Source: Candidatus Latescibacterota bacterium (lineage in GTDB: Bacteria > Latescibacterota > UBA2968 > UBA8231). Taken from it: DNA of 64,000 nt. How positions within the stretch are numbered: the first letter of the stretch is position 1; each line of letters opens with the position of its first letter. The notes under the pieces are model-generated. The model ran no database searches. It saw only the letters and a list, made by a program, of their open reading frames with translations, and had not been told where the DNA came from. Below, piece after piece: positions 1-64,000 of this stretch. The stretch spans positions 1,152,001-1,216,000 of the forward strand of contig OY730476.1 in NCBI GenBank assembly GCA_963422735.1, read 5' to 3'. A program made the translations under genes and the position numbers.

Positions 1-67
1 TTAGTGCTATGAGCCCGTTTCCTAAGAGTACTGCGAACGTGCTTAGACATAACAAAGTCCAGTTCAT
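1..67 (-). CDS. 5' part of a small hydrophobic protein running off the window edge
   Basis: ATG at 67 preceded by a GGAGGAG RBS; reads MNWTLLCLSTFAVLLGNGLIAL to the window edge. Confidence 0.4.
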   Translation of the reverse strand, partial: MNWTLLCLSTFAVLLGNGLIAL

Positions 68-111
68 TTACTTCTCCTCCTGTTTAGATGGGTTTAGACA
101 TCTGATACCTT

Positions 112-348
112 CTATTTCAGGATAGAGGCGGCCTTGACTAGACGCTCTATCCAAAATTGACCCCAATCCTTCGTCGCCTTTAGCGTCCTTTGTGGCTTGT
201 CCGTCTTAAAGACAAACCGATTTTCCTTCGTACTGATAACAACCTCCAAGGACCATAGCGACGCCTTCCGCATGATAGAAATATGCCGGTCGATGACCGC
301 ATACGTGCCTGCGGGCAAATCGAGCCACTCTTCCTTCCTTGCGTCCAC
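112..348 (-). CDS. small hypothetical protein (phage/MGE-like)
   Basis: 78-aa ORF co-oriented with its neighbours; no recognised domain. Confidence 0.35.
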   Translation of the reverse strand: MDARKEEWLDLPAGTYAVIDRHISIMRKASLWSLEVVISTKENRFVFKTDKPQRTLKATKDWGQFWIERLVKAASILK

Positions 349-405
349 CGAAGGTTCGCTTCACTCACACCATACTGCTGAGCATACCCGATTCTTGTCC
401 GGCCA

Positions 406-798
406 TTAGCTCTCTGCCTCTAGCTCGGCCAGCTCAGCCGCCCGCCGGACCAGCTCAGCCGCCGCTTTAGGCGCGGCCTGCTCTAGCGCCCATCGCCAAT
501 CCCCTGCGGTGGCGCCGTGCTTGGCCGCCACCGCCTCAAAGCTACCGAGCGTGTCGGCCAGCGTCTGGTAACGATTAGCAACCAACTCCACCAACTCAAC
601 GCGATCCGCCAGGGTCAGAAAGCCGATCCACCCCGACCATTTGCCGTTCTTGTTATAGGTCTTATCCGTACAAACAGCAAGACTCTTGGCCCCGTCCTGG
701 GGCTTCGACAAAAAAGTAACCCCGTTGTCACTCACTAGGAAATAATAGGGCCGCTGGGAGCCGGGATACAACCCCGTGCGAAATCGTACGGTTTTCAT
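406..798 (-). CDS. hypothetical protein (phage/MGE-like)
   Basis: 130-aa ORF with an AAGGAG RBS upstream of the ATG; Ala-rich helical C-terminus; no recognised domain. Confidence 0.6.
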   Translation of the reverse strand: MKTVRFRTGLYPGSQRPYYFLVSDNGVTFLSKPQDGAKSLAVCTDKTYNKNGKWSGWIGFLTLADRVELVELVANRYQTLADTLGSFEAVAAKHGATAGDWRWALEQAAPKAAAELVRRAAELAELEAES

Positions 799-917
799 GC
801 TTCGATCTCCTTATTTAACCTTCATTATGAAAACGACGCCTTTTCCGACGCCCCAAACTATTGCAGATTATAAATCGCAAAGGCTCGCCCCAAATCCAAA
901 CCAAAAACCAAAATCCC

Positions 918-2315
918 ATGCACCTACCTCTTCTCCGCGCCGGTCAGCCCTACGCCAGCCTCGACCGCCTCGCTGTCGCCCACATCGCCACCGGCCAACC
1001 TATGGCTCACGTCAGCCAAGCCAACCGCGGCCTGATCGCCCGCGACTTAGCCGCCCAAGAACGCAATCGCCAAGCACTGCAAGCTCTCACCGTCGCCGAA
1101 TTGGTCGCCATCTGCCAACGAGCAGCCGATCTCTTTTTGCACGCCGAGCTGCCTTTAGGCGACGGCAGCCAAACCCCGGACGACTACGTCGCGCAAGTCT
1201 CGGCCACCACCGGCCTGCCGCAGTCATTGGCCCGCGCCAACATGGACAAAATCCACCGCGTCGGCGTCGAAATGCCCGCCGTGCTCAGCGGCCTGACCCG
1301 AGGTTTGGATCTAACCATCCTCGACGACGGCCCAAGTCCGCTCCACTTCGTGCCCCACGCCCAAGCCCTCGGCTGCATCCTGCCGAGCAATTCGCCCGGC
1401 GTCCACGCGCTATGGCTGCCAGCCATCCCGCTCAAGAAGCCGCTGGTGCTCAAGCCGGGCCGTGAAGAGCCGTGGACGCCCTATCGCATCGCCCAAGCCC
1501 TGATCGCCGCCGGCTGTCCACCCCACGCTTTGAGCTACTACCCGACCGATCACAGCGGCAGCACTGAAATCCTGCTCCGCTGTGGTCGCTCGCTGCTGTT
1601 TGGCGGCGGCTCTACTGTAGCGCCCTGGCGCGGCGACCCTCGCGTCCAGTTACACGGACCAGGGCGCAGCAAGATCATCATCGGCGCAGACAAAATCGAC
1701 CAGTGGGAGCACTACCTCGACTTCATGGTCGCCTCAATCGCCGCCAATGGGGGCCGCTCCTGCCTCAACGCCTCCGGCATCTGGGTGCCCGAGCGGGGCC
1801 TTGAAATCGCGGCCGCTCTCGGCGAGCGTCTGCGCCAAATCCAAGCCCGCCCCCTCGACGATCCCCAAGCCCAAATCGCCGCCTTCCCCAATCCCGCAGG
1901 GGCGCGCCAACTCTCAACCCGAATCGACGCCCAGCTCGGCGACGCGGCCCAAGACACGGCCAGAGACCCAGGCGAACGCATCGCCGAGGTCGGCGGCTGC
2001 ACCTTCCTCAACCCAACCTTGATCCACGCCCCCGACTGGCAACATCCGCTCGCCAATGCGGAGTATCTCTTCCCCTTTGCCGCCGTCGTCGAAGTTCCGC
2101 AAGAAGAAGTGGTCGTGCGCATCGGCCCGACGCTGGTAGCTACCGCCCTCACCGAGGACGAGCACCTAACGCGCCAACTGCTCGCCGCGCACCACATCGA
2201 ACGCCTCAACCTCGGCCCGATCCCCACTCACCAGATCGCCTGGGATCAGCCGCACGAGGGCAACCTCTTCGACTTCCTCTACCAGCAGCGCGCCTTGCAG
2301 CGCAGAGCCGGATGA
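918..2315 (+). CDS. aldehyde dehydrogenase family protein
   Basis: LPSNSPG, LKPGREEP, catalytic Cys in GGRSCLNAS, EYLFP motif; likely start MHLPLL at 918. Confidence 0.85.
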   Translation: MHLPLLRAGQPYASLDRLAVAHIATGQPMAHVSQANRGLIARDLAAQERNRQALQALTVAELVAICQRAADLFLHAELPLGDGSQTPDDYVAQVSATTGLPQSLARANMDKIHRVGVEMPAVLSGLTRGLDLTILDDGPSPLHFVPHAQALGCILPSNSPGVHALWLPAIPLKKPLVLKPGREEPWTPYRIAQALIAAGCPPHALSYYPTDHSGSTEILLRCGRSLLFGGGSTVAPWRGDPRVQLHGPGRSKIIIGADKIDQWEHYLDFMVASIAANGGRSCLNASGIWVPERGLEIAAALGERLRQIQARPLDDPQAQIAAFPNPAGARQLSTRIDAQLGDAAQDTARDPGERIAEVGGCTFLNPTLIHAPDWQHPLANAEYLFPFAAVVEVPQEEVVVRIGPTLVATALTEDEHLTRQLLAAHHIERLNLGPIPTHQIAWDQPHEGNLFDFLYQQRALQRRAG

Positions 2316-3439
2316 CCCCTTTCGACTTTGATCCATCCATCCGCGTAGTCTTTGGTGCCGGGACCCTCGACCGGCTAGGCGATCTCGCCCAGGCGTTGGC
2401 CGGCCCCCACGCCCTGCTCGTAACCGACCCCGGCCTCGTCCAAGCCGGCCTTGCCGAACAGGCCCTGCACGCGCTACAAAACGCCGGGCTAGAGACGACC
2501 CCCTTTTCCGCCCTAACGGAAAACCCCACGACCGAACACGTAGCCGCCGGCGTCCGTCACGCCCGCGCCCACGGCCCCATTGACCTGATCGTCGCCTTGG
2601 GCGGCGGCAGCGTTATGGACTGCGCCAAGGGCATCAATTTCCTGCTTACCAACAGCGGCCCAATGCAGGACTACCGAGGCTATGGCAAAGCCACCCAGCC
2701 CATGCTACCCTCCATCGGCGTTCCCACTACGGCCGGTACGGGTAGCGAGGCCCAATCCTACGCCCTGATTACCTGCCCTGACACGGGTTCCAAAATGGCC
2801 TGCGGTGACCACAAAGCGCGCTTCCACATCGCCCTCCTCGACCCGAACCTGCTGGCCAGCACCCCCCAGCGCGTCCGCGCCGACGCTGGCATGGACGCCC
2901 TCGCCCATGCCGTCGAAAGCTACGTCTCCACTCGCCGCACCCCCCTCTCGCAGATGTTCGCCCGCCAAGCCTGGCGGCTGCTAGCGCCCCACTACGAGGC
3001 GGCCGTCGCCGATCCCCAAAACGCCGCCGACACCATGCTTTTAGGGGCCCATCTAGCCGGCACCGCCATCGAAAACTCCATGCTCGGCGCCGCCCATGCC
3101 ACCGCCAACCCCCTCACCGCCCGCTACCCGCTCACCCATGGCCGGGCCGTGGCCCTGATGCTGCCGCACGTGATCCGCTTGAATGGCCCCGTGGTGGACG
3201 ATCTATACGGCGAACTGTGCGTGGATATCCAACTCAATGGTAGCACCTTCGCGCTCGCTGCCCATCTCGAAGAACTATGCACTATGGCAGGACTACCGCG
3301 TCGGCTCGCCGATTGTCAGGTCGCCGCAAGCAATCTACCCGCCATGGCCCAAGACGCCGCCGGCCAATGGACCGGCACCTTCAACCCGATTCCTCTGCAA
3401 GAAGTGGATTTCCTGCGACTGTACGAGACGGCGTTTTGA
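2312..3439 (+). CDS. iron-containing alcohol dehydrogenase
   Basis: GGGSVMD, PTTAGTGSE, DALAHAVES, GAAHA...HG motifs; ATGA overlap with the ALDH gene. Confidence 0.9.
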   Translation: MTPFDFDPSIRVVFGAGTLDRLGDLAQALAGPHALLVTDPGLVQAGLAEQALHALQNAGLETTPFSALTENPTTEHVAAGVRHARAHGPIDLIVALGGGSVMDCAKGINFLLTNSGPMQDYRGYGKATQPMLPSIGVPTTAGTGSEAQSYALITCPDTGSKMACGDHKARFHIALLDPNLLASTPQRVRADAGMDALAHAVESYVSTRRTPLSQMFARQAWRLLAPHYEAAVADPQNAADTMLLGAHLAGTAIENSMLGAAHATANPLTARYPLTHGRAVALMLPHVIRLNGPVVDDLYGELCVDIQLNGSTFALAAHLEELCTMAGLPRRLADCQVAASNLPAMAQDAAGQWTGTFNPIPLQEVDFLRLYETAF

Positions 3440-3469
3440 TGGGGAAGGAAGGAACGTGGGACGACCGCC

Positions 3470-3735
3470 CGGTCGCAATAGAAGGCCAACGGCTTTGGCG
3501 ATCGAATACCGCGGCGGAAACGACACCAACCCATGCAGAGGATCGTTGGCGACCTCCATTTCTTCCATATCAAACCCAAAATCCCCGGCAATCGGCTCAA
3601 ACCGGGACTGAACATGACTACGAATATCACCTCGAAGGGTCGGCCCACACCAGATGGTATTGCGTCTCGTTGACGGCATGGCTCGTTCGACCTATGGGCC
3701 TCGGGGGGCAAAATAGGCTTGCCTACGCAAGCTGA
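3470..3735 (-). mobile_element. tnpA: IS200/IS605-family tnpA (Y1 HUH transposase) remnant with end hairpin
   Basis: SHAVNETQYHLVW, then a frameshift to LRGDIRS...MEVANDPLHGLVSFPPRYSIAKAVGLL; hairpin GCTTGC-CTAC-GCAAGC at 3717-3732. Confidence 0.7.
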
Positions 3736-3749
3736 ACTCTTCCTCCCCT

Positions 3750-3920
3750 TCCAAGGGCCCTGCCGCCATCCGCATCGGGCCGTGGAAACGGGTCTGAGAT
3801 CCCAGCGGCCAAGGCGGCTGGGCTCTCTACAACATGGAAGAGCGAGAAAAAGGTAGCGTTAGGGAAATGGAAAAGCACTACCGAGCATGGGCCAACCGCG
3901 CAGAGGTCCTGCCTAGCCCA
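3750..3920 (+). pseudogene. arylsulfatase C-terminal remnant
   Basis: AAIRIGPWKRV*DPSGQGGWALYNMEE...VREMEKHYRAWANRAEVLP resembles a sulfatase C-terminus, with an in-frame stop and a deletion. Confidence 0.55.
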
Positions 3921-4005
3921 TCAACCGAGGCGCGTGGAAATTCCCCGGTAGGTACCGGGACGGCCCGGCCACGTGGTCTAACGACGGCTCCCACAAGGGA
4001 TGCCC

Positions 4006-5584
4006 CTACGGTGTAGCCCCTACCTTTTTGTACCTCTCCGCGCGCACCTGGTAGATTTCCCGCGCCTCGCGGGTCCTCTCCGTCCCACCCCGCTCCATCC
4101 ACTCGGCTACAAAATCGTCGAAAGAGTCGAGGGCGCGCTCGCCGCGCACCCTCTCGGCGTACGCGGTCCTCTGCACATTGCGCCGATCGCGCAGATACTG
4201 GATCGACGAGGGCACCCCGTCCGGCTTGCCGAAAAGGCCGGCCTGCGCCCACTCAGGGCGCTGATAGCGCGCGCGGTGTTCCAGCATCGCCGTCGGCAGG
4301 TACTGATCGGCCATGGCGGGCCGGACGCCGCAGGGCGCGAAAAAGCCGCCCGGGCCATCGACGTTCAACACGGTCAGATGCTTGCTGGCAGCATGGCGGT
4401 CATCGTAGGGCGGCAGAGGGTACAGTCCGCGCTCAGCGTCGAACTCCCAATGCACGCCCCGTTGCCCCATCCGCACATCGACGAAGAGCTTTTCCTCAAC
4501 CGCTAGTGCCTCGAAAATTTTGAGCATCCGCACGACCTTCTCAGGCGCTGCGGCCACCTGCTTGCCGAAGACGAAGACATGAGCGGCCGTGCTCCACACC
4601 CGCGCCCCGCGGAGGCCCTCCGGGCCGGCGGGGAACGGCCCGACCACCCCCTCGGCACCCGGCTGCAACGCAGCAATGACCGATACCAACGACGCCTTGT
4701 TGTACTGGTCAAAGCTGTTATAGCTGCCCTGGCCGAAGAGATAACCGGTCTTGCCGCTGACGAATTTCTGGTAGGGCATCGGGCTGCTCTTGATGGGGCC
4801 GATCGCAAAGTCGGGGTCAATCAGCCCATCGTCGTACCACTTGCGCAAAAGCCCCAGTATCTCTTTGACCTCGGGCCGAGTCCCGCCCCACACGACCTCG
4901 CCGTCGCGCAGCATCCAACCGTGCGGCGCGATTCCGTAGGCCCCGAAAACTTCGCCGAACGCCGTGAACCAAGCCTGCGCGTTGGGACCCATGCCGTAGG
5001 TGTCCTCTATCCCATTGCCATCTGGATCCTCGTGGCGAAACTTCCACAGCCGGCACCGGATAGCCGAGGCTGCTGCCCCAAGTGGGGATGCCGTAGTTGG
5101 CCCCTTTCCAGTAGGCGTAGAGCCACGTCGAGGGCGCGTACTCGTTGAGATAGCGCACCTAGTTGGGCGCGTGTTTTTGGATGACCTTGTAGGGAATGGG
5201 CAGCGCATAGCCGTGGTGAGCGTCCTTTTGCACCACGACCGGATCGCCGGCGTAGAACAAATCGGGCCCATTGCCGCCGGCAAAGACCAGCGGCCGACGC
5301 CGCATATAGGCAAAATGACGGGTAAACATCGGTTTGAAGTCGACGTTGAACCGCGCTTCGAGCCGCTTTTCGATCCAAGTGCCCTCGCGCACGGTGGGAA
5401 AGCGCGGGATGCTCATCCAAGCGATCTCGAGCGGCTCCGCCGGGTCATCGACGACCGCATCCCAGTCGATACTCCGTTCCGCCTCTGCCGCCTGCATCCT
5501 CCGCGCCTGCCGCTCGGCGAGGGCATACACCGTGCTGATACAGGCGAAAAACGCGAACAGGGCGAGCATTTTTTTCCGCGTCAT
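4006..5584 (-). pseudogene. ABC transporter extracellular solute-binding protein (family 1, LplA-like), disrupted
   Basis: signal peptide; in-frame TAG at 5159-5161; frameshift near 5050 into KFRHEDPDGNGIEDTYG; typical C-terminus SFDDFVAEWMERGG. Confidence 0.75.
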
Positions 5585-5611
5585 GGCAATCTAAGAAGCA
5601 GGGATTAGTAG

Positions 5612-5763
5612 CCACTGACCCCTGACCCCTGACCCCTGACCCCTGACCCCTGACCCCTGACCACTGACCACTGACCCCTAACCACTGACCACTGACCACT
5701 GACCACTAACCACTGACCACTGACCACTAACCACTGACCACTGACCACTAACCACTGACCCCT
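5612..5763. repeat. heptamer tandem repeat (CCCTGAC/CACTGAC/CACTAAC), about 21 units
   Basis: directly visible 7-bp periodic array. Confidence 0.95.
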
Positions 5764-5801
5764 AAAAAAGGGAGACCGATCGAAGCCGATCTACCTCCCC
5801 A
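5764..5801 (-). terminator. probable intrinsic terminator
   Basis: imperfect stem GGGAG..ATCG-aagc-CGAT..CTCCC next to an A6 run (U-tract on the minus strand), just downstream of the gene ending at 5829. Confidence 0.55.
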
Positions 5802-5828
5802 AGTTAAACCCGAAAACTACCGGGATAG

Positions 5829-6773
5829 CTACTGCATGTACGAAGCCTTGATGGGGCCCCAGCTATCGTTCTCAACGGCGGTTGGCAAAAGCTCCATCTG
5901 CGCCGGCAGCAGGATGAAGTCGGTGATGCACTTGCCGTCGCCGTTGCCGCAGCGCTGACCGCCCATGCGCCAAGCGGCGAAGCGGCGGTCGGTTTCGTTG
6001 TCAGTGCCCACATCGTTGTCGATGATCGCGATGCCCAGCCCGACGATGTCGTTTTCGCTGAAGGCGTGCTGGACGCTGTTTTCGGGCGACGCGTGGTCGA
6101 AGTCGTCCCAGCCTAGGGTCCACCACTCCGCTTGGAAGGTCGCCTCGGTGGCATGCGCGCCATTGAGATTGAAGGAGTCCCCGCAGCACGAATAGGGCTC
6201 GGCGTCGTGCCAAGTAGCGCTTGAGGGCCCAAGCCCGTTCCAGCCGATCGGTTCCATCGGTGGCCAGCGGTAGGGGCTCATCTGGTTGAGGCGGCCCCGA
6301 TTGCGCAGCACTTCCTCCTCGGTGTCAAAATCGTCGGCGCCAAACCACGAGACCTCGCCGCCGTGATGGGCGTCGAGGTTGATCTCAAAGCGGTCGTCGC
6401 CGCCAGCGCCACCCACGCCGCCGGCATCGCGACCCCACCGATCGTCGAAGCGGTCCTAGACCAAGTAGAGGCGGTCCAGCTCGTCGTTCCAACCTGAAGT
6501 CCAGCGGAAGTTCAGATCGGCGGTATAGACCTCGGCCCCAACCTCGCCGGCCACTACCACGTGCAGGAGTTCGCCGTTGAACTCGCTAAACGGCGTCAGC
6601 CACAACGTGTCGGGCACTACGTCCCAATCGGAACTATCGCCGGCCATCACCGGCAGATGCGACGTGGGCCACTGCCAGACGCCCAAGATCAAGCCCTCGG
6701 GCACGGGTGCAACAGAAGGCGAGCTCAGGCCCAAAAGCGATACGGCCACACTCAACGTCAATAGTTTCCTCAT
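5829..6773 (-). pseudogene. secreted protein (CBM9/DOMON-like) with C-terminal TAVExxSWGxIK motif, one in-frame TAG
   Basis: signal peptide MRKLLTLSV after a GGAGAGGGAG RBS; ORFs 6456-6869 and 5829-6416 share a frame and are separated by TAG at 6456-6458. Confidence 0.65.
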
Positions 6774-6948
6774 GTCTTGTCTCCCTCTCCTAAATGGGGG
6801 TTGCTTCGATAAAATTCTCGCGCCGAGGTACTCGGAGAGCACTCTGCATCGCATTAGGTTGTTCGTCATAACAAATGGCTCTTATCTTGTTAATGTATTT
6901 TTAGCTAAGCACCTTCGGCCTAGAGGGCGCGTTGGCATCCTCGAAATT

Positions 6949-7515
6949 ATGCTACGGATCGTCTCCATCCTCCGCGCGCTCTGCCCAGCGGCCTCCCAAG
7001 CCCAGCAACCCGGCTCCGAGCGCATGGTAGCTCGCCAGCGAAGTCCGCGACCGGCCAATTGCCTGCTCAACCACACCATTGCCTCCTGTCTGCTGCCCAT
7101 CCAAAACGAGGGGTCCAAGGCTCGCGGGCTGCCCTTGAACAGTACGCAGCGATCCTGCACGCAGATCGCTGGTTGCTCAACATCGCCTACACGACCCTCA
7201 GCGGGCCTATGACGGCGACTTCTACCAGGATGTCCCTTTTGTGGCCATCACTCCCTCCGCCTCAATGGCATCCGCGACATCTACGCCACCGTTGGATCGG
7301 GCGGCAGCTTCGGCGCGTCGAGCCTACAACAGGAGATTGGTTCAGGCCGCGCCGATACGCTTCTTTTTGTGAAAGTTACCTGGCCGACAACAGGGCAAAA
7401 ACAGCGTTTCTACGACCTCGCCACGGACCAAATCGTCCACATCCGCCAAGGAGACGCCGCGCCCACCCCGATCACCTCAACCGCCTCTCCCTCTCCTCTG
7501 CCCATTAGCCCCTAA
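6949..7515 (+). pseudogene. collapsed CRTAC1/FG-GAP-ASPIC/UnbV family gene
   Basis: ordered fragments NCLLNHTIASCLLPI, RWLLNIAYTTL, AYDGDFYQD and RDIYATVGSGGSFGASSLQQEIG...VTWP in shifting frames. Confidence 0.7.
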
Positions 7516-9109
7516 TGTCCCTCGACTGATCGGATCGCCTCTTCCACCGTCCGCCGTCCCTCGCTCCGCACCCCAATCTCGGCATACGCAGAAAGCGCCT
7601 GTTGCAACGCCTCTAGTGCCCGCTCCTGCGCACCCTGCTTGCGGTACACCAACCCGATATTGCCCAAGCTCTGCGCCTCTCCCTGCCGGTGCCCAACCAA
7701 CTGAAAAACGTGCAGCGCGTCGCTAAATGCCTTGAGTGCCTTGTCCAAGCGACCCTGCTCAAAGTAGATATTGCCGATATTGCTCAGTTGCGCGGCCTCG
7801 CCTTGGCGGTTGCCCACCTGTGTGAAGGCGTACAGGGCATTTTGGAAGGAGGCGAGCGCCTCGTCGATCTTGCCTTGGCGGAAGTGGATGTGGCCGATGT
7901 AGTCGAGTTGGGTCGCCCCCTCGGCGTAGAGATCGAATTCACAGTACAGCTCCAAGGCCGCGCTATAGGCTCTTATCGCCTCGTCTAGACGACCCTGCTT
8001 TTGCAGCACTTGACCGATCTTGCTCGACTGGACGGCTCGGCCACGCGGATGGCCGTGAGCCACGTAAATCTCCAGTGCCGCCTCAAAGGCGGACCGCGCC
8101 GAATCCAAACGACCCTGCTGAAAAAAGAGGCGCGCCATGCGGTCAAGCGTTTCGGCTTGATGCTCTACTTTCTCTTGCGCCTGATGTATAGAAAGCGCCT
8201 CGCGGTAAGCGACCAGCGCCGCCTCTAGATCGTTCTGCTGCTGGTATATTTGTCCAATCCGCACTAACTGGGTTGCGCGGGCCGCTTCGTCAGCTAGGTG
8301 CTCGAGGACGGCCAGTCCTTCGGCAAAATAAAAGTGCGCCGAATCAAGTCTGCTCTCGTCTAGGTGGAGATTGCCGATATTCGTCAGTCCGCCGGCTTGG
8401 CCGCGCAAATACCCCTCGTCTCGGTAGAGCGCGAGTGCCTCCGAGAAGGCCGCCAGTGCCGAATCCGCCGCGCCCCGAGCGAAGTAAACCATGCCTCTCG
8501 CGCCAGTCCGAGACGATCACCGACCCGCCGGTGCCCATCCCGGGCCTGCTTTAGAAAGTCGAGCGCCTGCCCTAAATCGCCCCCCATGAAATAGGCCGCG
8601 CCCAGATCGCCGAGCGCTTGGGCCTCGCCGGCGACAAAGCCGTTCTGCCGGTGTAGCACCACCGCACTTTGGTAGGACACCAACGCCGAGTCGAGACGCC
8701 CTAGAAGCTGATGGGCCAGGCCCAAATTGCCTAGCAAAGCGGCTTGAACATCTTCTTGTGCAGCTTTAGAAAGTTCCAGTCCCTTTACCAGCACCTCCCC
8801 AGCCCGGCTATACTCGCCAGCGCACAGCAGGGCGACCCCTGCATTGAGCCAAATCGCCGGCGACGGTCGCCTCGCAGCAGCCTGCAAATAGCTCGCAGCC
8901 GCAGCAGTGCAGCGACCCGCGCCGAGATGATCTTCGCCAGCGGTAAAGTACGCCCGCGCCGCAGCGGTCTCTTCGCCCTCTTCGGCGAAATTGACCCGCG
9001 CCGCCTTCATCACCACCAGCCCATGCGGGCTCTCGTAGAGGACGAGAGGCACTTCTTTCGCGAACTCACAGGCCGCAAACAGCGCAAGCAGCAGAACGCG
9101 ATAGATCAC
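7512..9109 (-). pseudogene. tetratricopeptide repeat lipoprotein, frameshifted near 8490
   Basis: lipobox LFAAC; repeated A-x-x-L-x-N-I-G TPR units in two overlapping ORFs (8384-9109 and 7512-8492). Confidence 0.75.
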
Positions 9110-9121
9110 GGCCGCGTTTTC

Positions 9122-9865
9122 CTACTCGGCTTCGCTTTGGCTCAATACCGACCGGCTGTCGAAATGCACCACCCCAAAGCGCTGGGGCACGTGGAATTGC
9201 GGCTTGGGCGCCAAGGTATTGGACCAAGTGATATACTGTAGATTGACCGCGCCGCCCGTGCGATACAGGTTGAGGCGCCACACATCGCCAGCGGCCGGGG
9301 GCAGGCGGGGGGCGTATGGAGCGAAGACGGCAAAGGGAAGGACAATCTCCGCGGTCCAGAGTGTATCCTGATCTGTCTCGTGGTTGAGTGTGCCCTGAAT
9401 GTCGATGGCCGCCTGTACGCCCTCGCCGTTCCATCTGGACGAACGATCGGAGCGCGGCGAGCGGTCCAGAATCGTGCCCAAGGCGTTGAATTCAAAGTTG
9501 AAATAGCTGGTGACTTGGCTGGTGTCTGGGGCGATGAATACCTCGACGCAATCGTCGCGCGATACCGGACTGTCGCGCTCGGTCAAGGTGGCCGAAATGT
9601 GCGGATCGTGCGCGGTGAAGGCGACGTACAGATGGACGTCGTCCCACAGCAAGCGGGCTTCGGTGCGATCCTTGGCACCTTCAGTCCACCAAGGGAAGAC
9701 GAACTGGTCGATGACTTGAGCGGCCTCCCAGGAAGGCTCATTGAGGCGGCCGTCCACAGCGATAGGTCCGGCGGCGCGGCGGATGGTGTGGTGCGGCAGG
9801 GCATCCTCGGCGGGAGCGGCGGAGGCGGCCAAGGCGAAGCAGAGGGTGGAGACGAGATAGCGCAT
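9122..9865 (-). CDS. carbohydrate-binding family 9-like secreted protein
   Basis: signal peptide MRYLVST; IAVDGRLNEPSW, LWDD.LYVAF, DCVEVFI, WRLNLYR, FHVPQRFG. Confidence 0.8.
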   Translation of the reverse strand: MRYLVSTLCFALAASAAPAEDALPHHTIRRAAGPIAVDGRLNEPSWEAAQVIDQFVFPWWTEGAKDRTEARLLWDDVHLYVAFTAHDPHISATLTERDSPVSRDDCVEVFIAPDTSQVTSYFNFEFNALGTILDRSPRSDRSSRWNGEGVQAAIDIQGTLNHETDQDTLWTAEIVLPFAVFAPYAPRLPPAAGDVWRLNLYRTGGAVNLQYITWSNTLAPKPQFHVPQRFGVVHFDSRSVLSQSEAE

Positions 9866-9894
9866 GGGGTTTTCCAATCGAAGGGTACGCTTTA

Positions 9895-10105
9895 AGTCAC
9901 AAAAGACCTTCACGCCAGTTCTTTTTGAACTCGGGTCTTACTCCAGCAGGGTTGAATCCCAGAAGCCCGGGCCTGCTGCACCATTTCCCGTTCTGTCAGA
10001 CCGGAGATTTCTTCTGCCCAGCCAATCGCTATAAGCCCTACTTATAGAGCCACAGAGCCCGCGTCTTCTTGCCGCTGTGGACGCTTGGCTCAGCGAGCTC
10101 ATAGT
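9895..10105 (-). pseudogene. UPF0175-like antitoxin remnant followed by the start of a PIN-type toxin
   Basis: ALWLYK...EEISGLTEREMVQQARASGIQP..ELA* overlapping a GTG start that reads MKVFCD. Confidence 0.4.
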
Positions 10106-10114
10106 CGAAATGCG

Positions 10115-10653
10115 TCAGGGTAATACGGGTGATCTTGACATTTCGCGCCATGGCGATAGCTCCTCTATACCTCTTTCACGTCGCCGAACAGGTGGAGTTT
10201 GATGGCTTTGTAGCCCCGGCTGACGCAATCGCGCACCAGCGGCTCGTAGTCCTCGACCATCTCTTGGGTGAAAGTGCTGGCATAGGCGCACCTTGTCTCG
10301 ATAAGCGCCCAGATGCTTGTAGAAGGGCGCGCCGCCTTGGCGGCCAAGTCCCACAACGCCACGTTGAACGCCCCTAAGGCACTGACAATTCCGGGCCCCA
10401 TCCGACCCATATCCCATATCCGCTGCCAGATCTTCTCACGGTCCAACGCGTTTTCCCCAACCATTAGCGGCTTGAGCAACCGCGCGGTCTGCCGGCCAAG
10501 TCCTTCGCCGAACCGCGTAGCGATGCAGTACCCTTCGACGCCGTTGTCATCAACCACCTGCAACAGAAAAGCGTCGCGTGCGGCGGAGGGGCGCGAAAAG
10601 CCGTCGCGCCAGCGATAGGAAAAGCGCGGCACTTTGATTTCTTTGATTCTCAT
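10115..10653 (-). pseudogene. mandelate racemase/enolase superfamily N-terminal remnant
   Basis: VALWDLAAK and GYKAIKLH (KxK motif); frameshifted and truncated. Confidence 0.75.
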
Positions 10654-10683
10654 CTCGCTCTTGCTTTCAGTTAATAGCCCGTC

Positions 10684-12125
10684 TCAATCTTCATCCGCCG
10701 CCAGCGGTCCCACAGCACCCAAACGCAGCGCGGGATAGAGCGTTTCAAAAAGCGGCGTGTCACCGGTATCGCGGGCATAGCGCCAATAAAGCCGCGTCAT
10801 TTTTTTTACCTGCTCGTCATAGGCTGGATCCTGCGCCAGATTCTTCATCTCATAAGGGTCTTCGTCGAGCTGGTACAACTCGTCGAAATCAAAGCCTTAA
10901 ACACAAACTTCCACGCCCCGTCCCACACCACCCGCTGCGTCAGCCGGTGGCGATTGCCAAAGTATTCGGCATAACCTCGGGTCCATTCGTCGGCGACATT
11001 TGCCGGTTCGCGCAACAGCTTGGCAAAAGAGTGGGAGTCGGCCACATCAATAGGCTCGCAGTCGGTCAGTTCCAACAACGTCGGGCACAGATCGTGCAAG
11101 CCAACTCGGCCCTGGCAAATAGCGGCCCTGGCAATCCGAGGCCCACGCACAATAAGCGGCACCTGATACACTTCTTCGAACGCGGAAATATCCTTGAAGA
11201 ACAGACCGTGTGCTCCCAACAAATCCCCGTGGTCGGCGCACATTACGACAATCGTGTCGTCGAGTGTGCCCGTCTCTTCGAGAAAGCCGATCACCCGCCC
11301 GAATTGAGCATCTATTTCGCTAATTGACGCGAAGTAACACGCTCGCGCTGTACGCTTGTGCTCCTCGTTGAGCTGGCGCCAAATGCCCTGCGCCCGCCGA
11401 TAAAGCCCCGGCCGGTCCGCCAGATCATCGTCGGCATTGGGCGGCGGCGGTAGCTCTTGCTTATCATAGCGGTCGTACCATTCGCAGCCAGCGATAAAAG
11501 GATCGTGCGGCTCTGCAAAGCTGACGAAAGCACACCACGGATCGTCGCCTTGCACTGCCTCCTCCAGATAGCGCAGCGCCAGCGTCGTCGTCAGCCCCAT
11601 GCCGCGCTCTGCCGCCGGCCGGCCGGTCACCCCATAGAGCAAATGAGGCCCATAGCCGTGCGGCTCTTCGAGATAATGCGCCGGATCGCATTGCGGCCGC
11701 TGCGGCCTACCTCCCAGCACCTCGGCGACCAACTCATTGTGGAGCGCACCACCAACGACCCCGTTGACCTGCCAGCCGAAACGGCCCAGCACATCATCGC
11801 GCTCAATGTGCCACTTGCCGAAATACCCCGTGCGATAGCCAGCGTCCACCATGCGCTCGGCCCAATGCGCTTTATGGGTGCGCAGCGCATGTAAATCCGG
11901 CACCTTGGGATAGAGCACCTCCAGCACTCCATGGTTGTGCGGCATCAGCCCGGTCATCAGACTCGCCCGGGTCGGCGAGCAAATATTATTGGGAGTATAG
12001 GCGCGAGTAAAACGCACCCCCTCCCCGGCGAGCCGATCCAAGTGAGGAGTTTGACAGACGTGATCCGGGTCAAGCACACGGGCCTGCATCTGGTCGGCCA
12101 TTAAAAAAAGAATATTGGGTCTCCG
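10684..12125 (-). pseudogene. sulfatase, frameshift near 10895
   Basis: RPNILFLMADQ, CSPTRASLMTG (CxPxR), GKWH, ADHG; the C-terminus ELYQLDEDPYE lies in another frame. Confidence 0.85.
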
Positions 12126-12226
12126 GTGGTTAGTGATCAGTGGTTAGTGATCACTGATTAGTCCCCCGGCCCCTAGGTGCGGGGGGAACTGGCCACTGGC
12201 CACTGGCCACTGGCCACTAACCACTT
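12123..12226. repeat. heptamer repeat patches (GTGGTTA/GTGATCA and CACTGGC/CACTAAC) in opposite orientations
   Basis: same heptamer family as 5612-5763. Confidence 0.75.
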
Positions 12227-14125
12227 TAATACGCCAGCGAGACGATGCGCGAGCGGGCCTTGGTGCCGCCGTCGGTCTCTACCTCGAGGCGCAGAACGTA
12301 CAGCCCGGGAGCAAGCCGGGCACCCCTTTCATCCCGGCCATCCCACACCGTGGAAAACTGTCCGCTCTGCGCGGGTCCGCGGAAGACCTCGCCGATCCGT
12401 ACGCCCTGCAAATCGTAGAGCACCACTGCTAATTCGGCCTTCCCGATCACATTCAACAGATCGCATTCAATCCGCACTGCGTCGTTGATCTGGTCCCCGT
12501 TGGGCGTAAACGCCGCTGGCACGAGCTTGAGCGCACCGATCACTTGCCCGGCGATGTTGGTCAGCCCCACGCTCAGCGTATTGCCCTCAACCCGCTCCAC
12601 TACTTCGCCCGGCGTCATTACTTGGCGCACTTCCTGCGGCCGAGTGCTGTCGTACACGCGGCCCGAGAACAGGGTGCCAAACTTGAACACCTCACAGCGA
12701 AAGACCACTTCAATCAGCTCGCCATCGCGCGCTTGGTCTATCCGCGGGACGCCGACTGCAAAGCCGCGCCCATCGAGCCGCCGCACCTCAAAGGCAACCT
12801 CCTCGCCGCTGTAGCGCACCGCGTCAATGCCCTCCGCCTGAGTCGGCGTATCAATCTCGATAGTGTCGAAACCCAAGTCCCCGGCTTCTAGGCGCGGTAG
12901 CAGCATGTATGTAAATGAACTCGGTCGCCGCGCCCGTGGGTGCTAGGGGGAGCGCAATCTCGGCCAAAACCAAGGCAGCCACCGGCGGCTTAGACACGGC
13001 GAATTGCACGAAATTCAGCCGCCCACCCGCTTCTACCGTGGACTGGAAGTTCGCCCTGATCTGCACGAACTGCCGAGGTTGCGTCCCCTGCATCGGAGCG
13101 CTACCCAACGCCAAGTCGTAGGCCGCGCTCCAGCCCTCCCAGTTTTCAGTATCGGGTGTGATTCCAGCCTGCTGTGCCCTCTCCAGTCGGTTGTACGACC
13201 GCAGCGTCAAAGGCCGCCCTCGGGTATCCAGCCGGGTCTGCTCATCGCCGCGGAACGTGCTGCGCCAATAGGTGTTGGGGTCGCTGTCGTCGCCGGCGCG
13301 CGTACTGAGCTCGATTTGCGCGCCGGGATCGACTTGGGTGTTCCAGCTTAGTTTGCCCAGCGCCGCCCGCCCACCCAAATCGAGGACATTGGACACGTAG
13401 CGCGCCGTTGGCGTGAAGCCCTTGCCGTAGATTTCGAACTCGGCGATTTCCCAGATGCCTTGGGTGTTTTCAGGCGCTTCAAAGAGCATGCGGCGAATTG
13501 GTACCGGCGGCAGATCCAGTTCGACCACCGAGGTCGTATTCTCGGTAGCCTGATGTACGATGTCGAAGTCGAAGAAGGAGCCGCGCGTGCCCTCCTTGAG
13601 CGGGTTGCCATCGCTGATGCCGATGATAAAGCGCTGTAGGAAGCGCTCGTCCTCAAAGCGCTCGCGCAGATAGAACTTGACGCGCTCGACTGTGAAGTTG
13701 CCGCCGAACTCAAAAATTAGACTCTTATTGCGCACGCCGATGCCCGAGGTGGTCCAATGCCCGTCGCCCAAGAAGACGGTCTCTACATCTTCGTCCCAGA
13801 GCACGGCCTCGGTGTCGCCGCTTTGCTCCCAGCCCCGCCAAACCAGCGTCTGCACTCGGCCACCGCGCTCCTTGAGGCGCGGTGTCAGGTTTACCGATGG
13901 GTCCAGTTGCTCCGGCTCGATGAAGTCCGCATCGAGCTTCAGGGATTCGACTTGGCCGTGCTGCGCGGATTCCACCCCCTCCCAATCGAGCTGCACAAAT
14001 TCCACCCCCTCGGCCAACTCCGGCCTCGGCAGCGAGGAACCGCCGATTCGATAAATCGTCAGCGCATCTGCGCCGCTAGTCAGCCAAGCGGACACGAGCA
14101 CAAGTCGGGTACAGGTCTTTAGCAT
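12226..14125 (-). pseudogene. large secreted protein with C-terminal FlgD-Ig-like domain, frameshift near 12910
   Basis: signal peptide; FTPNGDQIND...WDGRDERG...PGLYVLRL C-terminus; ORFs 12851-14125 and 12226-12906. Confidence 0.7.
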
Positions 14126-14209
14126 AACCGTGGCCCTCTTTAAGACACGAGGGTCCTCTGGCGAGATAGGCGGTAATAATCCAATGACGCGCCAAAGGAA
14201 CTAGAAGAG

Positions 14210-14519
14210 CTAAACAGCAACAACTCTCTGTTGTCCTTCTCTATCTTCTGAGGGAATAATGTGGAACTCAATATCGAGATTCAGTCGGTTGAGAAACGTC
14301 ATTAACTGCTCAACGCTGTAATGGTTAAACTTGCCCTGCTTTAGGTTGCTTCACCCCTAAAATTTTCGCGGCCTCCGCTTGGGTCAGCTTCCGGTTTTCT
14401 ATAATTTGAAACACCTTAAACCCAAGTGTTGCCCTGAGAAACAATTCCTCCGCATCTGGCAAGCCGAGATCCTCAAACACATTACCCGAACTTTTTTCAA
14501 ACGCAATCTCCCTGCTCAT
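14210..14519 (-). pseudogene. XRE/HTH_37 (HigA-like) antitoxin, frameshifted
   Basis: SSGNVFEDLGLPDAEEL...LTQAEAAKILGVKQP, continuing in another frame as GKFNHYSVEQLMTFLNRL. Confidence 0.7.
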
Positions 14520-14522
14520 AAT

Positions 14523-14835
14523 TTATTCTCCTCCAGTTCTCGCGCCACTCGCAGACGTCTCTTGACAAGATCTATCTCTTTCTTTGGAGTTTTCATTCAT
14601 CCTATCGCCAATTTTCACCGAATACACGGAGCGGTAAGTGTCTGTTCTGTGCTCTGCCCATATTTCAAAAACTTCGGAATCAACGCCCCTAAATGGTTTA
14701 GTCGCCGGAGACATGCTTCCCGCCGGTGCAATAAATAGAGCGTCACCTATATCCTTTTGAATAGACTCCGCGCTGCCTTGCCTTGGAATCCCCGACCCAT
14801 ATAGCCTCTTTTAAGTTTAGTCTTTCGCGATTCAT
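14523..14835 (-). pseudogene. RelE/Gp49-like (HigB) toxin remnant
   Basis: WVGDS..., KPFRG...VFEI...DTYRSVYSVKIG; frameshifted; directly upstream of the antitoxin. Confidence 0.65.
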
Positions 14836-14907
14836 AAAGCATTATAACATTAATAACCAATAGGACATAAACAGGTCAATGTCCTATTCGGTTGTTATAT
14901 GCCTTCT

Positions 14908-16679
14908 CTACAGAGTCTTGTAATAGGCCCGTATCTTGGCGGCCATGCGTTCTCTACGCTTTTGCAGGAAAGTGTCATAGCCTTCGACACCTGAGGCATC
15001 CATTCCTTCAGGGATGCAGTGGGCCGCGAGGTTCTCTTGCAATTGATCGGCATCGGTTATCCCGCCGTAGCGAGTTGCGCCGTTTCTGCACTGCTCCCAC
15101 AGTTTTGAGAAGTATTTTTCCGGTGGCAGAGCTCCGATAGCGATGTTGATTTCGCTCTGCATTATCACATAATTGGCAATCTGATTGTAGCGACCAGGTT
15201 GGAAGCCGTGCCTCTGCAAATAGCTGCGCGGGAATACGTGATGAATGTGCCACTGGCCTTCCAGCAGGTCGCGCACGGTGATAGCACGTGAGAGGAATCC
15301 CTTGTCGTTTCCTCTTACTTGGCTTGCGAGGAAGACGTTGAAATAGGGACTGCTGGCCACCGAGGTGTCCATCTGTTGCGGCAAGCCTACCTCCCAGAAG
15401 GCGTCCGAGAGCTCTGCTCGTTCGATTGTATCCAGATACCGGCTTGCACCCTGTCTAGCGATGTTTCCAATATCGGCGCCGAAGGCGGTTTCGGGTGAGT
15501 TGGTGTATCTACTTGTCAAGATCGACATCACCAACCACCGACGCACGAGCCTCTCAATTCGCTCAGGAGCCTCACCCTGCGAGCGCAACGTCAAGAAGAG
15601 GATGTAGGCGAAATTGACGGTGTTTTTGGACCTGATCAGCGATGAATCTACGAACCCTGCCGAGTGCAAGATCATGACGAACCGTTTGAAGTTGGTCTCG
15701 TTCATGTAGCACAGGATCCCATCTCTGAGCGTACGAAAGGCCTCTTCTGCGGTGGCTTCCTCGAATGTTCGTGTCTCAAAGTTGCGCCCTGAGAGTAGAG
15801 GGACTAAGTCCTCTAAGCGCCCACGTTTGAACTGAGACGTAAACGCGACGCGAAGCATATCGGTGTATGAGGGGTCGTAGAGGTCATCCTTTTCATTCTT
15901 CAGCCACTCCATTGCACGGAAGTAGTCCGTCGAGGCGAAGTCAGCATCGCTGGCCAAGTCGCTATATGCTTCCGGCGCGACGGCCAGATGGCAGAAGTAG
16001 TCGATGCACTTTCGCAGCAGATGACCACCGTACTGTTCGCTGGCGGCTATCTTGGACATTGCGAAGTCCGCCGCATTAAGCGAGACACCCTGCGAGTTTA
16101 TGCGGACGAAGATTTCCGCGACAGTCTCAACCTCCAGATCGGCGTTCAACTCGATGACGCCGAGGGAATTGTTGCGAATACCGCGAAGGCGTTCCATGCG
16201 ATCATCGATTTCGTATTTGTCTGCAACATGATTCGCTTCGCAGTAGTCGTCCACTAACTGACGTATTCTCGCGTCGGGAGCGAAGACAGTGGATATGTCG
16301 GCAATCCATCCTCTATCCCGGCGTATGGCGGCGTTTGCCACCTCAAAGCACTTCTCGCCAGGATGAAAGGCGATAGATATCCGTTTCCGCTTGTAGTTTT
16401 TGTCGACAACCTGCTTCCCAAGCAAAGCGGCCAATAACGCCATAACGCGCTGCTGACCGTCGATCAAGATACGCTTCCCTGTTGATTGGGTACCATCCTT
16501 CAAGCGATGAGATACCCTACGGGATAACCGTTGTACAGCGAATCGATAAAATCGCGCACCTTTACCGCGCTCCAGACGAAGGGACGCTGGATCTCAGGAA
16601 TAGCGATTTCATCGGAGTTGATCCAAGTCAGCAGGGTCTCGATAGGATGCTGATTAATTGAGTAACTTTGGATGGGCAT
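14908..16679 (-). pseudogene. GmrSD-family (DUF262 + HNH-like) modification-dependent restriction endonuclease, frameshift near 16505
   Basis: [37 protein letters not shown]...IANY. Confidence 0.8.
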
Positions 16680-16815
16680 CTATCCTCTCTTTCGATTTGT
16701 GGCTTTGGTATGCCCCAAAGGGCAGGGTTTGGAGATTCGCTCCGCAGTGCGGAGTGTTTTGAAAAGGTTCGGTAAAATTGCTGCATATTGTGAGGGCCCC
16801 AAGGCTTGGTAGCTT

Positions 16816-17860
16816 TCACAGACTGGCGAATATCGAAAGAAAGGCCAATCCCGCGACCCGCGTCTCGCGTTCCCGCCCGACCACTTCCAAGGAACGCCGG
16901 TCAAAGCGCAACCCAAGCTGGGTCGTCAAGCCGTAGCCTAAATACTCCCGCTGATTGCTCAATTGCGCCGCCCACACCATGCCGCGAAAATCGCCCGTCA
17001 GCACGTTTTTCGCCAAAACCTTTTCGTCCCGCAGCAACTCGAAGAACAGTCGCTGCTCAAACCCCAGTTCAAGCTCTGAGCCTCGCATCGCGGGGAAGCG
17101 GAGCAAAAGCGACCCGATCCCGTCCCAAGAAAGGCGGCGGTGCTCGGCCAAGGAGAAGGGGGATTGGCTGAGGAACTCGCTTTTGAAACGGGGCAAAATC
17201 GCCACCGCGCCCCACGCGAAGACGCCGTCGATCTTGTCGATCAACCCCACAAAACCAGAAGTCTCCCGGCCATTGCGGCCCAAAGGCTCGCGCTGGTGCC
17301 ACCAGTCCCACTTGAAGCGATGCTTAGTCGTCCAGCGCCGCGAACGGGCGTACTGCCACTCGGCGTAAAACGTATTGATCCAAGTGTCCTCAGCCGCCAG
17401 CAGATCAGGCACGGCAATATGCTGCCCGCTCGTCTGCCCGGCGGCCCCGAATTCGAGCGTTGGCACGATCCACTGCGACAGCGGGTCGGGGATGGTGTCT
17501 GCGGCCTTCTTCAGCATGTCGAAGACCCGTACCCGGCCGCGGCCGGGCCAATCCCGTTCAAAGGCAACAAGCCCGTAGGCGGTGTGGTTTTTGCGGTCGG
17601 TCTGACGCATATCTTGGCGCAGGTAGCCGGCGGAGAGGCGGATTTCGGGGTTGACCTCCACGCTGACGTAGGCGTTGTAGCCCCAGTGGTCTTTCTTGTA
17701 GGGATAGTCTGGCAAATCGTCGTTTTCAAAGCGCTCGGCCCAGCCATTGTTGTTGAGGTCAATGCCAAAGAGGAACTCCGGCCGGTCCGAGTGGTGGCGC
17801 AGGAAAGGCTCCTCGTAGTCGGGGAAAAAATTCTCCCGAATGGTTTGGGGGACCGGCTTT
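16816..17860 (-). pseudogene. 3' fragment of a large outer-membrane/secreted protein
   Basis: beta-strand-rich ORF ending AFLSIFASL; DLNNNGWAERFEND.PDYPY upstream; no 5' part or signal peptide. Confidence 0.55.
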
Positions 17861-18039
17861 TATAAAAAAGCTGTCAGACAGATGGACGAATTTTTGAGGA
17901 CAAGTGGTAGTGTGGGACTGCCTATCTGCCCATGTTGGCTAGCAAGCATAGCTTTTTTGGAAGGGTTGCTCGCCTCGACGGACTCGCCCTTAACCTCCTG
18001 CTCAGAAGGAACGCTAATTCCTACCCCAATAGCCTCTTA

Positions 18040-18172
18040 GAAGCGGTCTTATAATTCCGGGTTCGGTTCCTCAAGCGGCTCAAACCCTCTGGGACCGAGG
18101 GCGTCTCGCCCTCGAACATCGCGAACGCGACCGGCCGGCAAAGCCGCCCGAGGGGGGTTGTAAGACCGCTTC
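18040..18172. mobile_element. MITE-like element with 15-bp terminal inverted repeats
   Basis: GAAGCGGTCTTATAA (18040-18054) versus TTGTAAGACCGCTTC (18158-18172), 14/15 match. Confidence 0.7.
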
Positions 18173-18224
18173 AAGAGGGCTACCGTTGCGCAATGGTCCC
18201 CAAAGACGGTACCGGATCACTCTT

Positions 18225-18329
18225 GTGAGTAATACGTTCAATCGCATTCGGGCGCTGATTTCCGAGGGCAGTATCCGATTACCCGATCTCGAGAAATGGG
18301 AACTTGGATTCAAGCGGAGGCGAAAATGA
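18225..18329 (+). pseudogene. DUF4258-like toxin, internally deleted
   Basis: VSNTFNRIRALISEGSIR joined directly to PDLEKWELGFKRRRK*; ATGA overlap with the next gene. Confidence 0.45.
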
Positions 18330-18523
18330 ATAAGACAGACCGGACGAAGCTCGTTCACGAAGGTAACTATATTGCAGAAGTTGACGTAGAGCTACTAGAA
18401 GAGCCTGAAGGATGGTCACCGTACTTTTCTCTTGAAGACGCGTATCGTCTCGACGATGTGCGAGAGGCTCTTCGTCGAGGGGGCATTAAGACCGCTGCAA
18501 AACGCCTGTGTAAAGCCGTATAA
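18326..18523 (+). CDS. small conserved protein, probable antitoxin partner
   Basis: TKLVHEGNYIAEVDVEL...WSPYFSLEDAYRLDDVREALRRG. Confidence 0.6.
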   Translation: MNKTDRTKLVHEGNYIAEVDVELLEEPEGWSPYFSLEDAYRLDDVREALRRGGIKTAAKRLCKAV

Positions 18524-18593
18524 CTCGTCGCTCAATCCGGGTGCTTAACTATGTCTAGAAAATTACGCGGGGTACCGCAGGACGTCTAAAGAA

Positions 18594-19433
18594 ATGAATT
18601 CCATATTTGGATTTCCACCAATCCACAAGACGTATCTTACGCCTCCAGATGATATCGCTTCTCGTTTGCAAAGCCTAATTGGTACGCCATTCAAATTGAC
18701 GGGAAAGACTAGGACAGATGGCTCGAATGTGAGAAAGCTTATTGCACAGACTCTCGCAGAATTCTCATTACCTAAACCATGCCCCCAGTCATCTTATTCT
18801 ATCGTACCACTTAAAGAAAAAGGATTACCAAGGATACTTTTAGAATATGTAGACACCTATGTCGTAACTACAGGTAATACGTACAATCTCCAAGTGTGGA
18901 ATCGAAATCCGGCATCTGACTCTATCCAAGTTGAATACAATTCCGGTGAGACCCTATCGTCAAAGGATGTCCGATTCGTTTTCCTGCGTGTTGACCCACG
19001 GACTCAGGCAATAAGTTCAATCCTTGTCCTGACCCCAGATTATATCGAGAGTAAATTCGGACGCTTTGGCAAGCCGACGATTAAACACCAAATCATAATT
19101 CCGCCAAAAATTAAAGATAAGGCACTAGCTCAAAATCCGCCGGGCATTTTCTGTTCAGATACATCTGCTCTCTCTCAACATGTAACGGGTAAGTATGCTA
19201 TTCCGACCTCTTCAATAAACCAGGTATTGGAGGTCAAGGTGCAGGATTCGCCGACCGTAGATCTAGGAAAATTCAGTCCTCAGTTCAAAGAGTGCGTACC
19301 GTTAAGCGATTCATTCCCTGTGCCAGATCGCCAGCGGCCAGAGTCGTTGTGTGAGAATATGAGACGTAGTAAACAGTCTTCCGGTCGTCTATCTTCAGGC
19401 ATATCGTCCCAGTCCGAGCGAATAAAAATTTGA
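18594..19433 (+). pseudogene. putative type II restriction endonuclease, deleted/truncated
   Basis: AT-rich ORF with LEVKVQDSPTVDLG (ExK motif); convergent with a methyltransferase. Confidence 0.55.
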
Positions 19434-20300
19434 TCGGCCGTCGTCTTAATGCCAACCCTTACCTTCACAACGTCACCAATTCGACACTTTGCCGCCGATT
19501 CTATTTTACCAATCCACTTCTTCTTGGTCGCAGTTACCATCTGCCAAGATTCGGAGGACAACTTAGAGAAGGAAAGAGTCCCCGTCGAGAGTCTGAATCG
19601 GGTTTTAGACACCAAGTATTCACCCTCAGACTTTTGCCTGAGAATGTCGTACACTGAATCAACATGGATTGGCTTTTCTCGATCATCGAGATTACTTGTC
19701 CTATTTTCGTAAATTTTGACGAATCTTTTTGGCCGCCTTGGGTTAGTAGAGAAACGCGATGTAGAGGGTACTTTTCTAGCGATCAAGATAGCTGGCAGAA
19801 CGGCAGCCTCGAAAAGCTTGGTGTCGCCGAGGTCGATCAGTTCGACTATCTCGTAATCTTCTGCAATGAACGCTCTGATGGAGGCTCCACCTTTTGTTGA
19901 AATAAACCGATTGGAAGTGATGACACCTATAATGCCATTATCTTTTAAACACTGGATCATCGCCACCAGAAAAGCTTGGTATAAATAGATTTTGCCTTTC
20001 AGACGAAAGGCTTTTGCTAACTCCTGTGATTTCCAGGCACCGAGGACCTGCGTTCGGACGTAAGGAGGATTGGCGATTATAATATCTACAGGAGGAATAG
20101 TCTCATTGGTTGGAGACTCGTCGTTAAACAGCTCTATCTGCGCCTTTGAATCGGTGTAAAGTTCAAGGAAATCCATCCTCTTGAGAAAATTCGATTTTGA
20201 GCCAAACGCTTCTAACCGCTCTTGGGCCTTCCCGAGGGATAAATCGTCGAGCTCTATCCCTGTAATGGCGGTATTTCTTATGTATATTATCTGACAACGA
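19280..20300 (-). pseudogene. N6-adenine DNA methyltransferase (Eco57I/TaqI-like), truncated
   Basis: DIIIANPPYVRTQ, LYQAF, GVITSNRF, VGIKTTAD; the N-terminal SAM-binding motif and the C-terminus are missing. Confidence 0.8.
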
Positions 20301-20431
20301 GCCTGCTCCTAATTTGTTGGCTAATGAGGCCGCAGTCTCTGCTACGCCTCCCGCCATTAGCTTGCGCCTCCTCTCCCACGCCCGTACCTTGGCTGCCAAC
20401 CGCCTGCCCGCCCATCAAGGAGCCTCCCAAA

Positions 20432-21667
20432 ATGAACATCACCAACATCGAAGTCATCCCCATCTTTCCCAAGCTGGCCAGCCGCTACGCCGAGCGCCGC
20501 GTCGATCTCTACGGTATCGACTGCCGCGTCGTGTACAAAGTCCACACCAACGCTGGCATCACCGGCTACGGCGACATGCGGGTGCGGCCCTACTCCAAAC
20601 CGTCCCGCGACGCCGTCGCCCAGTTTATTGGCCTCAGCCCCTTCGAATTCATCAATGACCATCGCTCCGCCGTCCCCTCGGGCCTGCTCTGCGCCCTCTA
20701 TGACGCGATGGGCAAACACCTCGACCTGCCCGTCCACAAACTCCTCGGCCAAAAGAAACGCGATGCCATCGCCGTGGCCGCCTGGACCCGCCCCGCCTCC
20801 CCAGAGATCTTCCGCGACGAAATCAAACGCGCCGCCACCGAGGGCTACCGCGTCTTCAAAATCCACACCTGCACCCACCACGACGTCTTCGAGCAGACTC
20901 GTCTGGCCGCAGAGGTCGCCCCGGAGAGCTTCCGCATCCACTACGACTTCAACCACAACCGCAGCCTCGGCTCCGCACTGCCGATCATCGCCGAACTCGA
21001 AAGAAACTTCCCCATCGTCGGCTACATCGAAGACCCCCTCGACAAAAGGGACATCGATGGCTGGAAGCGCCTGCGCCGGCAAACCAGTCTGCCGCTGATC
21101 ATGCACGGCACGCCCTTGGGCGGTGTCCAAGAGCTGATCTACGGCCTCGCCGATATGTACATGATCGGCGGTACCCTCGAAGACACCATGGCCGCCGGCT
21201 GGGCCTGCGGTCGGGCCAATGTGCAGGTCCTGCTGCAATTCGAAGGTGGTACTATGGGTAAGGCCATGGCCATGCACATGGCCTCGGTGCTGCCGACCCA
21301 CACGGCCCACTCGATCAACCTCGACGACCAGTACGCCGAAGACTACACCACCGAGACCATTCCCGTTGTCGATGGGGCCTCCCCCGTACCCGATGGGCCG
21401 GGTCTAGGCTTTGCAGTCGATGAGGATGCGCTGGCGCGAATGGCGGCTCAGTCGCTAGTCGGGCGTCCAACCCACATCGGCGTCTTGCAGATGCCCGGCG
21501 GGCACACGTACTACGGCCCGTCCTATATTTCTCCCACCAGCATTACCGGCCATCAGGAGGGCGTTGACCGCGGCTTCCGCTCCTCAATCTGGGAAGACGA
21601 CGGCTCGGCCGAGTTCGCCAAAGTCCACGACCGCGTCAACAAGGAGGGCGTCTTCCGCACCGACTGA
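20432..21667 (+). CDS. mandelate racemase/muconate lactonizing enzyme family protein
   Basis: ALYDAMGK, FKIHT, DFN, IEDP, PDGPGLG. Confidence 0.85.
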   Translation: MNITNIEVIPIFPKLASRYAERRVDLYGIDCRVVYKVHTNAGITGYGDMRVRPYSKPSRDAVAQFIGLSPFEFINDHRSAVPSGLLCALYDAMGKHLDLPVHKLLGQKKRDAIAVAAWTRPASPEIFRDEIKRAATEGYRVFKIHTCTHHDVFEQTRLAAEVAPESFRIHYDFNHNRSLGSALPIIAELERNFPIVGYIEDPLDKRDIDGWKRLRRQTSLPLIMHGTPLGGVQELIYGLADMYMIGGTLEDTMAAGWACGRANVQVLLQFEGGTMGKAMAMHMASVLPTHTAHSINLDDQYAEDYTTETIPVVDGASPVPDGPGLGFAVDEDALARMAAQSLVGRPTHIGVLQMPGGHTYYGPSYISPTSITGHQEGVDRGFRSSIWEDDGSAEFAKVHDRVNKEGVFRTD

Positions 21668-21703
21668 CGTACGCGGGAGCAAATTTACGTTGTGGAACCG
21701 CGG

Positions 21704-22825
21704 CTAGAAGCGCGCCGCGGATAGAGGACCGGGGTCGCGTCCGTCTAGGGCCAGTTCCACCATGCGTTCGGCGGCCAGCAGGCCGATGGAGTTGCCGTAG
21801 CCGCTAAAGCCCAGCGCAAAGACCGCGTCGGGCAGATCCGGGAGGGCACCGACAGCTACCCGGCGATCCGGAGTGAAGCCGTGAATCCCGGCCCAGTGGT
21901 GCTCGACTTCAAAGGAGAGGCCCGAAAACCAGCGGCGCAGATAGGTCTCGAGGTTCTGTAGCAGGTTCGGGGTGACGGCGTCCTCGGCTGTGTACTCCTG
22001 CTCCTCAAAGAAAATCCGGGCACCGCCGATCATCAAACGCCCATCTTCAAACTGGCGGAAGTAATTGTACTCGGTGATGCCGGCGACCTCGATCAGGGGT
22101 TCCACTGGGGTGGTCACGAGAATCTGGCCGCGCACTGGGCGCACGATGCGGCTCAGGTGCGGGTGCAGATCGCAGCCGTACCCGTTGGTGGCGATGTACA
22201 CCTTGCGGCAGCGGATATGGGCGCGGCGCCCGCGCACCCTCAGACCTTGGCCCTCCGCTTCGATGCGATAGATCTCATTGTGGTGGTAAAAGGTGGCCCC
22301 GGAGGAGGAGGCAATGACTTCGGTGAGGCGCGCTGGCTGCACCATAAAATCGCCCGCCACCTGCATAGACGCCGCGTACCCAGCACCGTAGGGATCGCCC
22401 TCGGCGAACTCGACATCGACGCCGTCGGCTGCAAAGGCGCGGGCCCACTCTTCCAGCTCGCGGGCGTCGGCCCGGGTTTCAGCCAGATGGATAGCACCCT
22501 CTTCCCAAGGCACCTCGTACTGCTCGGCCAAGGCGCGCATGCGGGCGACGTTGTCGCGCACCATGGCGAGGATTTGGCGGGCGGCCGGGCGGCCCACTTG
22601 GGCGATGAGGGTGGGGTACGTCTCGCGCTGCGAGGTCAGCACAAAGCCGGCATTGCGGCCCGAGGCACCGGCGGCTGGAAAGCGGGCATCGACTAGGGCG
22701 ACATCGCGGCCCCGCTGGTGCAGCAGGGTGGCTGCGTACGAGCCAACAATGCCAGCACCGATCACCACGTCGTCGTGTTCGGCCTGCAGCGGCTTGGATA
22801 CTTCTTGCCATTTGGATACGGTCAT
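21704..22825 (-). CDS. FAD-dependent oxidoreductase (DadA/PuuB family)
   Basis: VVIGAGIVG, GASGRNAG, WAGIHGFTPD, GFSGYG. Confidence 0.88.
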   Translation of the reverse strand: MTVSKWQEVSKPLQAEHDDVVIGAGIVGSYAATLLHQRGRDVALVDARFPAAGASGRNAGFVLTSQRETYPTLIAQVGRPAARQILAMVRDNVARMRALAEQYEVPWEEGAIHLAETRADARELEEWARAFAADGVDVEFAEGDPYGAGYAASMQVAGDFMVQPARLTEVIASSSGATFYHHNEIYRIEAEGQGLRVRGRRAHIRCRKVYIATNGYGCDLHPHLSRIVRPVRGQILVTTPVEPLIEVAGITEYNYFRQFEDGRLMIGGARIFFEEQEYTAEDAVTPNLLQNLETYLRRWFSGLSFEVEHHWAGIHGFTPDRRVAVGALPDLPDAVFALGFSGYGNSIGLLAAERMVELALDGRDPGPLSAARF

Positions 22826-22875
22826 AATGCCTCCAAAGGGATGATGGTCGCTCCGGGATTGTCGTCCCGATAATC

Positions 22876-23091
22876 GGCCAACGGACTTTCCTAGAGTTTA
22901 ATCAGTGGTTAGTGATTAGTGGTTAGTGGTCCGTTCCATCCGCCCCCTTGGCGGCGGGTACCCGGCGACGGGCCCCGGAACTATTGACGCGGGGGACCGC
23001 GCGGGCCCGGACGAGGGCTACGGGCCAGCCGAGTGATACCGCCTACATGAAACCGGAATGCCCAACCGTACACTAGGAAATTCCGTCGGCC
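22876..23091. repeat. 19-bp inverted repeat pair enclosing heptamer repeats
   Basis: GGCCAACGGACTTTCCTAG (22876-22894) and CTAGGAAATTCCGTCGGCC (23073-23091), 17/19 match; GTGGTTA heptamers at about 22903-22930. Confidence 0.6.
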
Positions 23092-23126
23092 AAAGCTCAC
23101 GACCGCGCCGACTGACGCGATCTCCT

Positions 23127-23942
23127 CTAAACTTTCTGCACCTGACGCCAGCGGTCGTAGTATCGCTGCATTTTCGGGGGCAGCCCCGCCCGCACATTGT
23201 CGGCCAGCTGCCAGCGGAAGCGTTCGTCGAGGGCTTCGCGCGGCTGGTCCTCCTCGTGCTTGACTAACGCACCCGTCAGAGTCAGCCGCTCGGTCGCGCC
23301 AGTGGGCAAGCGGCCCCGGTGAATGGTATTGCCGGTCCAGAAAATAGTCTGTCCCTGTTGCAGCACTATTTGTTCTGCATCGGGCACGTCGCCCTTGGGA
23401 TTGTTGATCAACACTTCGCGCTCTCGCTCGGTGCGGTAGCGGCGCTGGCTTCTTGGCACCAGCCACAGGCAGGCGTCATCGGCCAAGGCCAAGTGCCACT
23501 TGACCAAGTTCTTGCGGTAGCGGCCGAGAATCTCCAGTTCCACCTCCCGGCTGCCGTCGCGCTCTTCTTTGCCAAAGTCGCGGTGCCAGCCCGTGTCGTA
23601 GTCCGTCGGACCGCACAGGACAATCAGCCCCACCCAGCCCAAGCGCAACGGGCCGCCCACCAAGGCGCGCACGTAGGTCTCCACCGGCTCGGACATGAGG
23701 TATTCGGCAAAGATCGGCTCGCCAAACTCGGGCGCGATCAAGCCCAAGATGTGGCGCGGCTCCACCCCCGGGCCGCCGCCGCTGATCCGCTCGGCCGTAG
23801 CCACCACCCCACCGGAGCGCACCTTTTCCACTGCGCACCGTGCTCCGACCTCCAAGGCCGCTAGCATCTCCGGGGCGACTGCGTCGTCGGCGATGAAATA
23901 ACCCTGATCGCGGTACTGCTCAATCTGCGCTGGCGTCGCCAT
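23127..23942 (-). CDS. phytanoyl-CoA dioxygenase family protein
   Basis: QYRDQGY, WHRD (HxD motif), distal HRG. Confidence 0.85.
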   Translation of the reverse strand: MATPAQIEQYRDQGYFIADDAVAPEMLAALEVGARCAVEKVRSGGVVATAERISGGGPGVEPRHILGLIAPEFGEPIFAEYLMSEPVETYVRALVGGPLRLGWVGLIVLCGPTDYDTGWHRDFGKEERDGSREVELEILGRYRKNLVKWHLALADDACLWLVPRSQRRYRTEREREVLINNPKGDVPDAEQIVLQQGQTIFWTGNTIHRGRLPTGATERLTLTGALVKHEEDQPREALDERFRWQLADNVRAGLPPKMQRYYDRWRQVQKV

Positions 23943-23961
23943 GCGGCCCTCCCTCTCGGCC

Positions 23962-24873
23962 CTAGGGTCGATACGGCTCACCCGTGCGCCGCAGCTTCTT
24001 GGTCACCGCAATCTGACAGGTCGCGTACCCGCCCATGTAGCCGGTGGCAAAGCCTGGGCGAGCGTCCCCAATGGTGCCGACGATCATGTTGGCGTATTCG
24101 TACGTGGTGTCGTAGCGGTCGCATATCAAGGCCACCATTTCGAGCCAAGCCGCTTTGAGCGCGTCGCCCCATTCGGCCGCACGCGCACTGGTGAGGTATT
24201 CCTCGGCGTCTTCCACAACCCTAGTGGTCTCGACCACCGGGCTGCTAGTGGGGAACCCGGGCGAGCGATCTACCTTGAGAGCGATGGCCGAGTCGATCTC
24301 GACCCCGGCCCCGGTCAACTCGCCGTCGCCCATGCGCGCATGGACATCTCCCAGCGAGAGCAATCCTCCCAGCTTTTGCGCGCGGATGTGAACAATGCTG
24401 CCGGGCTGGATGGCATTGAAATCCATGTTGCCGCCGTGATCTATGGCGTTGGGTGCCCACGATTCGAGCTGGACGACGCCGATCATGGGCCGCACCGACA
24501 CGACAAAATCCGGCGGAAAGTGAATAAGCCCGTCGCGCACCGGCGCCACGCAGCGCCAATTGCCCCAATTGGGGCCGCCGTTGCGATAGAAGCCGTAGGG
24601 GCCAACCTCGATATCGACGATCTCGATGGCCACCCAATCGTCCGGCTCAATGCCCTCGATGAGAAAGGGACCGCCGGGGCGGGCGTAGCGGCGATGGCTC
24701 TCCCCGGAAGTAATCATGCCGGCGCGGGTCTCCCCGGCCGCTTCAAAGTCGTTGTCCGCTCCGCCAATGGTCTCGATAATGACGGTTTCTCCGAGCACCA
24801 ACCTGCCGCGCACTTGGCCGATTTCCGGGTCGTCCGGCCCGCTGTAATGAGGGGTGCGAGTAAAGCGACGCAT
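23962..24873 (-). CDS. acetamidase/formamidase family protein
   Basis: GPFLIEGIEPDD, PMIGV, HGGNMD, LGDVHARMGDGE. Confidence 0.88.
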   Translation of the reverse strand: MRRFTRTPHYSGPDDPEIGQVRGRLVLGETVIIETIGGADNDFEAAGETRAGMITSGESHRRYARPGGPFLIEGIEPDDWVAIEIVDIEVGPYGFYRNGGPNWGNWRCVAPVRDGLIHFPPDFVVSVRPMIGVVQLESWAPNAIDHGGNMDFNAIQPGSIVHIRAQKLGGLLSLGDVHARMGDGELTGAGVEIDSAIALKVDRSPGFPTSSPVVETTRVVEDAEEYLTSARAAEWGDALKAAWLEMVALICDRYDTTYEYANMIVGTIGDARPGFATGYMGGYATCQIAVTKKLRRTGEPYRP

Positions 24874-24905
24874 ACGCGTTCTCCTTTGCTAAGGGTGTTG
24901 GGCTC

Positions 24906-25700
24906 CTAGCGTCCCTCGGCAAACGGAAAGGTACCGTTGTACCCAAGCGCAGCAATGGCCGGCAGTGGCGAGCTGACAAAGGGAATCCCCGGGAACATGG
25001 GCGTCTGCTGGTAGTGCAGCACCACGTTGCAGCGGATGGGTGCGTCGGCATCTTCCTTCAGCTTTGCGCCTTGGTGTGGGATGTGGCTGAAGAACACCAC
25101 CGCGTCGCCGGTCATAGGATGCAGATGGATGTGCTCCTGCCGCTCGCACCACTGGTAAAAGGGGTTGTCGGAATTGTACCCGCCTAAGTGGCGGATTTCT
25201 TCCGGCAGCGCGTTGTGGCAGAAGTTATTGATGAAGGTCAAGCGCCCGGTCTCTGGCGCGTTGTCCGTCAGGTAAAACGTGGTGTTTATGCAGAGCGGCC
25301 GCAACGCGTGCCGCGCCTCGTCGGGTGCATCCCAATAATAGCCAAAATCCTTGTGCCACTCTTGGGTATAAGCACCCGGATTGATATGCGCGCGAAAGCT
25401 CCGCAACTGGCATTGCCGCCCGAGCATGGCCTGTAAATACGGCGCGACCGCGGGATGGCCGACCATGGGCTGGGCCAGTTCAGGTTCCTGTTCCAGCAAG
25501 TGGTCAAAAGCCACATTGCCCACTTCGTTGCTAATGTCCCATTCTCGCCGCTCGTACTTCTGCACCAAGCATTCCCGCCAGGCCAGCACCACGTCCTCGG
25601 GCAGCGCGTTGCGCACCAATAGAAAGCCGTGCCGGTCGAGCGCGTCGAGCTGATTCTCCAACTCGGGGATTTGGGCCGTATCCGCGATGATTTCGCTCAT
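24906..25700 (-). CDS. phytanoyl-CoA dioxygenase family protein
   Basis: WHKD, YLTD, GDAVVFFSHIPHQG. Confidence 0.85.
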   Translation of the reverse strand: MSEIIADTAQIPELENQLDALDRHGFLLVRNALPEDVVLAWRECLVQKYERREWDISNEVGNVAFDHLLEQEPELAQPMVGHPAVAPYLQAMLGRQCQLRSFRAHINPGAYTQEWHKDFGYYWDAPDEARHALRPLCINTTFYLTDNAPETGRLTFINNFCHNALPEEIRHLGGYNSDNPFYQWCERQEHIHLHPMTGDAVVFFSHIPHQGAKLKEDADAPIRCNVVLHYQQTPMFPGIPFVSSPLPAIAALGYNGTFPFAEGR

Positions 25701-25770
25701 GGAAAAGCTCCTAGTTTTGTTCGTGAGAAGTGGCTTATCTCCGGCTGTACAGCCGCCGGGGAATTATTCA

Positions 25771-26038
25771 CTATTCCAGCTTTCCGTAAGCAACAGCACG
25801 TGCGTACCGCGCGTTGTCTCGGACGCCGGCGACGCGCCCGTATGGGCGACCGCATCTACATTCCGCACCGCCTGCCATACCGCGTCTTTTTCCGTCAGCC
25901 GGGCGGCGATCCATTCGACATCTTGCCGCCGCGCAGTCGTCCATACATAAGACGCAACTGTGCGTTTTCATCCGAGACCAGCGCGGCGGCTATCTCTTGG
26001 CCCAATGCTCTAGCCACGCCCGTAACCAATACTCGCAT
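25771..26038 (-). pseudogene. NAD-dependent epimerase/dehydratase N-terminal remnant
   Basis: MRVLVTGVARALGQEIAAAL, then AVRNVDAVAHTG in a shifted frame. Confidence 0.5.
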
Positions 26039-26051
26039 CGGCTCGTATTCT

Positions 26052-27152
26052 CTAGCGGAACCAATCGTACGTCAGCGCCAAGCTGCGGTCAGCCAGCGGC
26101 AACTCCACCCGCTCGCCGCCCCGGGCCGCCGACAGCTTCAGCCCCAGTTCCACCTCTAGCGCGACAGCGACCCGCCGCCCGGAGTTTTTCGGCTCGTCCA
26201 ACCTCCCCTCCATGCAGGCGATTAGATCGTCGAGACAGTACACAGTCCGCATTCCCGACAAAAACTGCGGCGCGGGCCACGGCATTTCTACCCGCCCGGC
26301 AGCCGGCGTTTCCATGTCTTGATAGAGCCGCCACTGATTGTGCTCAAAGAAGATCTCCCCCCGATTCCCCGAAATCCGCACCTCGGGTGCGCCAGCGCGG
26401 ATGTGCATCACCAAGCCATCGCTACACGCGATCATCCCCTGCCCCATAAATTCAGTGCTGCCGCGCTTCCGGCGCGGCTGATCGCCCGTGCCACACACCC
26501 AAATTGGGTCGCCGGTCAAAAAGTAACTCCAGTCCTGATGCTGAGCCAAAACCAGGACGCGCGCTTCGAGCGACCGCACCTTTCCAATCGCCCCCTCCTG
26601 CACCAACAACTTGGCCTGCGCAAACGACGGATGTGAGACACTCGTCGCCCCGCCCACCAGCGGCACTCCGGCCTCGGCCAGCGAGAACACCATCGGCTTA
26701 TCTACCAACACGCCCCGCACCCCAGCGGTGACCGCTGCCACCGTCAGCGCGGACCGCCTCTTCGCATTCGTCGCAATCGCCACGATGTCCAGCCGTTCCT
26801 CATCCAACATTTCCAGCGTATCCGCGTACAGAGCCTCAATGCCGTAGCGTTCCCCGAACAGGGCCCGCCGCCGCGGATCCCGATCGGCCCCGGCCACCAA
26901 TTCCACTTCGGGCCGGTCGAAAAAGGCCGCAGCATACGAAGTAGCCAGCCCCTCCTGCCCAGGGTGATCGTAGAGGTGAAACGTCCGGTTGACATCAAGT
27001 CCGTCCGGCAGGGGCCGATCGGCACTTTCAACATCGTATATCGGGGTTTGGTACGACCCGCCAATGCGCTCGTAGTCCCGCTTCCCCAAGTCGTAGAGAA
27101 ATCCCATCCATCCCAAGCCAATGACGCCAGCGCGATATTTTTTTTGCTCCAT
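26052..27152 (-). CDS. Gfo/Idh/MocA family oxidoreductase
   Basis: VIGLGWMG Rossmann motif, LDIVAIAT, DKPM; probably a short in-frame deletion after LAEA. Confidence 0.8.
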   Translation of the reverse strand: MEQKKYRAGVIGLGWMGFLYDLGKRDYERIGGSYQTPIYDVESADRPLPDGLDVNRTFHLYDHPGQEGLATSYAAAFFDRPEVELVAGADRDPRRRALFGERYGIEALYADTLEMLDEERLDIVAIATNAKRRSALTVAAVTAGVRGVLVDKPMVFSLAEAGVPLVGGATSVSHPSFAQAKLLVQEGAIGKVRSLEARVLVLAQHQDWSYFLTGDPIWVCGTGDQPRRKRGSTEFMGQGMIACSDGLVMHIRAGAPEVRISGNRGEIFFEHNQWRLYQDMETPAAGRVEMPWPAPQFLSGMRTVYCLDDLIACMEGRLDEPKNSGRRVAVALEVELGLKLSAARGGERVELPLADRSLALTYDWFR

Positions 27153-27155
27153 TGT

Positions 27156-28124
27156 CTAATCTCCTCGTCCCGTTCTGCGCCTCCCCGCCACGCGACGGAT
27201 CAACTCGTCGGCGATGACCCCCGCTAAAATCACCGCACCGATAATGGCAAATTCGAGTTGGGTGGGGATGCCGGAGACATTAATGGCATTGTAGAGCAAC
27301 CGCATGACGGCCGCGCCAATGACAACCCCCAAAATCGATCCCTCGCCGCCGCGTAGGGAACAGCCCCCCAACACGGCCGCGGCAATTGCATACAGTTCGT
27401 AGAAATTGCCGTGGGCGGCTGGTTGCACCGAGTTGACGTCGAGGGCGAAGAGGATACCTCCCAAGCCAGCGGTGCCTGAGCATAAGATGTACGCCAAAAC
27501 CTTCATCCGCTCAATTTGGATACCGCTGTAGCGCGCCGCCGTCTCGTTGCAGCCCAGTGCCAACAGGTAGCGGCCCCATATCGTGCGGTTGAGAAAGAGA
27601 GCGGCGAGGACCCCAGCAATCAGCAAGATGAAAAACGGAATCGGCAGCGCAAAGCCGCCACCCAGCGAGACCTTGCCAATCGCCAGTTGGCGCAGGCCCT
27701 CGTAGGACGAGCCAAAGCCCTGGACTTGGTCGTGGGTGAGCCAGCGGGCAAAGCCGCGGTAGAACAGCAGACCACACAGCGTGACGACAAACGGCTGCAA
27801 CCGCAGGCGCGTGATCAGCAAGCCGTGCAGCAACCCAATGGCCAGGGACAAAACCACGACGGCCAACAGCGCAATGACAGGCGCGTACCCAGCGGCCAAG
27901 AGCATGGGCAGCAGACAACCCACCAAGCCAATCAACGAACCAATCGACAAGTCAATACCGCCCGTGATAATGACAAAGGCCACGCCGATGGAAATGATGC
28001 CAAATAGCGAGGTCCAGCGTATGATATTTTGCAAATTGTAGGCACTAGCAAACTTGGGTTCGACGATCCAAGTGACCACAAAAATCGCCAACAACAAGCC
28101 GAGAATACCCAGTATTTTCTTCAT
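27156..28124 (-). CDS. monosaccharide ABC transporter permease (RbsC-like)
   Basis: GGIDLSIGS, PFVVTL, YELYAIAAAVLGGCSL.GG.G. Confidence 0.92.
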   Translation of the reverse strand: MKKILGILGLLLAIFVVTWIVEPKFASAYNLQNIIRWTSLFGIISIGVAFVIITGGIDLSIGSLIGLVGCLLPMLLAAGYAPVIALLAVVVLSLAIGLLHGLLITRLRLQPFVVTLCGLLFYRGFARWLTHDQVQGFGSSYEGLRQLAIGKVSLGGGFALPIPFFILLIAGVLAALFLNRTIWGRYLLALGCNETAARYSGIQIERMKVLAYILCSGTAGLGGILFALDVNSVQPAAHGNFYELYAIAAAVLGGCSLRGGEGSILGVVIGAAVMRLLYNAINVSGIPTQLEFAIIGAVILAGVIADELIRRVAGRRRTGRGD

Positions 28125-28127
28125 CTT

Positions 28128-29618
28128 TTAAGCCGCCTTCCCCGTCGCCAAATTCACAATCGCCTCCTCGCTGAGCGCGTCCCGCTGGAGTTGGCCGGCA
28201 ATGCGGCCCTCGTGCATGACCAGCACCTCATCGGCCATCCCCAAAATTTCCTCCAATTCACTCGACGCAAACAGCACGGCCACGCCGCTGGCGGCCAACT
28301 CTTCCATCAGGCGGTAAATCGTTTGTTTGGCCCCCACGTCGATGCCACGAGTTGGTTCGTCGAGCAGCAACACCTGGGGCGCGAGAGCCAGCCACTTGGC
28401 CAGCACCGCCTTTTGCTGGTTGCCACCGGATAGGTACTGGACGATTTGGGCCGGGCCGGGGGTGCGAATGGCGAGGCGCTCGATCATCTGGTCGGCGTCC
28501 GCAGCTTGGCGGGCAAAATTGACCCAACCGGCAAAGCGCTGGTAGCGCCCCAAGCCGGGCAGGCCGATGTTGTCGCGCAGGGCCATTTCGAGGATCAGGC
28601 CCTGTTGCTTGCGGTCTTCGGGCGCGAGGGCTAAGCCGACGCGAATGGCATCGACCGGTGAGCGGATCACCTGCGGTGCGCCGTCGATGAGGACGCGGCC
28701 GGCGAGCGCGGGGACGAGGCCAAAGAGCACCTGCAACAACTCGGTGCGCCCCGCGCCGACGAGACCGGCGATGCCGACGAGCTGACCGCGCCGGATCGCG
28801 AAATTGAGCCGGTGATCGGGCCAAGCAGGGATGACCAAATCCTCGGCTTGGAGGGCGATGTCGCCGGCCGAATGTGCTTGGTGCGCGTAGTACTGAGCCA
28901 CGTCGCGGCCGACCATCTTCGCCACCATGGCGTCGTGGCTGATCTCTGCTCGAGCCAACTCGCCGGCATTTTTTCCGTCGCAGAGGACCAAGACGCGATC
29001 CGCTAGGGTTTCAACTTCTCCGAGGCGGTGGGAAATATAGACAATGGCCACACCGCACTCACGCAGCTGGTTGATGACCGCGAATAGGGCCTCGGCCTCT
29101 TGGCTGGTGAGGCTGGAGGTCGGCTCGTCCATAATCAGAATTCGCGCCTCGGTCGAGAGCGCCTTGGCGATTTCGACGAGCTGCTGGTGGCCAATGGGCA
29201 AGTCGCCCATCAGGGCGTCTGGCGACACCTCGAGCCCGAGTTGCGCGAGGGCTTGGACGGCCCCCTCGCGGACGGCGGCGCGGTCGATCAGCCCCCGCTT
29301 CTGCGGCTCGCGGCCAAGGTAGAGGTTGGCAGCGACCGAGAGGTTGGCACAAAAGTTGAGTTCTTGGTGGATCAGGGCGATGCCGAGCGCGGCGGCGCGA
29401 CGCGGGGAGTCAATGATCACCGACTCCCCATCGCGCAAAATTTGGCCGCTGTCCGGAGTCTCAATGCCAGCGAGGATTTTCATCAGGGTAGATTTGCCAG
29501 CCCCGTTTTCGCCGATGACGGCGAGGACTTCTCCTGCCTCCACCGCCATATCCACCGCGTCGAGGGCAAGGACCCCGGGAAAGCGCTTGCCAATGCGGTG
29601 GGCAGCCAACAGCGACAT
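28128..29618 (-). CDS. monosaccharide ABC transporter ATP-binding protein (RbsA-like)
   Basis: GENGAGKST, DEPT twice, LSGGNQQK; TAATG coupling to the upstream gene. Confidence 0.93.
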   Translation of the reverse strand: MSLLAAHRIGKRFPGVLALDAVDMAVEAGEVLAVIGENGAGKSTLMKILAGIETPDSGQILRDGESVIIDSPRRAAALGIALIHQELNFCANLSVAANLYLGREPQKRGLIDRAAVREGAVQALAQLGLEVSPDALMGDLPIGHQQLVEIAKALSTEARILIMDEPTSSLTSQEAEALFAVINQLRECGVAIVYISHRLGEVETLADRVLVLCDGKNAGELARAEISHDAMVAKMVGRDVAQYYAHQAHSAGDIALQAEDLVIPAWPDHRLNFAIRRGQLVGIAGLVGAGRTELLQVLFGLVPALAGRVLIDGAPQVIRSPVDAIRVGLALAPEDRKQQGLILEMALRDNIGLPGLGRYQRFAGWVNFARQAADADQMIERLAIRTPGPAQIVQYLSGGNQQKAVLAKWLALAPQVLLLDEPTRGIDVGAKQTIYRLMEELAASGVAVLFASSELEEILGMADEVLVMHEGRIAGQLQRDALSEEAIVNLATGKAA

Positions 29619-30610
29619 TAGCGAGTGCCGGTCAAGGTTTTCAGTTCGTCCCAAAAGGCTTCTACATTGTCTCGGCGGATGGACCGCGCCGGTACGTCGA
29701 GCACCCCATCGGCGGGCAAAACCGAGCGATCGCCGCGTGCGAGGGCGGCGAGGATCCGCACCGACTCGTACCCGTAGCGGTACGGGTTTTGCACCACCGT
29801 GCCGTAGATGTGGCCATCGATAATGCCTTGTAGGGTGGGGGCTTCCTCGTCAAAGGCGATGATTTGGATTTGGCCGGTCTTGCCGGCTTCCTTGATGGCT
29901 TCGAGGCACATCGGCGGATTGTAGGCAAAGAGGCCGACGACGCCGTGCAGGTCCGGGTATTTGGCAATGGCGTCCTCGACTTGGGCTTTGGCTTTAGCAT
30001 AGTCGAACTGGTCGGTGCGGGTGTCGAGAATGGTGTATGGGTCGCCGGCGATCGGGCCGCTGTTCGGGTCGTGGCGCGTCGGGTCAAAGGAGCGACCGAG
30101 CAGTTCGTCGATGAGGCCCTGGCGGCGCTGGCGAGCGTTGAGTTGTTCGAGGCGACCGACGAAGATCATGATATTGCCGCCATCGGGCAGGGCTTCTTTG
30201 ACTAGTGCCCCGCAGGCGCGGCCAGCCGAGTAGTTGTCGATGCCGATAAAGCAAAGGCGGTTGCTTTGCGGGGCGTCCGAATCGTGGGTGAGCAGGTTGG
30301 TATGGGCAGCGGCCTCGTTGAGCAGGTTGGTCTGATTGTCCGGGTCGATGGGGCTTATGGCCATGCCGTCGATGCCGCGGGCAAGTAGGGCTTGGACGAT
30401 GCGCTTCTGATCGGCGACCCCTTCGCCGGGCATTTGCACCTCGGCATCGGCGGCAAATTCGGCGGCAGCGGCCTCGACTCCTTTGGCGGCAATGGTCCAA
30501 AAAGGGCCAACGCCATTGGTGACAAAGGCAATTTGGGGCTTGGCCGCCGGTTGCGGTGCGTCGCTACAGGCGACAAAAATCAAGGCGAGGATCAAAAGGG
30601 GCGTTTTCAT
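29618..30610 (-). CDS. sugar ABC transporter substrate-binding lipoprotein
   Basis: lipobox FVAC; periplasmic binding protein type 1 motifs DSD, GIDNY, QNPY..GY. Confidence 0.9.
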   Translation of the reverse strand: MKTPLLILALIFVACSDAPQPAAKPQIAFVTNGVGPFWTIAAKGVEAAAAEFAADAEVQMPGEGVADQKRIVQALLARGIDGMAISPIDPDNQTNLLNEAAAHTNLLTHDSDAPQSNRLCFIGIDNYSAGRACGALVKEALPDGGNIMIFVGRLEQLNARQRRQGLIDELLGRSFDPTRHDPNSGPIAGDPYTILDTRTDQFDYAKAKAQVEDAIAKYPDLHGVVGLFAYNPPMCLEAIKEAGKTGQIQIIAFDEEAPTLQGIIDGHIYGTVVQNPYRYGYESVRILAALARGDRSVLPADGVLDVPARSIRRDNVEAFWDELKTLTGTR

Positions 30611-30787
30611 AAATGTATCTCGTTGTATCTCGTTAGGAGGTTAAGGAAATGACGCCGCCGCTCATGGGCGTCGGTCGCGCCCTCGACAAGGGCAGGATAC
30701 TTGTAGGAGCTTGCCTCCGCGAATGCGGAATGCCTATGTTACGTCCGGCAAAAAGGAAGCGCAAGATCAACAACAAAAGGATCGGCC

Positions 30788-31909
30788 ATGCAAAAGTGCT
30801 TCACCGCGCCTTCAGGCATGAAAGGCGCAATGTTACTGGCGGTCGCCTTGGCCGCCACCGCAGGAGAGGCCAACGTGAGCAAAGACAGCTTTGGAACAAC
30901 CGCGGCGGGACAGCCCGTCGATCGCTATACCCTCGCAAACGACCGCGGCACTATGGCCCGCGTCATCACCTATGGTGGGATCATCACCGAACTCCTCGTG
31001 CGCGATCGCGCCGGAACGCTGGGCGACGTAGTGCTAGGCTTTGACCGCTTGGCGCAGTACGAGAAAGAGAATCCGTACTTCGGGTGTATCACCGGGCGGG
31101 TCGCCAACCGCATCGCCGGCGGCAAATTCTCCCTAGAGGGTCAAGAGTACGCGCTCGCAGTTAACAACGGGCCTAATCACCTGCACGGTGGGATAGTGGG
31201 CTTCGACAAGGTCGTCTGGGACGGCGAGGTTGTGGACGATACACGCGGGCCGGCGGTGCGTTTGCGTTACGTGAGCCAAGACGGCGAGGAGGGCTATCCA
31301 GGCACCGTGCCAGTGAGCGTGACGTACACCTTGACCCACGACGACGCCCTAGTCATCGAATATGAGGCAACCACCGACAAGCCTACGCCGATCAATCTGA
31401 CCAACCATTCTTATTTCAACTTGGCCGGCAGCGGCCCCGTGCTCGGACATATCCTCACCCTCCACGCCCGCTACTACACCGAACCAGACGCCAACCAAAT
31501 CCCCACCGGGCGCATTTTGCCGGTGGCTGGCACCCCTCTCGACTTTGGCAAACCGACCGCCATTGGTGGGCGGATCGGGCAGCTCGGGCAAGTCGGCGGC
31601 TACGACCACAACTTTGTGCTCGACCATGGGGGCCGGGCTGAGCCGGGGCTAGCCGCCGAGGTGTACGAGCCGGAGAGCGGGCGGGTGATGGAGCTGTACA
31701 CCACCGAGCCGGGCGTACAGTTTTATTCGGCCATCCACCTCGACGAAGTAATGGGCAAGGGTGGGACGCGCTACCATCAGTACCACGGCCTGTGCTTAGA
31801 GACCCAGCACTATCCCGACTCGATCAACCAGCCGGGCTTTCCGTCGGTGGTGTTGCATCCGGGGGAAACCTACCGGACGGTAACAATACACAAGTTTTCG
31901 ACGAGGTAG
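30788..31909 (+). CDS. galM: aldose 1-epimerase (galactose mutarotase)
   Basis: GRVANRIAGG, NHLHGG, NLTNHSYFNL, YDHNF, CLETQHYPD. Confidence 0.93.
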   Translation: MQKCFTAPSGMKGAMLLAVALAATAGEANVSKDSFGTTAAGQPVDRYTLANDRGTMARVITYGGIITELLVRDRAGTLGDVVLGFDRLAQYEKENPYFGCITGRVANRIAGGKFSLEGQEYALAVNNGPNHLHGGIVGFDKVVWDGEVVDDTRGPAVRLRYVSQDGEEGYPGTVPVSVTYTLTHDDALVIEYEATTDKPTPINLTNHSYFNLAGSGPVLGHILTLHARYYTEPDANQIPTGRILPVAGTPLDFGKPTAIGGRIGQLGQVGGYDHNFVLDHGGRAEPGLAAEVYEPESGRVMELYTTEPGVQFYSAIHLDEVMGKGGTRYHQYHGLCLETQHYPDSINQPGFPSVVLHPGETYRTVTIHKFSTR

Positions 31910-31944
31910 GAGCCGTCTGAAATGGTAGTGGTCTCGGTATGCTT

Positions 31945-32095
31945 CCCACCCCACACCCGTCCACTCGCCGCCTGTATCTTGCCTTCCATGCGGCTTAATG
32001 AGCTCGCGATCGGCGTCCACCGAGCTTCTGCTCGGCTTCAATCTCGGCGACGATGGCTTGCTGGGTGGCGAGGGGTGGGAATGCAAAGTTTGCTG
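31945..32095 (-). pseudogene. restriction-modification specificity (HsdS-like) C-terminal remnant, copy 1
   Basis: PPLATQQAIVAEIEAEQKL...KIQAA..RVWG with frameshifts. Confidence 0.7.
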
Positions 32096-32133
32096 AAGCC
32101 CGCGAAAGTTCCGTACGTGCAGGCTTTTTAACC

Positions 32134-32334
32134 CTACCCCGTGCGTTTGGCGAGCAACTCCCTGACGGAAGGAACCAACTCATTGGGAATTTCCATCAGA
32201 GTTTGCGTCTGATTTTCAAAAGCAGCTTCTTCCTCTGCCACCGCTTCTTCCTCTGTTTGAGATTCATAGTATGCGATGACGCGTTGCATGCGCTTTTCGT
32301 CCCAGCCGGGCGGAAAGTTGGTTTTGTTTTTCAT
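32134..32334 (-). CDS. small conserved protein, probable antitoxin
   Basis: FPPGWDEKRMQRVIAYYESQTEEEAVAE; preceded by a toxin-like C-terminal remnant FVITAYELRGKPL..RRR at about 32331-32420. Confidence 0.65.
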   Translation of the reverse strand: MKNKTNFPPGWDEKRMQRVIAYYESQTEEEAVAEEEAAFENQTQTLMEIPNELVPSVRELLAKRTG

Positions 32335-32424
32335 CTTCTTCTCATGCGTCGCCGATTAGCTGTGAGTGGTTTACCCCTTAGTTCGTAAGCCGTTATGACA
32401 AAAATACGATCGGGATCGGATGCA

Positions 32425-32869
32425 CTAATTCGTGCGGAAATTTAGTGTGCGTATGAGCGCGAACGCGTCGCAGCAAGGCACCTTGAAACCGCGGCAGACA
32501 TCGGGAAGGTGGCGGTTGGCTCGGGTCCTCTTTGGTTTTGAGACCTCGGTTGTTACTACGCAACGATACTCGGCATCGGCGAGGACATAAGCGACTAGAA
32601 ACGGGTCTTCGTTCAATTTCTCTAATTCGTCTTCCGTCAGGTCTAGAGCGTAGCCTTCATGTACTACTCGACGCAACAGTTCAAGAGCCACTTCCTCCTG
32701 TAGCAGCAACACATGTGCGGGTTAATTTTTTGTAAACTTTCCACGGCACTTGCACTCGCCTCTTTTTTCCCATGGCGACAAGCCAGTCCCAAAATTCTGG
32801 CAGTCGCTCAATCGGGTAGTAACCCCGGTTTGCATCAATGAGTACATTCGCGTCGATGGGATAAAGCAC
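32425..32869 (-). pseudogene. DUF4411 (PIN-like) protein, frameshifted
   Basis: IDANVLI..YYP..PEFWDWL and DPFLVAY...VVTTE...LPDVC. Confidence 0.75.
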
Positions 32870-32879
32870 AGGTCACCTG

Positions 32880-34066
32880 CTACGACCGCTTGCCGGCGTC
32901 GAACAACAAGTGAACCTGCCCAGGTTTTACTCCTAATACGTTGGCCGCTTTGGACGTCGTCAACTCTCCGGTACGCATCATTTGCTGGACAAATTCGACA
33001 AGTGGTTTTCCAACACCGTGTCGGCAGAGGACGTAGTAGTTGGGCCCGCCTTGCTGCTTGTTTTTCTGTTTGCGATTGGTAGCGCGTTGCTGAAGCCACT
33101 GCTCGCGAAAGGTCTTCATGAGATGATTGAACATCTGCTGGTTAATAGAGCCGGCTCGATAGACTTTGTAGGCAACCATTGAACGGCTAAAATTCCGCTC
33201 CTCAGCGAAATTACTAATCTGCTCAGTCGCGCAGTTGAACTCGCCAGAGAGTACGAGATGTTGGGCTTCGGCGGCTGGCAGCAGAAATTCTCCGGCCACA
33301 TCATTGCAGAATTGCTCAACGGCATTTTCGCGCCGCGCCGCGCTGATTCCGGTTTGGCCGAGGAGCAGGTGGACCAGTTCGTGTAGCAAGGTGAAGGACC
33401 AAGCTGGAGGGGCGTCGTTGCGATTGATTACGACAAACGGTGCGATGGCATCTGCGATAGCAAAACCGCGAAAAATTTCAGTGTCAAAATTCGTATGGTG
33501 GGAACCTAAGTTACCCATCAGCAATACAAATACTCCGGCCTTTTCCGCACGCTCTCGCAGCAGGTCAAACGCCGCGGATGCATTGTGTTTCACCCGGTAT
33601 TCCCTCACATCTACTTCTAGCAATGTCCGCAGTGATGCGAGAACTGTCGGCTGGCCATCCTCTATGGTATGGGAACCGATGAAGGCCAGCGGCTCTGTTT
33701 CGTCCTCGTCCTCTAACATGTCGCGAACCATGCTCTGACGCGCCCGAATGTCGCGCAGCAAAGCGTTGAGCTGTGCCTCATCTGCGGTGGAATGCTCGGC
33801 CGGCAGAGTGCGAAAATCGGCCCCCCGATCGCCTTTCGCTGGTGGATTGGAGAGGTAGAACGCTAGCAAGGGACGGCGGTATTGCTGCGCCATCTTGGCG
33901 AGCACGGGCCGCGTCGGCTCCTTTGTGCCTTCCTCTAGAGCGGTAAGCTTATCTACCGCCGTCGTTTTTTGGAGTCGCGAAAACCGAGTTTCCCGGCCGC
34001 TTCCCCTAAGGTGAGCCCAGCAGCCTGACGCGCCCAAATCAGTATTTCAGGGTTGACTTTCGGCAT
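32880..34066 (-). pseudogene. XRE-HTH + ImmA/IrrE (M78) metallopeptidase, frameshift near 33970
   Basis: MPKVNPEILIWARQAAG, DFRT, RGFAI, FTLLHELVH (HExxH), EQFCNDVAGEFLLP. Confidence 0.8.
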
Positions 34067-34123
34067 TGTTCAATTCCGTATGGTGGCAGCATAGAGCCGA
34101 CCGGCACATGCCGTCAGACTAGG

Positions 34124-34375
34124 TTATACATCGCCATAGACCCGCGCAATAGCCGCCTGTATCTTGCCTTCCATGCGCTCAACTAGATCGCGGTTGGCGT
34201 CCACCAGCTTCTGCTCGGCCTCGATTTCAGCGACAATGGCTTGCTGGGTGGAGAGGGGTGGGAGGGGGATTTTCATTTGTTTTAGTATCTTCACAGAAGC
34301 TACGTTCTTAATGGCCGCTCCAAATGCGACGTTCTTTTTTTCCTTTCAAGACCTCAGATCGGACAACTGCGATAG
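34124..34375 (-). pseudogene. HsdS-like C-terminal remnant, copy 2
   Basis: LKQMKIPLPPLSTQQAIVAEIEAEQKLVDANRDLVERMEGKIQAAIARVYGDV*. Confidence 0.75.
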
Positions 34376-34382
34376 CCGTTCG

Positions 34383-35135
34383 TCACCTGAATTTATCGCT
34401 TGTAAACAAGCAGCGGGCCGCCGGGCGCAAACGCTGAGCGGCTGAGGGGCTGAGGGCACTCGAAAAGACCATGTGCGGGTCGTCGCGACGACAAAAAAAA
34501 CTGGTAAGACTGAGGCGATGGCTAGCGCTGCGATTGCGAGTGGTACCGTGCCAGACATGGCTGTTGAAGACGGCGACTGTGCCGGCCGCGCCGAGCAACA
34601 GCTTTTGACGCGGGTGGTCCGCGGCAGGGTCCTCCAGTGCATCTTCGGGCGTCTGGCCGCTTCGGTGAGTGCCGGGAATCACGCGCGTGGCTCCGTTTTC
34701 CGGCGTGAACTCCGTTAGCATCCACAGCGAGTTACAAACGGCGTAGCATTCCACTTGGGGCGCGGGACCGTTGTAATCGACGTGCAGGGCCTGCTGCTCG
34801 CCGCCGGGCGGATGGGGCCGGCCGTGAGTGCCGAAGGACTTGATAGAGCCGTCCAAGACATGACAGATGGCGGCCAGAATGCGCGGATGAGTAAAGCAGA
34901 TGTCGAGACCGGCGACTTTGTTATGCATGTAGCTGGATTCGGCCGGGCCCTCCTTTTGCCCCGTGCCCTCGGCGGCGTACACCGCGTCTATCGCACTGCA
35001 TATCGAGGCGATCTGCGCGGCAGAGAGGATCTTGGGCAGGAGCACATAGCCCTCGCGGTCCAAGTGCGTCTTCTCGGCTTGAGAGAGGGTATCGTCGCGC
35101 ACCCCCAACTCGTATAAGGCCTCCTGTAGCGTCAT
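34383..35135 (-). CDS. phytanoyl-CoA dioxygenase family protein
   Basis: LHVD, FTPENGATRVIPGTH, VWHG. Confidence 0.88.
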   Translation of the reverse strand: MTLQEALYELGVRDDTLSQAEKTHLDREGYVLLPKILSAAQIASICSAIDAVYAAEGTGQKEGPAESSYMHNKVAGLDICFTHPRILAAICHVLDGSIKSFGTHGRPHPPGGEQQALHVDYNGPAPQVECYAVCNSLWMLTEFTPENGATRVIPGTHRSGQTPEDALEDPAADHPRQKLLLGAAGTVAVFNSHVWHGTTRNRSASHRLSLTSFFCRRDDPHMVFSSALSPSAAQRLRPAARCLFTSDKFR

Positions 35136-35487
35136 CTCCGATGCTTTCGTTGCGAGTTGGCAGTTTGCGACTTCACAATCGTTCTATTTCGCGTGCGCCG
35201 CAAGCTCGCTCCGGGATACTACTAACGGATGTTATGCACTCCTGCCGTAAGAGTGGCCGGGAGCTTAACGAGAAAGAGGGCGGATAGTCGCACTCGTGGG
35301 AACGGCCGACCAAGCACTCGCCGCAGCCGAGGGCGCAGATGATTTCTTTTGCAACGCATCAAGCACATAAAGGCTCCTACCGATCTTGACTGTATAAACG
35401 GCGCGGTCCTAGTCATCAATAATCTCAAATACGCCGGACTCAAGGCATCTCATCGGCTTGCTAGAGGGCGGCGTTTGTCCGGTCTCA

Positions 35488-36504
35488 CTAGGTAGAGCGC
35501 ATGTCGAGGTGATGTTTCAAGCACCCGACCACCTCGTACAGAGTGGTGCAGACGCGCTCGCCAGCCGCGGTGTGAAGCCGCCAAGCCGTGCCGCCGTTGT
35601 GGTGGATGATCTCGACGCACGTCGGCACACCTTCCGCCACGCGGAAACCAGCCCGTTCCAACGCACGCATAGTCCACAGGGCATGGAGCCCTTCCCCCAC
35701 TAAGCCGACTTCGCCTTCCATCTCTTGCGCTAGATGGAAAGAACCAATCGCCGGGTCGAATTCCGCGTCCGCAAACGTCCGCTGGAAAGCCCCGCTCAAC
35801 ACCAAGTCTTCCGGTGCCCCGGTCTGCAAAGGACCGTCCGGCGGCAGCAGCCAGAGGCGGTCGGCGCAGCGCAGGGCCAAGTCTAAATCGTGAGTGGAAA
35901 GCAAGACGGCACGATCGCGGTCGCCGGCCAAGCCGCGCAACAACTGCACGATTTCGACCCGCCGCGGCAAGTCCAAAAAGGCGGTAGGCTCGTCGAGGAG
36001 GAGCACCGCTGGTTCCTGCGCCAAGGCGCGGGCAATCATCACCTTTTGCCGTTCGCCATCGCTCAGTTCGCCGACGCTGCGCCTGGCCAAGTTCCTAGCC
36101 CCCACCGCGTCAATGGCCCAGCGCACCACCTCTTCATCCGCAGGAGAAAGGCGACCATCCCAGCCAGTGTACGGGTAGCGCCCCAGCGCCACGAGTGCAT
36201 AAGCCGACAAGTTGCCCACATCTACCCGCTCGGTCAGGACTAAGCCCAAAAGCCGCGCCCGTTTGTTCTCGGTCAGCCCGTGCAGGTCGCGGCCATCGAG
36301 AAGCACCTCACCGGCCAGCGGCTTTTGCAGGCCGGCCAATGTGCGCATGAGCGTGGATTTGCCAGCACCATTGGGTCCCAGCAAGCAGACCAGTTCCCCC
36401 TTGAGCAATTCCACACTAATATCCGCGGCCACAACGATGCGCGGGCGTCGCTTAGGCGCGTAGCCAATGCACAGGCCGCGCGTTTGTAGAATGGGCGCGC
36501 CCAC
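35488..36504 (-). CDS. cobalamin ABC transporter ATP-binding protein (BtuD/FecE-like)
   Basis: GPNGAGKST, LSDGERQ, DEPT, STHD. Confidence 0.88.
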   Translation of the reverse strand: MGAPILQTRGLCIGYAPKRRPRIVVAADISVELLKGELVCLLGPNGAGKSTLMRTLAGLQKPLAGEVLLDGRDLHGLTENKRARLLGLVLTERVDVGNLSAYALVALGRYPYTGWDGRLSPADEEVVRWAIDAVGARNLARRSVGELSDGERQKVMIARALAQEPAVLLLDEPTAFLDLPRRVEIVQLLRGLAGDRDRAVLLSTHDLDLALRCADRLWLLPPDGPLQTGAPEDLVLSGAFQRTFADAEFDPAIGSFHLAQEMEGEVGLVGEGLHALWTMRALERAGFRVAEGVPTCVEIIHHNGGTAWRLHTAAGERVCTTLYEVVGCLKHHLDMRST

Positions 36505-36509
36505 GACGT

Positions 36510-37598
36510 TCAGGCGGCAAAGGCCTGCCGCAGCGTGCGGCGGCGCAGGATAATACAGGTGACCACGGGCGCACCAATCAGGGCGGTGACCGCATTGAGC
36601 GGCAGGGTGGCTTCGCTGCCGGGCAGACGGGCCACCAGATCCGCGCTCAAGGCCAAAATGCCACCTAAAAGCACGCTGGCTGGCAGCAGTACGCGGTGAT
36701 CCGAGGTGTTGAAGAGGGCGCGGCACAAATGCGGCACAGCCACGCCCAAAAAGCCAATGGGACCGCAATAGGCGGTGACCGCGCCAGCCAGCAGCGCGGC
36801 ACTAGCAATGATCCACAACCGCGCCCGCCGTGCGCCCAAGCCCATGCTGCGCGCATACGTTTCTCCGAGCAGCAGGGCATTGAGCGGTTTGACCAACAGG
36901 CCGGCAATCCCCAGACCGGCCAGCACCACCGGTGCTAGAAAGGTAAGTTGGCCCCAAGCGACCGCGCCAAAGCTGCCAAAGGTCCACAGGACGTAGGTCT
37001 GCACCTGTTGGGGAATGCTGAAGTAGAGCAACACGCTGACTACGGCACTGGTCAGATAGCCGAACATGAGGCCGAGGATGAGCAAGGTCATGGTGTGCTG
37101 CACGCGCCGCCCCACGAAAAGCACTAAACCCAGCACCAGCGCCGCCCCGGCCACGGCCGCAACAGCCACGCCGACTTGGCCCAAAAGCCCCAGACCAACC
37201 AACAACCCGGCCCCGGTGACACCCGTCCCCAAGACGACCAACGCCACGCCCAGACTAGCTCCGGCACTGATGCCGAGGATGAAGGGGTCGGCGAGGGGAT
37301 TGCGGAACAGGGTCTGCATTTGCAAACCGCTGGCACTCAGGGCCGCACCGGCCAATAGCGCGGTGAGCGCACGTGGCAGGCGGATCGCGCAGATGATATG
37401 GCTCCAACTGGGCTTTTGGTCGGCTTCACCCCACAGGATGGCGACCACCGCATCGAGGGGAATGGACACCGACCCCACGCCTAAACTGAGCGCAAAAAAG
37501 CCGAGTAGGGCCACAGCCATCCCTAAGAAAAGTCCCCAGCGCGGACCCAGCCGGGGCCAAGAGGTGCGCTTAGCAGCGGTGGTGGAAGCGGATGCCAC
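36510..37598 (-). CDS. cobalamin ABC transporter permease (BtuC/FecD-like)
   Basis: IRLPRA, QTLFRNPLADP.ILG, GPIGFLG..VPH. Confidence 0.9.
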   Translation of the reverse strand: MASASTTAAKRTSWPRLGPRWGLFLGMAVALLGFFALSLGVGSVSIPLDAVVAILWGEADQKPSWSHIICAIRLPRALTALLAGAALSASGLQMQTLFRNPLADPFILGISAGASLGVALVVLGTGVTGAGLLVGLGLLGQVGVAVAAVAGAALVLGLVLFVGRRVQHTMTLLILGLMFGYLTSAVVSVLLYFSIPQQVQTYVLWTFGSFGAVAWGQLTFLAPVVLAGLGIAGLLVKPLNALLLGETYARSMGLGARRARLWIIASAALLAGAVTAYCGPIGFLGVAVPHLCRALFNTSDHRVLLPASVLLGGILALSADLVARLPGSEATLPLNAVTALIGAPVVTCIILRRRTLRQAFAA

Positions 37599-37604
37599 GG
37601 CGTC

Positions 37605-38804
37605 TCAGTCTAGTTTTTGATAGAATTTGAGCGCGTGGTTTGGCAGGCGGTCGGGATGCAGGATTTTTATGAAATCGGCCAACACGATATGGGGTTCGGC
37701 GATGCCGCTTTCCCAGTAGTCATTGCCGCCGTGCGCGTTGAGCCGGGCGTTGGCGTTGTACACTCGACCGCTATTGAACGCGGCAAACGCGGCGTAGCGC
37801 TCATCTGCGGCCTGTACCTCGGTCAGCGAATGCCATTCATTGCGCATGGTCAGCCAAACGTCGGCCGCGTGGGCCTTTTCGTACACGGCCTCAAAGTCCA
37901 AAGGCAGGCTTCCCCCAGAGTCGTCGTCGGCCCACAGGTACGCGCCGCCGGCCGCGGCGACCAATTGCGCTGCGTAACTCTTGCCGCCAGCGACGTGCCA
38001 AGTGTCGCGCCAGAGGGAGCCGCCGAACACAGTGGGACGTTGGTCTGTTGGCATATCCTGCACCAAGGCCGCGTATCGCTGGTATTGGGCCACGATGTCG
38101 GCAAAGCGTTTTTCCGCGAGAGCCTCTGCGTTGAAAAAGGCCGCGGTGAACTTGAGCCATTCCGCGCGGCCCAACAGCGACAACTCGGTGTACTCGGCGT
38201 TGATGGCCACGGCCACGCCGGCCTGCTGCAAGACCGGATGGGCATTGTACTGGGATTGGGCCGAGGCCACGGTCATGACTACGTCGGTCTCCAATTCCAG
38301 CACCAGTTCGAGATTGACCCCGGCACCGTGACCGACTGAGACAATTTTGCCGGCCGCAAAACGCTGGTTGACGCCGGGCGAGTGCACCATCTCAATGTCG
38401 CTGACTGCGGCTAGGTTTTCGAGAGCATCCAGCAATTCAAGGTGCGGCAGTTGCGTAGTTGACAAAGCGGCAAGGCGGCGGATGGGTACTGTAATGCGCT
38501 GAACGCCGTCGTACCCGTCGGGTGCGGGGGTGCCGCACCCGACGAGTACATATTGGACGGCGTCTTTCGCGCCGGGCCATGGGGTGCGCACGGTGACCAC
38601 TTTGTAGTTGTTGAAGTACTCAATTGCAAAGCTCTCGGCGTATTGCAGTTGGGCCTTGTGGGGGAAATAGTCCACCGCCGGGTCGTAGGTATCGACGCAG
38701 TCGGCCCCGTTCGCCGCTGGCACACCGAGGGCCAGCCACGCCCCAAAACACACTTTGCGCATCAAACGCCTCCGCAAAAAATTGACCTCCACCGCAATCG
38801 TCAT
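37605..38804 (-). CDS. cobalamin ABC transporter substrate-binding protein (BtuF-like)
   Basis: AEW.KF, GGKSY, NDYWESG..P; inside the B12-riboswitch operon; true start may be 38762. Confidence 0.85.
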   Translation of the reverse strand: MTIAVEVNFLRRRLMRKVCFGAWLALGVPAANGADCVDTYDPAVDYFPHKAQLQYAESFAIEYFNNYKVVTVRTPWPGAKDAVQYVLVGCGTPAPDGYDGVQRITVPIRRLAALSTTQLPHLELLDALENLAAVSDIEMVHSPGVNQRFAAGKIVSVGHGAGVNLELVLELETDVVMTVASAQSQYNAHPVLQQAGVAVAINAEYTELSLLGRAEWLKFTAAFFNAEALAEKRFADIVAQYQRYAALVQDMPTDQRPTVFGGSLWRDTWHVAGGKSYAAQLVAAAGGAYLWADDDSGGSLPLDFEAVYEKAHAADVWLTMRNEWHSLTEVQAADERYAAFAAFNSGRVYNANARLNAHGGNDYWESGIAEPHIVLADFIKILHPDRLPNHALKFYQKLD

Positions 38805-38834
38805 TGTAGGGACAACCCCCTAGCGAACATCCAC

Positions 38835-39401
38835 TTACTCATCAGCCGCGCCCTCCCCCGGCTTCCACAGCACATCCACCTCCCCACCGTCGTTGGCAGC
38901 CCGTGCCATGGCGAACAGCAAGTCGGAGAGCCGGTTGAGATACAGCAGAACCGACTCTCCGACTTGCTCTTGCCCAGCTAGTTGCCACGTTACACGCTCG
39001 GTGCGCCTACACACCGTACGCGCCAAGTGAAGCCAAGCAGCGGGGAGCCGTCCCCCAGGCAAGATAAAGCTCCGCAAGGGAGCCAAGTCTCGCGTGAGGT
39101 GGTCGATTTGCTCCTCTAGGAAAAGGACCTGCTGCGGCTGCAAGCGCAGGTGCTCTTCTTCGCCATCGGCCTGAGGGACGCACAAATCGGCCCCCAAGTC
39201 GAAGAGATCGTTTTGCACCCGGGCGAGCACCTCGTCGTGCTCAGTTCCGCTGGCCCTAGCCAGCCCGATCACCGAGTTTAGCTCATCTACGCACCCATAA
39301 GCGGCGATGCGGGCGCTCGTCTTGGGCACTTGCGACATATCGCCCAGCCGCGTCATACCGCCGTCGCCCGTCTTGGTGTAGAGCTTAGATAGAGTAACCA
39401 T
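38835..39401 (-). CDS. pduO: ATP:cob(I)alamin adenosyltransferase, PduO type
   Basis: YTKTGDGG.T, DELNS.IG, FILPGG, ARTVCRRTER, YLNRLSDLLF. Confidence 0.93.
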   Translation of the reverse strand: MVTLSKLYTKTGDGGMTRLGDMSQVPKTSARIAAYGCVDELNSVIGLARASGTEHDEVLARVQNDLFDLGADLCVPQADGEEEHLRLQPQQVLFLEEQIDHLTRDLAPLRSFILPGGRLPAAWLHLARTVCRRTERVTWQLAGQEQVGESVLLYLNRLSDLLFAMARAANDGGEVDVLWKPGEGAADE

Positions 39402-39460
39402 GCCTGTTGCCTTTCCCTTGTTTATCTGCCCTTACCCATGTTGGGCGCAGGGTCAATCCT

Positions 39461-40864
39461 TCATTTAAGCAACATCACCTTGCCCACAGCCTGTTGATCG
39501 CCAGCGAGCAACTGCACCAGATACGCGCCGTTGCCCACCGATTCACCGGCGGCATTGCGACCATCCCAGTAGAGAACGTGCCGCCCGGCGGCCACCGTAC
39601 CGGAAGTCAGAGTGCGGATGGTGCGGCCCAAGACGTCGTGGACGGTCAATTCAACCGGAGTGTTGGCCTGCCAGACCGCAAAGGGAATCTGCACCGAAGC
39701 GTTAAAGGGATTGGGATAGGCCGCCTCTAAGGCGAATTCCTGTGGCAAGCCGGCGGCGGTTTCTTCCACAGCCGTGAGGACAGACATATCGCCCAACACC
39801 ACGATGTTCGAAGGCGGTAGTCCAGTATCGATTGGACCGTGCAGAAAAGCTCCGGTAGCCGCGTCGTAGAATTTGAGCCCGGCGGCGTCCGGCTCGGCGA
39901 AGGAACCGCGGTCGGCGACGATCAAGCGGCCGCCATCTACAGCCAAGCTGGAGATAAAACCGCCGCTGGTATTTTCTAAGGGCGCACCCACAGTGCCGCT
40001 GGACAAATCAAAGGGCCGGACGCTGTTGGCGAAGTCTTCGTCCGCGACTACGGCATAGCCCCGATTTTGATCGACAAGTACTAAGGATGTAATATCGCCG
40101 CCTAAGTCATCCTCGCCTACGGCCAGTCCGAGGCTGCGGTTGGTGGCCGTATCGACGATTTCCACTCCGCCGGATCGGTCGCCAAAATTGACCACTACCC
40201 CCACGGCGATCTGCTCGTCGACCACGGCCATGCTGTTGGGATTAGTGGCACTGAGGGCAATGCCTTGCACACCCTCAGTGCCCGGGTCCACATCCACGAG
40301 GGTGTCGCTGTTGAGATCGACGACGATCAGGTAACTGACGTCGGCTGGTCCCCACCCACTGTTGCGGTCGAGGCGCTGGCAACTTAAGTAGAGCCGCTCG
40401 CCCACGCGGACGATTTGCGATACTTCGGGCAGGCCATCCGCATCGGCGAAAGCGCTCAGATCAATCTCGCCTAATTCCGCGCCGTCCTCGGGATTGACGA
40501 TCAGCAGGGACGCGGTGTCGTAACGCGTCACGTACGCCTTGTCGGGTGCGACGATCTCAATGTCGTGCGGATTGGCACCATTGCCCACCGAAAACTGAGC
40601 CAGAGGCGTGCGCAAATCCATCGCGTCCAGCACCAAAATATTGTCCTGCCCCAAGCGGTTGACGATATAGACGCGGCCGTCGTGGTAGTGCCCCACGGCA
40701 TCCGAGTGGACGCCCAACAGATTCACCTCGGCCGCGGCTGCATCCGCGGCCAAAAAGGCCGTGCTGCCGGTGGAAAAGTCCGTGGTGATGACGAAGAGAT
40801 CGCTCTGCGCCGACGACGAGCTCACCAGCAGCAAAAGGGCGACTAAAATGGAAATGCGGTACAC
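39461..40864 (-). CDS. secreted YncE/BtuG-like beta-propeller protein with C-terminal FlgD-Ig/PNPFN domain
   Basis: signal peptide; NPHDI....KAYVTRY repeats; AYPNPFN...WDGRN..G..V.NG.Y. Confidence 0.7.
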   Translation of the reverse strand: MYRISILVALLLLVSSSSAQSDLFVITTDFSTGSTAFLAADAAAAEVNLLGVHSDAVGHYHDGRVYIVNRLGQDNILVLDAMDLRTPLAQFSVGNGANPHDIEIVAPDKAYVTRYDTASLLIVNPEDGAELGEIDLSAFADADGLPEVSQIVRVGERLYLSCQRLDRNSGWGPADVSYLIVVDLNSDTLVDVDPGTEGVQGIALSATNPNSMAVVDEQIAVGVVVNFGDRSGGVEIVDTATNRSLGLAVGEDDLGGDITSLVLVDQNRGYAVVADEDFANSVRPFDLSSGTVGAPLENTSGGFISSLAVDGGRLIVADRGSFAEPDAAGLKFYDAATGAFLHGPIDTGLPPSNIVVLGDMSVLTAVEETAAGLPQEFALEAAYPNPFNASVQIPFAVWQANTPVELTVHDVLGRTIRTLTSGTVAAGRHVLYWDGRNAAGESVGNGAYLVQLLAGDQQAVGKVMLLK

Positions 40865-40916
40865 GTAAATCCTCCTTGGGGAATGGATGGTGTGGCGAGT
40901 GGCGAGTTTCCACTTT

Positions 40917-43181
40917 TCACGGGTACGTAGCATAGTGCATGGAAATCCCATAGGAGCGGCCCGGCAGCGGGTAGCCCCACAGATCGGCTACTTGATTGTC
41001 GGTCAGGTTGCGCAACTCCCAAGACAAGAAGATACCCTCGACCAGCGGCACGGTGCCGCCGAGGTTGTACAGGGCGCGAACGGGCACGGCGCGCAGATTG
41101 GCCCGGTCGAGGAAATGCCGGCTTTCGCGGCTGAATTCGCCGTAGATCTCTGCGCTCCTTAGGCCGAGGGAGAGGCGCGTATTGAGCCGATGGCGCGGTG
41201 CATTGGGCAGGTCGTTGCCCTGTTCAAAAGAGAACGGGGTGCGGTTTTCGGCGCGCTGGTACGCGTAATTGCCGCGCAGCGTCAGCCTTGGCAACAACCG
41301 CGCCTCGACCCGCGTTTCTACGCCGCGCAGCAAGGCGCGTCCCATATTGTGGGGCCGCGACACCCGCTGCGAGTTCTGCACAAAGCGAATGAGGTCTTCG
41401 ACGCGGTTGCGATAGTACACGGCCTCGGCCAGAATCAGCCCCACTCCATCGTCGGGACGACGGAAAACCAAGCCCAGATCCCAGTTGTGCCCTTCTTCAC
41501 TAACGAGTTTGGTATTGCCAATCACCGCGCCCCGGTCTCCGAAGAGTTCAAAGAAATTGGGGGCGCGATGATAGCGGCCATTGTGGGCTTTGAAGGCCAA
41601 GCCAGCCCCTAAGTCCAAGGCCGCACCTACTCGATAGCCCCACAGGATTTCGCCGTTATCCCGATTCGGCAATACCGCGCTGGGAGCAAAGTTCTTCCGG
41701 TCGAAAAGGCGATCGTCAAGACCTTCTGCCTGCGTGCCGGCATTGAAGGTCAAGCGATGCCCCAACGACACTTCCACCTCAGTCCCAACGGCTAACGCCC
41801 GGCGACGACTGCGCAAGAGGTGACTATCGGCCCGGAGCAGATCGTCGGGCATAAAAGTTTCGTGCCGAGCCGCGACAAAAGCAGTGAGCAGGGACCGGCC
41901 GGGCAGCAGGGCATTCACTTCGCTGCGCAGGCCCAAGCTTTGGGTGATGTTGCGGTCGTGCTGGCGGCCTAAGCCCACTTCGCCGCGCCGATCCCGGTAC
42001 TCGTCTTTTTCGCGAGAGTGGTACGCTCTGAGTCGGTACCCGGCGCGGCTGTGGCCCAGCGGGCCGAAGAGCACCGCTTCGGCGATATGGCGCCAAGTGT
42101 CGTAGCGGGTGTGCAGTGACTGGTTGTTGCCAATGCCGGGGATGCCTTTGTAGCTCAGGTCAAAGGTGTTGTGGATATGCAAGCGGCTGGCTCCCAAGCT
42201 GCGCCCGATTTTGGCTAGGCTGCGCAAGCTGCGAAAATCGCTGTTGAGCCGTCGCGCCCAACCGTCGTCTTGGGCGTTGTACTCAGTGCCGTTGTCGTCC
42301 CAAAAGCGGAAGTCGTTGCGGCTGGCTCTGTAGTTGACTAAGCCCAAGTACTTCCAGCCTTTATAGGGGCCACTAAGCGAAGCACCCAGTTGGCGGGTGT
42401 CGTACGAACCGGTAGCCGTGTGCAAGCGCGTACGGACTTTGCCACCGAGTGGCTGCGTGCGGATGTGGACGACGCTGCCGAGGCTGTTGCCGCCAAAGTG
42501 CGCCGGCACTGCGCCCCGGTATATATCGACGCTTTCGACGCCGCCGATGGGCAGACCGCCTAGATCGACGCCACCACCCACGGCTTGGTTGAGCGGCACC
42601 CCGTCGAGGAAAACTTGGACCTGTTCGGCCGTAGACCCGCGAATGGAGAGCGTGCTAAAACTGCCCAACCCTCCGTAGCGGCGTATGTTGACGCCGGCAG
42701 CGCGATCTAGGGTTTGGGCTAGGTCCGCGCCGGGAGCGCGCTGGTTGCCCAAGGCGATGGTTTCGACGAAAGAGGCAATATGCTTGCCCTCGGAGTCGCG
42801 GCGGGCGCGGACCACCAACTCGCCCATGAGCAGGGGCAGAGATTGCAGGTGCAACTTGACTGAGGTGGGGGCTACGCCGATTTGGATGTGGTCTTGCAGG
42901 GGCCGGTAGCCCAGCCGTTCCACGCGCAAATCCCAAGTGCCTGTTGCCAGATTTTCGAGACGGAAGGTGCCGGTCGTATCGCTGCGGACGGAACGACCGG
43001 CACCGGAGGGGGCACTCAGCGTCAATACGGCACCGGATACGGGGCGTCCCGCGTCTTGGTCGAGCAATCGGCCCTGTAGAGACCCGGCTAAGAGAGCCTC
43101 GGGATGCAGGGCCAGTAAGAGAGAAACAATAAAAAAGCCCGCCCTCGAATGAGAGCGGGTCTGGGTGCTTGTACTAGGCAC
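40917..43181 (-). CDS. TonB-dependent receptor, probable cobalamin transporter (BtuB-like)
   Basis: plug motif SIRGSTAEQVQVFLDGVPLN; C-terminal NLTD..GYPLPGRS; directly downstream of the B12 riboswitch. Confidence 0.88.
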   Translation of the reverse strand: MPSTSTQTRSHSRAGFFIVSLLLALHPEALLAGSLQGRLLDQDAGRPVSGAVLTLSAPSGAGRSVRSDTTGTFRLENLATGTWDLRVERLGYRPLQDHIQIGVAPTSVKLHLQSLPLLMGELVVRARRDSEGKHIASFVETIALGNQRAPGADLAQTLDRAAGVNIRRYGGLGSFSTLSIRGSTAEQVQVFLDGVPLNQAVGGGVDLGGLPIGGVESVDIYRGAVPAHFGGNSLGSVVHIRTQPLGGKVRTRLHTATGSYDTRQLGASLSGPYKGWKYLGLVNYRASRNDFRFWDDNGTEYNAQDDGWARRLNSDFRSLRSLAKIGRSLGASRLHIHNTFDLSYKGIPGIGNNQSLHTRYDTWRHIAEAVLFGPLGHSRAGYRLRAYHSREKDEYRDRRGEVGLGRQHDRNITQSLGLRSEVNALLPGRSLLTAFVAARHETFMPDDLLRADSHLLRSRRRALAVGTEVEVSLGHRLTFNAGTQAEGLDDRLFDRKNFAPSAVLPNRDNGEILWGYRVGAALDLGAGLAFKAHNGRYHRAPNFFELFGDRGAVIGNTKLVSEEGHNWDLGLVFRRPDDGVGLILAEAVYYRNRVEDLIRFVQNSQRVSRPHNMGRALLRGVETRVEARLLPRLTLRGNYAYQRAENRTPFSFEQGNDLPNAPRHRLNTRLSLGLRSAEIYGEFSRESRHFLDRANLRAVPVRALYNLGGTVPLVEGIFLSWELRNLTDNQVADLWGYPLPGRSYGISMHYATYP

Positions 43182-43221
43182 CGGTGGACCAGCCTTTCTG
43201 CCGAAGGGTGTCGTTCACCTC

Positions 43222-43395
43222 GGTCGCAGGCAGGTCTCCTGACTTCCGGTTAAACGCCCTCGGCACCTTCCCAATTCGCTGCGGAATCAGTGGATACGCC
43301 AAGGACGAACCGATCACAGTGGCGGGACCGCGGCAGATTTACACTGCCTTCCCTATTCTCCCAACTGCCGTGCGGCAGCGGGCACCTGCGCCGTT
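43222..43395 (-). ncRNA. cobalamin riboswitch
   Basis: minus strand reads AGGTGCCC...AATAGGGAAGGCAGTGTAAATCTGCCGCGGTCCCGCCACTGTGA...CCACTG...GGGAAGG...AAGTCAGGAGACCTGCC (B12 box). Confidence 0.95.
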
Positions 43396-43635
43396 ATTTG
43401 ATGGGCTATTAAAAGGGCTGCGTTAGAATCTGTCAAGGGCGCGGCTCACGTCGCCTGCTGCTTCTCGATCCCGCAACAGCTAGGCCGGGGTGAGAATCGC
43501 CGCGGAAGTGGGCACCTAGGGGCTCCCCAATGGGCATCCTTCCGCATCGGCGTTTATCGGCGAATACTTTTGCCGCCGGGGGTTTTAAGACAGCCTCTAA
43601 CGCTAGTGAAAGGTCGTACCTCTCCAATGCCCCGC

Positions 43636-43840
43636 TCAGCCGGTAAAAGTGGAACTCAAGCAATTCTTCCCCGAATCGAATTCTCCGTTCTGCAACTCCT
43701 CTAGAACGGCACTGATCGTGACAATCTCGTAGTCATGGCGATGCCTATCCCACCATCGTCGAGTCCAACTACATCGTGCGGTAGTCTCCGAGTCATCCCA
43801 GGTGTCGCAATATACACTGGGAATTGTCATCTCAAGACAC
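43636..43840 (-). pseudogene. PIN-domain toxin remnant
   Basis: TIPSVY...WTRRWWD..RHDYEIVT.SAVLEEL. Confidence 0.55.
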
Positions 43841-44019
43841 GCTCGTCCGCTCACTGTAATCTTCCTGTATCCACGCACTGTGCTCGTCGCGTCCATGGCG
43901 TGGTCAATGCCTAGGCAGTTCGCGCTGTTCGACGATTTCGCCGAACAGCCCCTACCACCGACGGCAAGTCTTCCCTCTGGCCCAACGCTATAACAAAGAG
44001 GTTGGATGACAGAGCACCG

Positions 44020-44676
44020 CTAATCCCTCAGTAGAATGTTCTGCTCCTTCAGGCTCTGGATTAATTGGCTAAATTTAGGCACCAATCGGATCACGATACG
44101 TCGATTAGGGGACTGTTCACCCTTTGTTCCGGTTAGGACAACCAGCTCCCGCTCACCTAAGCCAACTGGGACGATATCGAAATTTTCCCAAGTGAAGCCG
44201 ACCTGCTCCCAATAGTCCACTACAGTTTGAGATCTTTTCAGGGATAGGCTGCGATTGTATTCCCTCTCGCCGTAACTGTCGGTGTGGCCCTCTACCATAA
44301 TACTGAACAATCTACTGTCTTTTTTTTCAATAAACTGTTTTAATTTTTGACCCATTCGTCTAAGCCGATTTTGCCCTTCGACGGGAATATCATCCAGATC
44401 AGATTCATCAAAAGAGAACAAGATATCACTGCGCATCACAATAGTACCCTCTTCCACGACGACGTCTTCCCCCTCCATAAACTCCTCTAATTCATCGAGA
44501 TCTTTCTCTATTTTACCCACCAATTCTTCCAGCGTCCGCAGACGGCTCAGATCCACATAATTCTTGATCACCATCACAACGAGAAAAAAAGTGACGCAAA
44601 TGAAAATAGCCGTGATTGCATCCGTGAAAGAAGGCCAGAAATTGAGCCCACTATGACTACTGCGATTCCTTTTCAT
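44020..44676 (-). CDS. MotB/OmpA-family protein, ZorB-like
   Basis: FWPSFTD (conserved ion-binding Asp) in a single TM helix; OmpA-like motifs DILF, EGHTD, NRSLSLKRS, NRRI. Confidence 0.85.
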   Translation of the reverse strand: MKRNRSSHSGLNFWPSFTDAITAIFICVTFFLVVMVIKNYVDLSRLRTLEELVGKIEKDLDELEEFMEGEDVVVEEGTIVMRSDILFSFDESDLDDIPVEGQNRLRRMGQKLKQFIEKKDSRLFSIMVEGHTDSYGEREYNRSLSLKRSQTVVDYWEQVGFTWENFDIVPVGLGERELVVLTGTKGEQSPNRRIVIRLVPKFSQLIQSLKEQNILLRD

Positions 44677-44715
44677 CTAGGGCTGCTTTCCCAAGCATTC
44701 AGCCGGTGGGCCTGA

Positions 44716-46353
44716 CTATTCCTTGCTATCTTTCTTAAATAATCGACGGATCCAACCCCAATTTCTTCGCGGTCGTACGGTTATAACTTGCGGCGATTTC
44801 GCTATGCCGTCTAACTGTTTTTCTATAGCCTGCGCCGTCGCATGCATGTCTTCGAGTTGGGGGATTACCTGATCTATAGCCTTCAGTACTTGGAGATCCT
44901 CGTCCGCTTTTTTAAACCCTTGGTTGATGGCTCCTACCATTTGATCTAGCTGGTTCTGCAACGTTCCTGTCGCTTTGCTCAATCCCTGCAGATCTTGGCG
45001 GAGTCTTTCCAATTCATCTTGTAAGGGTTTCTTGGCCCGTTCAAACGCCTCTCCTTGCTCGTTGAGCGTCTTCTTCTGAAGTTCGAGTAAGGCATCTTGG
45101 CTCTCCCTGACAGCTATGAGCAGGGTCTGGATGTTCACGAAATTGGGACGATAATCTGTGTTATTCAATCCTCTTATCGTATCCAGAGTCTCGGCTAGGC
45201 CATCTCCTAGGGTCTCCATTCGCGTCTCAAATGACTTAGATTGTCTGTCCATCCGATCATCAAAGGCTTGAAACTGTCGGGCCATCAAGTGCTCGCTCTC
45301 CTTGAGCATAGTATCGACGCTGCTCTTGAGCGCATTCAGAGGCTCGCTTAGCCGCTCAAAGTTCTCGATGTGTCGAGAAAACTCTATAGCCGCTCTCATT
45401 ATTTCTTTCGCCCCCGTAGCTACCGTACCCTTGTGCTGCTCAAAAATCTCCGCGCTCTTCAGACTGGCCTCGCTACTTTCCTTGAGCTTCGTGCCGCTCT
45501 CTTCTATAAGTGAGACCATGCGGGCGTTACTATCGACAATTTCCTTGAGTCTTTTGTCTAAGTATTCGGAAAGAGTAGTGAAATACTTATCGTATAGGTC
45601 GTTTACTGTTCGAGTAAAGACGCGACTTAAACGCAACTGAGGCGGGATCACCGCAAACTTGGGAGCGATCTTCGCGTTGAAGCACTCTTCCAGATTTGCC
45701 AACAATCTGTTCCTACTACGAAGTAGTAAGCTATACGGAGCATTGAGTATTAGAGAAAAAGAAAGTCCTAAAAAACTGGTAATGAACGCCAGCGGCATCC
45801 CGCTTACGGACTGTCCTAATCCTGTTAGGATGGTATTAAATACATCCTCTATTTTTACATCTTGACTCGACGTCGGTGAAATCTGCGCTCCTTGGATAAT
45901 ACCTGGGATAGGTATGACCACGATTATTAATCCAACGAACGTGCCTAGCAGGCCCAATAGAATAAGGCTACTGGTAAGTGTGCGGAATGCTTCGTCGTGT
46001 CGGGCGAGTTCATGTTCGATAGAGCCGATAAGACTATCTACATCTGGAGCTTTATTTTGTCGGTATAAGGCTTCAAAATGTTTGAGCCAACGGACGGCCA
46101 AGGGATGCCGGGCACCCCTAATAACACTTTCGGGAGCCTGCTCTGTCTTTTCCTCTATATTGAAATCAGGATTGCTTCTCTCCCATCTCTCCATCGTACG
46201 CAATCCGTTGCGATATTGCCGCGTTTTTATGCACCCTCGGACAAATAGGACAAATGCATATAGGCCGACCAAGATAATGAGAACGACAAAAATTTCCCGA
46301 ACCTGATCGCTGTTTTGGGCTAAGAATTCTAAAAGGAGATCTAAATAAGGCAT
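44716..46353 (-). CDS. MotA/TolQ/ExbB-family protein with long coiled-coil tail, ZorA-like
   Basis: 3 TM helices; LGLLGTFVGL and GMPLAFITSFLG; about 340-aa helical tail. Confidence 0.8.
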   Translation of the reverse strand: MPYLDLLLEFLAQNSDQVREIFVVLIILVGLYAFVLFVRGCIKTRQYRNGLRTMERWERSNPDFNIEEKTEQAPESVIRGARHPLAVRWLKHFEALYRQNKAPDVDSLIGSIEHELARHDEAFRTLTSSLILLGLLGTFVGLIIVVIPIPGIIQGAQISPTSSQDVKIEDVFNTILTGLGQSVSGMPLAFITSFLGLSFSLILNAPYSLLLRSRNRLLANLEECFNAKIAPKFAVIPPQLRLSRVFTRTVNDLYDKYFTTLSEYLDKRLKEIVDSNARMVSLIEESGTKLKESSEASLKSAEIFEQHKGTVATGAKEIMRAAIEFSRHIENFERLSEPLNALKSSVDTMLKESEHLMARQFQAFDDRMDRQSKSFETRMETLGDGLAETLDTIRGLNNTDYRPNFVNIQTLLIAVRESQDALLELQKKTLNEQGEAFERAKKPLQDELERLRQDLQGLSKATGTLQNQLDQMVGAINQGFKKADEDLQVLKAIDQVIPQLEDMHATAQAIEKQLDGIAKSPQVITVRPRRNWGWIRRLFKKDSKE

Positions 46354-46381
46354 GGAGGGACTCTACCGTACAAGATTTTGT

Positions 46382-47332
46382 TCATTTCGCTAGTAAGATT
46401 CCGGCCTTGACAATTACCTCAGTTCCCCGACGTAATCCAGGTGTAACAAATCGAATCACGTGACCGCGGTCGACCTGAGAATCTTCTCGCTCATCGGAAA
46501 TTTGGTGATCTTCTGGCGAGTATTTGTCCCCTTGCTTTGGCCAAATCAACTCAAGGTCGCGTTCTTGGGCAAACCTTTCCAACTTTGCGGGTTTCTGTTC
46601 TAGCGATTTTTTTTTGCCATCCAACTGTTCGATTAAACCGATCAGTGCAGAATCCCACGGGCTGCTACGACTGTCTATCTTAGCTTGGATCGTCGTCCAT
46701 TGATCTTTGAGAGCCGATCCCTCCGATATAAAAGAGACAAGATCCAATTTATTCACTGCCTCTTTGATCTTTTTAATGTCCTCGTCAATGGTCTCGGCAT
46801 ACTGTATCGACGGCATACTCTCTTCAGGTTCTAGTGGAAGTTCGTCGAGCATTTCTCGGAAACGATCTCGGGTATTTGTAATCTTTGAGTATCTTTTGTT
46901 CCATTCTTCGTCAGCATCCCGTACTTCTTCTTGGAACGATTTTAGTCCCTTTTCCACATCGGCCTCTAGCTTTCGTAGCTCTTGAAATTTGGCGTTGGTA
47001 GGGATAGATTGACAGAGATCTACGTAATCGTCGTGGGACGCTTGTATATTGTCGTGGAACTTTGTCAGCTTTTTTCTGAAGTTACTCAAATCGTCCAAAA
47101 ATACGCCAACTTTCTTCACAAAGCTCTCTTCCGCTCCATCGAAGCCCTTGGCTACATCGAGGATATCCGAGAAGACGAGATCGCCAAGACCGCCTTTGTG
47201 TAGTTCTTCGCGGATCTGTCTTGTCTTGGAGACGATTTCCTGCAGAGCTTGGAGATCTTTCTCCCAGTGGGCAACTTCGTTGTCTAGAGCGTCAACCTTT
47301 TGTTGGAATTCTTCCATAGATATCCTATCCAT
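46382..47332 (-). CDS. coiled-coil protein with C-terminal GrpE-like domain
   Basis: C-terminal GDKYSPEDHQ...VIRFVTPGLRRGTEVIVKAGILLAK resembles the GrpE head; adjacent to the Hsp70-like gene. Confidence 0.65.
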   Translation of the reverse strand: MDRISMEEFQQKVDALDNEVAHWEKDLQALQEIVSKTRQIREELHKGGLGDLVFSDILDVAKGFDGAEESFVKKVGVFLDDLSNFRKKLTKFHDNIQASHDDYVDLCQSIPTNAKFQELRKLEADVEKGLKSFQEEVRDADEEWNKRYSKITNTRDRFREMLDELPLEPEESMPSIQYAETIDEDIKKIKEAVNKLDLVSFISEGSALKDQWTTIQAKIDSRSSPWDSALIGLIEQLDGKKKSLEQKPAKLERFAQERDLELIWPKQGDKYSPEDHQISDEREDSQVDRGHVIRFVTPGLRRGTEVIVKAGILLAK

Positions 47333-47396
47333 TTTAATCTTTTGCTAGTCTTTATTTTTTAACGTCTTCATTGTTAGGTACATTGCTACAAAACAT

Positions 47397-50300
47397 TCAA
47401 CTATAGTTAAAGTCCTCGCATTTCAAGTATTCATCATAGATTTCTTCAAAATCACTTCCATCCTTTTCTTTTCCTATCGCGAAGTTGTAATAGAGCCGAC
47501 CGAGATTGCTTTCGTCGACTCGAAGCTCGAGCTTGTACTGCCAATACGCGGCTTGCTTAAAAGCTCTGTTCTCTAGCGGCATGGGAATATCCGCTGCTTT
47601 CTGCCGATCTGCTTTCCGATTTTTGTAGTTCCAATCGAAGAATTCGTACAGTAAGATACTACGAATCTTACGATCATTAGGAGAAACCCTGCTCGCATAG
47701 CGATGTACCTCTCCCTTATCTAGGGAAATCCAACGGTCGAAAATGGGGCTGAAGCCTCGCATTGGATTGTAGGAACCTATCGGATAATTTAGCTTGTGTA
47801 TCCCGAAGACTCGAAGTCTGAACTCTGGATCGCGTTGAGACATGCTGTAAATAGCCGCTCCCGAAGCCACGCTCGCCTTCAGGCCATTATTGGAACCTGA
47901 AAGAGTAGAGTCCGAAAACTCTTTAGCCTGTATCATCTCCCGGGCGACTTCTTTCACAATCGGCAATTTGGACGAATTGCCGGCCAAGATCAGGTGGTCT
48001 AGCCGGAATTCCGATATAATCTCCCGCTTGAAAAGTTCCTGCTGCATCATAGCTAGTTTTTTGAAGCCCCATTCCAATTCTCGGCTGAGCACAGAGCGAA
48101 TAGCTTGGTAATCCATAGAGCTAAGTTCCTCCGGCAAGGCGTCGCCGTTGATGCTGCGCTTTAAGCCCTCCGTGACTTGAAATACATCGCGCTCTTCCCG
48201 GCTAACTAACTCAATCTTGGGCCAATTCATTTTCTCGTCGCTAGCTAGCAGGTCCAACAATCCCTTATCTTTTGTCTGGATCAGTTCCTCGTAGCGGTCC
48301 TGGGAAAAACATTGGTCGAACAACTGGTATGTCTTGCTGTTTGTCTTAATCTCCTCAGCTAACCGATAGAGACACAGAAAGTTCCTTTTCACGATACGAT
48401 CTTGGGTGCGTAAGCCATCGCGAAGATCTTTTGCAAAGGGATAGCGACTGCGGTACTGTTCAGGGACGAGTTGCTCGTAGAAATATTTAGCCAAGTGAAA
48501 CGTCAGCAGGTTTCCTCCCAGCCGATTGTCACCATCGGAACCGAGAATTTCCACTTGCGCTTCATCATTATCCATAGTGTAACGTACGATGGACATATCG
48601 GTCGTTCCCCCACCACAGTCGAATACCCCAATTATCTGTTCATCCATATCATCATTATCAAGCTGCTTCCACACATAATACACCGCTATAGCTTCAGGTT
48701 CACTAATGGCTAGGTCAAACTTAATGTCGCGATCCTGCAGAGCCTTTTCGGCCGCATCCCGCAGAGCCTGTTTTTGGCGATTGAATACTGCCGGATAAGT
48801 CAGCACGCCCTCTTCGGGCAAATACCCGAATTCTCCAATGAAGTGCTCTACCATAAACCGGAGATAAATAGCTACTTGGTCAACCGGAGTCAGGCTGATA
48901 TGCCGCCTATTGATAGGGGGATGCCCGTTGATCAAGATGCCTTCCGACATCCCGGTAGAAATATAGATATTCTGATCGTCGGGTTGACTGAGAGCATATT
49001 TGAAATTCCAGCAGATACTGCTCATAGAATGAAGGTCGTTCATCTGCTGAAATGGCTGACGCCCAAAGCGCATGATGGCTTCCTCGCTCTCGGTCGCCAC
49101 TAAGTGATGCTCGTTAGGCTCCAGAGGTTTGGAAAGTTCCAAACGTTCCGTTTTCTTATTTGTTGTCAGAAGCTGAAAGACAGTAGGCACTTCGACACGA
49201 GGTTCATTGGTTTCAAATGCTGCCAAGCGAGGCATTGTTTCTTCATCTTCAACAACATAGGCCAAGCAAGAATTGGTCGTCCCAAAATCGATACCAATAG
49301 GATAATCTAACGGTTTGGGAGGAATTACTTCGACAGAGAGTGAATACCTATCTTCGAACGCCGGGGCTTCCGCTCCTCTAGCCTCCCCCTTGACGATGAT
49401 CTCGGGTTTAAAATACTTTGATTCTGTTACCCAAGGGATTTCGATAGTCTTTATTTGCAACTGGAGATCCAGCACACTCTCCTCATCAGCTCCCGCCGTT
49501 GAAATCTGAGGGTTAAGGATGACCGGTGCCTTCTTGGTGTCAATGACCTGCAGCCAAGGCGTATCGCTGGTCACGCTATTTATGCGTAGTGGTTCGCCCC
49601 GTAAGTGCGTAATGGTGGCACTCACCTCTTTCTGTCTTCGACTTCCGCTTATAAGTGCCGTATCGCCGGATAAACCCAGCGGATTGAAATCCACCTTGAG
49701 CACCGGCTGACGAGTGTACTTTAGATTGAGATGAAAATCGATATCACCTCTGTTCTGGATGGGAAAAACGAGATGTACAGGATGCCCTTCTTCAGACAGA
49801 GGCTGATTTTGGGTGAGCCTTACCGAAAAGGCTTTGTCTGGACCCAAGCGGAAGGGGTAGCTTGCCTCCGCTGGCACCATATCCACCACCTGCTCTCCCT
49901 TGGCCAGCCGGGGAGGCTTTTCCAAAACCACTTCGCTTGCGGCATAAAGGGCCAGATCGTGCCTTTGAGCTTCCTGATTTACCGGCCACACCTGTGCGCC
50001 GTCAGTGCCTTGGTCAAACTCCCGCCCCTGCTCGTCAGTCAGCCAGATTCGGGGAGCCTTTTGGACCCGGTAACGAAATGAAATCGGTGGCAGCGTGGAG
50101 TGCAGGATCAACCGTCCCCGTTGGCCGAGACGCCCGGTATGTAGCCGGCGTATTTCTATTTTTTCTTTTGGAGCCAAAGAAACGGGCCAATCCGCTTCCG
50201 AAACCCATTCTCCCCATTCCACTCCATCGAGACGTTCCAGTTCCACGGGTATCTTCCCGGTATTCTCAAACCGCATGATGACTGGATAGCCTTCAAAGAG

Positions 50301-50456
50301 CGTCAATAGCTCATTGGGCTTGGGAAATACCTCTAGATGGGCGAGTTGAGTCCCGCAACTGCTGCAAAAGATGCTTCCCCTCCCATAAGGCCACTGACAA
50401 ACAGGACAAGCACCCATCGCCTTATCGGCCCGCTCTTGGCTCACTTCCCTAAGCAT
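47397..50456 (-). CDS. atypical Hsp70-family ATPase with N-terminal Zn ribbon and probable Ig-like domains
   Basis: CPVC...CSSCG; GIDFGTTNS, SEPEAIA, FDCGGGTTD, LGG, LAGNSSKLP, VASGAA. Confidence 0.85.
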   Translation of the reverse strand: MLREVSQERADKAMGACPVCQWPYGRGSIFCSSCGTQLAHLEVFPKPNELLTLFEGYPVIMRFENTGKIPVELERLDGVEWGEWVSEADWPVSLAPKEKIEIRRLHTGRLGQRGRLILHSTLPPISFRYRVQKAPRIWLTDEQGREFDQGTDGAQVWPVNQEAQRHDLALYAASEVVLEKPPRLAKGEQVVDMVPAEASYPFRLGPDKAFSVRLTQNQPLSEEGHPVHLVFPIQNRGDIDFHLNLKYTRQPVLKVDFNPLGLSGDTALISGSRRQKEVSATITHLRGEPLRINSVTSDTPWLQVIDTKKAPVILNPQISTAGADEESVLDLQLQIKTIEIPWVTESKYFKPEIIVKGEARGAEAPAFEDRYSLSVEVIPPKPLDYPIGIDFGTTNSCLAYVVEDEETMPRLAAFETNEPRVEVPTVFQLLTTNKKTERLELSKPLEPNEHHLVATESEEAIMRFGRQPFQQMNDLHSMSSICWNFKYALSQPDDQNIYISTGMSEGILINGHPPINRRHISLTPVDQVAIYLRFMVEHFIGEFGYLPEEGVLTYPAVFNRQKQALRDAAEKALQDRDIKFDLAISEPEAIAVYYVWKQLDNDDMDEQIIGVFDCGGGTTDMSIVRYTMDNDEAQVEILGSDGDNRLGGNLLTFHLAKYFYEQLVPEQYRSRYPFAKDLRDGLRTQDRIVKRNFLCLYRLAEEIKTNSKTYQLFDQCFSQDRYEELIQTKDKGLLDLLASDEKMNWPKIELVSREERDVFQVTEGLKRSINGDALPEELSSMDYQAIRSVLSRELEWGFKKLAMMQQELFKREIISEFRLDHLILAGNSSKLPIVKEVAREMIQAKEFSDSTLSGSNNGLKASVASGAAIYSMSQRDPEFRLRVFGIHKLNYPIGSYNPMRGFSPIFDRWISLDKGEVHRYASRVSPNDRKIRSILLYEFFDWNYKNRKADRQKAADIPMPLENRAFKQAAYWQYKLELRVDESNLGRLYYNFAIGKEKDGSDFEEIYDEYLKCEDFNYS

Positions 50457-53400
50457 TGGCGTCCGCCATCACATATATGTCGTCTTTGCAGTGAGGATCG
50501 CGATAGTCTAGGCGTTTGGCAAAACTATCTTTGTCCTGCAAGTATCGCTTTATACGGTCGTCCAATTCGCTGTCGCTGATATCCAAACGCTCTAGCACAT
50601 CATTGAATTTTTCGCCGAAAGCCTTGTCGAGCAGGTTGTGGAACAAGTCGTTCGCATCCACACTATTGCCGTGTATCACAACTTTGGTAGCGGGATATAC
50701 ATGCTCCACTAGATGGCTTTGGAGGGCCAAGTACTGCTCAAAAGCGAGGTTATTGCCATTCAAGTGCCAGTTGTCCTGAATCTTTTGCACCTCTTGGCGC
50801 AGCCTATCTCTTATAAACTGGTCTCGGGCCAAAGTCCGGCGTGCCATCTCGAGATTAAGTCCGTAATCGTCCTCGCGCTTTCGGCCCTGTGCGCGGTAGG
50901 TCCGGTAGAATCTTCGGTTGTCATAAGTCACTACCCCGAGTAAGATACCACCAATGAGCGGCTGTAGGGCATCCACTAGCATCCGCGCTTCTTGGTCGTT
51001 TTTAGGCGGTAGGATCTCCGGATATTTGATATAGTCCTTGGTCGTGTACCGCTTGTATACATTTTGCGGCATTCCACGGTTTTTTTCGTATGCTTCGTGC
51101 AGTTTATTCAAATTGTCGATAGCGAACAGGGGAAAGGCCATCCATTGGCTGACAAATATAACCGAATCGGGGGCGTGGTACTCCACTTGAGAGGCTCGCA
51201 CGTTTTGTTCGATTTGCGTTTTCCACCTGTTTTCACCTGGAGGAAGTCCTATTGTTCTCTGGATGTGAGGATCCATACCCGAGAAACGTGGTTTTGACTC
51301 GGACATCCGTGGTTCGGCCAGCCCTGATCTTTTCAGTATCTCATCTTTCTCATTATGGTTCTGGTTTTCCACCTCTTGAACGGCGTTTCTATCAGCATAG
51401 AACTCCTTAAATAGGCCAAACGAGAACTCACTCAATGAATCCTCTACCTCTCCCCAATCACGAGGGGTATTGTCCCTATTCGCAGAGCGATTGAAGATAA
51501 TGCGGGTACAATCGCGTATGGCATCGATCTCGTTCCCTTCGCGAGTAGCGTATTCAGCAAACAGCAGCCGGGCTTCTTGCGAGCGGAAATAGGTCTCCAA
51601 AACACCTTGTAAAACTTCATTGAAACCGGCACCCGTCCGTCCTTTTTTATGGCGTAGATACGTCTCTATTTCCTCGCGGTAGTTAAGTTCGGGCATGAGA
51701 TTGAGATTGCGCACACTGGACATCCGCTTGCTATAAGAACGATAGAAGCCCCCGAAGCGGTTAGCCATCTCTTGAAGATGATCTTGAAATTTCTCCACCT
51801 TGGCCAGCAAACCACTGAGTTGCACATGAAGTTCGCCATCTGCACCCCGGACTTGGGTCTGTTGGCCGACAAAGCCGATCATGTTGTCAAGCAGGCCCTT
51901 TTCCTGCTCATGTCTCCCGGAATTGGGATTGAGCAGCCGACGGGCCGCCTCCTGCTCATAGCGATCAGTGACCCATTGCTTGAGTTGGTCCCTGACGGCC
52001 TCTACCTGCTGTTCCAGATTACGGGTGAAGAGCTGGGCATTCTGATCAAAGGACTTCCGTTTGCGTTCTTCATAATAGTTGATAGCAATGCGTTTCGTTA
52101 AGACGGCAAAGGGCATCTCCTGTCTAGCCGCTCGTAGGAGAGCCTCGTATTTATTGTACTCGTCGGAAAATTCGATTGGGATCGGCGGAGCCTCTGGTGC
52201 TTCTATGGGCCGGTTCTCCATGGCCTGCAATTCCTCTTTGACCCGCTCCAGTGCATCGACGGCGATCTTCAGCCACTCAACCATGAATTTGGGGCCGAAC
52301 TCCAAGGGGTCGCACAGTAATTTCAGACATTCATCTTCTACTCGCTTTTCGAGCTCGGGACGGTCTGAGCCAATATTTTCCAAAATCTGCTTCACACCAT
52401 CGCCCTTTTGGGTGCCTTGCTGTAACAGTCTTTCCCCTACTCGTCTCCGCACTTGGCTAACCCATTCAACCATCTGCTGCCGCGTTTGCTCCACTTGGCG
52501 GTCCAAAACCTTTTGGTCCCTTACCACCGGTGCCGCGAGCAAATCGTCCCGCAATTTATTGAAAGCCGGTTCGATCAACTCGTTGACGACCTCGTCTATC
52601 AAGGTGAAATCCTTTCCCGGCTTGACCAAGCAGCGTTTCAAAAAGAGATCCTTAGTCAGGCCCATCTGCTCCATGCGGGGTTTGACATCGGCATCATCAA
52701 AGCCCTGAGGAATTCTGTTGTCCTTGGCTATGATGAGTTCTACCAGATACTGAGCGCAGCGGTTGGCAGCCGCATTGGCCATACGAGGCTGATTCAATTC
52801 AATCTGGGAAAGCCCAAAAGATGCATACCGACGTGGAAAATACTGGACATAGTTTCCGCTGCTGAAGATGGCCATATCTTGTAGGTACTGCTCCATATTG
52901 GAACGTACGCTGCGCTTTTGAGCGGCGAATCTGGTCTTGTCGAAATCCAGCAGTAGAAATTCAGCGATCATCTGGAATGTATCGGTGAATTCGTCAATGC
53001 GTTCTCCGGCCATATTCTCCTTGTCGAGCATATAGACCGTCGAAAAAGGCGGTGCTTCCACCTGCCGTGAGGTTCCATCCCAATTAAATTCGTGGGTAGA
53101 GTACTCGCTTGTCTCCTCGTCTGTGGTGGCAATAAACCGGGGCTGCATGAAGTACTCGAGTTCCTTGAGCGCGGCAAAGCCGTTGGCATGGACGGCCTCT
53201 ACTCCTGTGGGATCCACTTTATCGTCGAAAACCGTGGGCATGGCCAGAAAAGCCGTGCGCGTAGAAGTCGAGAACAAAACTCGACATAGAAATCCGACGT
53301 CGATAAAGCAACCAGACCCCGTTCCACCACCGAGGGAAGACACAGTAATAATCTCCAAGGTGCTAGTATCTACCTCATAATCAGGGTAATGGCTGTTCAT

Positions 53401-53901
53401 GTGTGCAACGGCCTCTTGGGCAGTTACCTTTCTCCCCAATCTGTTGATGGCATCGCGAATTCTTGTGTAATGGTGGAAGAAAGCCAACCGTCCGAAGGAA
53501 CGGATCTGCGCTGCCCCTTGCGTGATAGCATTGTCGGCCATCGCGTCTAGTTCGCTGGGCAACCAGTCCCATATATGCGGATAGGCATTCTTGTTGCGCC
53601 GGTATCCAGCCAACTCCTCGGGCTGGACCCGCCCATCAATCTTCTGTGAAATGGTAAGGTCAATGAGCCTGTCCAACTCGTCAGGTACCTCCTCGCTCAG
53701 GGACTCATTGCGGATGTCAGTATCGAACCACAGGTATTCCATGACGGGTAAACCCGCTACTCTGTACTTTTCGTAGAACAGCCGCCGCAGCCGCCGCAGT
53801 ACTTCCTTTCCCGTACCGCCCAAGCCGATCAAAAGCGTGGGACGGATATCTATCGTTTGGTTTTCTTTTTTTGCTTTAGTTAGAGTACCCACCTTAGCCA
53901 T
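50449..53901 (-). CDS. large tubulin/FtsZ-like GTPase (Tubulin_2/FtsZl1-like) with long helical C-terminal region
   Basis: LLIGLGGTG, GAAQIRSFGRLAF, GGGTGSG signature, ANGFAALKEL; GAAGGAG RBS before the ATG at 53901. Confidence 0.88.
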   Translation of the reverse strand: MAKVGTLTKAKKENQTIDIRPTLLIGLGGTGKEVLRRLRRLFYEKYRVAGLPVMEYLWFDTDIRNESLSEEVPDELDRLIDLTISQKIDGRVQPEELAGYRRNKNAYPHIWDWLPSELDAMADNAITQGAAQIRSFGRLAFFHHYTRIRDAINRLGRKVTAQEAVAHMNSHYPDYEVDTSTLEIITVSSLGGGTGSGCFIDVGFLCRVLFSTSTRTAFLAMPTVFDDKVDPTGVEAVHANGFAALKELEYFMQPRFIATTDEETSEYSTHEFNWDGTSRQVEAPPFSTVYMLDKENMAGERIDEFTDTFQMIAEFLLLDFDKTRFAAQKRSVRSNMEQYLQDMAIFSSGNYVQYFPRRYASFGLSQIELNQPRMANAAANRCAQYLVELIIAKDNRIPQGFDDADVKPRMEQMGLTKDLFLKRCLVKPGKDFTLIDEVVNELIEPAFNKLRDDLLAAPVVRDQKVLDRQVEQTRQQMVEWVSQVRRRVGERLLQQGTQKGDGVKQILENIGSDRPELEKRVEDECLKLLCDPLEFGPKFMVEWLKIAVDALERVKEELQAMENRPIEAPEAPPIPIEFSDEYNKYEALLRAARQEMPFAVLTKRIAINYYEERKRKSFDQNAQLFTRNLEQQVEAVRDQLKQWVTDRYEQEAARRLLNPNSGRHEQEKGLLDNMIGFVGQQTQVRGADGELHVQLSGLLAKVEKFQDHLQEMANRFGGFYRSYSKRMSSVRNLNLMPELNYREEIETYLRHKKGRTGAGFNEVLQGVLETYFRSQEARLLFAEYATREGNEIDAIRDCTRIIFNRSANRDNTPRDWGEVEDSLSEFSFGLFKEFYADRNAVQEVENQNHNEKDEILKRSGLAEPRMSESKPRFSGMDPHIQRTIGLPPGENRWKTQIEQNVRASQVEYHAPDSVIFVSQWMAFPLFAIDNLNKLHEAYEKNRGMPQNVYKRYTTKDYIKYPEILPPKNDQEARMLVDALQPLIGGILLGVVTYDNRRFYRTYRAQGRKREDDYGLNLEMARRTLARDQFIRDRLRQEVQKIQDNWHLNGNNLAFEQYLALQSHLVEHVYPATKVVIHGNSVDANDLFHNLLDKAFGEKFNDVLERLDISDSELDDRIKRYLQDKDSFAKRLDYRDPHCKDDIYVMADANA

Positions 53902-54043
53902 AGTATTCTCCTTCAATTTTGCTTCAACCAGTCATTAAATGCTGTCTGAAAACCTTCGGCTGCGCTCAGGTCGAAGCCCCCGGCGGCTGTCGCACGAGGG
54001 GCAAAGTATCCGCAGATGAGCGCAGAGGCGGATTGCTTGGGAC

Positions 54044-55087
54044 TCACTCGGAATTTTCAGCGGCCGATGGCCGGGCGACAAGTTTTACTATCACCACAAT
54101 GAGAATTAGGATCACCATCCAAGCGATGAAGACTCGCCATTCAATTTGCGACCATGACACCCAGCCCATTGAAAAATCAAAAAGGCCGCTCAACCCACAG
54201 GAGGCGATCACCGCAAAGCCCCCCCACGATACGAGGGCGGATATGCCAAAAGCCGTGGCCGGGTGCTTGTCTCGGTTCTTAATGAGCCCGCTAAAGAGTA
54301 TATAGACCGAAAAGATATAGACGATTACAGAAAACACCAGAATCCAGACTATGCGCCCAACCTCCACATAGCGAAAGGTGCCCTTCGATCTGGTCACCGG
54401 TGGCGGGACTCCTACCCGAACAGGTTCAAATTGGTCCGAGGGGATGCCCAGCAGCGGTTTAGCTTCATCAATTGAGACCGCAAAATTGAGATTCTGCCCC
54501 TCGCCATGGCTAGAGCTTAGATTAAAACTTACCACGCCAATTACCTCCCCGGTCTGGTCGAATAAAGGCCCGCCACTATTGCCCGGCGATACGGCAGCAT
54601 CCGTCTGAATCAGCCTGAGGCCCTCCGGGGTAGTACGGACCTCGGAGATAATCCCTTCAGTGACCGAGTACTCTAGCCCTAACGGGTTGCCTATTGCCAC
54701 GACGGGATCGCCCGAACTTATATACTCCCCTGATCCAAGCCTAGACTGCTGTAGGTGTTGGTTGCGCGGATCGACGTTTATCACCGCTAGATCTTTGAGT
54801 TCGTCTTGGGCGACAACGCCCGTAATCGGCATCCAAGTTCCGTTGAACGGCTTGGCCCATCCTTCTTTGATGCCCTTGATTACATGGTGCGCCGTGAGAA
54901 TTTGGCCCGTTGACTTGACGATGATTCCGCTCCCCACTTCCTCTCCTTCATTGGTAGAGACCTTGAGGAATACTACGCTTCCCTTCTCTTCCTTGGCAAT
55001 CTGCTGAGTAAACGTGGAGCCGCTTTGTCCCGGCCCGCCACACCCCATCCAGCCGATAATCAGTATTATGATGATGTGCCGTTTCAT
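54044..55087 (-). CDS. trypsin-like (HtrA/S1C-type) serine protease with three C-terminal TM helices and no PDZ domain
   Basis: lipobox-like WMGC; LTAHHV, DLA, IQTDAAVSPGNSGGPL catalytic triad; hydrophobic C-terminus. Confidence 0.88.
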   Translation of the reverse strand: MKRHIIIILIIGWMGCGGPGQSGSTFTQQIAKEEKGSVVFLKVSTNEGEEVGSGIIVKSTGQILTAHHVIKGIKEGWAKPFNGTWMPITGVVAQDELKDLAVINVDPRNQHLQQSRLGSGEYISSGDPVVAIGNPLGLEYSVTEGIISEVRTTPEGLRLIQTDAAVSPGNSGGPLFDQTGEVIGVVSFNLSSSHGEGQNLNFAVSIDEAKPLLGIPSDQFEPVRVGVPPPVTRSKGTFRYVEVGRIVWILVFSVIVYIFSVYILFSGLIKNRDKHPATAFGISALVSWGGFAVIASCGLSGLFDFSMGWVSWSQIEWRVFIAWMVILILIVVIVKLVARPSAAENSE

Positions 55088-55102
55088 CTTGCCTCCCTCG
55101 TG

Positions 55103-56704
55103 CTATTTGAGGCGTTCCAGTTCAATATTGCCCTTGTGGTTGAAAATCTCATCCTTTTCAAAAGCCACCCCCTCCTCGCTGACCGGATCGCCCATCCGAT
55201 TTATTAACTCGGCCCTTGGCAGTAAGCAGTATTTGCATTTGAACAAGCCGTCTCGCCGCAAGTATCCCAAAACGATATCCTTTCCGCTTTGGTTTGTGTA
55301 CCCCAATTCCTTTTGACCGCCGGGGCGCATCCAGTACTTGTACTCGACATCTGCCAGCCGGTAAACGAGCCTTCTAAAATAAACCCTTCCTCCGGCAGCT
55401 ACCACAGCGATGGGTAGCAAGATCACCTTGACCCAAGCCCACCACAGATAGAGAGGGGAACGGACTTGCAGCCTGCCTCTTATGGCTCCTCCCTTGGGCA
55501 CCACTTCCAAACCCTCTCGGTCTCGGTGTAGGAAGTGTATCAGATCTTCTGGCGTATAGATACGCTCGACCTCTTGGAGGTTGTCGGTGAAGTACTTCTC
55601 CTGATAAGTCGGAGTCATGCGAAACGAGCCGGGCGGTATCTCCAAGACGACCTTGGACATATATTGCACTGGAATCGGGCTTATACGCGCCATGCCAAGC
55701 TGGTCGAAGAAGCCGACTTCGTTGGGCAATAATGGTCCTAGGTGGACCCGGCACGAATAGCGGTATTTGTTTTGGCTATTGTGCTCTAGCTTCTCTTCAA
55801 GGCGGGGTGGAGTAACTCGTCCTCTCCCGCCGGCTCGACTCCAGTACCGCCGATCTCCGGGCTGCATGGGAACGATCCTAGGTTGGCTTACCTTCAACCG
55901 CACCGGATTACCATGCCCATCGGTCGGCTCGATATTCAGGTAGCTCAATTGCGACTCTAAGGTAAAGGAGAAATATACCGACTCGGATTCGTCCATGCCG
56001 ATGTCGCTCGGCTGGTCCGAATGTGCCCGGCGTTTGCGATGTAGAACAATGCGGTGATCTAGCGGTTTCATCAGCATCGGTTCCAAACCGCCAGTCTTGA
56101 GTCGGGAGATGAGTTTGCCGAATCTAGTGCGCTGATCTTCTTCTGTGAGATAGGCATATAGGACCGCCCCACGCGGACCTTGGTGGTATGTCTTGTCCGG
56201 GTGATTGAACAACCGTCCGTCAAAGGGCAGACTCAGCGGCACGGCATATAGTACTTGTACTGCATCCTCGGCAAAACGTGTATAGAGCCCTCGAACATCC
56301 TCGTCATTGGTGGTCGCCTGCACATTATCGGTTAAGAAAAAAGTAATCGGTGCCCATCCAAGCCCTTCTTTAAAAGCCCTGAGCAAATTGGTATAGCTGC
56401 CCCAGCGTGCGTCTTGGATCTCCTCGATCCAAACGAGCGAATCCGGGTGTTGGGATATAAAAAATAAAGTGCCTGCCTCCAGTTGCTGATCTTGGCAGGC
56501 TTTTTCCAACGAGGTCAGCAATTTCTGTAGCTCACCTGTTTGCTGGAAGCCCTCCATTGAACCAGAGCCATCGACCAAGATGCTGACATCGGTCCCAGCG
56601 GCGGTACGAGGGCCGCCAAACCCTAGGCAGCACAGCAGAGCAACGTACCAGATTCGTTGGTTTTCAAATGGCCAATAGGTCATAGCGATATAGATGGTAC
56701 TCAT
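55103..56704 (-). CDS. membrane-anchored vWA-domain protein
   Basis: signal-like N-terminus; MIDAS motif DGSGS, TNL, FLTD; single TM near the C-terminus followed by a small cytoplasmic domain. Confidence 0.7.
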   Translation of the reverse strand: MSTIYIAMTYWPFENQRIWYVALLCCLGFGGPRTAAGTDVSILVDGSGSMEGFQQTGELQKLLTSLEKACQDQQLEAGTLFFISQHPDSLVWIEEIQDARWGSYTNLLRAFKEGLGWAPITFFLTDNVQATTNDEDVRGLYTRFAEDAVQVLYAVPLSLPFDGRLFNHPDKTYHQGPRGAVLYAYLTEEDQRTRFGKLISRLKTGGLEPMLMKPLDHRIVLHRKRRAHSDQPSDIGMDESESVYFSFTLESQLSYLNIEPTDGHGNPVRLKVSQPRIVPMQPGDRRYWSRAGGRGRVTPPRLEEKLEHNSQNKYRYSCRVHLGPLLPNEVGFFDQLGMARISPIPVQYMSKVVLEIPPGSFRMTPTYQEKYFTDNLQEVERIYTPEDLIHFLHRDREGLEVVPKGGAIRGRLQVRSPLYLWWAWVKVILLPIAVVAAGGRVYFRRLVYRLADVEYKYWMRPGGQKELGYTNQSGKDIVLGYLRRDGLFKCKYCLLPRAELINRMGDPVSEEGVAFEKDEIFNHKGNIELERLK

Positions 56705-57917
56705 GATCGCGAGTCAGCACGTACACGTATTTGCCGAAACCCGCTGGCGGCACAACTGGCTCTTCGCCTAAAGGCCAGCTTCGCAAGAAAGGTTCCCCTC
56801 CCCATTCATCAAGACGGGAAAGACGAAATTCCGTATTAGCTCCCACTCCTCTTTGGAAATTGGCGACCAAGCCGCCCAAGCCTTTGGTCTGATCGAGGTG
56901 CCTCATGGAATATCCGGGACTACACTCCAATTTGGACGCAACTTGCCGATCCAACGGATCGAACAACAGCATAAAATTAGACCCTATCGCCATATAGCAA
57001 TAGCCGGACTCGATCCGCAATGCCTGTAGGGCCTGTACCTCTACCTTGGTTCGGCCCGGAATTTCTTTTAGCACCTGTTGGCCGACTAACTGTAGGGCAC
57101 ACAAGCCCCCTTCTTGATTCAATAGCCATATTGACGGATCCTCGCCGCGCATCACGCCCTCCCAAGCGGCTAATGTGTCGCTGAGGGTACCCCTATACGG
57201 GATTTTCTCTCCTTGTTCTAAATCCAAGAAAGCAACCCTGTTTTCCTCCTCTATTAAGCCTAGATAGACATCGCTTCCCCGAATTGGAATCATTTCTTCG
57301 ATATGCGACGAATTTTTGTATGGCTTTTGCAATTCGTCGAAAATGCGGTCCTTGCTCTTCCAGTATCGATCGCAACTTGCTTTATCTACCTTATACATAT
57401 GAATAGTCAACGCCTCTTGGGCCAGCAGGAAAAGTCGATTCCGGCCTAAGGCAATCTTCTCGACGCGCTCACATTCCACGGCAACCTGCTTCCACGAAGT
57501 AACTTGCAGCATATCGTCGTTCAACAACGCAGAGGTCGGAAATACCTGCAGCGTCCCCACCTCCGTGAGCGCGTAAATCCACCAGCGGTCAAAATCCACC
57601 TGACGCAAGGAAGCCCCATTGAGCCGAGGCAGGTCGCGTGGCTCGTCCTCTATGTAGGTACTCATTTCTCCGCTGGATTTATTCACTAATACAGGCTGGC
57701 CGAATACGTTAAAGAAGTCGTCAACTTGGTCCATAATGACCTCCATATTCCCAACAGCACTGTCTTTACTCTCTCCAGAAGGTATGTCGGCCATGTAATC
57801 GACAGGTTTGCTCTCGACAGCATCGCCGCAAACTGCACAAAAATTAGCGAGTGCATGATGCTCGCGACCATCTTTAGAACACATCCAAGCGTTCTTCTGC
57901 CAATTCCAGTTTTGCAT
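56664..57917 (-). CDS. hypothetical protein with N-terminal Zn ribbon and probable beta-propeller
   Basis: C-x6-H..NFCAVCG; beta-rich repeats ending PPAGFGKYVYV; first gene of the operon. Confidence 0.65.
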   Translation of the reverse strand: MQNWNWQKNAWMCSKDGREHHALANFCAVCGDAVESKPVDYMADIPSGESKDSAVGNMEVIMDQVDDFFNVFGQPVLVNKSSGEMSTYIEDEPRDLPRLNGASLRQVDFDRWWIYALTEVGTLQVFPTSALLNDDMLQVTSWKQVAVECERVEKIALGRNRLFLLAQEALTIHMYKVDKASCDRYWKSKDRIFDELQKPYKNSSHIEEMIPIRGSDVYLGLIEEENRVAFLDLEQGEKIPYRGTLSDTLAAWEGVMRGEDPSIWLLNQEGGLCALQLVGQQVLKEIPGRTKVEVQALQALRIESGYCYMAIGSNFMLLFDPLDRQVASKLECSPGYSMRHLDQTKGLGGLVANFQRGVGANTEFRLSRLDEWGGEPFLRSWPLGEEPVVPPAGFGKYVYVLTRDHEYHLYRYDLLAI

Positions 57918-58009
57918 TATTTTTCGTAACCTTTGATCAAGTTAAACTCTATCCCAATCTCGCGTACAACCTCAAAACTAACCGGTACGGTGTCGCTTGT
58001 GATTTTGGT

Positions 58010-58037
58010 AAAATAGACCGCTACTGAGTAATGTCAA
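58010..58037 (-). promoter_or_regulatory. sigma70-type promoter for the 8-gene operon
   Basis: TTGACA-N16-TATTTT about 90 bp upstream of the ATG at 57917. Confidence 0.55.
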
Positions 58038-58065
58038 ATAAATGGCAAAGATACCGACCCGGCCC

Positions 58066-60063
58066 TCATACAGTTGTCCCCAGCACCCCCCAACCCCAAT
58101 TCCTAATTCCCAATTCTCCCACATCCTCCACCCCAGCTCGCAACAACTCGGCCACGCTCCACGCTTGGGCGATGCAGCCGCGAGGAGCAAAAGGCGGCTC
58201 AGCGTCAAATATCTCCGAGACCGTGCCCAAGCCCGCCTCGCCTAAGTGCGCGGCAAAGCCGTCGAGGAGGGCGCGAGCGCGCTGGCGACCCGCACGGCCG
58301 TGGCAACGGCAGAGAGCGGTGATGTACGGGCCGATGAGCCAGCCCCACACCGTGCCCTGGTGATACGCGCTGTCGCGCTCCCACGAGCCGCCCGCATATT
58401 GGGCGCAGTACGCCGGATCGCTCGGCGAGAGGCTGCGCAGGCCGCGCGGGGTCAGCAAGTGTTCTTCAATCACCGATAAGATCCGCCGCGCCCGCTCGCC
58501 CTCGATGAGCGGGAAGGGCAGCGAGAGCGCAAAAATTTGATTGGGGCGCAGTGCCCAATCCGGCCCCTCGGGGGCGACTACGTCGCAGAGGTACCCGCGT
58601 TCTTCACACCAGAACAGGCACTCAAAGGACGCACGCACCTCAGCGGCGCGCTGGCCGTACTCGGTGCGCTGACCAAATACCTCGGCCAAGTGCTGCAAAA
58701 TTTTGAGCGCATTGTACCAAAGGGCATTGACCTCCACCGGCTTGCCCATGCGCGGTGTGACCACCCAATCGCCGATCTTGGCGTCCATCCACGTCAGTTG
58801 CACCCCCGGCTCCCCAGCCGCGAGTAGGCCGTCAGCATCAACCCGGATCTGATAGCGCGTACCGCGCATGTGCCAAGCGGCTATATCCTCTAGCGTCGGC
58901 CAGAGCTCGCTGGCAAACTCGTAATCTTGGGTGTATTGCAAATACTTGTAGAGTGCGACAAAAAACCACAAAGTCGCGTCAACGGAGTGGTATTCGAGAA
59001 CCGCTCCCGCGTCGGGAAAGCGGTTGGGTATCATGCCCTCGCTGACGTGCTCGGCAAACGCCGCGAAGATGCCCCGCGCCTCGGCAAAGCGCCCGGTGAC
59101 CAAGCAGAGGCCGGGCAGGGCGATCATGGTGTCGCGGCCCCAATCCGTGAACCAGTGATAGCCCGCGACAATGGTGTGCAGGCCGTCGCCGCGCCGCACC
59201 ACAAACTGGTTGGCCGCTCGCGCCAGCGACCGCAGCAACGGGTCGGCCGCCCAAGGGGCGCGCACCTCCACCTGCTGACGGCGGCCGATCTCGCCGGCGA
59301 GGAGTGCGAGGGGGTCGCGGCAAGCGGGAAGCTCGGTGGCCGCAAGTACGCCAACGGTAGCCCCGGGAGCGAGCTCAAGGCGCAGACGACCGGGTGTGAA
59401 CAGGTCCTCGCTGTGGTCGAGACCTCGCTCTTCCTCGCGCGGATATTGGAAGTTGTAGTACCAATCAGGGGCCGCCTCCCAGTACGCGCCCGGGGCGAGG
59501 AGATGAGCAGTGGACTGTTCCCAATAGGGGCGATAGACCAGCGCGTCCTCAGCCCAATGGGCCATTGGCGCGACGTGATCGTTGGCCTGCATCAAGTGGT
59601 GATAGTCCCGGCTCGCGAAAAAAGGGCGCAATTCCAAACAAAGCGGGCCACGCGCCCTCACCAGCTCGTACGCGACGACCAAGGTGTGCTCGCCCGCGAG
59701 CAAGGCCAGCCGCTTGCGCAACTCCCACCCATCCCCCGCGTACGTCCACGTCGGCACCGGCTCGGGCGCGAAGGCCGTCAACCATTGGTCGCCCCGCGGG
59801 TGAATGACCCCGGGGAACATGCTGCAACCTAGCTCGACGCGGGCTGTGGGCAGGACCAAGGTCTCGTCGAGCCGCGAGAGCAACACTACCCGGCCGACCG
59901 GCGGACAGGTCGCTACGACTAGCAGGCCGTGGTAGCGCCGGGTGTGCGCCCCGCTGACGGTGGAGGAGGCCCAGCCGCCCAAGCTATTGGTCTCCAGCCA
60001 CTCGTGGGCAAAGGTATTGGCCAGTGGGTAGGGCCTATGGACATTTAGGCTATTGCCAAGCAT
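58066..60063 (-). CDS. glycogen debranching enzyme (amylo-alpha-1,6-glucosidase, GDE_N + GDE_C); 5' end abuts an IS remnant
   Basis: EWLETNSLGG, TRRYHGLL, AGYHWFTDWGRDTMI, TWMDAK, RPNQI, YHQGTVW, QAWSVAE. Confidence 0.88.
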   Translation of the reverse strand: MLGNSLNVHRPYPLANTFAHEWLETNSLGGWASSTVSGAHTRRYHGLLVVATCPPVGRVVLLSRLDETLVLPTARVELGCSMFPGVIHPRGDQWLTAFAPEPVPTWTYAGDGWELRKRLALLAGEHTLVVAYELVRARGPLCLELRPFFASRDYHHLMQANDHVAPMAHWAEDALVYRPYWEQSTAHLLAPGAYWEAAPDWYYNFQYPREEERGLDHSEDLFTPGRLRLELAPGATVGVLAATELPACRDPLALLAGEIGRRQQVEVRAPWAADPLLRSLARAANQFVVRRGDGLHTIVAGYHWFTDWGRDTMIALPGLCLVTGRFAEARGIFAAFAEHVSEGMIPNRFPDAGAVLEYHSVDATLWFFVALYKYLQYTQDYEFASELWPTLEDIAAWHMRGTRYQIRVDADGLLAAGEPGVQLTWMDAKIGDWVVTPRMGKPVEVNALWYNALKILQHLAEVFGQRTEYGQRAAEVRASFECLFWCEERGYLCDVVAPEGPDWALRPNQIFALSLPFPLIEGERARRILSVIEEHLLTPRGLRSLSPSDPAYCAQYAGGSWERDSAYHQGTVWGWLIGPYITALCRCHGRAGRQRARALLDGFAAHLGEAGLGTVSEIFDAEPPFAPRGCIAQAWSVAELLRAGVEDVGELGIRNWGWGVLGTTV
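58088..58120. repeat. CCCAATT-type heptamer repeats in the 3' end of the GDE gene
   Basis: ccccaaccccaattcctaattcccaattc. Confidence 0.55.
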
Positions 60064-60270
60064 GAGCAGACCAGATGAATCATTCCTAATGTAACCGACA
60101 TCGGCCTTGTCGTAGCGCGTGGCAATGCGGCGAAACGGCTTGATCCGGCCAGAAAACCGCTTCGAGAAACAAGCGGTTGTCGCGACCCGGCCGACCTCGA
60201 TCGCCGGGTTTGCCCGGCAGTAGCGGCACCACCCGCTGCCATTGGGCTTCATGGACCATCCGTTGCGTCT
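60031..60270 (-). mobile_element. IS5-family transposase remnant, internally deleted
   Basis: WQRVVPLLPGK.GDRGR.GRDNRLFLEAVFW (DUF4096-like) joined to RIKPFRRIATRYDK; end sequence GGGCCTATGGACATT after TA. Confidence 0.75.
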
Positions 60271-60284
60271 CCACCTGCGGCGAC

Positions 60285-60573
60285 CACGTGCCACTGAAAA
60301 ACCGCTGGAGGCGGCCCATCTGCGCCGAACCCGAAAGGACGGCGGCCCACTTTTTGAGGTTGACCGAACGAGGTTGAATTAACGCACATAGCATATGAGG
60401 CAACAGCAGCGCTTAGTAGTTCGACATGAGAAGGGCCACTTGACACAGCACCTTCTTTAAGCGAGTCATTTTCTTCACCGTGTAGCTCCTATCCGTTAGG
60501 GGGAGGGTCGTTTGGACACCAACCAATAAACCTAACGCGGGGCTGCACGGCAAAGTAAATATGCTGTCGTGTA
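60285..60573 (-). mobile_element. IS4-family transposase 5' remnant
   Basis: LCALIQPRSVNLKKWA...RLQRFF; end-like CTACACGACA. Confidence 0.6.
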
Positions 60574-60620
60574 GTTAGGCTCCGATATAGCTTTAAGCCG
60601 ACCAGTGAAGGAGCATCCAG

Positions 60621-61691
60621 ATGCAAGTCAAAACCGAGCTAGAAAAGCGCGACCCGGCTCTTTATCGCGCCCTATTCGAAGAGGTTCTTGACGCGATCTT
60701 CATTGCCGAGCGGGACGGGACCATCATCGATGCCAACCATGCCACCAGTATCCTGTTTGCCTACGAACGCGCCGACCTGCTCGGCTCGAACCTCCGCGAC
60801 CTCTACGCGGACCTAGACAATTATAAGCGGTTTCAGGAAGAGATTGATCGAGAAGAGTCCGTGCGCGACTTTGCCGCGGCGTTTAGAACCCGCACCGGGC
60901 ACCGATTCGATGCGCTCATAACAGTCTCGGTTCGGCGAGCCGCAGGCGGCACTTACACAGGCTATCAAGGCATCATCCGCAAAATCAGCAAGCACAAGCG
61001 CATGGAGAGACATCTCCAGAAGTTGCGGACGCTGGCGGCCAAGCTCTTGATCGACCGGGAGCGCGAGCGGGTGCGCCTTGGGACCGATCTCCACGATTCC
61101 ATCGGGCAGATGCTGGTGCTGTCGAAGGTCAAGGTCAATTCACTGCGGCATTCCGACGACGCCGAACGCGAAGCCTTGATTGACGCATTGGAGAGGGACC
61201 TAGACGAGATGGCTCATCTCATCCGGTCCATGACCTTCGACAGCAGTTCACCCGTGCTCTACGGCATGGGGTTCATACCAGGTATAGAGGTACTCGGCGA
61301 TCTCATTCATTCCCATTACGGGTTGACCGTGCGCGTGGAAGTCGAGGACAAGTGGGATATACCCAACCACGACATACGCGGCTTAGTGTGCAGGTTCATT
61401 CGCGAGTTGCTGGTGAATGTCGCTCGGCATACCAACACAGACCAAGCCACCGTCTCCTTGCGTCGAGATGTAGCCCGGCTGCAGGTGGTAGTAGAAGACG
61501 CGGGCGAAGGCTTTGATGGCGCGCATTTGGACGAGATGGACCAAGCCAACCACTTCGGTCTGTTCAGTATTCAAGAGCACCTGCTTCACATCGGTGGCTA
61601 TTTAACGATCCACTCGACGCCCGGGAAAGGCACGTGCTGCCTACTAACGCTTCCGAGTTCCCTGTCTGAAGAAGAAGGCCATTCCCTATGA
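60621..61691 (+). CDS. PAS-domain sensor histidine kinase (HisKA_3, NarX/UhpB-like)
   Basis: PAS N-terminus; ERVRLGTDLHDSIGQ, ELLVNVARH, DAGEGF, FGL, PGKGT. Confidence 0.9.
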   Translation: MQVKTELEKRDPALYRALFEEVLDAIFIAERDGTIIDANHATSILFAYERADLLGSNLRDLYADLDNYKRFQEEIDREESVRDFAAAFRTRTGHRFDALITVSVRRAAGGTYTGYQGIIRKISKHKRMERHLQKLRTLAAKLLIDRERERVRLGTDLHDSIGQMLVLSKVKVNSLRHSDDAEREALIDALERDLDEMAHLIRSMTFDSSSPVLYGMGFIPGIEVLGDLIHSHYGLTVRVEVEDKWDIPNHDIRGLVCRFIRELLVNVARHTNTDQATVSLRRDVARLQVVVEDAGEGFDGAHLDEMDQANHFGLFSIQEHLLHIGGYLTIHSTPGKGTCCLLTLPSSLSEEEGHSL

Positions 61692-62328
61692 CTTTGAAGG
61701 TTTTTCTGGTAGAAGACCACACTATGGTGCGCCAAGCACTGTACACGCGGCTCGAACGAGAAAGCGGGATTGAGATCGTCGGCGAGGCCTCCGATGGTCG
61801 CACGGCCATCGACTTGATCCCCGCCTATCAACCCGACATTGTGATCGTGGATATAGGGCTGCCCGACCTGAGCGGCATTGAGGTAACGCGCCAGATAAAG
61901 GCCACGCATCCGCGGGTGAAGTTCGTCGCGCTGTCGGAACACGCGGACAAGCGTTTTGTGGAGGGCCTACTCAGGCCGGTGGCTCGGCGTACCTGCTGAA
62001 AACGAATTTCATCAACGAGTTAGTCGAAGCGTTGTGGGAAGTACAGGCCGGCCGCCAGTACGTGAGTTCGCAGTTGACCAACCCCATCGTCGCCGGCCAG
62101 CCTCACTCGACTGCCTCCGACGAGCCTTCGCCCCTAACGCGGAGCGAGCGCGTGGTGCTGCGATTGGTCGCCGAAGGAAAAACAACCGCGCAAATAGCCG
62201 AAGCACTCCACGTGACTCAAAAGACCATCGGCACCCATCGCCAACATATAATGGATAAACTCAACCTTCACAGCGCAGCCGCATTGACGGCGTACGCGAT
62301 CAGGGAAGGGTTGGTGGATGGGTATTAG
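61688..62328 (+). pseudogene. NarL/FixJ-family response regulator, frameshift near 61975
   Basis: REC domain (VEDH, VDIGLPDLSG) and LuxR HTH (LTRSERVVL, KTIGTHRQHIMDKL) lie in different frames. Confidence 0.85.
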
Positions 62329-62521
62329 GAACTAGCAGAGATCTTGAGCTACCTCCTCGGAGCGCGGGCGTCTCGCTCGCCTCGTTAATTATTCCTCCGC
62401 GTCAATTTCCCATTCGCGTTGAATCCGCAAGGCAAGTCCGACGAGGGCTGTTAATAACGCTCCTTATGTCCTGACGGACATACGCGCAGACAAGCCCGCA
62501 AAGCTCCGCACCCCAAGCCGC

Positions 62522-62593
62522 ATCAGGCATTTTCTCGAAAAAGATCAGGTAATCACCTGATAGATCAGCAAAAAATCAGGTGATCTCCCGATA
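62522..62593. promoter_or_regulatory. three related 18-bp imperfect palindromes, probable LuxR/NarL operator sites
   Basis: ATCAGGcattttCTCGAA, ATCAGGtaatcaCCTGAT, ATCAGGtgatctCCCGAT. Confidence 0.6.
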
Positions 62594-62646
62594 CAAAACC
62601 ACCGCGGCGATTGCTATTTTTATAGTAACGAAAGGATCGAAGCCTT

Positions 62647-62816
62647 ATGAACACCATATACTCTCACATCCGCACACTTCTCGTCGCCAGCTTCCTCATC
62701 CTCGGCAGCACGGCTGTGGAGCGACCCCTGTCAAGTATATCGACGAGGTCGACGTGACCCTGCAAGAGCAGATCGAGCTTGCCTTTGATGACAACGCCTC
62801 TATCACCAGCATATAA
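62647..62816 (+). pseudogene. small secreted peptide or lipoprotein, possibly frameshifted
   Basis: hydrophobic MNTIYSHIRTLLVASFLILGST, then GCGATPVKYIDEVDV... in an adjacent frame. Confidence 0.35.
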
Positions 62817-62827
62817 GGAGACAGTTC

Positions 62828-63784
62828 ATGCCATCTAGTGTTTTTAATTTGTCTAGTTTTCGACCATACGACGCTGAAGAGGTCGCGACATTTCTCAACG
62901 AACTGCGCCAGCAGCATTGGTCTCTGTCATCATCGGCTTATCAGCGCAAACCCGAACATATCCCCTCTCTAACGACCGAAGCTTTGCTCAAAGAGCAGCG
63001 CGAGCATCCTCATCGCGTGGGCTACTATATACTAAGGTACAAGGGCCGGATCATCGCTTCGATGAAGATCGACGATAAATTCGGCGACGGACAGGTGGCT
63101 GTCTGTGCAGATCTAGAGACTCATCCGGCCTTTCAGCGTCGCGGTATTCCTTGGTTTCGTATGCTCCCGTGTGTACGCGAAGTGATTGAGATGGATTTCC
63201 AATGGGTCGAATTAGTGACTTGGGTCTTTAATCGCAAGGGCATTCCTTTGTATAAGCGATGCGGCTTTCGCGCCGTGCCGGGCACTTCCTTATTGATGGA
63301 GAACTATCTCCCTCTCCTTATTCGACATCCGGCACTGCGATCTTATTTCCAGCGGTGCGATTACATCAAAACACTTAACAATAAACGCAGCTATGGCTAT
63401 GACCACCTTAAATACCACGATCTGTATGTATTCCAGTATCAGTGGCAGGCGGGCGACGAAACGTGGGAGGTTCTAGTTGATTTTCAACGTCGACAGATTG
63501 CGTCGATAGGCTGTCGTGAGTGGTCGTTTGGTGCTTGGGTGGTAAGCGAGGATCCGTTACAAGTGCGGGTGCGGATGGAGAATCGGACGGCACCAGAAAT
63601 CAGTTGCTGCCAGTCGGATGGCTTGGATGCTGTGGTGCATGCGTTGTGCGGTCAAGAACGGCAGGTAGAGTGGGATTTAGAGGCGAAAGACGGTGTGGAT
63701 TTGTCGGTGCATATTGGCTCACTTCAGTTTCCATTTACGGTTCGGCAGCACTCAACAGAGAGCATAGAGGTCCATCATGCGTAA
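62828..63784 (+). CDS. GNAT-family acetyltransferase with C-terminal extension
   Basis: THPAFQRRGI (motif A), N.KGIPLYKRCGF; AAGGAG RBS. Confidence 0.8.
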   Translation: MPSSVFNLSSFRPYDAEEVATFLNELRQQHWSLSSSAYQRKPEHIPSLTTEALLKEQREHPHRVGYYILRYKGRIIASMKIDDKFGDGQVAVCADLETHPAFQRRGIPWFRMLPCVREVIEMDFQWVELVTWVFNRKGIPLYKRCGFRAVPGTSLLMENYLPLLIRHPALRSYFQRCDYIKTLNNKRSYGYDHLKYHDLYVFQYQWQAGDETWEVLVDFQRRQIASIGCREWSFGAWVVSEDPLQVRVRMENRTAPEISCCQSDGLDAVVHALCGQERQVEWDLEAKDGVDLSVHIGSLQFPFTVRQHSTESIEVHHA

Positions 63785-64000
63785 CAGATCGCTTCTCGTC
63801 AGTATCCTGCTCGTCGCGTGGGTGACAACAGGCTGCGATGACGTCAAATCAGTTGCGTCCTATCTGCAAGCTCAGGTCGGTGAGTACTATCATATTGCGC
63901 GGACAGATGATTGGAATGAGGAGAGCATTCCCCAAGCATCTGTCGAATACGCGGGCGAAGTCGGCGTCAAACTCAAGCGCACAGTCGAATTGGTTTTCGA
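63777..64000 (+). CDS. lipoprotein, runs off the window edge
   Basis: MRNRSLLVSILLVAWVTTGC lipobox; overlaps the GNAT stop codon. Confidence 0.6.
   Translation, partial: MRNRSLLVSILLVAWVTTGCDDVKSVASYLQAQVGEYYHIARTDDWNEESIPQASVEYAGEVGVKLKRTVELVF

Follow-up and report, generated by a model that had tools for sequence, protein, structure and literature searches.

We analysed a 64,000-nt stretch of DNA (the window) from Candidatus Latescibacterota bacterium (GCA_963422735.1, contig OY730476.1, 1,152,001-1,216,000); all positions below are those of the window. Eight tightly packed ORFs, g1 to g8, lie on the minus strand from 44020 to 57917, and the ORF list places them exactly where an earlier sequence-only reading had put them. 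That reading described two overlaps and gaps mostly under 65 bp, and indeed g1 and g2 overlap by 41 nt, g4 and g5 overlap by 8 nt, and the intergenic gaps are 15, 127, 64, 28, and 39 nt. All eight genes have dN/dS values between 0.12 and 0.50. The reading also put the operon behind one sigma70-like promoter. A minus-strand site is present ahead of g1 (58010..58037, TTGACA-16-TATTTT, 10/12 matches), but because such sites are no commoner in the region than in shuffled sequence (11 observed vs 13.8 +/- 4.2), we treat it as a candidate only.

The first three genes encode a Zn-ribbon protein, a membrane vWA protein, and a protease. The g1 protein (56664..57917, 417 aa) has invariant C13, C27, and C30, a beta-rich remainder, and no TM segment; only clade B has CxxC as the first Zn knuckle. 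It has no match in Pfam, NCBIfam, or PADLOC, and its Atlas look-alikes, PQQ/NHL propellers at 0.77-0.78, are leads only, which leaves the propeller of the sequence-only reading putative. The g2 protein (55103..56704, 533 aa) was modelled by AF2 (pLDDT 73) as a signal/anchor, a vWA domain with a MIDAS, a beta-sandwich region, a TM helix at residues 418-436, and an FHA domain at 443-533; the predicted topology puts the MIDAS domain on the outer side of the membrane and the FHA domain on the inner side. The vWA domain has no Pfam match and is supported instead by its fold, residues 35-209 aligning with the vWA domains of NorD, Rpn10, and CMG2 (Z 7.0-7.5, VIA-align), and by the motifs DGSGSM, the Thr of YT(N/H)L, and (L/I)TDN, each conserved in 14/14 sequences. 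The cytoplasmic C-terminal FHA domain goes beyond the sequence-only reading; in the AF2 model it aligns with known FHA domains at Z 8-9.4 (rmsd 2.1-2.8, 75-91 residues). g3 (54044..55087, 347 aa) is an HtrA-like serine protease (Trypsin_2, 3e-29) with a signal/lipobox-like segment at its N-terminus and three hydrophobic, putatively TM, segments at its C-terminus (246-264, 277-303, and 319-337). The His, Asp, and Ser motifs of g3 persist in 14/14 sequences, and it matches the NCBIfam DegP/HtrA models at 3.5e-41, yet far under their cut-offs.

The next three genes encode a tubulin-like GTPase, an Hsp70-like ATPase, and a GrpE-like protein. g4 (50449..53916) is a Tubulin_2 (FtsZl1) GTPase (PF13809, 216.6 bits vs a cut-off of 27, 8e-64), listed as 1155 aa with a TTG start; the database copy has 1150 aa, which implies an ATG start at 53901. 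The motifs GLGGTGKE and (G/A)GGTGSG are both found in 13/13 sequences, the latter as GGGTGSG at residues 196-202 here. The long C-terminal region is also conserved, with invariant columns spread over the whole length of the protein; no PDB relative was found by sequence. g5 (47397..50456, 1019 aa) consists of a Zn-ribbon (a weak Zn_Ribbon_1 match), a region of ~340 aa, an Hsp70-type ATPase (HSP70 5e-15, 55.3 bits vs 20.6), and a C-terminal region of ~150 aa; DFG(T/S)TNS, SEPEA, and DCGGGTTD are each conserved in 15/15 sequences. The family is rare, with 30 cluster representatives at E<=1e-30 out of 1.84 billion. g6 (46382..47332, 316 aa) combines a coiled coil with a GrpE-like C-terminus (24.5 bits vs a cut-off of 25.8). 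It is a candidate nucleotide-exchange factor, and its positional equivalents in two other loci clear that cut-off (26.7 bits in L034 and 36.0 in L050). It evolves fastest of the eight, with 15-19% identity between clades and a dN/dS of 0.44. Most of the domain calls in the sequence-only reading were thus correct: Trypsin_2, Tubulin_2, HSP70, and OmpA are found by profile, while GrpE falls just below the Pfam cut-off and vWA is recognised by fold and motif.

Relationship of g7 and g8 to known motors

The last two genes were proposed to encode a ZorAB-like motor, with partial matches to be expected from defence-gene profiles. Indeed, PADLOC matches g7 (44716..46353, 545 aa) to ZorA3 at 9e-12 and residues 5-212 of g8 (44020..44676, 218 aa) to ZorB1 at 1e-20, and it finds no ZorC, D, E, F, or G in the cassette, whose absence had also been claimed. 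The g7 protein has the three hydrophobic (TM) segments that had been noticed, followed in the AF2 model by an all-helical tail of ~300 aa. The g8 protein has an OmpA-type peptidoglycan-binding domain (2e-12), and its residues 2-153, including the TM helix, match ZorB in the PDB (8qyd_F, 3e-6). The quoted FWPSFTD stands at residues 13-19; WPSFTD is found in 13/13 sequences, the TM aspartate Asp19 is invariant, and the dN/dS of the gene is 0.12.

To place the pair we compared profiles, trees, and folds. The g7 family scores 110 (probability 98.0, hhalign) against ZorA1 of the same phylum, compared with 55 against TolQ/ExbB and 116 for a control comparison of ZorA1 with ZorA2. In a tree that held no type III reference, a split with support of 87/83 sets g7 apart from TolQ/ExbB/MotA, on the ZorAB side, and the canonical ZorA I + II clade (99/96) leaves it outside. 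The best Foldseek match of g7 is ZorA (8qyd_A), and the fold of its membrane domain gives a tie in VIA-align (Z 12.4-13.2 with TolQ/ExbB, 11.8-12.6 with ZorA). The NCBIfam Zorya models are far from their cut-offs (ZorA_4 16.4 vs 500 bits; ZorB1 32.8 vs 400 bits). By sequence, then, g7 and g8 fall nearer to ZorAB than to TolQ/ExbB/MotA, yet outside canonical Zorya I and II; as the sequence-only reading required, profiles and tree group the pair with ZorAB and not with the genome's own TolQ/ExbB/MotA-like paralogs. The genome carries four TolQ/ExbB-like paralogs elsewhere.

Insertion site and conservation of the cassette

The operon lies in an accessory cassette of 14.7 kb (43444..58112), an insertion relative to cassette-free genus-mates. 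In blastn alignments with the empty sites of four of them (G134, G133, G129, and G135), one border falls at window position 43443 and the other at about 58113-58120 (58021 in G129); in G134 the flanks are just 13 bp apart. This clean presence/absence insertion, also a point beyond the first reading, has a housekeeping gene on each side, one TonB-receptor-like and one for glycogen debranching; its neighbourhood in this genome consists of genes for metabolism and transport and is no defence island. The lower GC that had been noticed is real: 1-kb windows across 44000-57999 range from 0.449 to 0.533 vs 0.579 to 0.680 in the flanks, a drop of ~12 points. No terminal direct repeat was found at the cassette ends. 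The non-coding tail (43444..44019) has no ORF giving a family match, and a relative in runs X19 and X20 lacks 43528-43966.

The cassette is found in 8/31 genomes of the genus. The insertion site is common to six of seven close relatives, which old vertical inheritance with losses also fits; the closest relative changes from one gene to another within the operon. Two lineages have IS-like insertions in the cassette, and some copies are thereby disrupted. Contigs from RNA libraries span most of a relative's operon, with no phage known to be present, and we found no relatives on viral contigs. At the same variable site G132 encodes an Ig-repeat protein of 1927 aa that carries a T9SS sorting domain, and in L033 a 1849-aa T9SS-sorted Ig-repeat protein lies ahead of g1 on the same strand. 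T9SS-type sorting domains also occur elsewhere in the window.

Conservation of the gene set in other genomes had been named as decisive for the proposal. The same eight genes occur in the same order in 7/7 close loci (two copies are damaged) and in 6/7 loci of a second clade, where identity is only 25-48%; the remaining locus is cut by a contig end. Tubulin_2 is found in 17/168 genomes of the phylum, and 16 of the 17 are exactly the 16 with an Hsp70-like gene, which adjoins Tubulin_2; the full set was present wherever context was fetched for these 16. These comparisons support the eight genes as one conserved unit. Among metagenome loci, Tubulin_2 adjoins an Hsp70-like gene in 8/10 that could be assessed, often with a GrpE-like gene as well, so that distant relatives retain a tubulin-Hsp70-GrpE core. 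ZorA-like genes appear only in L046 and L050 of the six metagenome loci with at least 5 kb on both sides; L043 has an OmpA protein only. In L050, ZorA-like and ZorB-like genes lie on the opposite strand and the locus stands between BREX genes, with BrxF at one end and BrxA/PglZ at the opposite end. Plasmid Tubulin_2-vWA loci of Nostoc and Azospirillum lie among caspase and CHAT genes, and that of Allomeiothermus adjoins BrxL, a helicase, and a methylase.

Readings of the cassette's function

Phage defence, or some other biological conflict, is the probable role of the eight-gene combination. More specifically, we favour, with a probability of about one half (0.52), one co-functional membrane-spanning machine: a Zorya-related anti-phage (conflict) system in which an NTPase module replaces the nuclease effectors, none of the eight genes encoding a nuclease or other recognised effector. 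All eight genes are inherited together, and the catalytic motifs of the cytoplasmic g4, g5, and g6 proteins are intact. In such a machine the peptidoglycan-anchored motor would detect envelope breach, as reported for Zorya, and the periplasmic vWA/protease pair may join in sensing. The FHA domain and the ZorA-like tail, as it rotates, would carry the signal across the membrane and trigger the tubulin-like protein to assemble or remodel in a GTP-dependent manner; the dedicated Hsp70/GrpE pair might load this state, reset it, or set a threshold for it. The non-nucleolytic output could be cell arrest, cleavage of proteins by g3, or a local effect at the site of entry (sequestration or blockage). 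This reading draws on the conservation of the eight genes as a unit, with their dN/dS values and invariant catalytic motifs, on the ZorAB-side placement of g7 and g8, on the tubulin-Hsp70-GrpE core of distant relatives, and on the published Zorya model and conflict-system themes. The accessory indel, its low GC, the gene-by-gene nearest relative, and the IS-like insertions are conflict-like, and we also count the BREX, caspase/CHAT, and BrxL/helicase/methylase neighbours of relatives in favour. Against this we count the absence of a nuclease or other recognised effector, the lack of ZorAB in some distant loci, the metabolic and transport neighbours, the insertion site common to close relatives, the g7 fold tie, the missed Zorya cut-offs, the position of g7 outside ZorA I/II, the lack of viral-contig relatives, and the report, in the accessible part of PMC2875224, that in FtsZl1 neither the T7 nor the C-terminal elements that FtsZ-type filaments require could be found.

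An accessory machine for envelope maintenance or membrane remodelling, with no role in phage conflict, is a serious but rather unlikely alternative. Here a Tol-Pal-like, ion-driven motor anchored to peptidoglycan, a cytoskeletal GTPase, chaperones, and a periplasmic quality-control protease would repair or reshape the envelope, following the membrane-remodelling role that Makarova and Koonin proposed for FtsZl1-vWA-OmpA operons (PMC2875224, accessible part). The HtrA/DegP-like g3, the likeness of the g7 membrane domain to TolQ/ExbB, the flanks, and the RNA-library contigs suit this account; it sits poorly with a cleanly inserted cassette of foreign GC in just 8/31 congeners, broken by IS-like insertions in some lineages, whose relatives lie beside BREX or among caspase and CHAT genes. 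Moreover, the genomes hold their own TolQ/ExbB sets as well, and two (G053 and G085) carry both the cassette and a canonical Zorya system.

By analogy with TolQR-like/GldLM-like motors, the ZorAB-like unit could instead power the movement or export of envelope components in a surface, gliding, or secretion apparatus, with the cytoplasmic NTPases as its track. The T9SS-sorted Ig-repeat proteins of G132 and L033 and the T9SS domains in the window point that way, but such cargo genes are not kept with the cassette in other loci, the conserved eight include no outer-membrane, secretin, or adhesin gene, and the B subunit is of OmpA/ZorB type, making this account improbable. That an orphan ZorAB pair merely adjoins an unrelated FtsZl1 operon, as the distant Tubulin_2-Hsp70 loci without ZorAB-like genes and the opposite-strand pair of L050 could suggest, is very hard to credit given that the g5-g6-g7-g8 order and its 28-64 nt gaps are kept across clades at 25-48% identity in differing neighbourhoods, that all 16 Hsp70-like-bearing genomes of the phylum show the set where context was fetched, and that the dedicated pair is retained beside canonical Zorya elsewhere in the genome.

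Comparison with known systems

As the sequence-only reading had supposed, the full cluster matches no named system. Its claim of novelty stands in part: neither the ZorAB link nor the full eight-gene set was found in print, in the literature open to search, but FtsZl1-vWA-OmpA operons (PMC2875224) and the tubulin and HSP70-GrpE themes (PMC7159879) are published, as the accessible parts of these papers show.

Like Zorya I-III, the cassette is accessory and encodes a similar motor pair: in the A subunit a motor domain with three TM segments is followed by a long helical tail in the cytoplasm, and in the B subunit a peptidoglycan-binding domain accompanies the essential TM aspartate. The profile match of the A subunit to ZorA1 is about as strong as that of ZorA1 to ZorA2. 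For Zorya, envelope-breach sensing and a model of signalling through the tail have been reported (PMC11946911, accessible part). The cassette differs from Zorya in carrying six other genes in place of ZorC/D/E/F/G, in the divergence of g7 described above, and in a helical linker of ~40 aa that joins the TM helix of g8 to its OmpA domain. The 5:2 motors TolQR-Pal and ExbBD-TonB share the g7 membrane fold (195-205 residues aligned), but they have neither the long tail on the A subunit nor an OmpA-type domain on the B subunit, and the g7 profile scores about half as high against TolQ/ExbB as against ZorA1. The g5 and g6 proteins resemble the DnaK-GrpE cycle in their intact Hsp70 ATPase motifs and the GrpE-like C-terminus encoded by the next gene; g5 differs from DnaK in an N-terminal extension of ~380 residues that includes a Zn-ribbon, lacks a recognisable substrate-binding domain, and misses all NCBIfam DnaK/HscA cut-offs tenfold, and the cassette has no DnaJ.

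The FtsZl1-vWA-OmpA operons (Makarova and Koonin 2010, PMC2875224) likewise combine a Tubulin_2 protein whose C-terminal part is long and helical, an adjoining membrane vWA protein in which the MIDAS motif is intact, and an OmpA-domain protein. The cassette, however, encodes neither a kinase nor a P-loop GTPase, and its "OmpA" protein belongs to a ZorAB-type motor as the B subunit. MotA, Hsp70, DnaK, and GrpE have 0 occurrences in the accessible part of that paper; its Additional files 5/6 (families A1-A2, B1-B9) might list some such neighbours.

The DO-GTPase/GAP1-N2 systems (Kaur, Burroughs, Iyer, Aravind 2020, PMC7159879) share, in the accessible part of their description, a tubulin with a helical C-terminus, an extracellular-facing membrane vWA protein, HSP70 and GrpE, Zn-ribbons, TM components, and trypsin-like peptidases, and are predicted to be NTP-gated conflict systems acting near the membrane. 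The DO-GTPase that defines them is absent from the cassette; none of its eight proteins has a Walker A motif. That part of the paper does not mention MotA, and it describes the tubulin and HSP70-GrpE themes as non-overlapping and restricted to Firmicutes and Actinobacteria; the cassette, in contrast, joins both themes with a ZorAB-type motor, in Latescibacterota.

Layout and boundaries of the cassette

A reading of the DNA made from sequence alone had described eight tightly packed ORFs on the minus strand, and the ORF listing bears this out. They are g1 (56664-57917), with no match in Pfam, PADLOC or NCBIfam; g2 (55103-56704), also matchless in these three libraries and assigned a vWA and an FHA domain by fold; g3 (54044-55087; Trypsin_2, 3e-29); g4 (50449-53916; Tubulin_2, 8e-64); g5 (47397-50456; HSP70, 5e-15, with a weak Zn-ribbon); g6 (46382-47332; GrpE, at 24.5 bits slightly below the cut-off of 25.8); g7 (44716-46353; a weak MotA_ExbB match and PADLOC ZorA3 at 9e-12); and g8 (44020-44676; OmpA, 2e-12, and PADLOC ZorB1, 1e-20, over almost its full length). 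g1 and g2 overlap by 41 nt and g4 and g5 by 8 nt; the remaining gaps are 15, 127, 64, 28 and 39 nt. The drop in GC content also holds, at 0.45-0.53 inside the block compared to 0.58-0.68 on both flanks. The proposed sigma70-like promoter can be found upstream of g1 (TTGACA-16-TATTTT), but promoter-like sites are no commoner here than in shuffled sequence; we therefore base the operon structure on gene packing and not on the promoter site.

Four complete genomes of the genus are without the operon, and in these the flanking genes, which encode a TonB-receptor-like protein and a glycogen-debranching enzyme, are adjacent; at the empty site of genome G134, 13 bp separate the two flanks. The sequence shared by the empty sites and the window ends at 43443 and at ~58113, so we delimit the cassette as window 43444-58112, or 14.7 kb. 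No att-like or terminal direct repeats were found at its ends. At the same chromosomal site, a fifth genome of the genus, G132, has in place of the cassette one ORF of 1927 aa (L061:819-6602), whose product combines He_PIG Ig repeats with a T9SS sorting domain, so the stretch from flank to flank is a variable spot. The wider neighborhood in the window's genome is metabolic.

Two observations concern the surroundings. A GmrSD_N (DUF262-type) protein and an Eco57I/N6_Mtase-like ORF (window 14908-16500 and 19280-20173), which may form a restriction-type locus, lie ~24-29 kb from the cassette. In sequencing runs X19 and X20, a relative lacks 437 bp of the cassette's non-coding tail (window 43528-43966) and carries 38 other letters instead.

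The motor pair and its partner proteins

The sequence-only reading had called g7 ZorA-like and g8 ZorB-like, and our sequence comparisons agree. g7 has three hydrophobic TM segments; its AF2 model is helical over residues 168-519, with a wholly helical tail starting near residue 235, and its membrane domain matches ZorA, ExbB and TolQ chains in structure comparison. g8 has one TM helix bearing Asp19, the motif WPSFTD (13/13) and an OmpA domain scoring 47.7 bits; the PADLOC ZorB1 model aligns over residues 5-212 and the PDB ZorB chain 8qyd_F over residues 2-153.

As references for profile comparison and tree building, we used the canonical Zorya of the phylum and, from the window's genome, the four TolQ/ExbB-like and two MotA-like paralogs encoded there. 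With hhalign, the g7 family matches ZorA1 at a probability of 98.0 (score 110) and ZorA2 at 95.6 (score 71), compared to 92.4 (score 55) for TolQ/ExbB and 49.9 (score 39) for MotA-like proteins; the control, ZorA1 against ZorA2, gives 98.4 (score 116). In an ML tree without a type III reference, the TolQ/ExbB/MotA-like proteins split from ZorA and the tubulin-system A subunits with support of 87/83, a split that may be favored by tail columns filled only by the long proteins; a clade of ZorA I and II, supported at 99/96, leaves out g7. Foldseek places ZorA 8qyd_A first (E 6e-4) and ExbB at 1.2e-3, while VIA-align gives Z scores of 12.4-13.2 for TolQ/ExbB, tied with 11.8-12.6 for ZorA, and lower values of 8-9 for MotA and PomA. 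Given that fold by itself yields a tie, it is sequence that sets g7 closer to ZorA than to TolQ, ExbB or MotA. PDB sequence and profile searches with g7 returned only coiled-coil look-alikes such as chemoreceptors, and tblastn of g7 against plasmids gave no match.

The pair is distant from canonical Zorya. On PADLOC, g7 scores 42 bits and g8 72 bits, several-fold below the canonical Zorya of the phylum (ZorA 160-360, ZorB 207-329 bits), and the curated NCBIfam cut-offs are not reached (ZorA_4 16.4 vs 500 bits, ZorA_2 13 vs 100, ZorB1 32.8 vs 400). As had been predicted for the PADLOC check, the ZorA3 and ZorB1 matches to g7 and g8 stand alone, and no other named system is matched. NCBIfam points to the same families for the cassette genes, none of its curated cut-offs being reached. 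Canonical Zorya does occur in Latescibacterota, with five type I loci (ZorA1/ZorB1/ZorC1) and three of type II (ZorA2/ZorB2/ZorE2; L097-L104). Two genomes, G053 and G085, hold both the tubulin cassette and a canonical Zorya, so we take the g7/g8 pair to be dedicated to the cassette. We conclude that g7 and g8 represent a divergent ZorAB lineage outside types I and II.

Both subunits vary in length. Duplicated blocks of ~30 residues change the length of the ZorA-like tail, so that the whole protein ranges from 529 to 633 aa (L003, L004, L006, L007; columns 300-320 and 600-690 of alignment A1). The available text on Zorya describes tail length as functionally important (PMC11946911). ZorB-like proteins are longer in a second, more divergent clade of the cassette (330 aa in L026, L028 and L031, 304 aa in L030, 376 aa in L032), where the insert resembles a second, degenerate OmpA-like repeat; L032 also has a low-complexity GT(K/E)-rich stretch.

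The call of g4 as a tubulin-like GTPase holds: it scores 216.6 bits against a Tubulin_2 cut-off of 27, and its GTP-binding loops are intact, with GLGGTGKE and (G/A)GGTGSG each present in 13 of 13 sequences. A PDB sequence/profile search with g4 gave nothing usable, and a complex prediction for two copies of residues 1-440 with GTP returned a score of 0.00, 'no answer', which is neutral on self-assembly. Within its conserved C-terminal region, residues 979-997 (window 50947-51003) form a hydrophobic 19-mer with a Kyte-Doolittle mean of 1.78 and invariant Leu, Ala, Ile and Gly; this may be a membrane-binding or a buried helix.

g5 likewise stands as an Hsp70-like protein (PF00012, 55.3 bits vs a cut-off of 20.6), with phosphate-1, phosphate-2 and connect motifs in 15/15; the Zn-ribbon also claimed for it is a weak match, and a substrate-binding domain was not identified in g5. 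Members of the family are rare, with 30 matches at E<=1e-30 and 110 at E<=1e-10 in a set of 1.84 billion cluster representatives. For g6, a profile search of the PDB gave no GrpE match; its positional equivalents in the relatives L034 and L050 score 26.7 and 36.0 bits, above the Pfam cut-off.

The AF2 model of g2 has a pLDDT of 73 overall and of 81-86 over residues 443-533. A search of the whole model with Foldseek gave no match at E<=1e-3; VIA-align against 48,161 PDB representatives resolved two domains. Residues 35-209 form a vWA domain, with middling Z scores of 7.0-7.5 to NorD, Rpn10 and CMG2 chains, and residues 443-533 form an FHA beta-sandwich matching more than 30 FHA chains (Z 6.9-9.4). 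The FHA domain, which follows a single TM helix, had gone unnoticed in the sequence-only reading. The claimed vWA domain is upheld by the fold match and by an intact MIDAS motif with invariant DxSxS, Thr and Asp positions; Pfam vWA is not matched. PDB sequence/profile searches with g2 gave nothing usable. When the g2 family was compared by hhalign with two single annotated vWA proteins from plasmids, the probability was <=1.6%, with the MIDAS positions aligned. From the hydrophobic profile and a basic stretch after the TM helix, we predict that the FHA domain is cytoplasmic and that the vWA domain lies on the outer side of the membrane. The cassette contains no kinase gene. g3 begins with a signal or lipobox-like segment and contains an HtrA-like domain; its Trypsin_2 match and three C-terminal TM segments fit the membrane protease proposed earlier.

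In an Atlas comparison, g1 reaches 0.85-0.90 with unnamed clusters and 0.77-0.78 with propeller families. In the second clade and the related contig L033, CxxC forms the first knuckle of its Zn-ribbon; in the window's own clade this knuckle reads C-S/F-K-D/E, which may mean a degenerate metal site. ArnA of Sulfolobus (PDB 5a8i) has a Zn-ribbon weakly resembling g1 (E 0.08) and an FHA domain matching g2 (Z 8.7). The partner of ArnA is ArnB, a vWA protein, and the FHA-vWA pairing may be an old module.

Inheritance, expression and distant relatives

All eight genes occur in the same order in seven close-relative loci at 72-96% identity in a contig-level genome search, and six of these loci share the two flanking genes. 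Searching the phylum with g5, we found the Hsp70-like gene in 16 of 168 genomes: 8 of the 31 in the window's genus, one more in its family, and seven spread over two further families within the class. The second clade (seven genomes) has proteins only 25-48% identical and different flanks; the g1-g8 order is kept in six of its loci and interrupted by a contig end in the seventh, with g6 identified by position and size only. Tubulin_2 is found in 17 of the 168 genomes, and 16 of these are exactly the g5-positive genomes, with the two genes adjacent; the seventeenth has another type of protein, of 431 aa. Thus the gene set, whose joint conservation the sequence-only reading had made its test, is conserved in order in both clades.

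Every cassette gene is under purifying selection (dN/dS 0.12-0.50), with g8 the most constrained and g1 and g6 the least. Both clades are invariant at the protease His/Asp/Ser, at ZorB WPSFTD, at the T1 and T4 loops of the tubulin-like protein, at phosphate-1 and phosphate-2 of the Hsp70-like one, and at the vWA DxSxS, Thr and Asp positions. The protease Ser is S171, within GNSGGP; D45 belongs to the MIDAS, and DCGGGTTD is among the Hsp70 motifs. The nearest relatives of the window shift along the operon: for g4 they are L002 and L006 (86-87%, with L003-L005 at 76%), and for g6 they are L005 and L007 (87-89%, with L002 at 62%), which suggests recombination between variants.

Some copies carry insertions. 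In L007 (genome G146), an insert of ~1.1 kb with a 336-aa ORF on the opposite strand (11481-12491), probably an IS element, splits g4 into ORFs of 492 and 687 aa. In L033, a more distant Latescibacteria contig, three 100%-identical IS-like copies, each with a 324-aa ORF without a Pfam match, lie across the 3' half of the operon (16719-22332), and no ZorAB-like genes were recognized in this related operon. Separately, two second-clade loci (L026:16966-17865 and L028:5126-6013) have a ~295-aa tyrosine recombinase (Phage_integrase) directly downstream of the ZorB-like gene, abutting its stop codon in L026; it may serve to mobilize the cassette or may be a Xer-type gene.

Contigs 90-95% identical to the window occur in a pair of metatranscriptomic RNA-Seq runs belonging to the same study, where they cover 27 and 26 of 30 bins of 43000-58999; some of these contigs span the g4/g3 and g2/g1 junctions. 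Operon bins without cover in these runs carry no evidential weight. A third run, whose RNA status is only a guess, has pieces >=99% identical in 29 of 30 bins. These sequences hint that a relative's operon may be transcribed; the hint is weak because DNA carry-over is possible.

Scanning metagenomes with the tubulin alignment gave 18 loci, ten of which have sequence available beside the tubulin gene. A large Hsp70-like gene clusters with tubulin in eight of these ten (L033, L034, L035, L038, L041, L045, L046, L050); it is uncertain in L043, and L042 is without one. L034 and L050 have a GrpE-like gene, above the Pfam cut-off, after the Hsp70-like gene. L046 has a 582-aa ZorA-like gene. L050 has one of 525 aa, above the Pfam MotA_ExbB cut-off, beside a 223-aa ZorB-like OmpA protein, and its tubulin/Hsp70/GrpE/ZorAB-like cluster is bordered by BrxF at one end and by BrxA and PglZ at the other (L050:1302-1778 and 17646-19534). 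Plasmids carry Tubulin_2-vWA loci without Hsp70: amid CHAT, caspase and S8 peptidase genes in Nostoc, amid caspases and OmpA proteins in Azospirillum, and, in Allomeiothermus, flanked by IS701 copies and adjoining BrxL, a helicase and a methylase. A word-based search with the C-terminal part of g4 found at least 16 proteins; viral contigs scanned with the tubulin alignment held no relative.

Possible function and relation to known systems

This analysis establishes which parts the cassette has and their predicted topology, that the motifs are intact and the genes inherited jointly, and that the cassette shows an accessory, mosaic behavior in the population. We put the probability that it acts as a conflict or defense system at about 0.5. 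A role in maintenance of the envelope is rather unlikely, a surface or motility machine is improbable, and chance adjacency is scarcely credible.

Under the conflict or defense reading, we can sketch a mechanism. In Zorya, as described in the available text of two structural studies, ZorAB is a proton-driven, peptidoglycan-binding 5:2 motor; phage invasion activates it, and the signal is passed on by its tail (PMC11946911, PMC11890865). In the cassette, a motor of the ZorAB kind would act with a membrane-anchored protease and with a periplasmic MIDAS-type binder whose output is a cytoplasmic FHA domain; together they would report an envelope event to the GTPase/ATPase module in the cytoplasm. 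There, the tubulin-like protein would alter its assembly state and the Hsp70/GrpE pair would load or reset it; the output could be blockage of the entry site, proteolysis or growth arrest. A narrower proposal, possible but more doubtful, is a fourth kind of Zorya in which the peptidoglycan-anchored rotary motor, instead of calling in a nuclease, gates GTP-dependent assembly of a tubulin-superfamily protein that has its own Hsp70/GrpE and is linked to a periplasmic vWA-FHA sensor and a protease.

If this were true, a bacterial immune system would use a cytoskeletal polymer as its effector, and the FtsZl1 family (Pfam Tubulin_2), without an assigned function since 2010, would gain one. Stable coupling of a ZorAB-type motor to a private Hsp70/GrpE and a tubulin-like GTPase would show the motor to be a general envelope-to-cytoplasm transducer that can drive quite different outputs. 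The discoverers of FtsZl1 considered its polymerization doubtful, in the available text (PMC2875224), and the cassette offers a test of it; with eight genes, 14.7 kb and intact motifs, it is clonable and testable. Such a coupling would also unite three in-silico strands: FtsZl1-vWA-OmpA operons, tubulin/HSP70 conflict themes and Zorya.

The combination had been put forward as undescribed, which holds in part. Already in print, in the text available, are FtsZl1 genes beside vWA, OmpA-like, kinase and GTPase genes (PMC2875224) and, in the DO-GTPase conflict systems of Firmicutes and Actinobacteria, tubulin and HSP70-GrpE themes that do not overlap (PMC7159879). In the literature searched, we found no description of a ZorAB-type motor in FtsZl1/tubulin operons, of tubulin and Hsp70/GrpE themes together without a DO-GTPase, or of a vWA-TM-FHA architecture in a tubulin-operon context, and the supplementary tables of PMC2875224 and PMC7159879 might list such neighbors unnamed. 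Nor did these searches return anything relevant on Zorya with tubulin, Hsp70, vWA or Tubulin_2, or on a type IV or Zorya-like system.

Compared to the DO-GTPase/GAP1-N2 systems, the cassette lacks the core TRAFAC P-loop DO-GTPase; a Walker A motif is absent from all eight proteins, and none matches a GTPase family in Pfam or NCBIfam. The absence of GAP1 is read from the matchless g1, the libraries used holding no GAP1 model. The proposed loading and resetting by Hsp70/GrpE would correspond to the NTP-dependent thresholding put forward for those systems, in the portion of that study available (PMC7159879).

Zorya, in the available text, combines ZorAB with DNA-targeting effectors in three subtypes; its A subunit has three TM segments and a long tail, and its B subunit is of the OmpA type and carries a TM aspartate (PMC11946911, PMC11890865); long tails occur in all subtypes (PMC11946911). 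g7 has the build of an A subunit from a 5:2 motor, with a long helical tail in the cytoplasm, and g8 shares the TM aspartate and peptidoglycan-binding domain of the B subunit. In contrast, the partner effectors ZorC/ZorD, ZorE or ZorF/ZorG are missing, as the sequence-only reading had it: PADLOC, which detects ZorC1 and ZorE2 elsewhere in the phylum, matches none of them among the eight proteins. With FtsZl1, the Tubulin_2 domain with its GTP loops and the vWA operon partner with an intact MIDAS are both present. The cassette is thus a candidate for a further Zorya type or, equally, for an FtsZl1 system whose 'OmpA' partner proves to be a ZorAB motor.

Follow-up and report, generated by a model that had tools for sequence, protein, structure and literature searches.

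A ZorA/ZorB-like gene pair at the end of an eight-gene operon with tubulin-like and Hsp70-like genes in a Latescibacterota bacterium

The DNA analyzed here is a 64,000-nucleotide stretch of the genome of a Candidatus Latescibacterota bacterium (contig OY730476.1, positions 1,152,001 to 1,216,000), hereafter referred to as the window. It contains an array of eight genes on the minus strand (44020-57917), separated by gaps of -41 to 127 nt, which encode in order a zinc-ribbon protein, a vWA-like protein, a protease, a tubulin-like protein of the FtsZl1/Tubulin_2 family, an Hsp70-like ATPase, a GrpE-like protein, a ZorA-like protein and a ZorB-like protein. The last two had been described at the outset as an orphan pair. 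The term holds in that no match to the PADLOC models for ZorC, ZorD, ZorE, ZorF or ZorG was obtained among the 46 window ORFs scanned, but the two genes are the final members of the eight-gene operon, an arrangement found in 8 of 8 relatives, and only 28 nt lie between the ZorA-like gene and the preceding GrpE-like gene. The GC content of the operon is 0.496 compared to 0.593 in the remainder of the window, and that of the pair is 0.45-0.47. A promoter-like site 5′ of the first gene of the array (58010..58037, minus strand; TTGACA-16-TATTTT) has 10 of 12 consensus matches; it is a consensus match only, and such sites in the region do not exceed the shuffle count.

The first gene of the array (56664..57917, minus strand) encodes a 417-aa protein, p417, with a zinc-ribbon-like N-terminus (C13, H20, H21, C27, C30), and shares 41 nt with the gene that follows. 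No Pfam, NCBIfam or PADLOC match was found for p417, and its Atlas matches are leads only (beta-propeller, 0.77-0.78). The second gene (55103..56704, minus strand) encodes a 533-aa membrane protein, p533, with a transmembrane (TM) segment at 418-436 and a MIDAS-like DGSGS motif at 45-49, and this sequence tentatively places it among the vWA-like membrane proteins. Among 21 relatives, the most distant of which has 37% identity, residues D45, S47, G48, S49, T125 and D126 do not vary. Nothing in Pfam matched p533 even at E ≤ 10, VWA_2 clusters in the Atlas scored only 0.82, and BLASTP against two annotated plasmid vWA proteins was not significant (E 0.44 and 0.8). Its AF2 model is poor (pLDDT 49); the best Foldseek matches were methyltransferase-like Rossmann folds (best E 0.022), with the vWA-type ArnAB in 6th place (E 0.067). 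The third gene (54044..55087, minus strand) encodes a 347-aa trypsin/HtrA-like serine protease (Pfam Trypsin_2, E 3.3e-29; NCBIfam Do-family, E 3.5e-41) that carries His67, Asp99 and a GNSGG motif at 169, a signal-like N-terminus and three C-terminal TM segments (238-256, 277-295 and 319-337).

The tubulin-like protein (50449..53916, minus strand; 1155 aa) matches Pfam Tubulin_2 (PF13809) over residues 28-392 with E 7.8e-64 and 216.6 bits, carries the tubulin signature GGGTGSG at 196, and continues into a C-terminal extension of about 760 aa that is conserved (alignment A3). It has 268 relatives at E ≤ 1e-10 and, like p533 and p417, no PADLOC match. The Hsp70-like ATPase (47397..50456, minus strand; 1019 aa) consists of an N-terminal zinc ribbon (Pfam Zn_Ribbon_1), a region of about 340 aa with no domain assignment and an Hsp70 nucleotide-binding domain (Pfam HSP70, E 4.6e-15; DnaK nucleotide-binding domain, E 3e-12) with the phosphate and adenosine motifs at 390, 613 and 824; a substrate-binding domain is not recognizable in it. 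Next is a 316-aa coiled-coil protein (46382..47332, minus strand) whose C-terminal domain is tentatively GrpE-like: residues 251-310 scored 24.5 bits with Pfam GrpE, under the 25.8 cut-off, and 16.3 bits with NCBIfam GrpE, and a search of PDB sequences gave no GrpE match.

The ZorA-like A subunit (44716..46353, minus strand; 545 aa) has three hydrophobic segments of the MotA/ExbB type (20-38, 129-147 and 185-203), together with a cytoplasmic domain close to the membrane and a long tail of helices. The ORF, the TM calls and the AF2 helices agree on a three-TM MotA-like protein with about 333-340 residues past TM3, as had been proposed, and the AF2 model has a pLDDT of about 90 across the membrane core. 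In PADLOC the protein matched ZorA3 (E 9.4e-12) and ZorA1 (E 3.3e-9). A best structural match outside Zorya would have counted against the preliminary description; Foldseek placed E. coli ZorA first (8qyd_A, E 7.2e-4), though narrowly, with ExbB and TolQ next (E 2e-3 to 6e-3), and flagellar MotA was absent among the matches listed. Across 34 relatives G134, G141 and F190 are invariant and T138 and S193 nearly so. The score with Pfam MotA_ExbB was 21.5 bits, under the 22.9 cut-off, and that with NCBIfam ZorA_4 was 16.4 bits against a cut-off of 500. A search of PDB sequences with the ZorA-like profile gave nothing significant (ZorA 8qyy_A, E 0.78, tail only). The similarity to ZorA is weak, at most 42 bits, and the ExbB/TolQ folds fit nearly as well.

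The cytoplasmic tail of the A subunit (44719..45714, minus strand; residues 214-545) would measure about 45-50 nm if it forms one continuous helix bundle, and its long helices in the AF2 model span residues 238-304, 312-395, 402-493 and 497-514. The tail had been called heptad-rich. It is amphipathic, with a periodicity power of 143-147 compared to a shuffle maximum of 47-51 (sd 14-15), but because the peak period is 3.58 residues and the local periods range from 3.46 to 3.66, so that heptad and longer periods mix, the label is only roughly right. Tail length varies in nature. Among 16 relatives the ZorA-like protein is 528 to 594 aa long, with differences made up of 29-aa and 22-aa units; the 29-aa unit is present in 0-3 copies, and one relative has a three-fold 87-bp tandem repeat in this part of the gene. 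Near the end of the tail is a basic-aromatic amphipathic tip, RPRRNWGWIRRLFKK (44731..44775, minus strand; residues 527-541), which is nearly invariant in the 16 relatives. The helical hydrophobic moment of RRNWGWIRRLFK is 0.80. A comparable tip was seen in 11 of 38 distant long-tailed relatives, compared to 0-1 of 38 for internal windows. The protein had been said to end in this amphipathic helix; the motif is there and is amphipathic, but it is not the very C-terminus because four residues, DSKE, follow residue 541.

The ZorB-like B subunit (44020..44676, minus strand; 218 aa) has a single TM segment (19-37) that holds Asp19, a connecting helix of roughly 30 residues, and an OmpA-type peptidoglycan-binding domain at 87-192 (Pfam E 2.1e-12). 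Since the alignment to the PADLOC ZorB1 profile (E 9.9e-21) runs colinearly from residue 5 to 212 over profile positions 10-228 of 232, the protein has no long MotB-type linker, in agreement with the preliminary description. The lack of a plug, also proposed there, is only a possibility at the level of sequence. Compared with E. coli ZorB (8qyd_F; E 3.2e-6 over residues 2-153), D19 aligns with Asp26, and Y140, N141, L144 and R148 match the peptidoglycan-binding pattern Tyr151/Asn152/Leu155/Arg159, as these residues are given in the accessible text of PMC11946911. The two disulfides of E. coli ZorB are missing because the only cysteine, C27, is situated in the TM segment. The NCBIfam ZorB1 score was 32.8 bits against a cut-off of 400.

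Taken with the PADLOC and Foldseek results, the conserved TM Asp and the four peptidoglycan-binding residues uphold the initial reading of the pair as ZorA/ZorB-like, and sequence and model together suggest that the two proteins form an ion-driven membrane motor like ZorAB. The A:B stoichiometry is presumably 5:2, as in the homologous MotAB, ExbBD and ZorAB. The likeness to the Zorya motors of types I-III (E. coli ZorA5B2, PDB 8qyd) extends to the three-TM A subunit with its long helical tail, the TM Asp of the B subunit, a peptidoglycan domain without a long linker, the Y-N-x-x-L-x-x-x-R pattern, and the B gene placed directly after the A gene; annotation pipelines also label the tail chemoreceptor-like here, as they do part of the E. 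coli ZorA tail. Other features differ. The ZorA models scored 16-42 bits and the ZorB models 33-72 bits, far under the NCBI cut-offs, and the tail is about 333 aa long compared to 507 aa. A beta-hairpin or additional beta structure in the membrane-proximal domain is described for Zorya (PMC11946911; PMC12505986), and the latter paper calls the hairpin a hallmark. DSSP assigned no strand to residues 42-125 of the AF2 monomer (pLDDT 74-91 there); in a monomer model built from 34 sequences, this absence is only tentative. The pair is last in its operon, and its partners are tubulin-like, Hsp70-like, GrpE-like, protease and vWA-like proteins, not ZorC/D/E/F/G. Membership of Zorya proper is not supported.

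The protease, tubulin-like, Hsp70-like, GrpE-like, ZorA-like and ZorB-like genes keep the same order in all eight Latescibacterota loci, and the operon occupies one chromosomal position in eight species. The low-GC island is also present in seven relatives, the gene trees within the operon are incongruent (SH-aLRT 94-100), and two of the eight relatives have split genes. The ZorB-like protein is 91-96% identical across species, compared to 76-91% for the flanking receptor described below. The ZorA-like family is rare: among 1.84 billion representatives, 5 reach E ≤ 1e-30. A word-based homologue search with the ZorA-like protein gave 26 matches, all of at least 73% identity, and tblastn against 72,556 plasmids gave none. 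Among 20 distant representatives, one (P0056, Sphingobacteriales) has a cluster that bears the name MotA/TolQ/ExbB proton channel family protein, and two others are hypothetical proteins, P0093 from Gloeomargarita and P0040.

A link between motor-like and tubulin-like genes recurs outside this lineage. On a plasmid of D. radiophilus, a pair matching PADLOC ZorA1 (E 7e-7) and ZorB1 (E 8.5e-8) adjoins a tubulin-like gene, and it also aligns with the ZorA-like profile (hhalign 98.6%). Distant ZorA-like, tubulin-like and p533-like proteins were found on contigs of equal size (35763), as was another ZorA-like/tubulin-like pair (69857), so that co-location is indirect in both cases; such an equal-sized contig with a listed tubulin-like protein was found for 2 of the 20 distant ZorA-like representatives looked up. 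At 31 more distant MotA/MotB-like loci the pairs are shorter and no tubulin-like or Hsp70-like gene was found, on contigs some of which are short. Cassettes of vWA and tubulin-like genes lie beside brxL/BREX genes on two Thermaceae plasmids and, in Azospirillum, among caspase-family genes.

The link was in fact tabulated in 2010, although it was not read there as a Zorya-type motor. In the part available to us, supplementary file 5 of Makarova & Koonin 2010 lists vWA-FtsZl1-'B7' (524-563 aa)-COG1360 MotB/OmpA arrays in four cyanobacteria and FtsZl1-MotA/TolQ/ExbB-OmpA arrays in two Deinococcus, with the OmpA/MotB-family neighbors assigned to COG1360/COG2885 and a Do-type serine protease (COG0265) as a further neighbor. 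The four cyanobacterial operons, as tabulated, resemble the present one in the order and size of their products: Tubulin_2 (about 1100 aa), a second protein (about 520-560 aa) and lastly MotB/OmpA (about 200-260 aa). The present operon differs in that its tubulin-like gene is separated from the motor genes by Hsp70-like and GrpE-like genes, and in that its vWA-like protein, p533, is assigned only tentatively. The accessible text of the 2010 paper gives no long-tailed-motor reading of the 'B7' or MotA-like protein with its OmpA partner. 'B7' is likened to the ZorA-like protein by order and size, and a 539-aa ZorA-like relative from the cyanobacterium Gloeomargarita (E 8e-7) is the sole sequence bridge. 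Within the full-text literature, which leaves subscription-only papers and bioRxiv supplements outside its scope, no paper was found that joins ZorAB-type motors with tubulin-like or Hsp70-like genes.

The components also resemble those of predicted membrane-proximal conflict systems, the DO-GTPase/GAP1-N2 systems of Kaur, Burroughs, Iyer and Aravind (Kaur et al. 2020), in which tubulin, HSP70, GrpE, vWA, zinc-ribbon and trypsin-like parts occur. In the portion of that paper available to us, however, tubulin and HSP70/GrpE belong to separate, non-overlapping themes in Firmicutes and Actinobacteria, and MotA, MotB and ExbB are unmentioned. A DO-GTPase/GAP1 system was rejected for this locus: no core pair was recognized, and the tubulin-like protein is the sole GTPase by Pfam and NCBIfam among the eight genes. 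For GAP1 the judgment is drawn from the two unassigned proteins, neither of which has the appearance of a P-loop GTPase.

At about even confidence, we favor a reading by analogy in which the motor is a rotary sensor or transducer, anchored in the envelope and coupled to cytoplasmic partners that are driven by NTP, and probably belongs to a conflict or defense system. The pair would be the membrane module of the eight-gene operon and the FtsZl1/Tubulin_2 GTPase its constant cytoplasmic partner; the Hsp70-like ATPase and the GrpE-like factor would have been added in the Latescibacterota lineage, and the vWA-like protein and the exported trypsin-like protease would act on the periplasmic side. 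If the system works as Zorya does, which is the most likely mechanism, an envelope perturbation may cause the ZorB-like protein to bind peptidoglycan, ion flow via Asp19 would then rotate the ZorA-like ring, and the tail would relay the signal so that the NTP-dependent partners assemble or remodel near the membrane. The output would be proteolysis or a membrane or cytoskeletal response, not DNA cleavage. The earlier proposal that the tail docks the products of the upstream genes is reasonable by analogy, because ZorA recruits ZorC/ZorD in Zorya according to the accessible text of PMC11946911. The conflict flavor of this reading comes from the low-GC island, the incongruent trees, the repeat-driven tail variation, the split genes, the BREX and caspase neighbors, and the component lists of Kaur et al. 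2020. The operon contains no nuclease or other classical effector, and its fixed chromosomal position fits a vertically inherited housekeeping device as well as it fits defense.

A more specific version, which we regard as possible but doubtful, is that a Zorya-type motor no longer recruits nucleases but controls a module of cytoskeletal and chaperone proteins. Rotation of the repeat-tunable tail of about 45-50 nm would drive GTP-dependent FtsZl1 assembly, the basic-aromatic tip would bind the membrane or a partner, the Hsp70-like and GrpE-like proteins would serve as an assembly or reset factor, and the periplasmic vWA-like protein and protease would act as sensor or executioner. The cyanobacterial and Deinococcus FtsZl1 operons of 2010 would then be the same kind of motor-plus-tubulin machine for immunity or envelope surveillance. 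Together they would make up a widespread, unrecognized class of systems, each with an ion-driven motor that signals to a prokaryotic tubulin.

To our knowledge, no system other than Zorya has been documented to use a flagellar-stator-like motor for immune sensing, and Zorya is known to act through nucleases. At the present locus a motor of this kind, with its long tail and peptidoglycan anchor, is paired with an Hsp70-like ATPase and a tubulin-like GTPase, not with nucleases. If the coupling is true, it offers a concrete way into the mechanism of the FtsZl1 family, which has awaited a function since 2010, and carries the ZorAB scheme, from envelope signal through rotation and tail to a cytoplasmic effector, beyond nucleases, with natural variants of tail length at hand. 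It also predicts that Tubulin_2 genes are enriched beside long-tailed MotA/MotB-like pairs across genomes.

The strongest competitor to a conflict role, although we hold it unlikely, is the original reading of Makarova & Koonin, a housekeeping machine in which the MotA/MotB-like motor both anchors and powers a tubulin-like filament for shaping or remodeling the inner membrane, forming vesicles or organizing the envelope. The chromosomal position shared by all eight related species, the lack of a nuclease or toxin domain and the higher conservation of the ZorB-like protein than of the receptor all suit such a machine, as does the composition of the tip, which we take to resemble that of membrane-targeting amphipathic helices. 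Exactly such a role is proposed for FtsZl1/vWA/OmpA operons in the accessible text of PMC2875224. Its weak points are that the operon is a low-GC island with mosaic gene trees, that two of the eight relatives have split copies, that the ZorA-like family is rare, and that tubulin-like relatives adjoin BREX and caspase genes.

That the locus is a stripped but true Zorya, with diverged zorAB here, effectors (zorC/D, zorE or zorF/G) elsewhere in the genome and unrelated upstream genes, is very improbable. The ZorA and ZorB models of PADLOC are the only defense models that match the pair, and E. coli ZorA is the best fold match; however, the pair is last in order, unlike the zorABCD, zorABE and zorGABF arrangements given in the accessible text of PMC11946911, it lies 28 nt from a gene with which it is co-inherited in 8 of 8 relatives, and none of the 46 window ORFs scanned matched a Zor effector model. 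The NCBIfam cut-offs are unmet, and the remote Deinococcus pair is likewise tubulin-linked.

The pair also lies 840 nt from a TonB-dependent cobalamin receptor gene directly downstream (40917-43181), with B12-type uptake genes beyond it, and the receptor adjoins the operon in seven of eight relatives, while in one (L004) the two are about 2 kb apart and in another (L008) the flank is without a receptor. An ExbBD/TolQR-type energizer for this receptor would fit that proximity and the close ExbB and TolQ fold matches, but we rejected it as scarcely credible: the B subunit is OmpA-type and colinear with ZorB, not ExbD/TolR, no TonB or TolA gene was found among the window ORFs scanned, and the receptor has its own cobalamin riboswitch (43212-43404) and a host-like GC content of 0.62. 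ExbB and TolQ are without a long tail, and we know of no role in Ton systems for a 333-aa tail. Flagellar MotAB was likewise rejected, as the A subunit has three TM segments compared to four, with a torque-generating interface, in MotA; the initial statement that no flagellar or Tol genes are nearby was confirmed among the 46 window ORFs scanned, and the FlgD_ig matches in the window correspond to Ig-like domains of secreted proteins.

The pair formed by the ZorA-like A subunit (44716-46353(-), 545 aa) and the ZorB-like B subunit (44020-44676(-), 218 aa) is motor-type in sequence and fold. Its proposed kinship with Zorya was supported by profile HMMs: PADLOC ZorA3 matched the A subunit (E 9.4e-12, 42 bits) and ZorB1 the B subunit (E 9.9e-21, 72 bits), the latter almost over its full length (residues 5-212 aligned to positions 10-228 of the 232 in the profile). 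Among the PADLOC defence models, only those for ZorA and ZorB match the pair. Pfam MotA_ExbB scored 21.5 bits on the A subunit, slightly under its cut-off of 22.9, and a search of PDB sequences with the ZorA-like profile gave no significant match. The structural comparison also placed Zorya first. When an AlphaFold2 model of the A subunit, built with an alignment of 34 relatives as input, was compared with the PDB using Foldseek, E. coli ZorA (8qyd_A) ranked first (E 7.2e-4, TM-score 0.52 on the target), followed by two further ZorA entries, with ExbB (E 2.2e-3) and TolQ (about 5e-3) close behind; flagellar MotA was absent from the matches listed.

The B subunit has a single TM at residues 19-37, containing Asp19, and an OmpA-type domain at residues 87-192 (Pfam E 2e-12). 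E. coli ZorB (EcZorB) matches its residues 2-153 (E 3.2e-6), with Asp19 aligned to EcZorB Asp26, and Y140, N141, L144 and R148 are exact counterparts of EcZorB Tyr151, Asn152, Leu155 and Arg159. According to the accessible text of PMC11946911, Asp26 is essential for ion translocation and the other four residues bind peptidoglycan, and the B subunit has equivalents of all five. In contrast, the two disulfides of EcZorB are missing, as the B subunit contains one cysteine in total. Beta structure in the membrane-proximal domain is described as a typical Zorya feature in the accessible text of PMC12505986, but none is seen in this domain in the predicted monomer model of the A subunit. The NCBI curated Zorya models also scored far under their cut-offs (ZorB1, 32.8 versus 400; ZorA_4, 16.4 versus 500). 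Given the likeness in models, fold and key residues on the one hand, and the missed cut-offs, the lacking disulfides and a predicted model without the beta structure on the other, the pair is regarded as a putative ZorAB-like motor of ZorAB-type architecture and is not classed within Zorya types I-III.

The A subunit has three hydrophobic segments (20-38, 129-147 and 185-203). In the model, the membrane core (20-230) has a pLDDT of about 90, and long helices extend beyond it at 238-304, 312-395, 402-493 and 497-514. About 333 residues follow TM3, in agreement with the tail of some 340 residues in the preliminary description. The same description called the tail heptad-rich, which stands in part: the tail is amphipathic and resembles a coiled coil, yet its periodicity is not that of heptads alone. 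Its dominant period is 3.58 residues (local periods 3.46-3.66), and the power is 143-147, compared to 47-51 +/- 14-15 for the best period in shuffled tails. The tip motif RPRRNWGWIRRLFKK is present at residues 527-541; however, it is not the extreme C-terminus as had been reported, since DSKE comes after it. The idea that the tip is a likely amphipathic helix gains from the high helical hydrophobic moment (0.80) of its best 12-mer. The tip is nearly invariant among close relatives. Under an ad hoc rule applied per 12-mer (K/R at least 3, at least 4 hydrophobic residues including one aromatic, D/E at most 1, moment at least 0.45), a tip-type window was found within the last 30 residues in 11 of 38 distant long-tailed representatives, versus 0/38 and 1/38 in two internal 30-residue control windows, and in 5 of 78 short-tailed relatives, versus 3 and 2 in the controls. 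In its composition we see a likeness to the amphipathic helices by which MinD and FtsA are targeted to the membrane or, alternatively, to an Hsp70 client motif.

The pair had been described as an orphan. This holds for Zor effector genes, none of which was found among the ORFs of the window scanned with PADLOC, but the pair closes, at the 3' end, an eight-gene same-strand array (44020-57917(-)) in which adjacent genes overlap by up to 41 nt or stand up to 127 nt apart. The first gene encodes a protein of 417 aa whose N-terminus resembles a zinc ribbon, and the second a 533-aa membrane protein, tentatively vWA-like, with an invariant DGSGS motif (p533, 55103-56704(-)). These are followed by genes for a trypsin/HtrA-like protease that begins with a signal-like segment and has three TMs in its C-terminal part (54044-55087(-)), a 1155-aa Tubulin_2 (FtsZl1) protein (50449-53916(-), E 7.8e-64), a 1019-aa Hsp70-like protein that combines a zinc ribbon with an Hsp70 nucleotide-binding domain (47397-50456(-), E 4.6e-15), and a coiled-coil protein of 316 aa whose C-terminus matches GrpE below threshold (46382-47332(-)); the ZorA-like and then the ZorB-like gene come last. 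All three nucleotide motifs are present in the Hsp70-like protein, in which no substrate-binding domain was recognised; about 340 residues between zinc ribbon and ATPase domain (~40-380) and about 150 at the C-terminus (~870-1019) have no assignment. For residues ~500-710 of the tubulin-like protein, in the middle of its C-terminal extension, the PDB matches were designed coiled-coil proteins only (E 4e-7); this is probably a coiled-coil region, which could pair with other coiled coils of the operon. The GC content of the array is 0.496, versus 0.593 in the remainder of the window. As had been noted, flagellar and tol genes were not found among the window ORFs scanned.

The ZorA-like protein is rare. 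A word-based search returned 26 proteins, each with at least 73% identity, and searching 1.84 billion representatives with its profile gave 415 matches at E<=1e-3, of which 12 reached E<=1e-10 and 5 reached E<=1e-30. ZorA models match 21 of the 25 distant representatives scanned, with a maximum of 56 bits; these are long-tailed MotA-like proteins of other kinds and distinct from canonical ZorA. From species-representative genomes, a single scan yielded 39 loci. Eight, all from Candidatus Latescibacterota MAGs (73-85% identity), share the gene order protease, tubulin-like, Hsp70-like, GrpE-like, ZorA-like, ZorB-like; the p533 gene was seen in seven, the flank of the eighth stopping earlier, and in all seven relatives measured the array is likewise low in GC. 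The remaining 31 loci contained shorter MotA/MotB-like pairs and no tubulin-like or Hsp70-like gene.

The tubulin-motor link recurs in a remote phylum. On a plasmid of Deinococcus radiophilus, the pair downstream of the tubulin-like gene matches PADLOC ZorA1 (E 7e-7) and ZorB1 (E 8.5e-8) and aligns to the ZorA-like profile with an hhalign probability of 98.6%. Among 20 distant ZorA-like representatives looked up, two agreed with a tubulin-like protein in reported longest contig, which is an indirect link: in one case, ZorA-like (35% identity), tubulin-like (48%) and p533-like (37%) proteins each report 35763 bases, and in the other both members of a ZorA-like/tubulin-like pair report 69857 bases. 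The linkage itself was tabulated in 2010, earlier than Zorya. In the accessible parts of Makarova and Koonin 2010 (PMC2875224), which defined FtsZl1, its noted neighbours are vWA, GTPase, kinase and 'OmpA family' proteins. Supplementary file 5 lists vWA-FtsZl1-'B7' (hypothetical, 524-563 aa)-COG1360 'flagellar motor protein'/OmpA (185-263 aa) in Anabaena variabilis, Cyanothece PCC 8802, Microcystis aeruginosa and Trichodesmium erythraeum, and FtsZl1-'MotA/TolQ/ExbB membrane protein' (411 aa)-OmpA (200 aa) in Deinococcus deserti and D. radiodurans. Other FtsZl1 loci have 'GrpE', 'DnaK' and Do-protease as neighbours, and the tally over 56 FtsZl1 genes is COG1360 6, COG2885 4 and COG0265 3 (PMC2875224). 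A 539-aa protein of the cyanobacterium Gloeomargarita matches the ZorA-like profile (E 8e-7) and is likened to 'B7' by size only. Full-text literature searches found no paper that reads FtsZl1/motor operons as Zorya-type motors.

We put about even confidence in a reading in which the pair would be an ion-driven, ZorAB-type motor anchored to peptidoglycan, presumably with 5:2 stoichiometry. An envelope signal, the supposed trigger, would be passed through the ZorA-like tail, which may serve for docking, to the tubulin-like and Hsp70-like NTPases. The periplasmic side would hold the vWA-like protein and the exported protease, and the array as a whole would probably be a conflict system. Its conflict character is read from gene trees, tail length, split genes, plasmid neighbourhoods and published predictions. 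Trees built for the tubulin-like, Hsp70-like, GrpE-like and ZorA-like genes from the window and the eight related loci (L001-L008) are mutually incongruent (SH-aLRT 94-100). In L008, the tubulin-like gene clusters with those of L003 and L006 (SH-aLRT 100), and the Hsp70-like (SH-aLRT 98) and GrpE-like genes cluster with the window. This points to recombination between lineages, with MAG chimerism as a possible alternative. Identity to the window is 61-89% for the GrpE-like protein versus 91-96% for the ZorB-like protein. The ZorA-like protein varies from 528 to 594 aa among 16 close relatives through 0-3 extra 29-aa units (alignment A1, columns ~455-535) and a distinct 22-aa unit inserted close to the tail base in some relatives only. 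The 29-aa unit is an 87-bp tandem repeat in L003 (11236-11499; 3.0 copies, 95% identity) and is present in one copy in the window. The tubulin-like gene of L002 (985-5646) is in two ORFs, one of 492 aa and one of 687 aa, with about 1.1 kb between them, and the ZorA-like gene of L008 (9995-11595) is in two ORFs of 90 and 450 aa, which reflects either decay or assembly/sequencing errors.

Of nine plasmid records with a tubulin-like relative, six were inspected (two Thermaceae, one Azospirillum, one Deinococcus and two uninformative). In the Thermaceae plasmids (L041, 7375-16467; L044, 8416-16375), a vWA-tubulin-like-hypothetical (about 680 aa) cassette adjoins brxL; RecQ-type helicase, WYL, exonuclease or methyltransferase genes also lie nearby. 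In the Azospirillum plasmid (L043, 6990-21056), the tubulin-like gene lies amid three caspase-family, three OmpA-family, DUF4384 and PEGA genes. The accessible text of Kaur et al. 2020 (PMC7159879) assigns tubulin, HSP70 and GrpE to predicted NTP-dependent conflict systems and does not mention MotA or MotB; those systems have DO-GTPase/GAP1 cores, but none was seen in the array.

Against a defence role, the operon occupies the same chromosomal position in eight species and no classical effector was found in the array. Both points favour the main rival, a housekeeping machine for membrane remodelling as proposed for FtsZl1 in the accessible text of PMC2875224, which we consider about half as likely as the main reading. 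A stripped Zorya with effectors located elsewhere is improbable. Improbable too is a Ton-type energiser serving the TonB-dependent receptor (40917-43181), which lies 840 nt downstream of the motor pair and follows the array in seven of the eight Latescibacterota loci, but has host-like GC, with no TonB genes found among the window ORFs scanned.

Upstream of the receptor is a cobalamin riboswitch (RF00174, 43212-43404(-), 108.7 bits), and B12-type uptake and adenosyltransferase genes (35488-40951) belong to the same riboswitch-led unit, which has host-like GC and is separate from the array. In a second low-GC patch (~14000-20200, GC 0.47-0.56), a GmrSD_N/HEC-05-like gene (14908-16503) is accompanied by an ORF that weakly matches a type II restriction enzyme (18594-19433) and by a type II methyltransferase gene (19280-20176, PADLOC 303 bits); the patch is flanked by ORFs with N-terminal (10165-10653) and C-terminal (20324-21667) mandelate racemase-type domains. 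Within a lower-GC stretch at 32-34 kb, a Peptidase_M78 (IrrE-like) protein (32880-34037(-)) has weak PADLOC RmrA matches.
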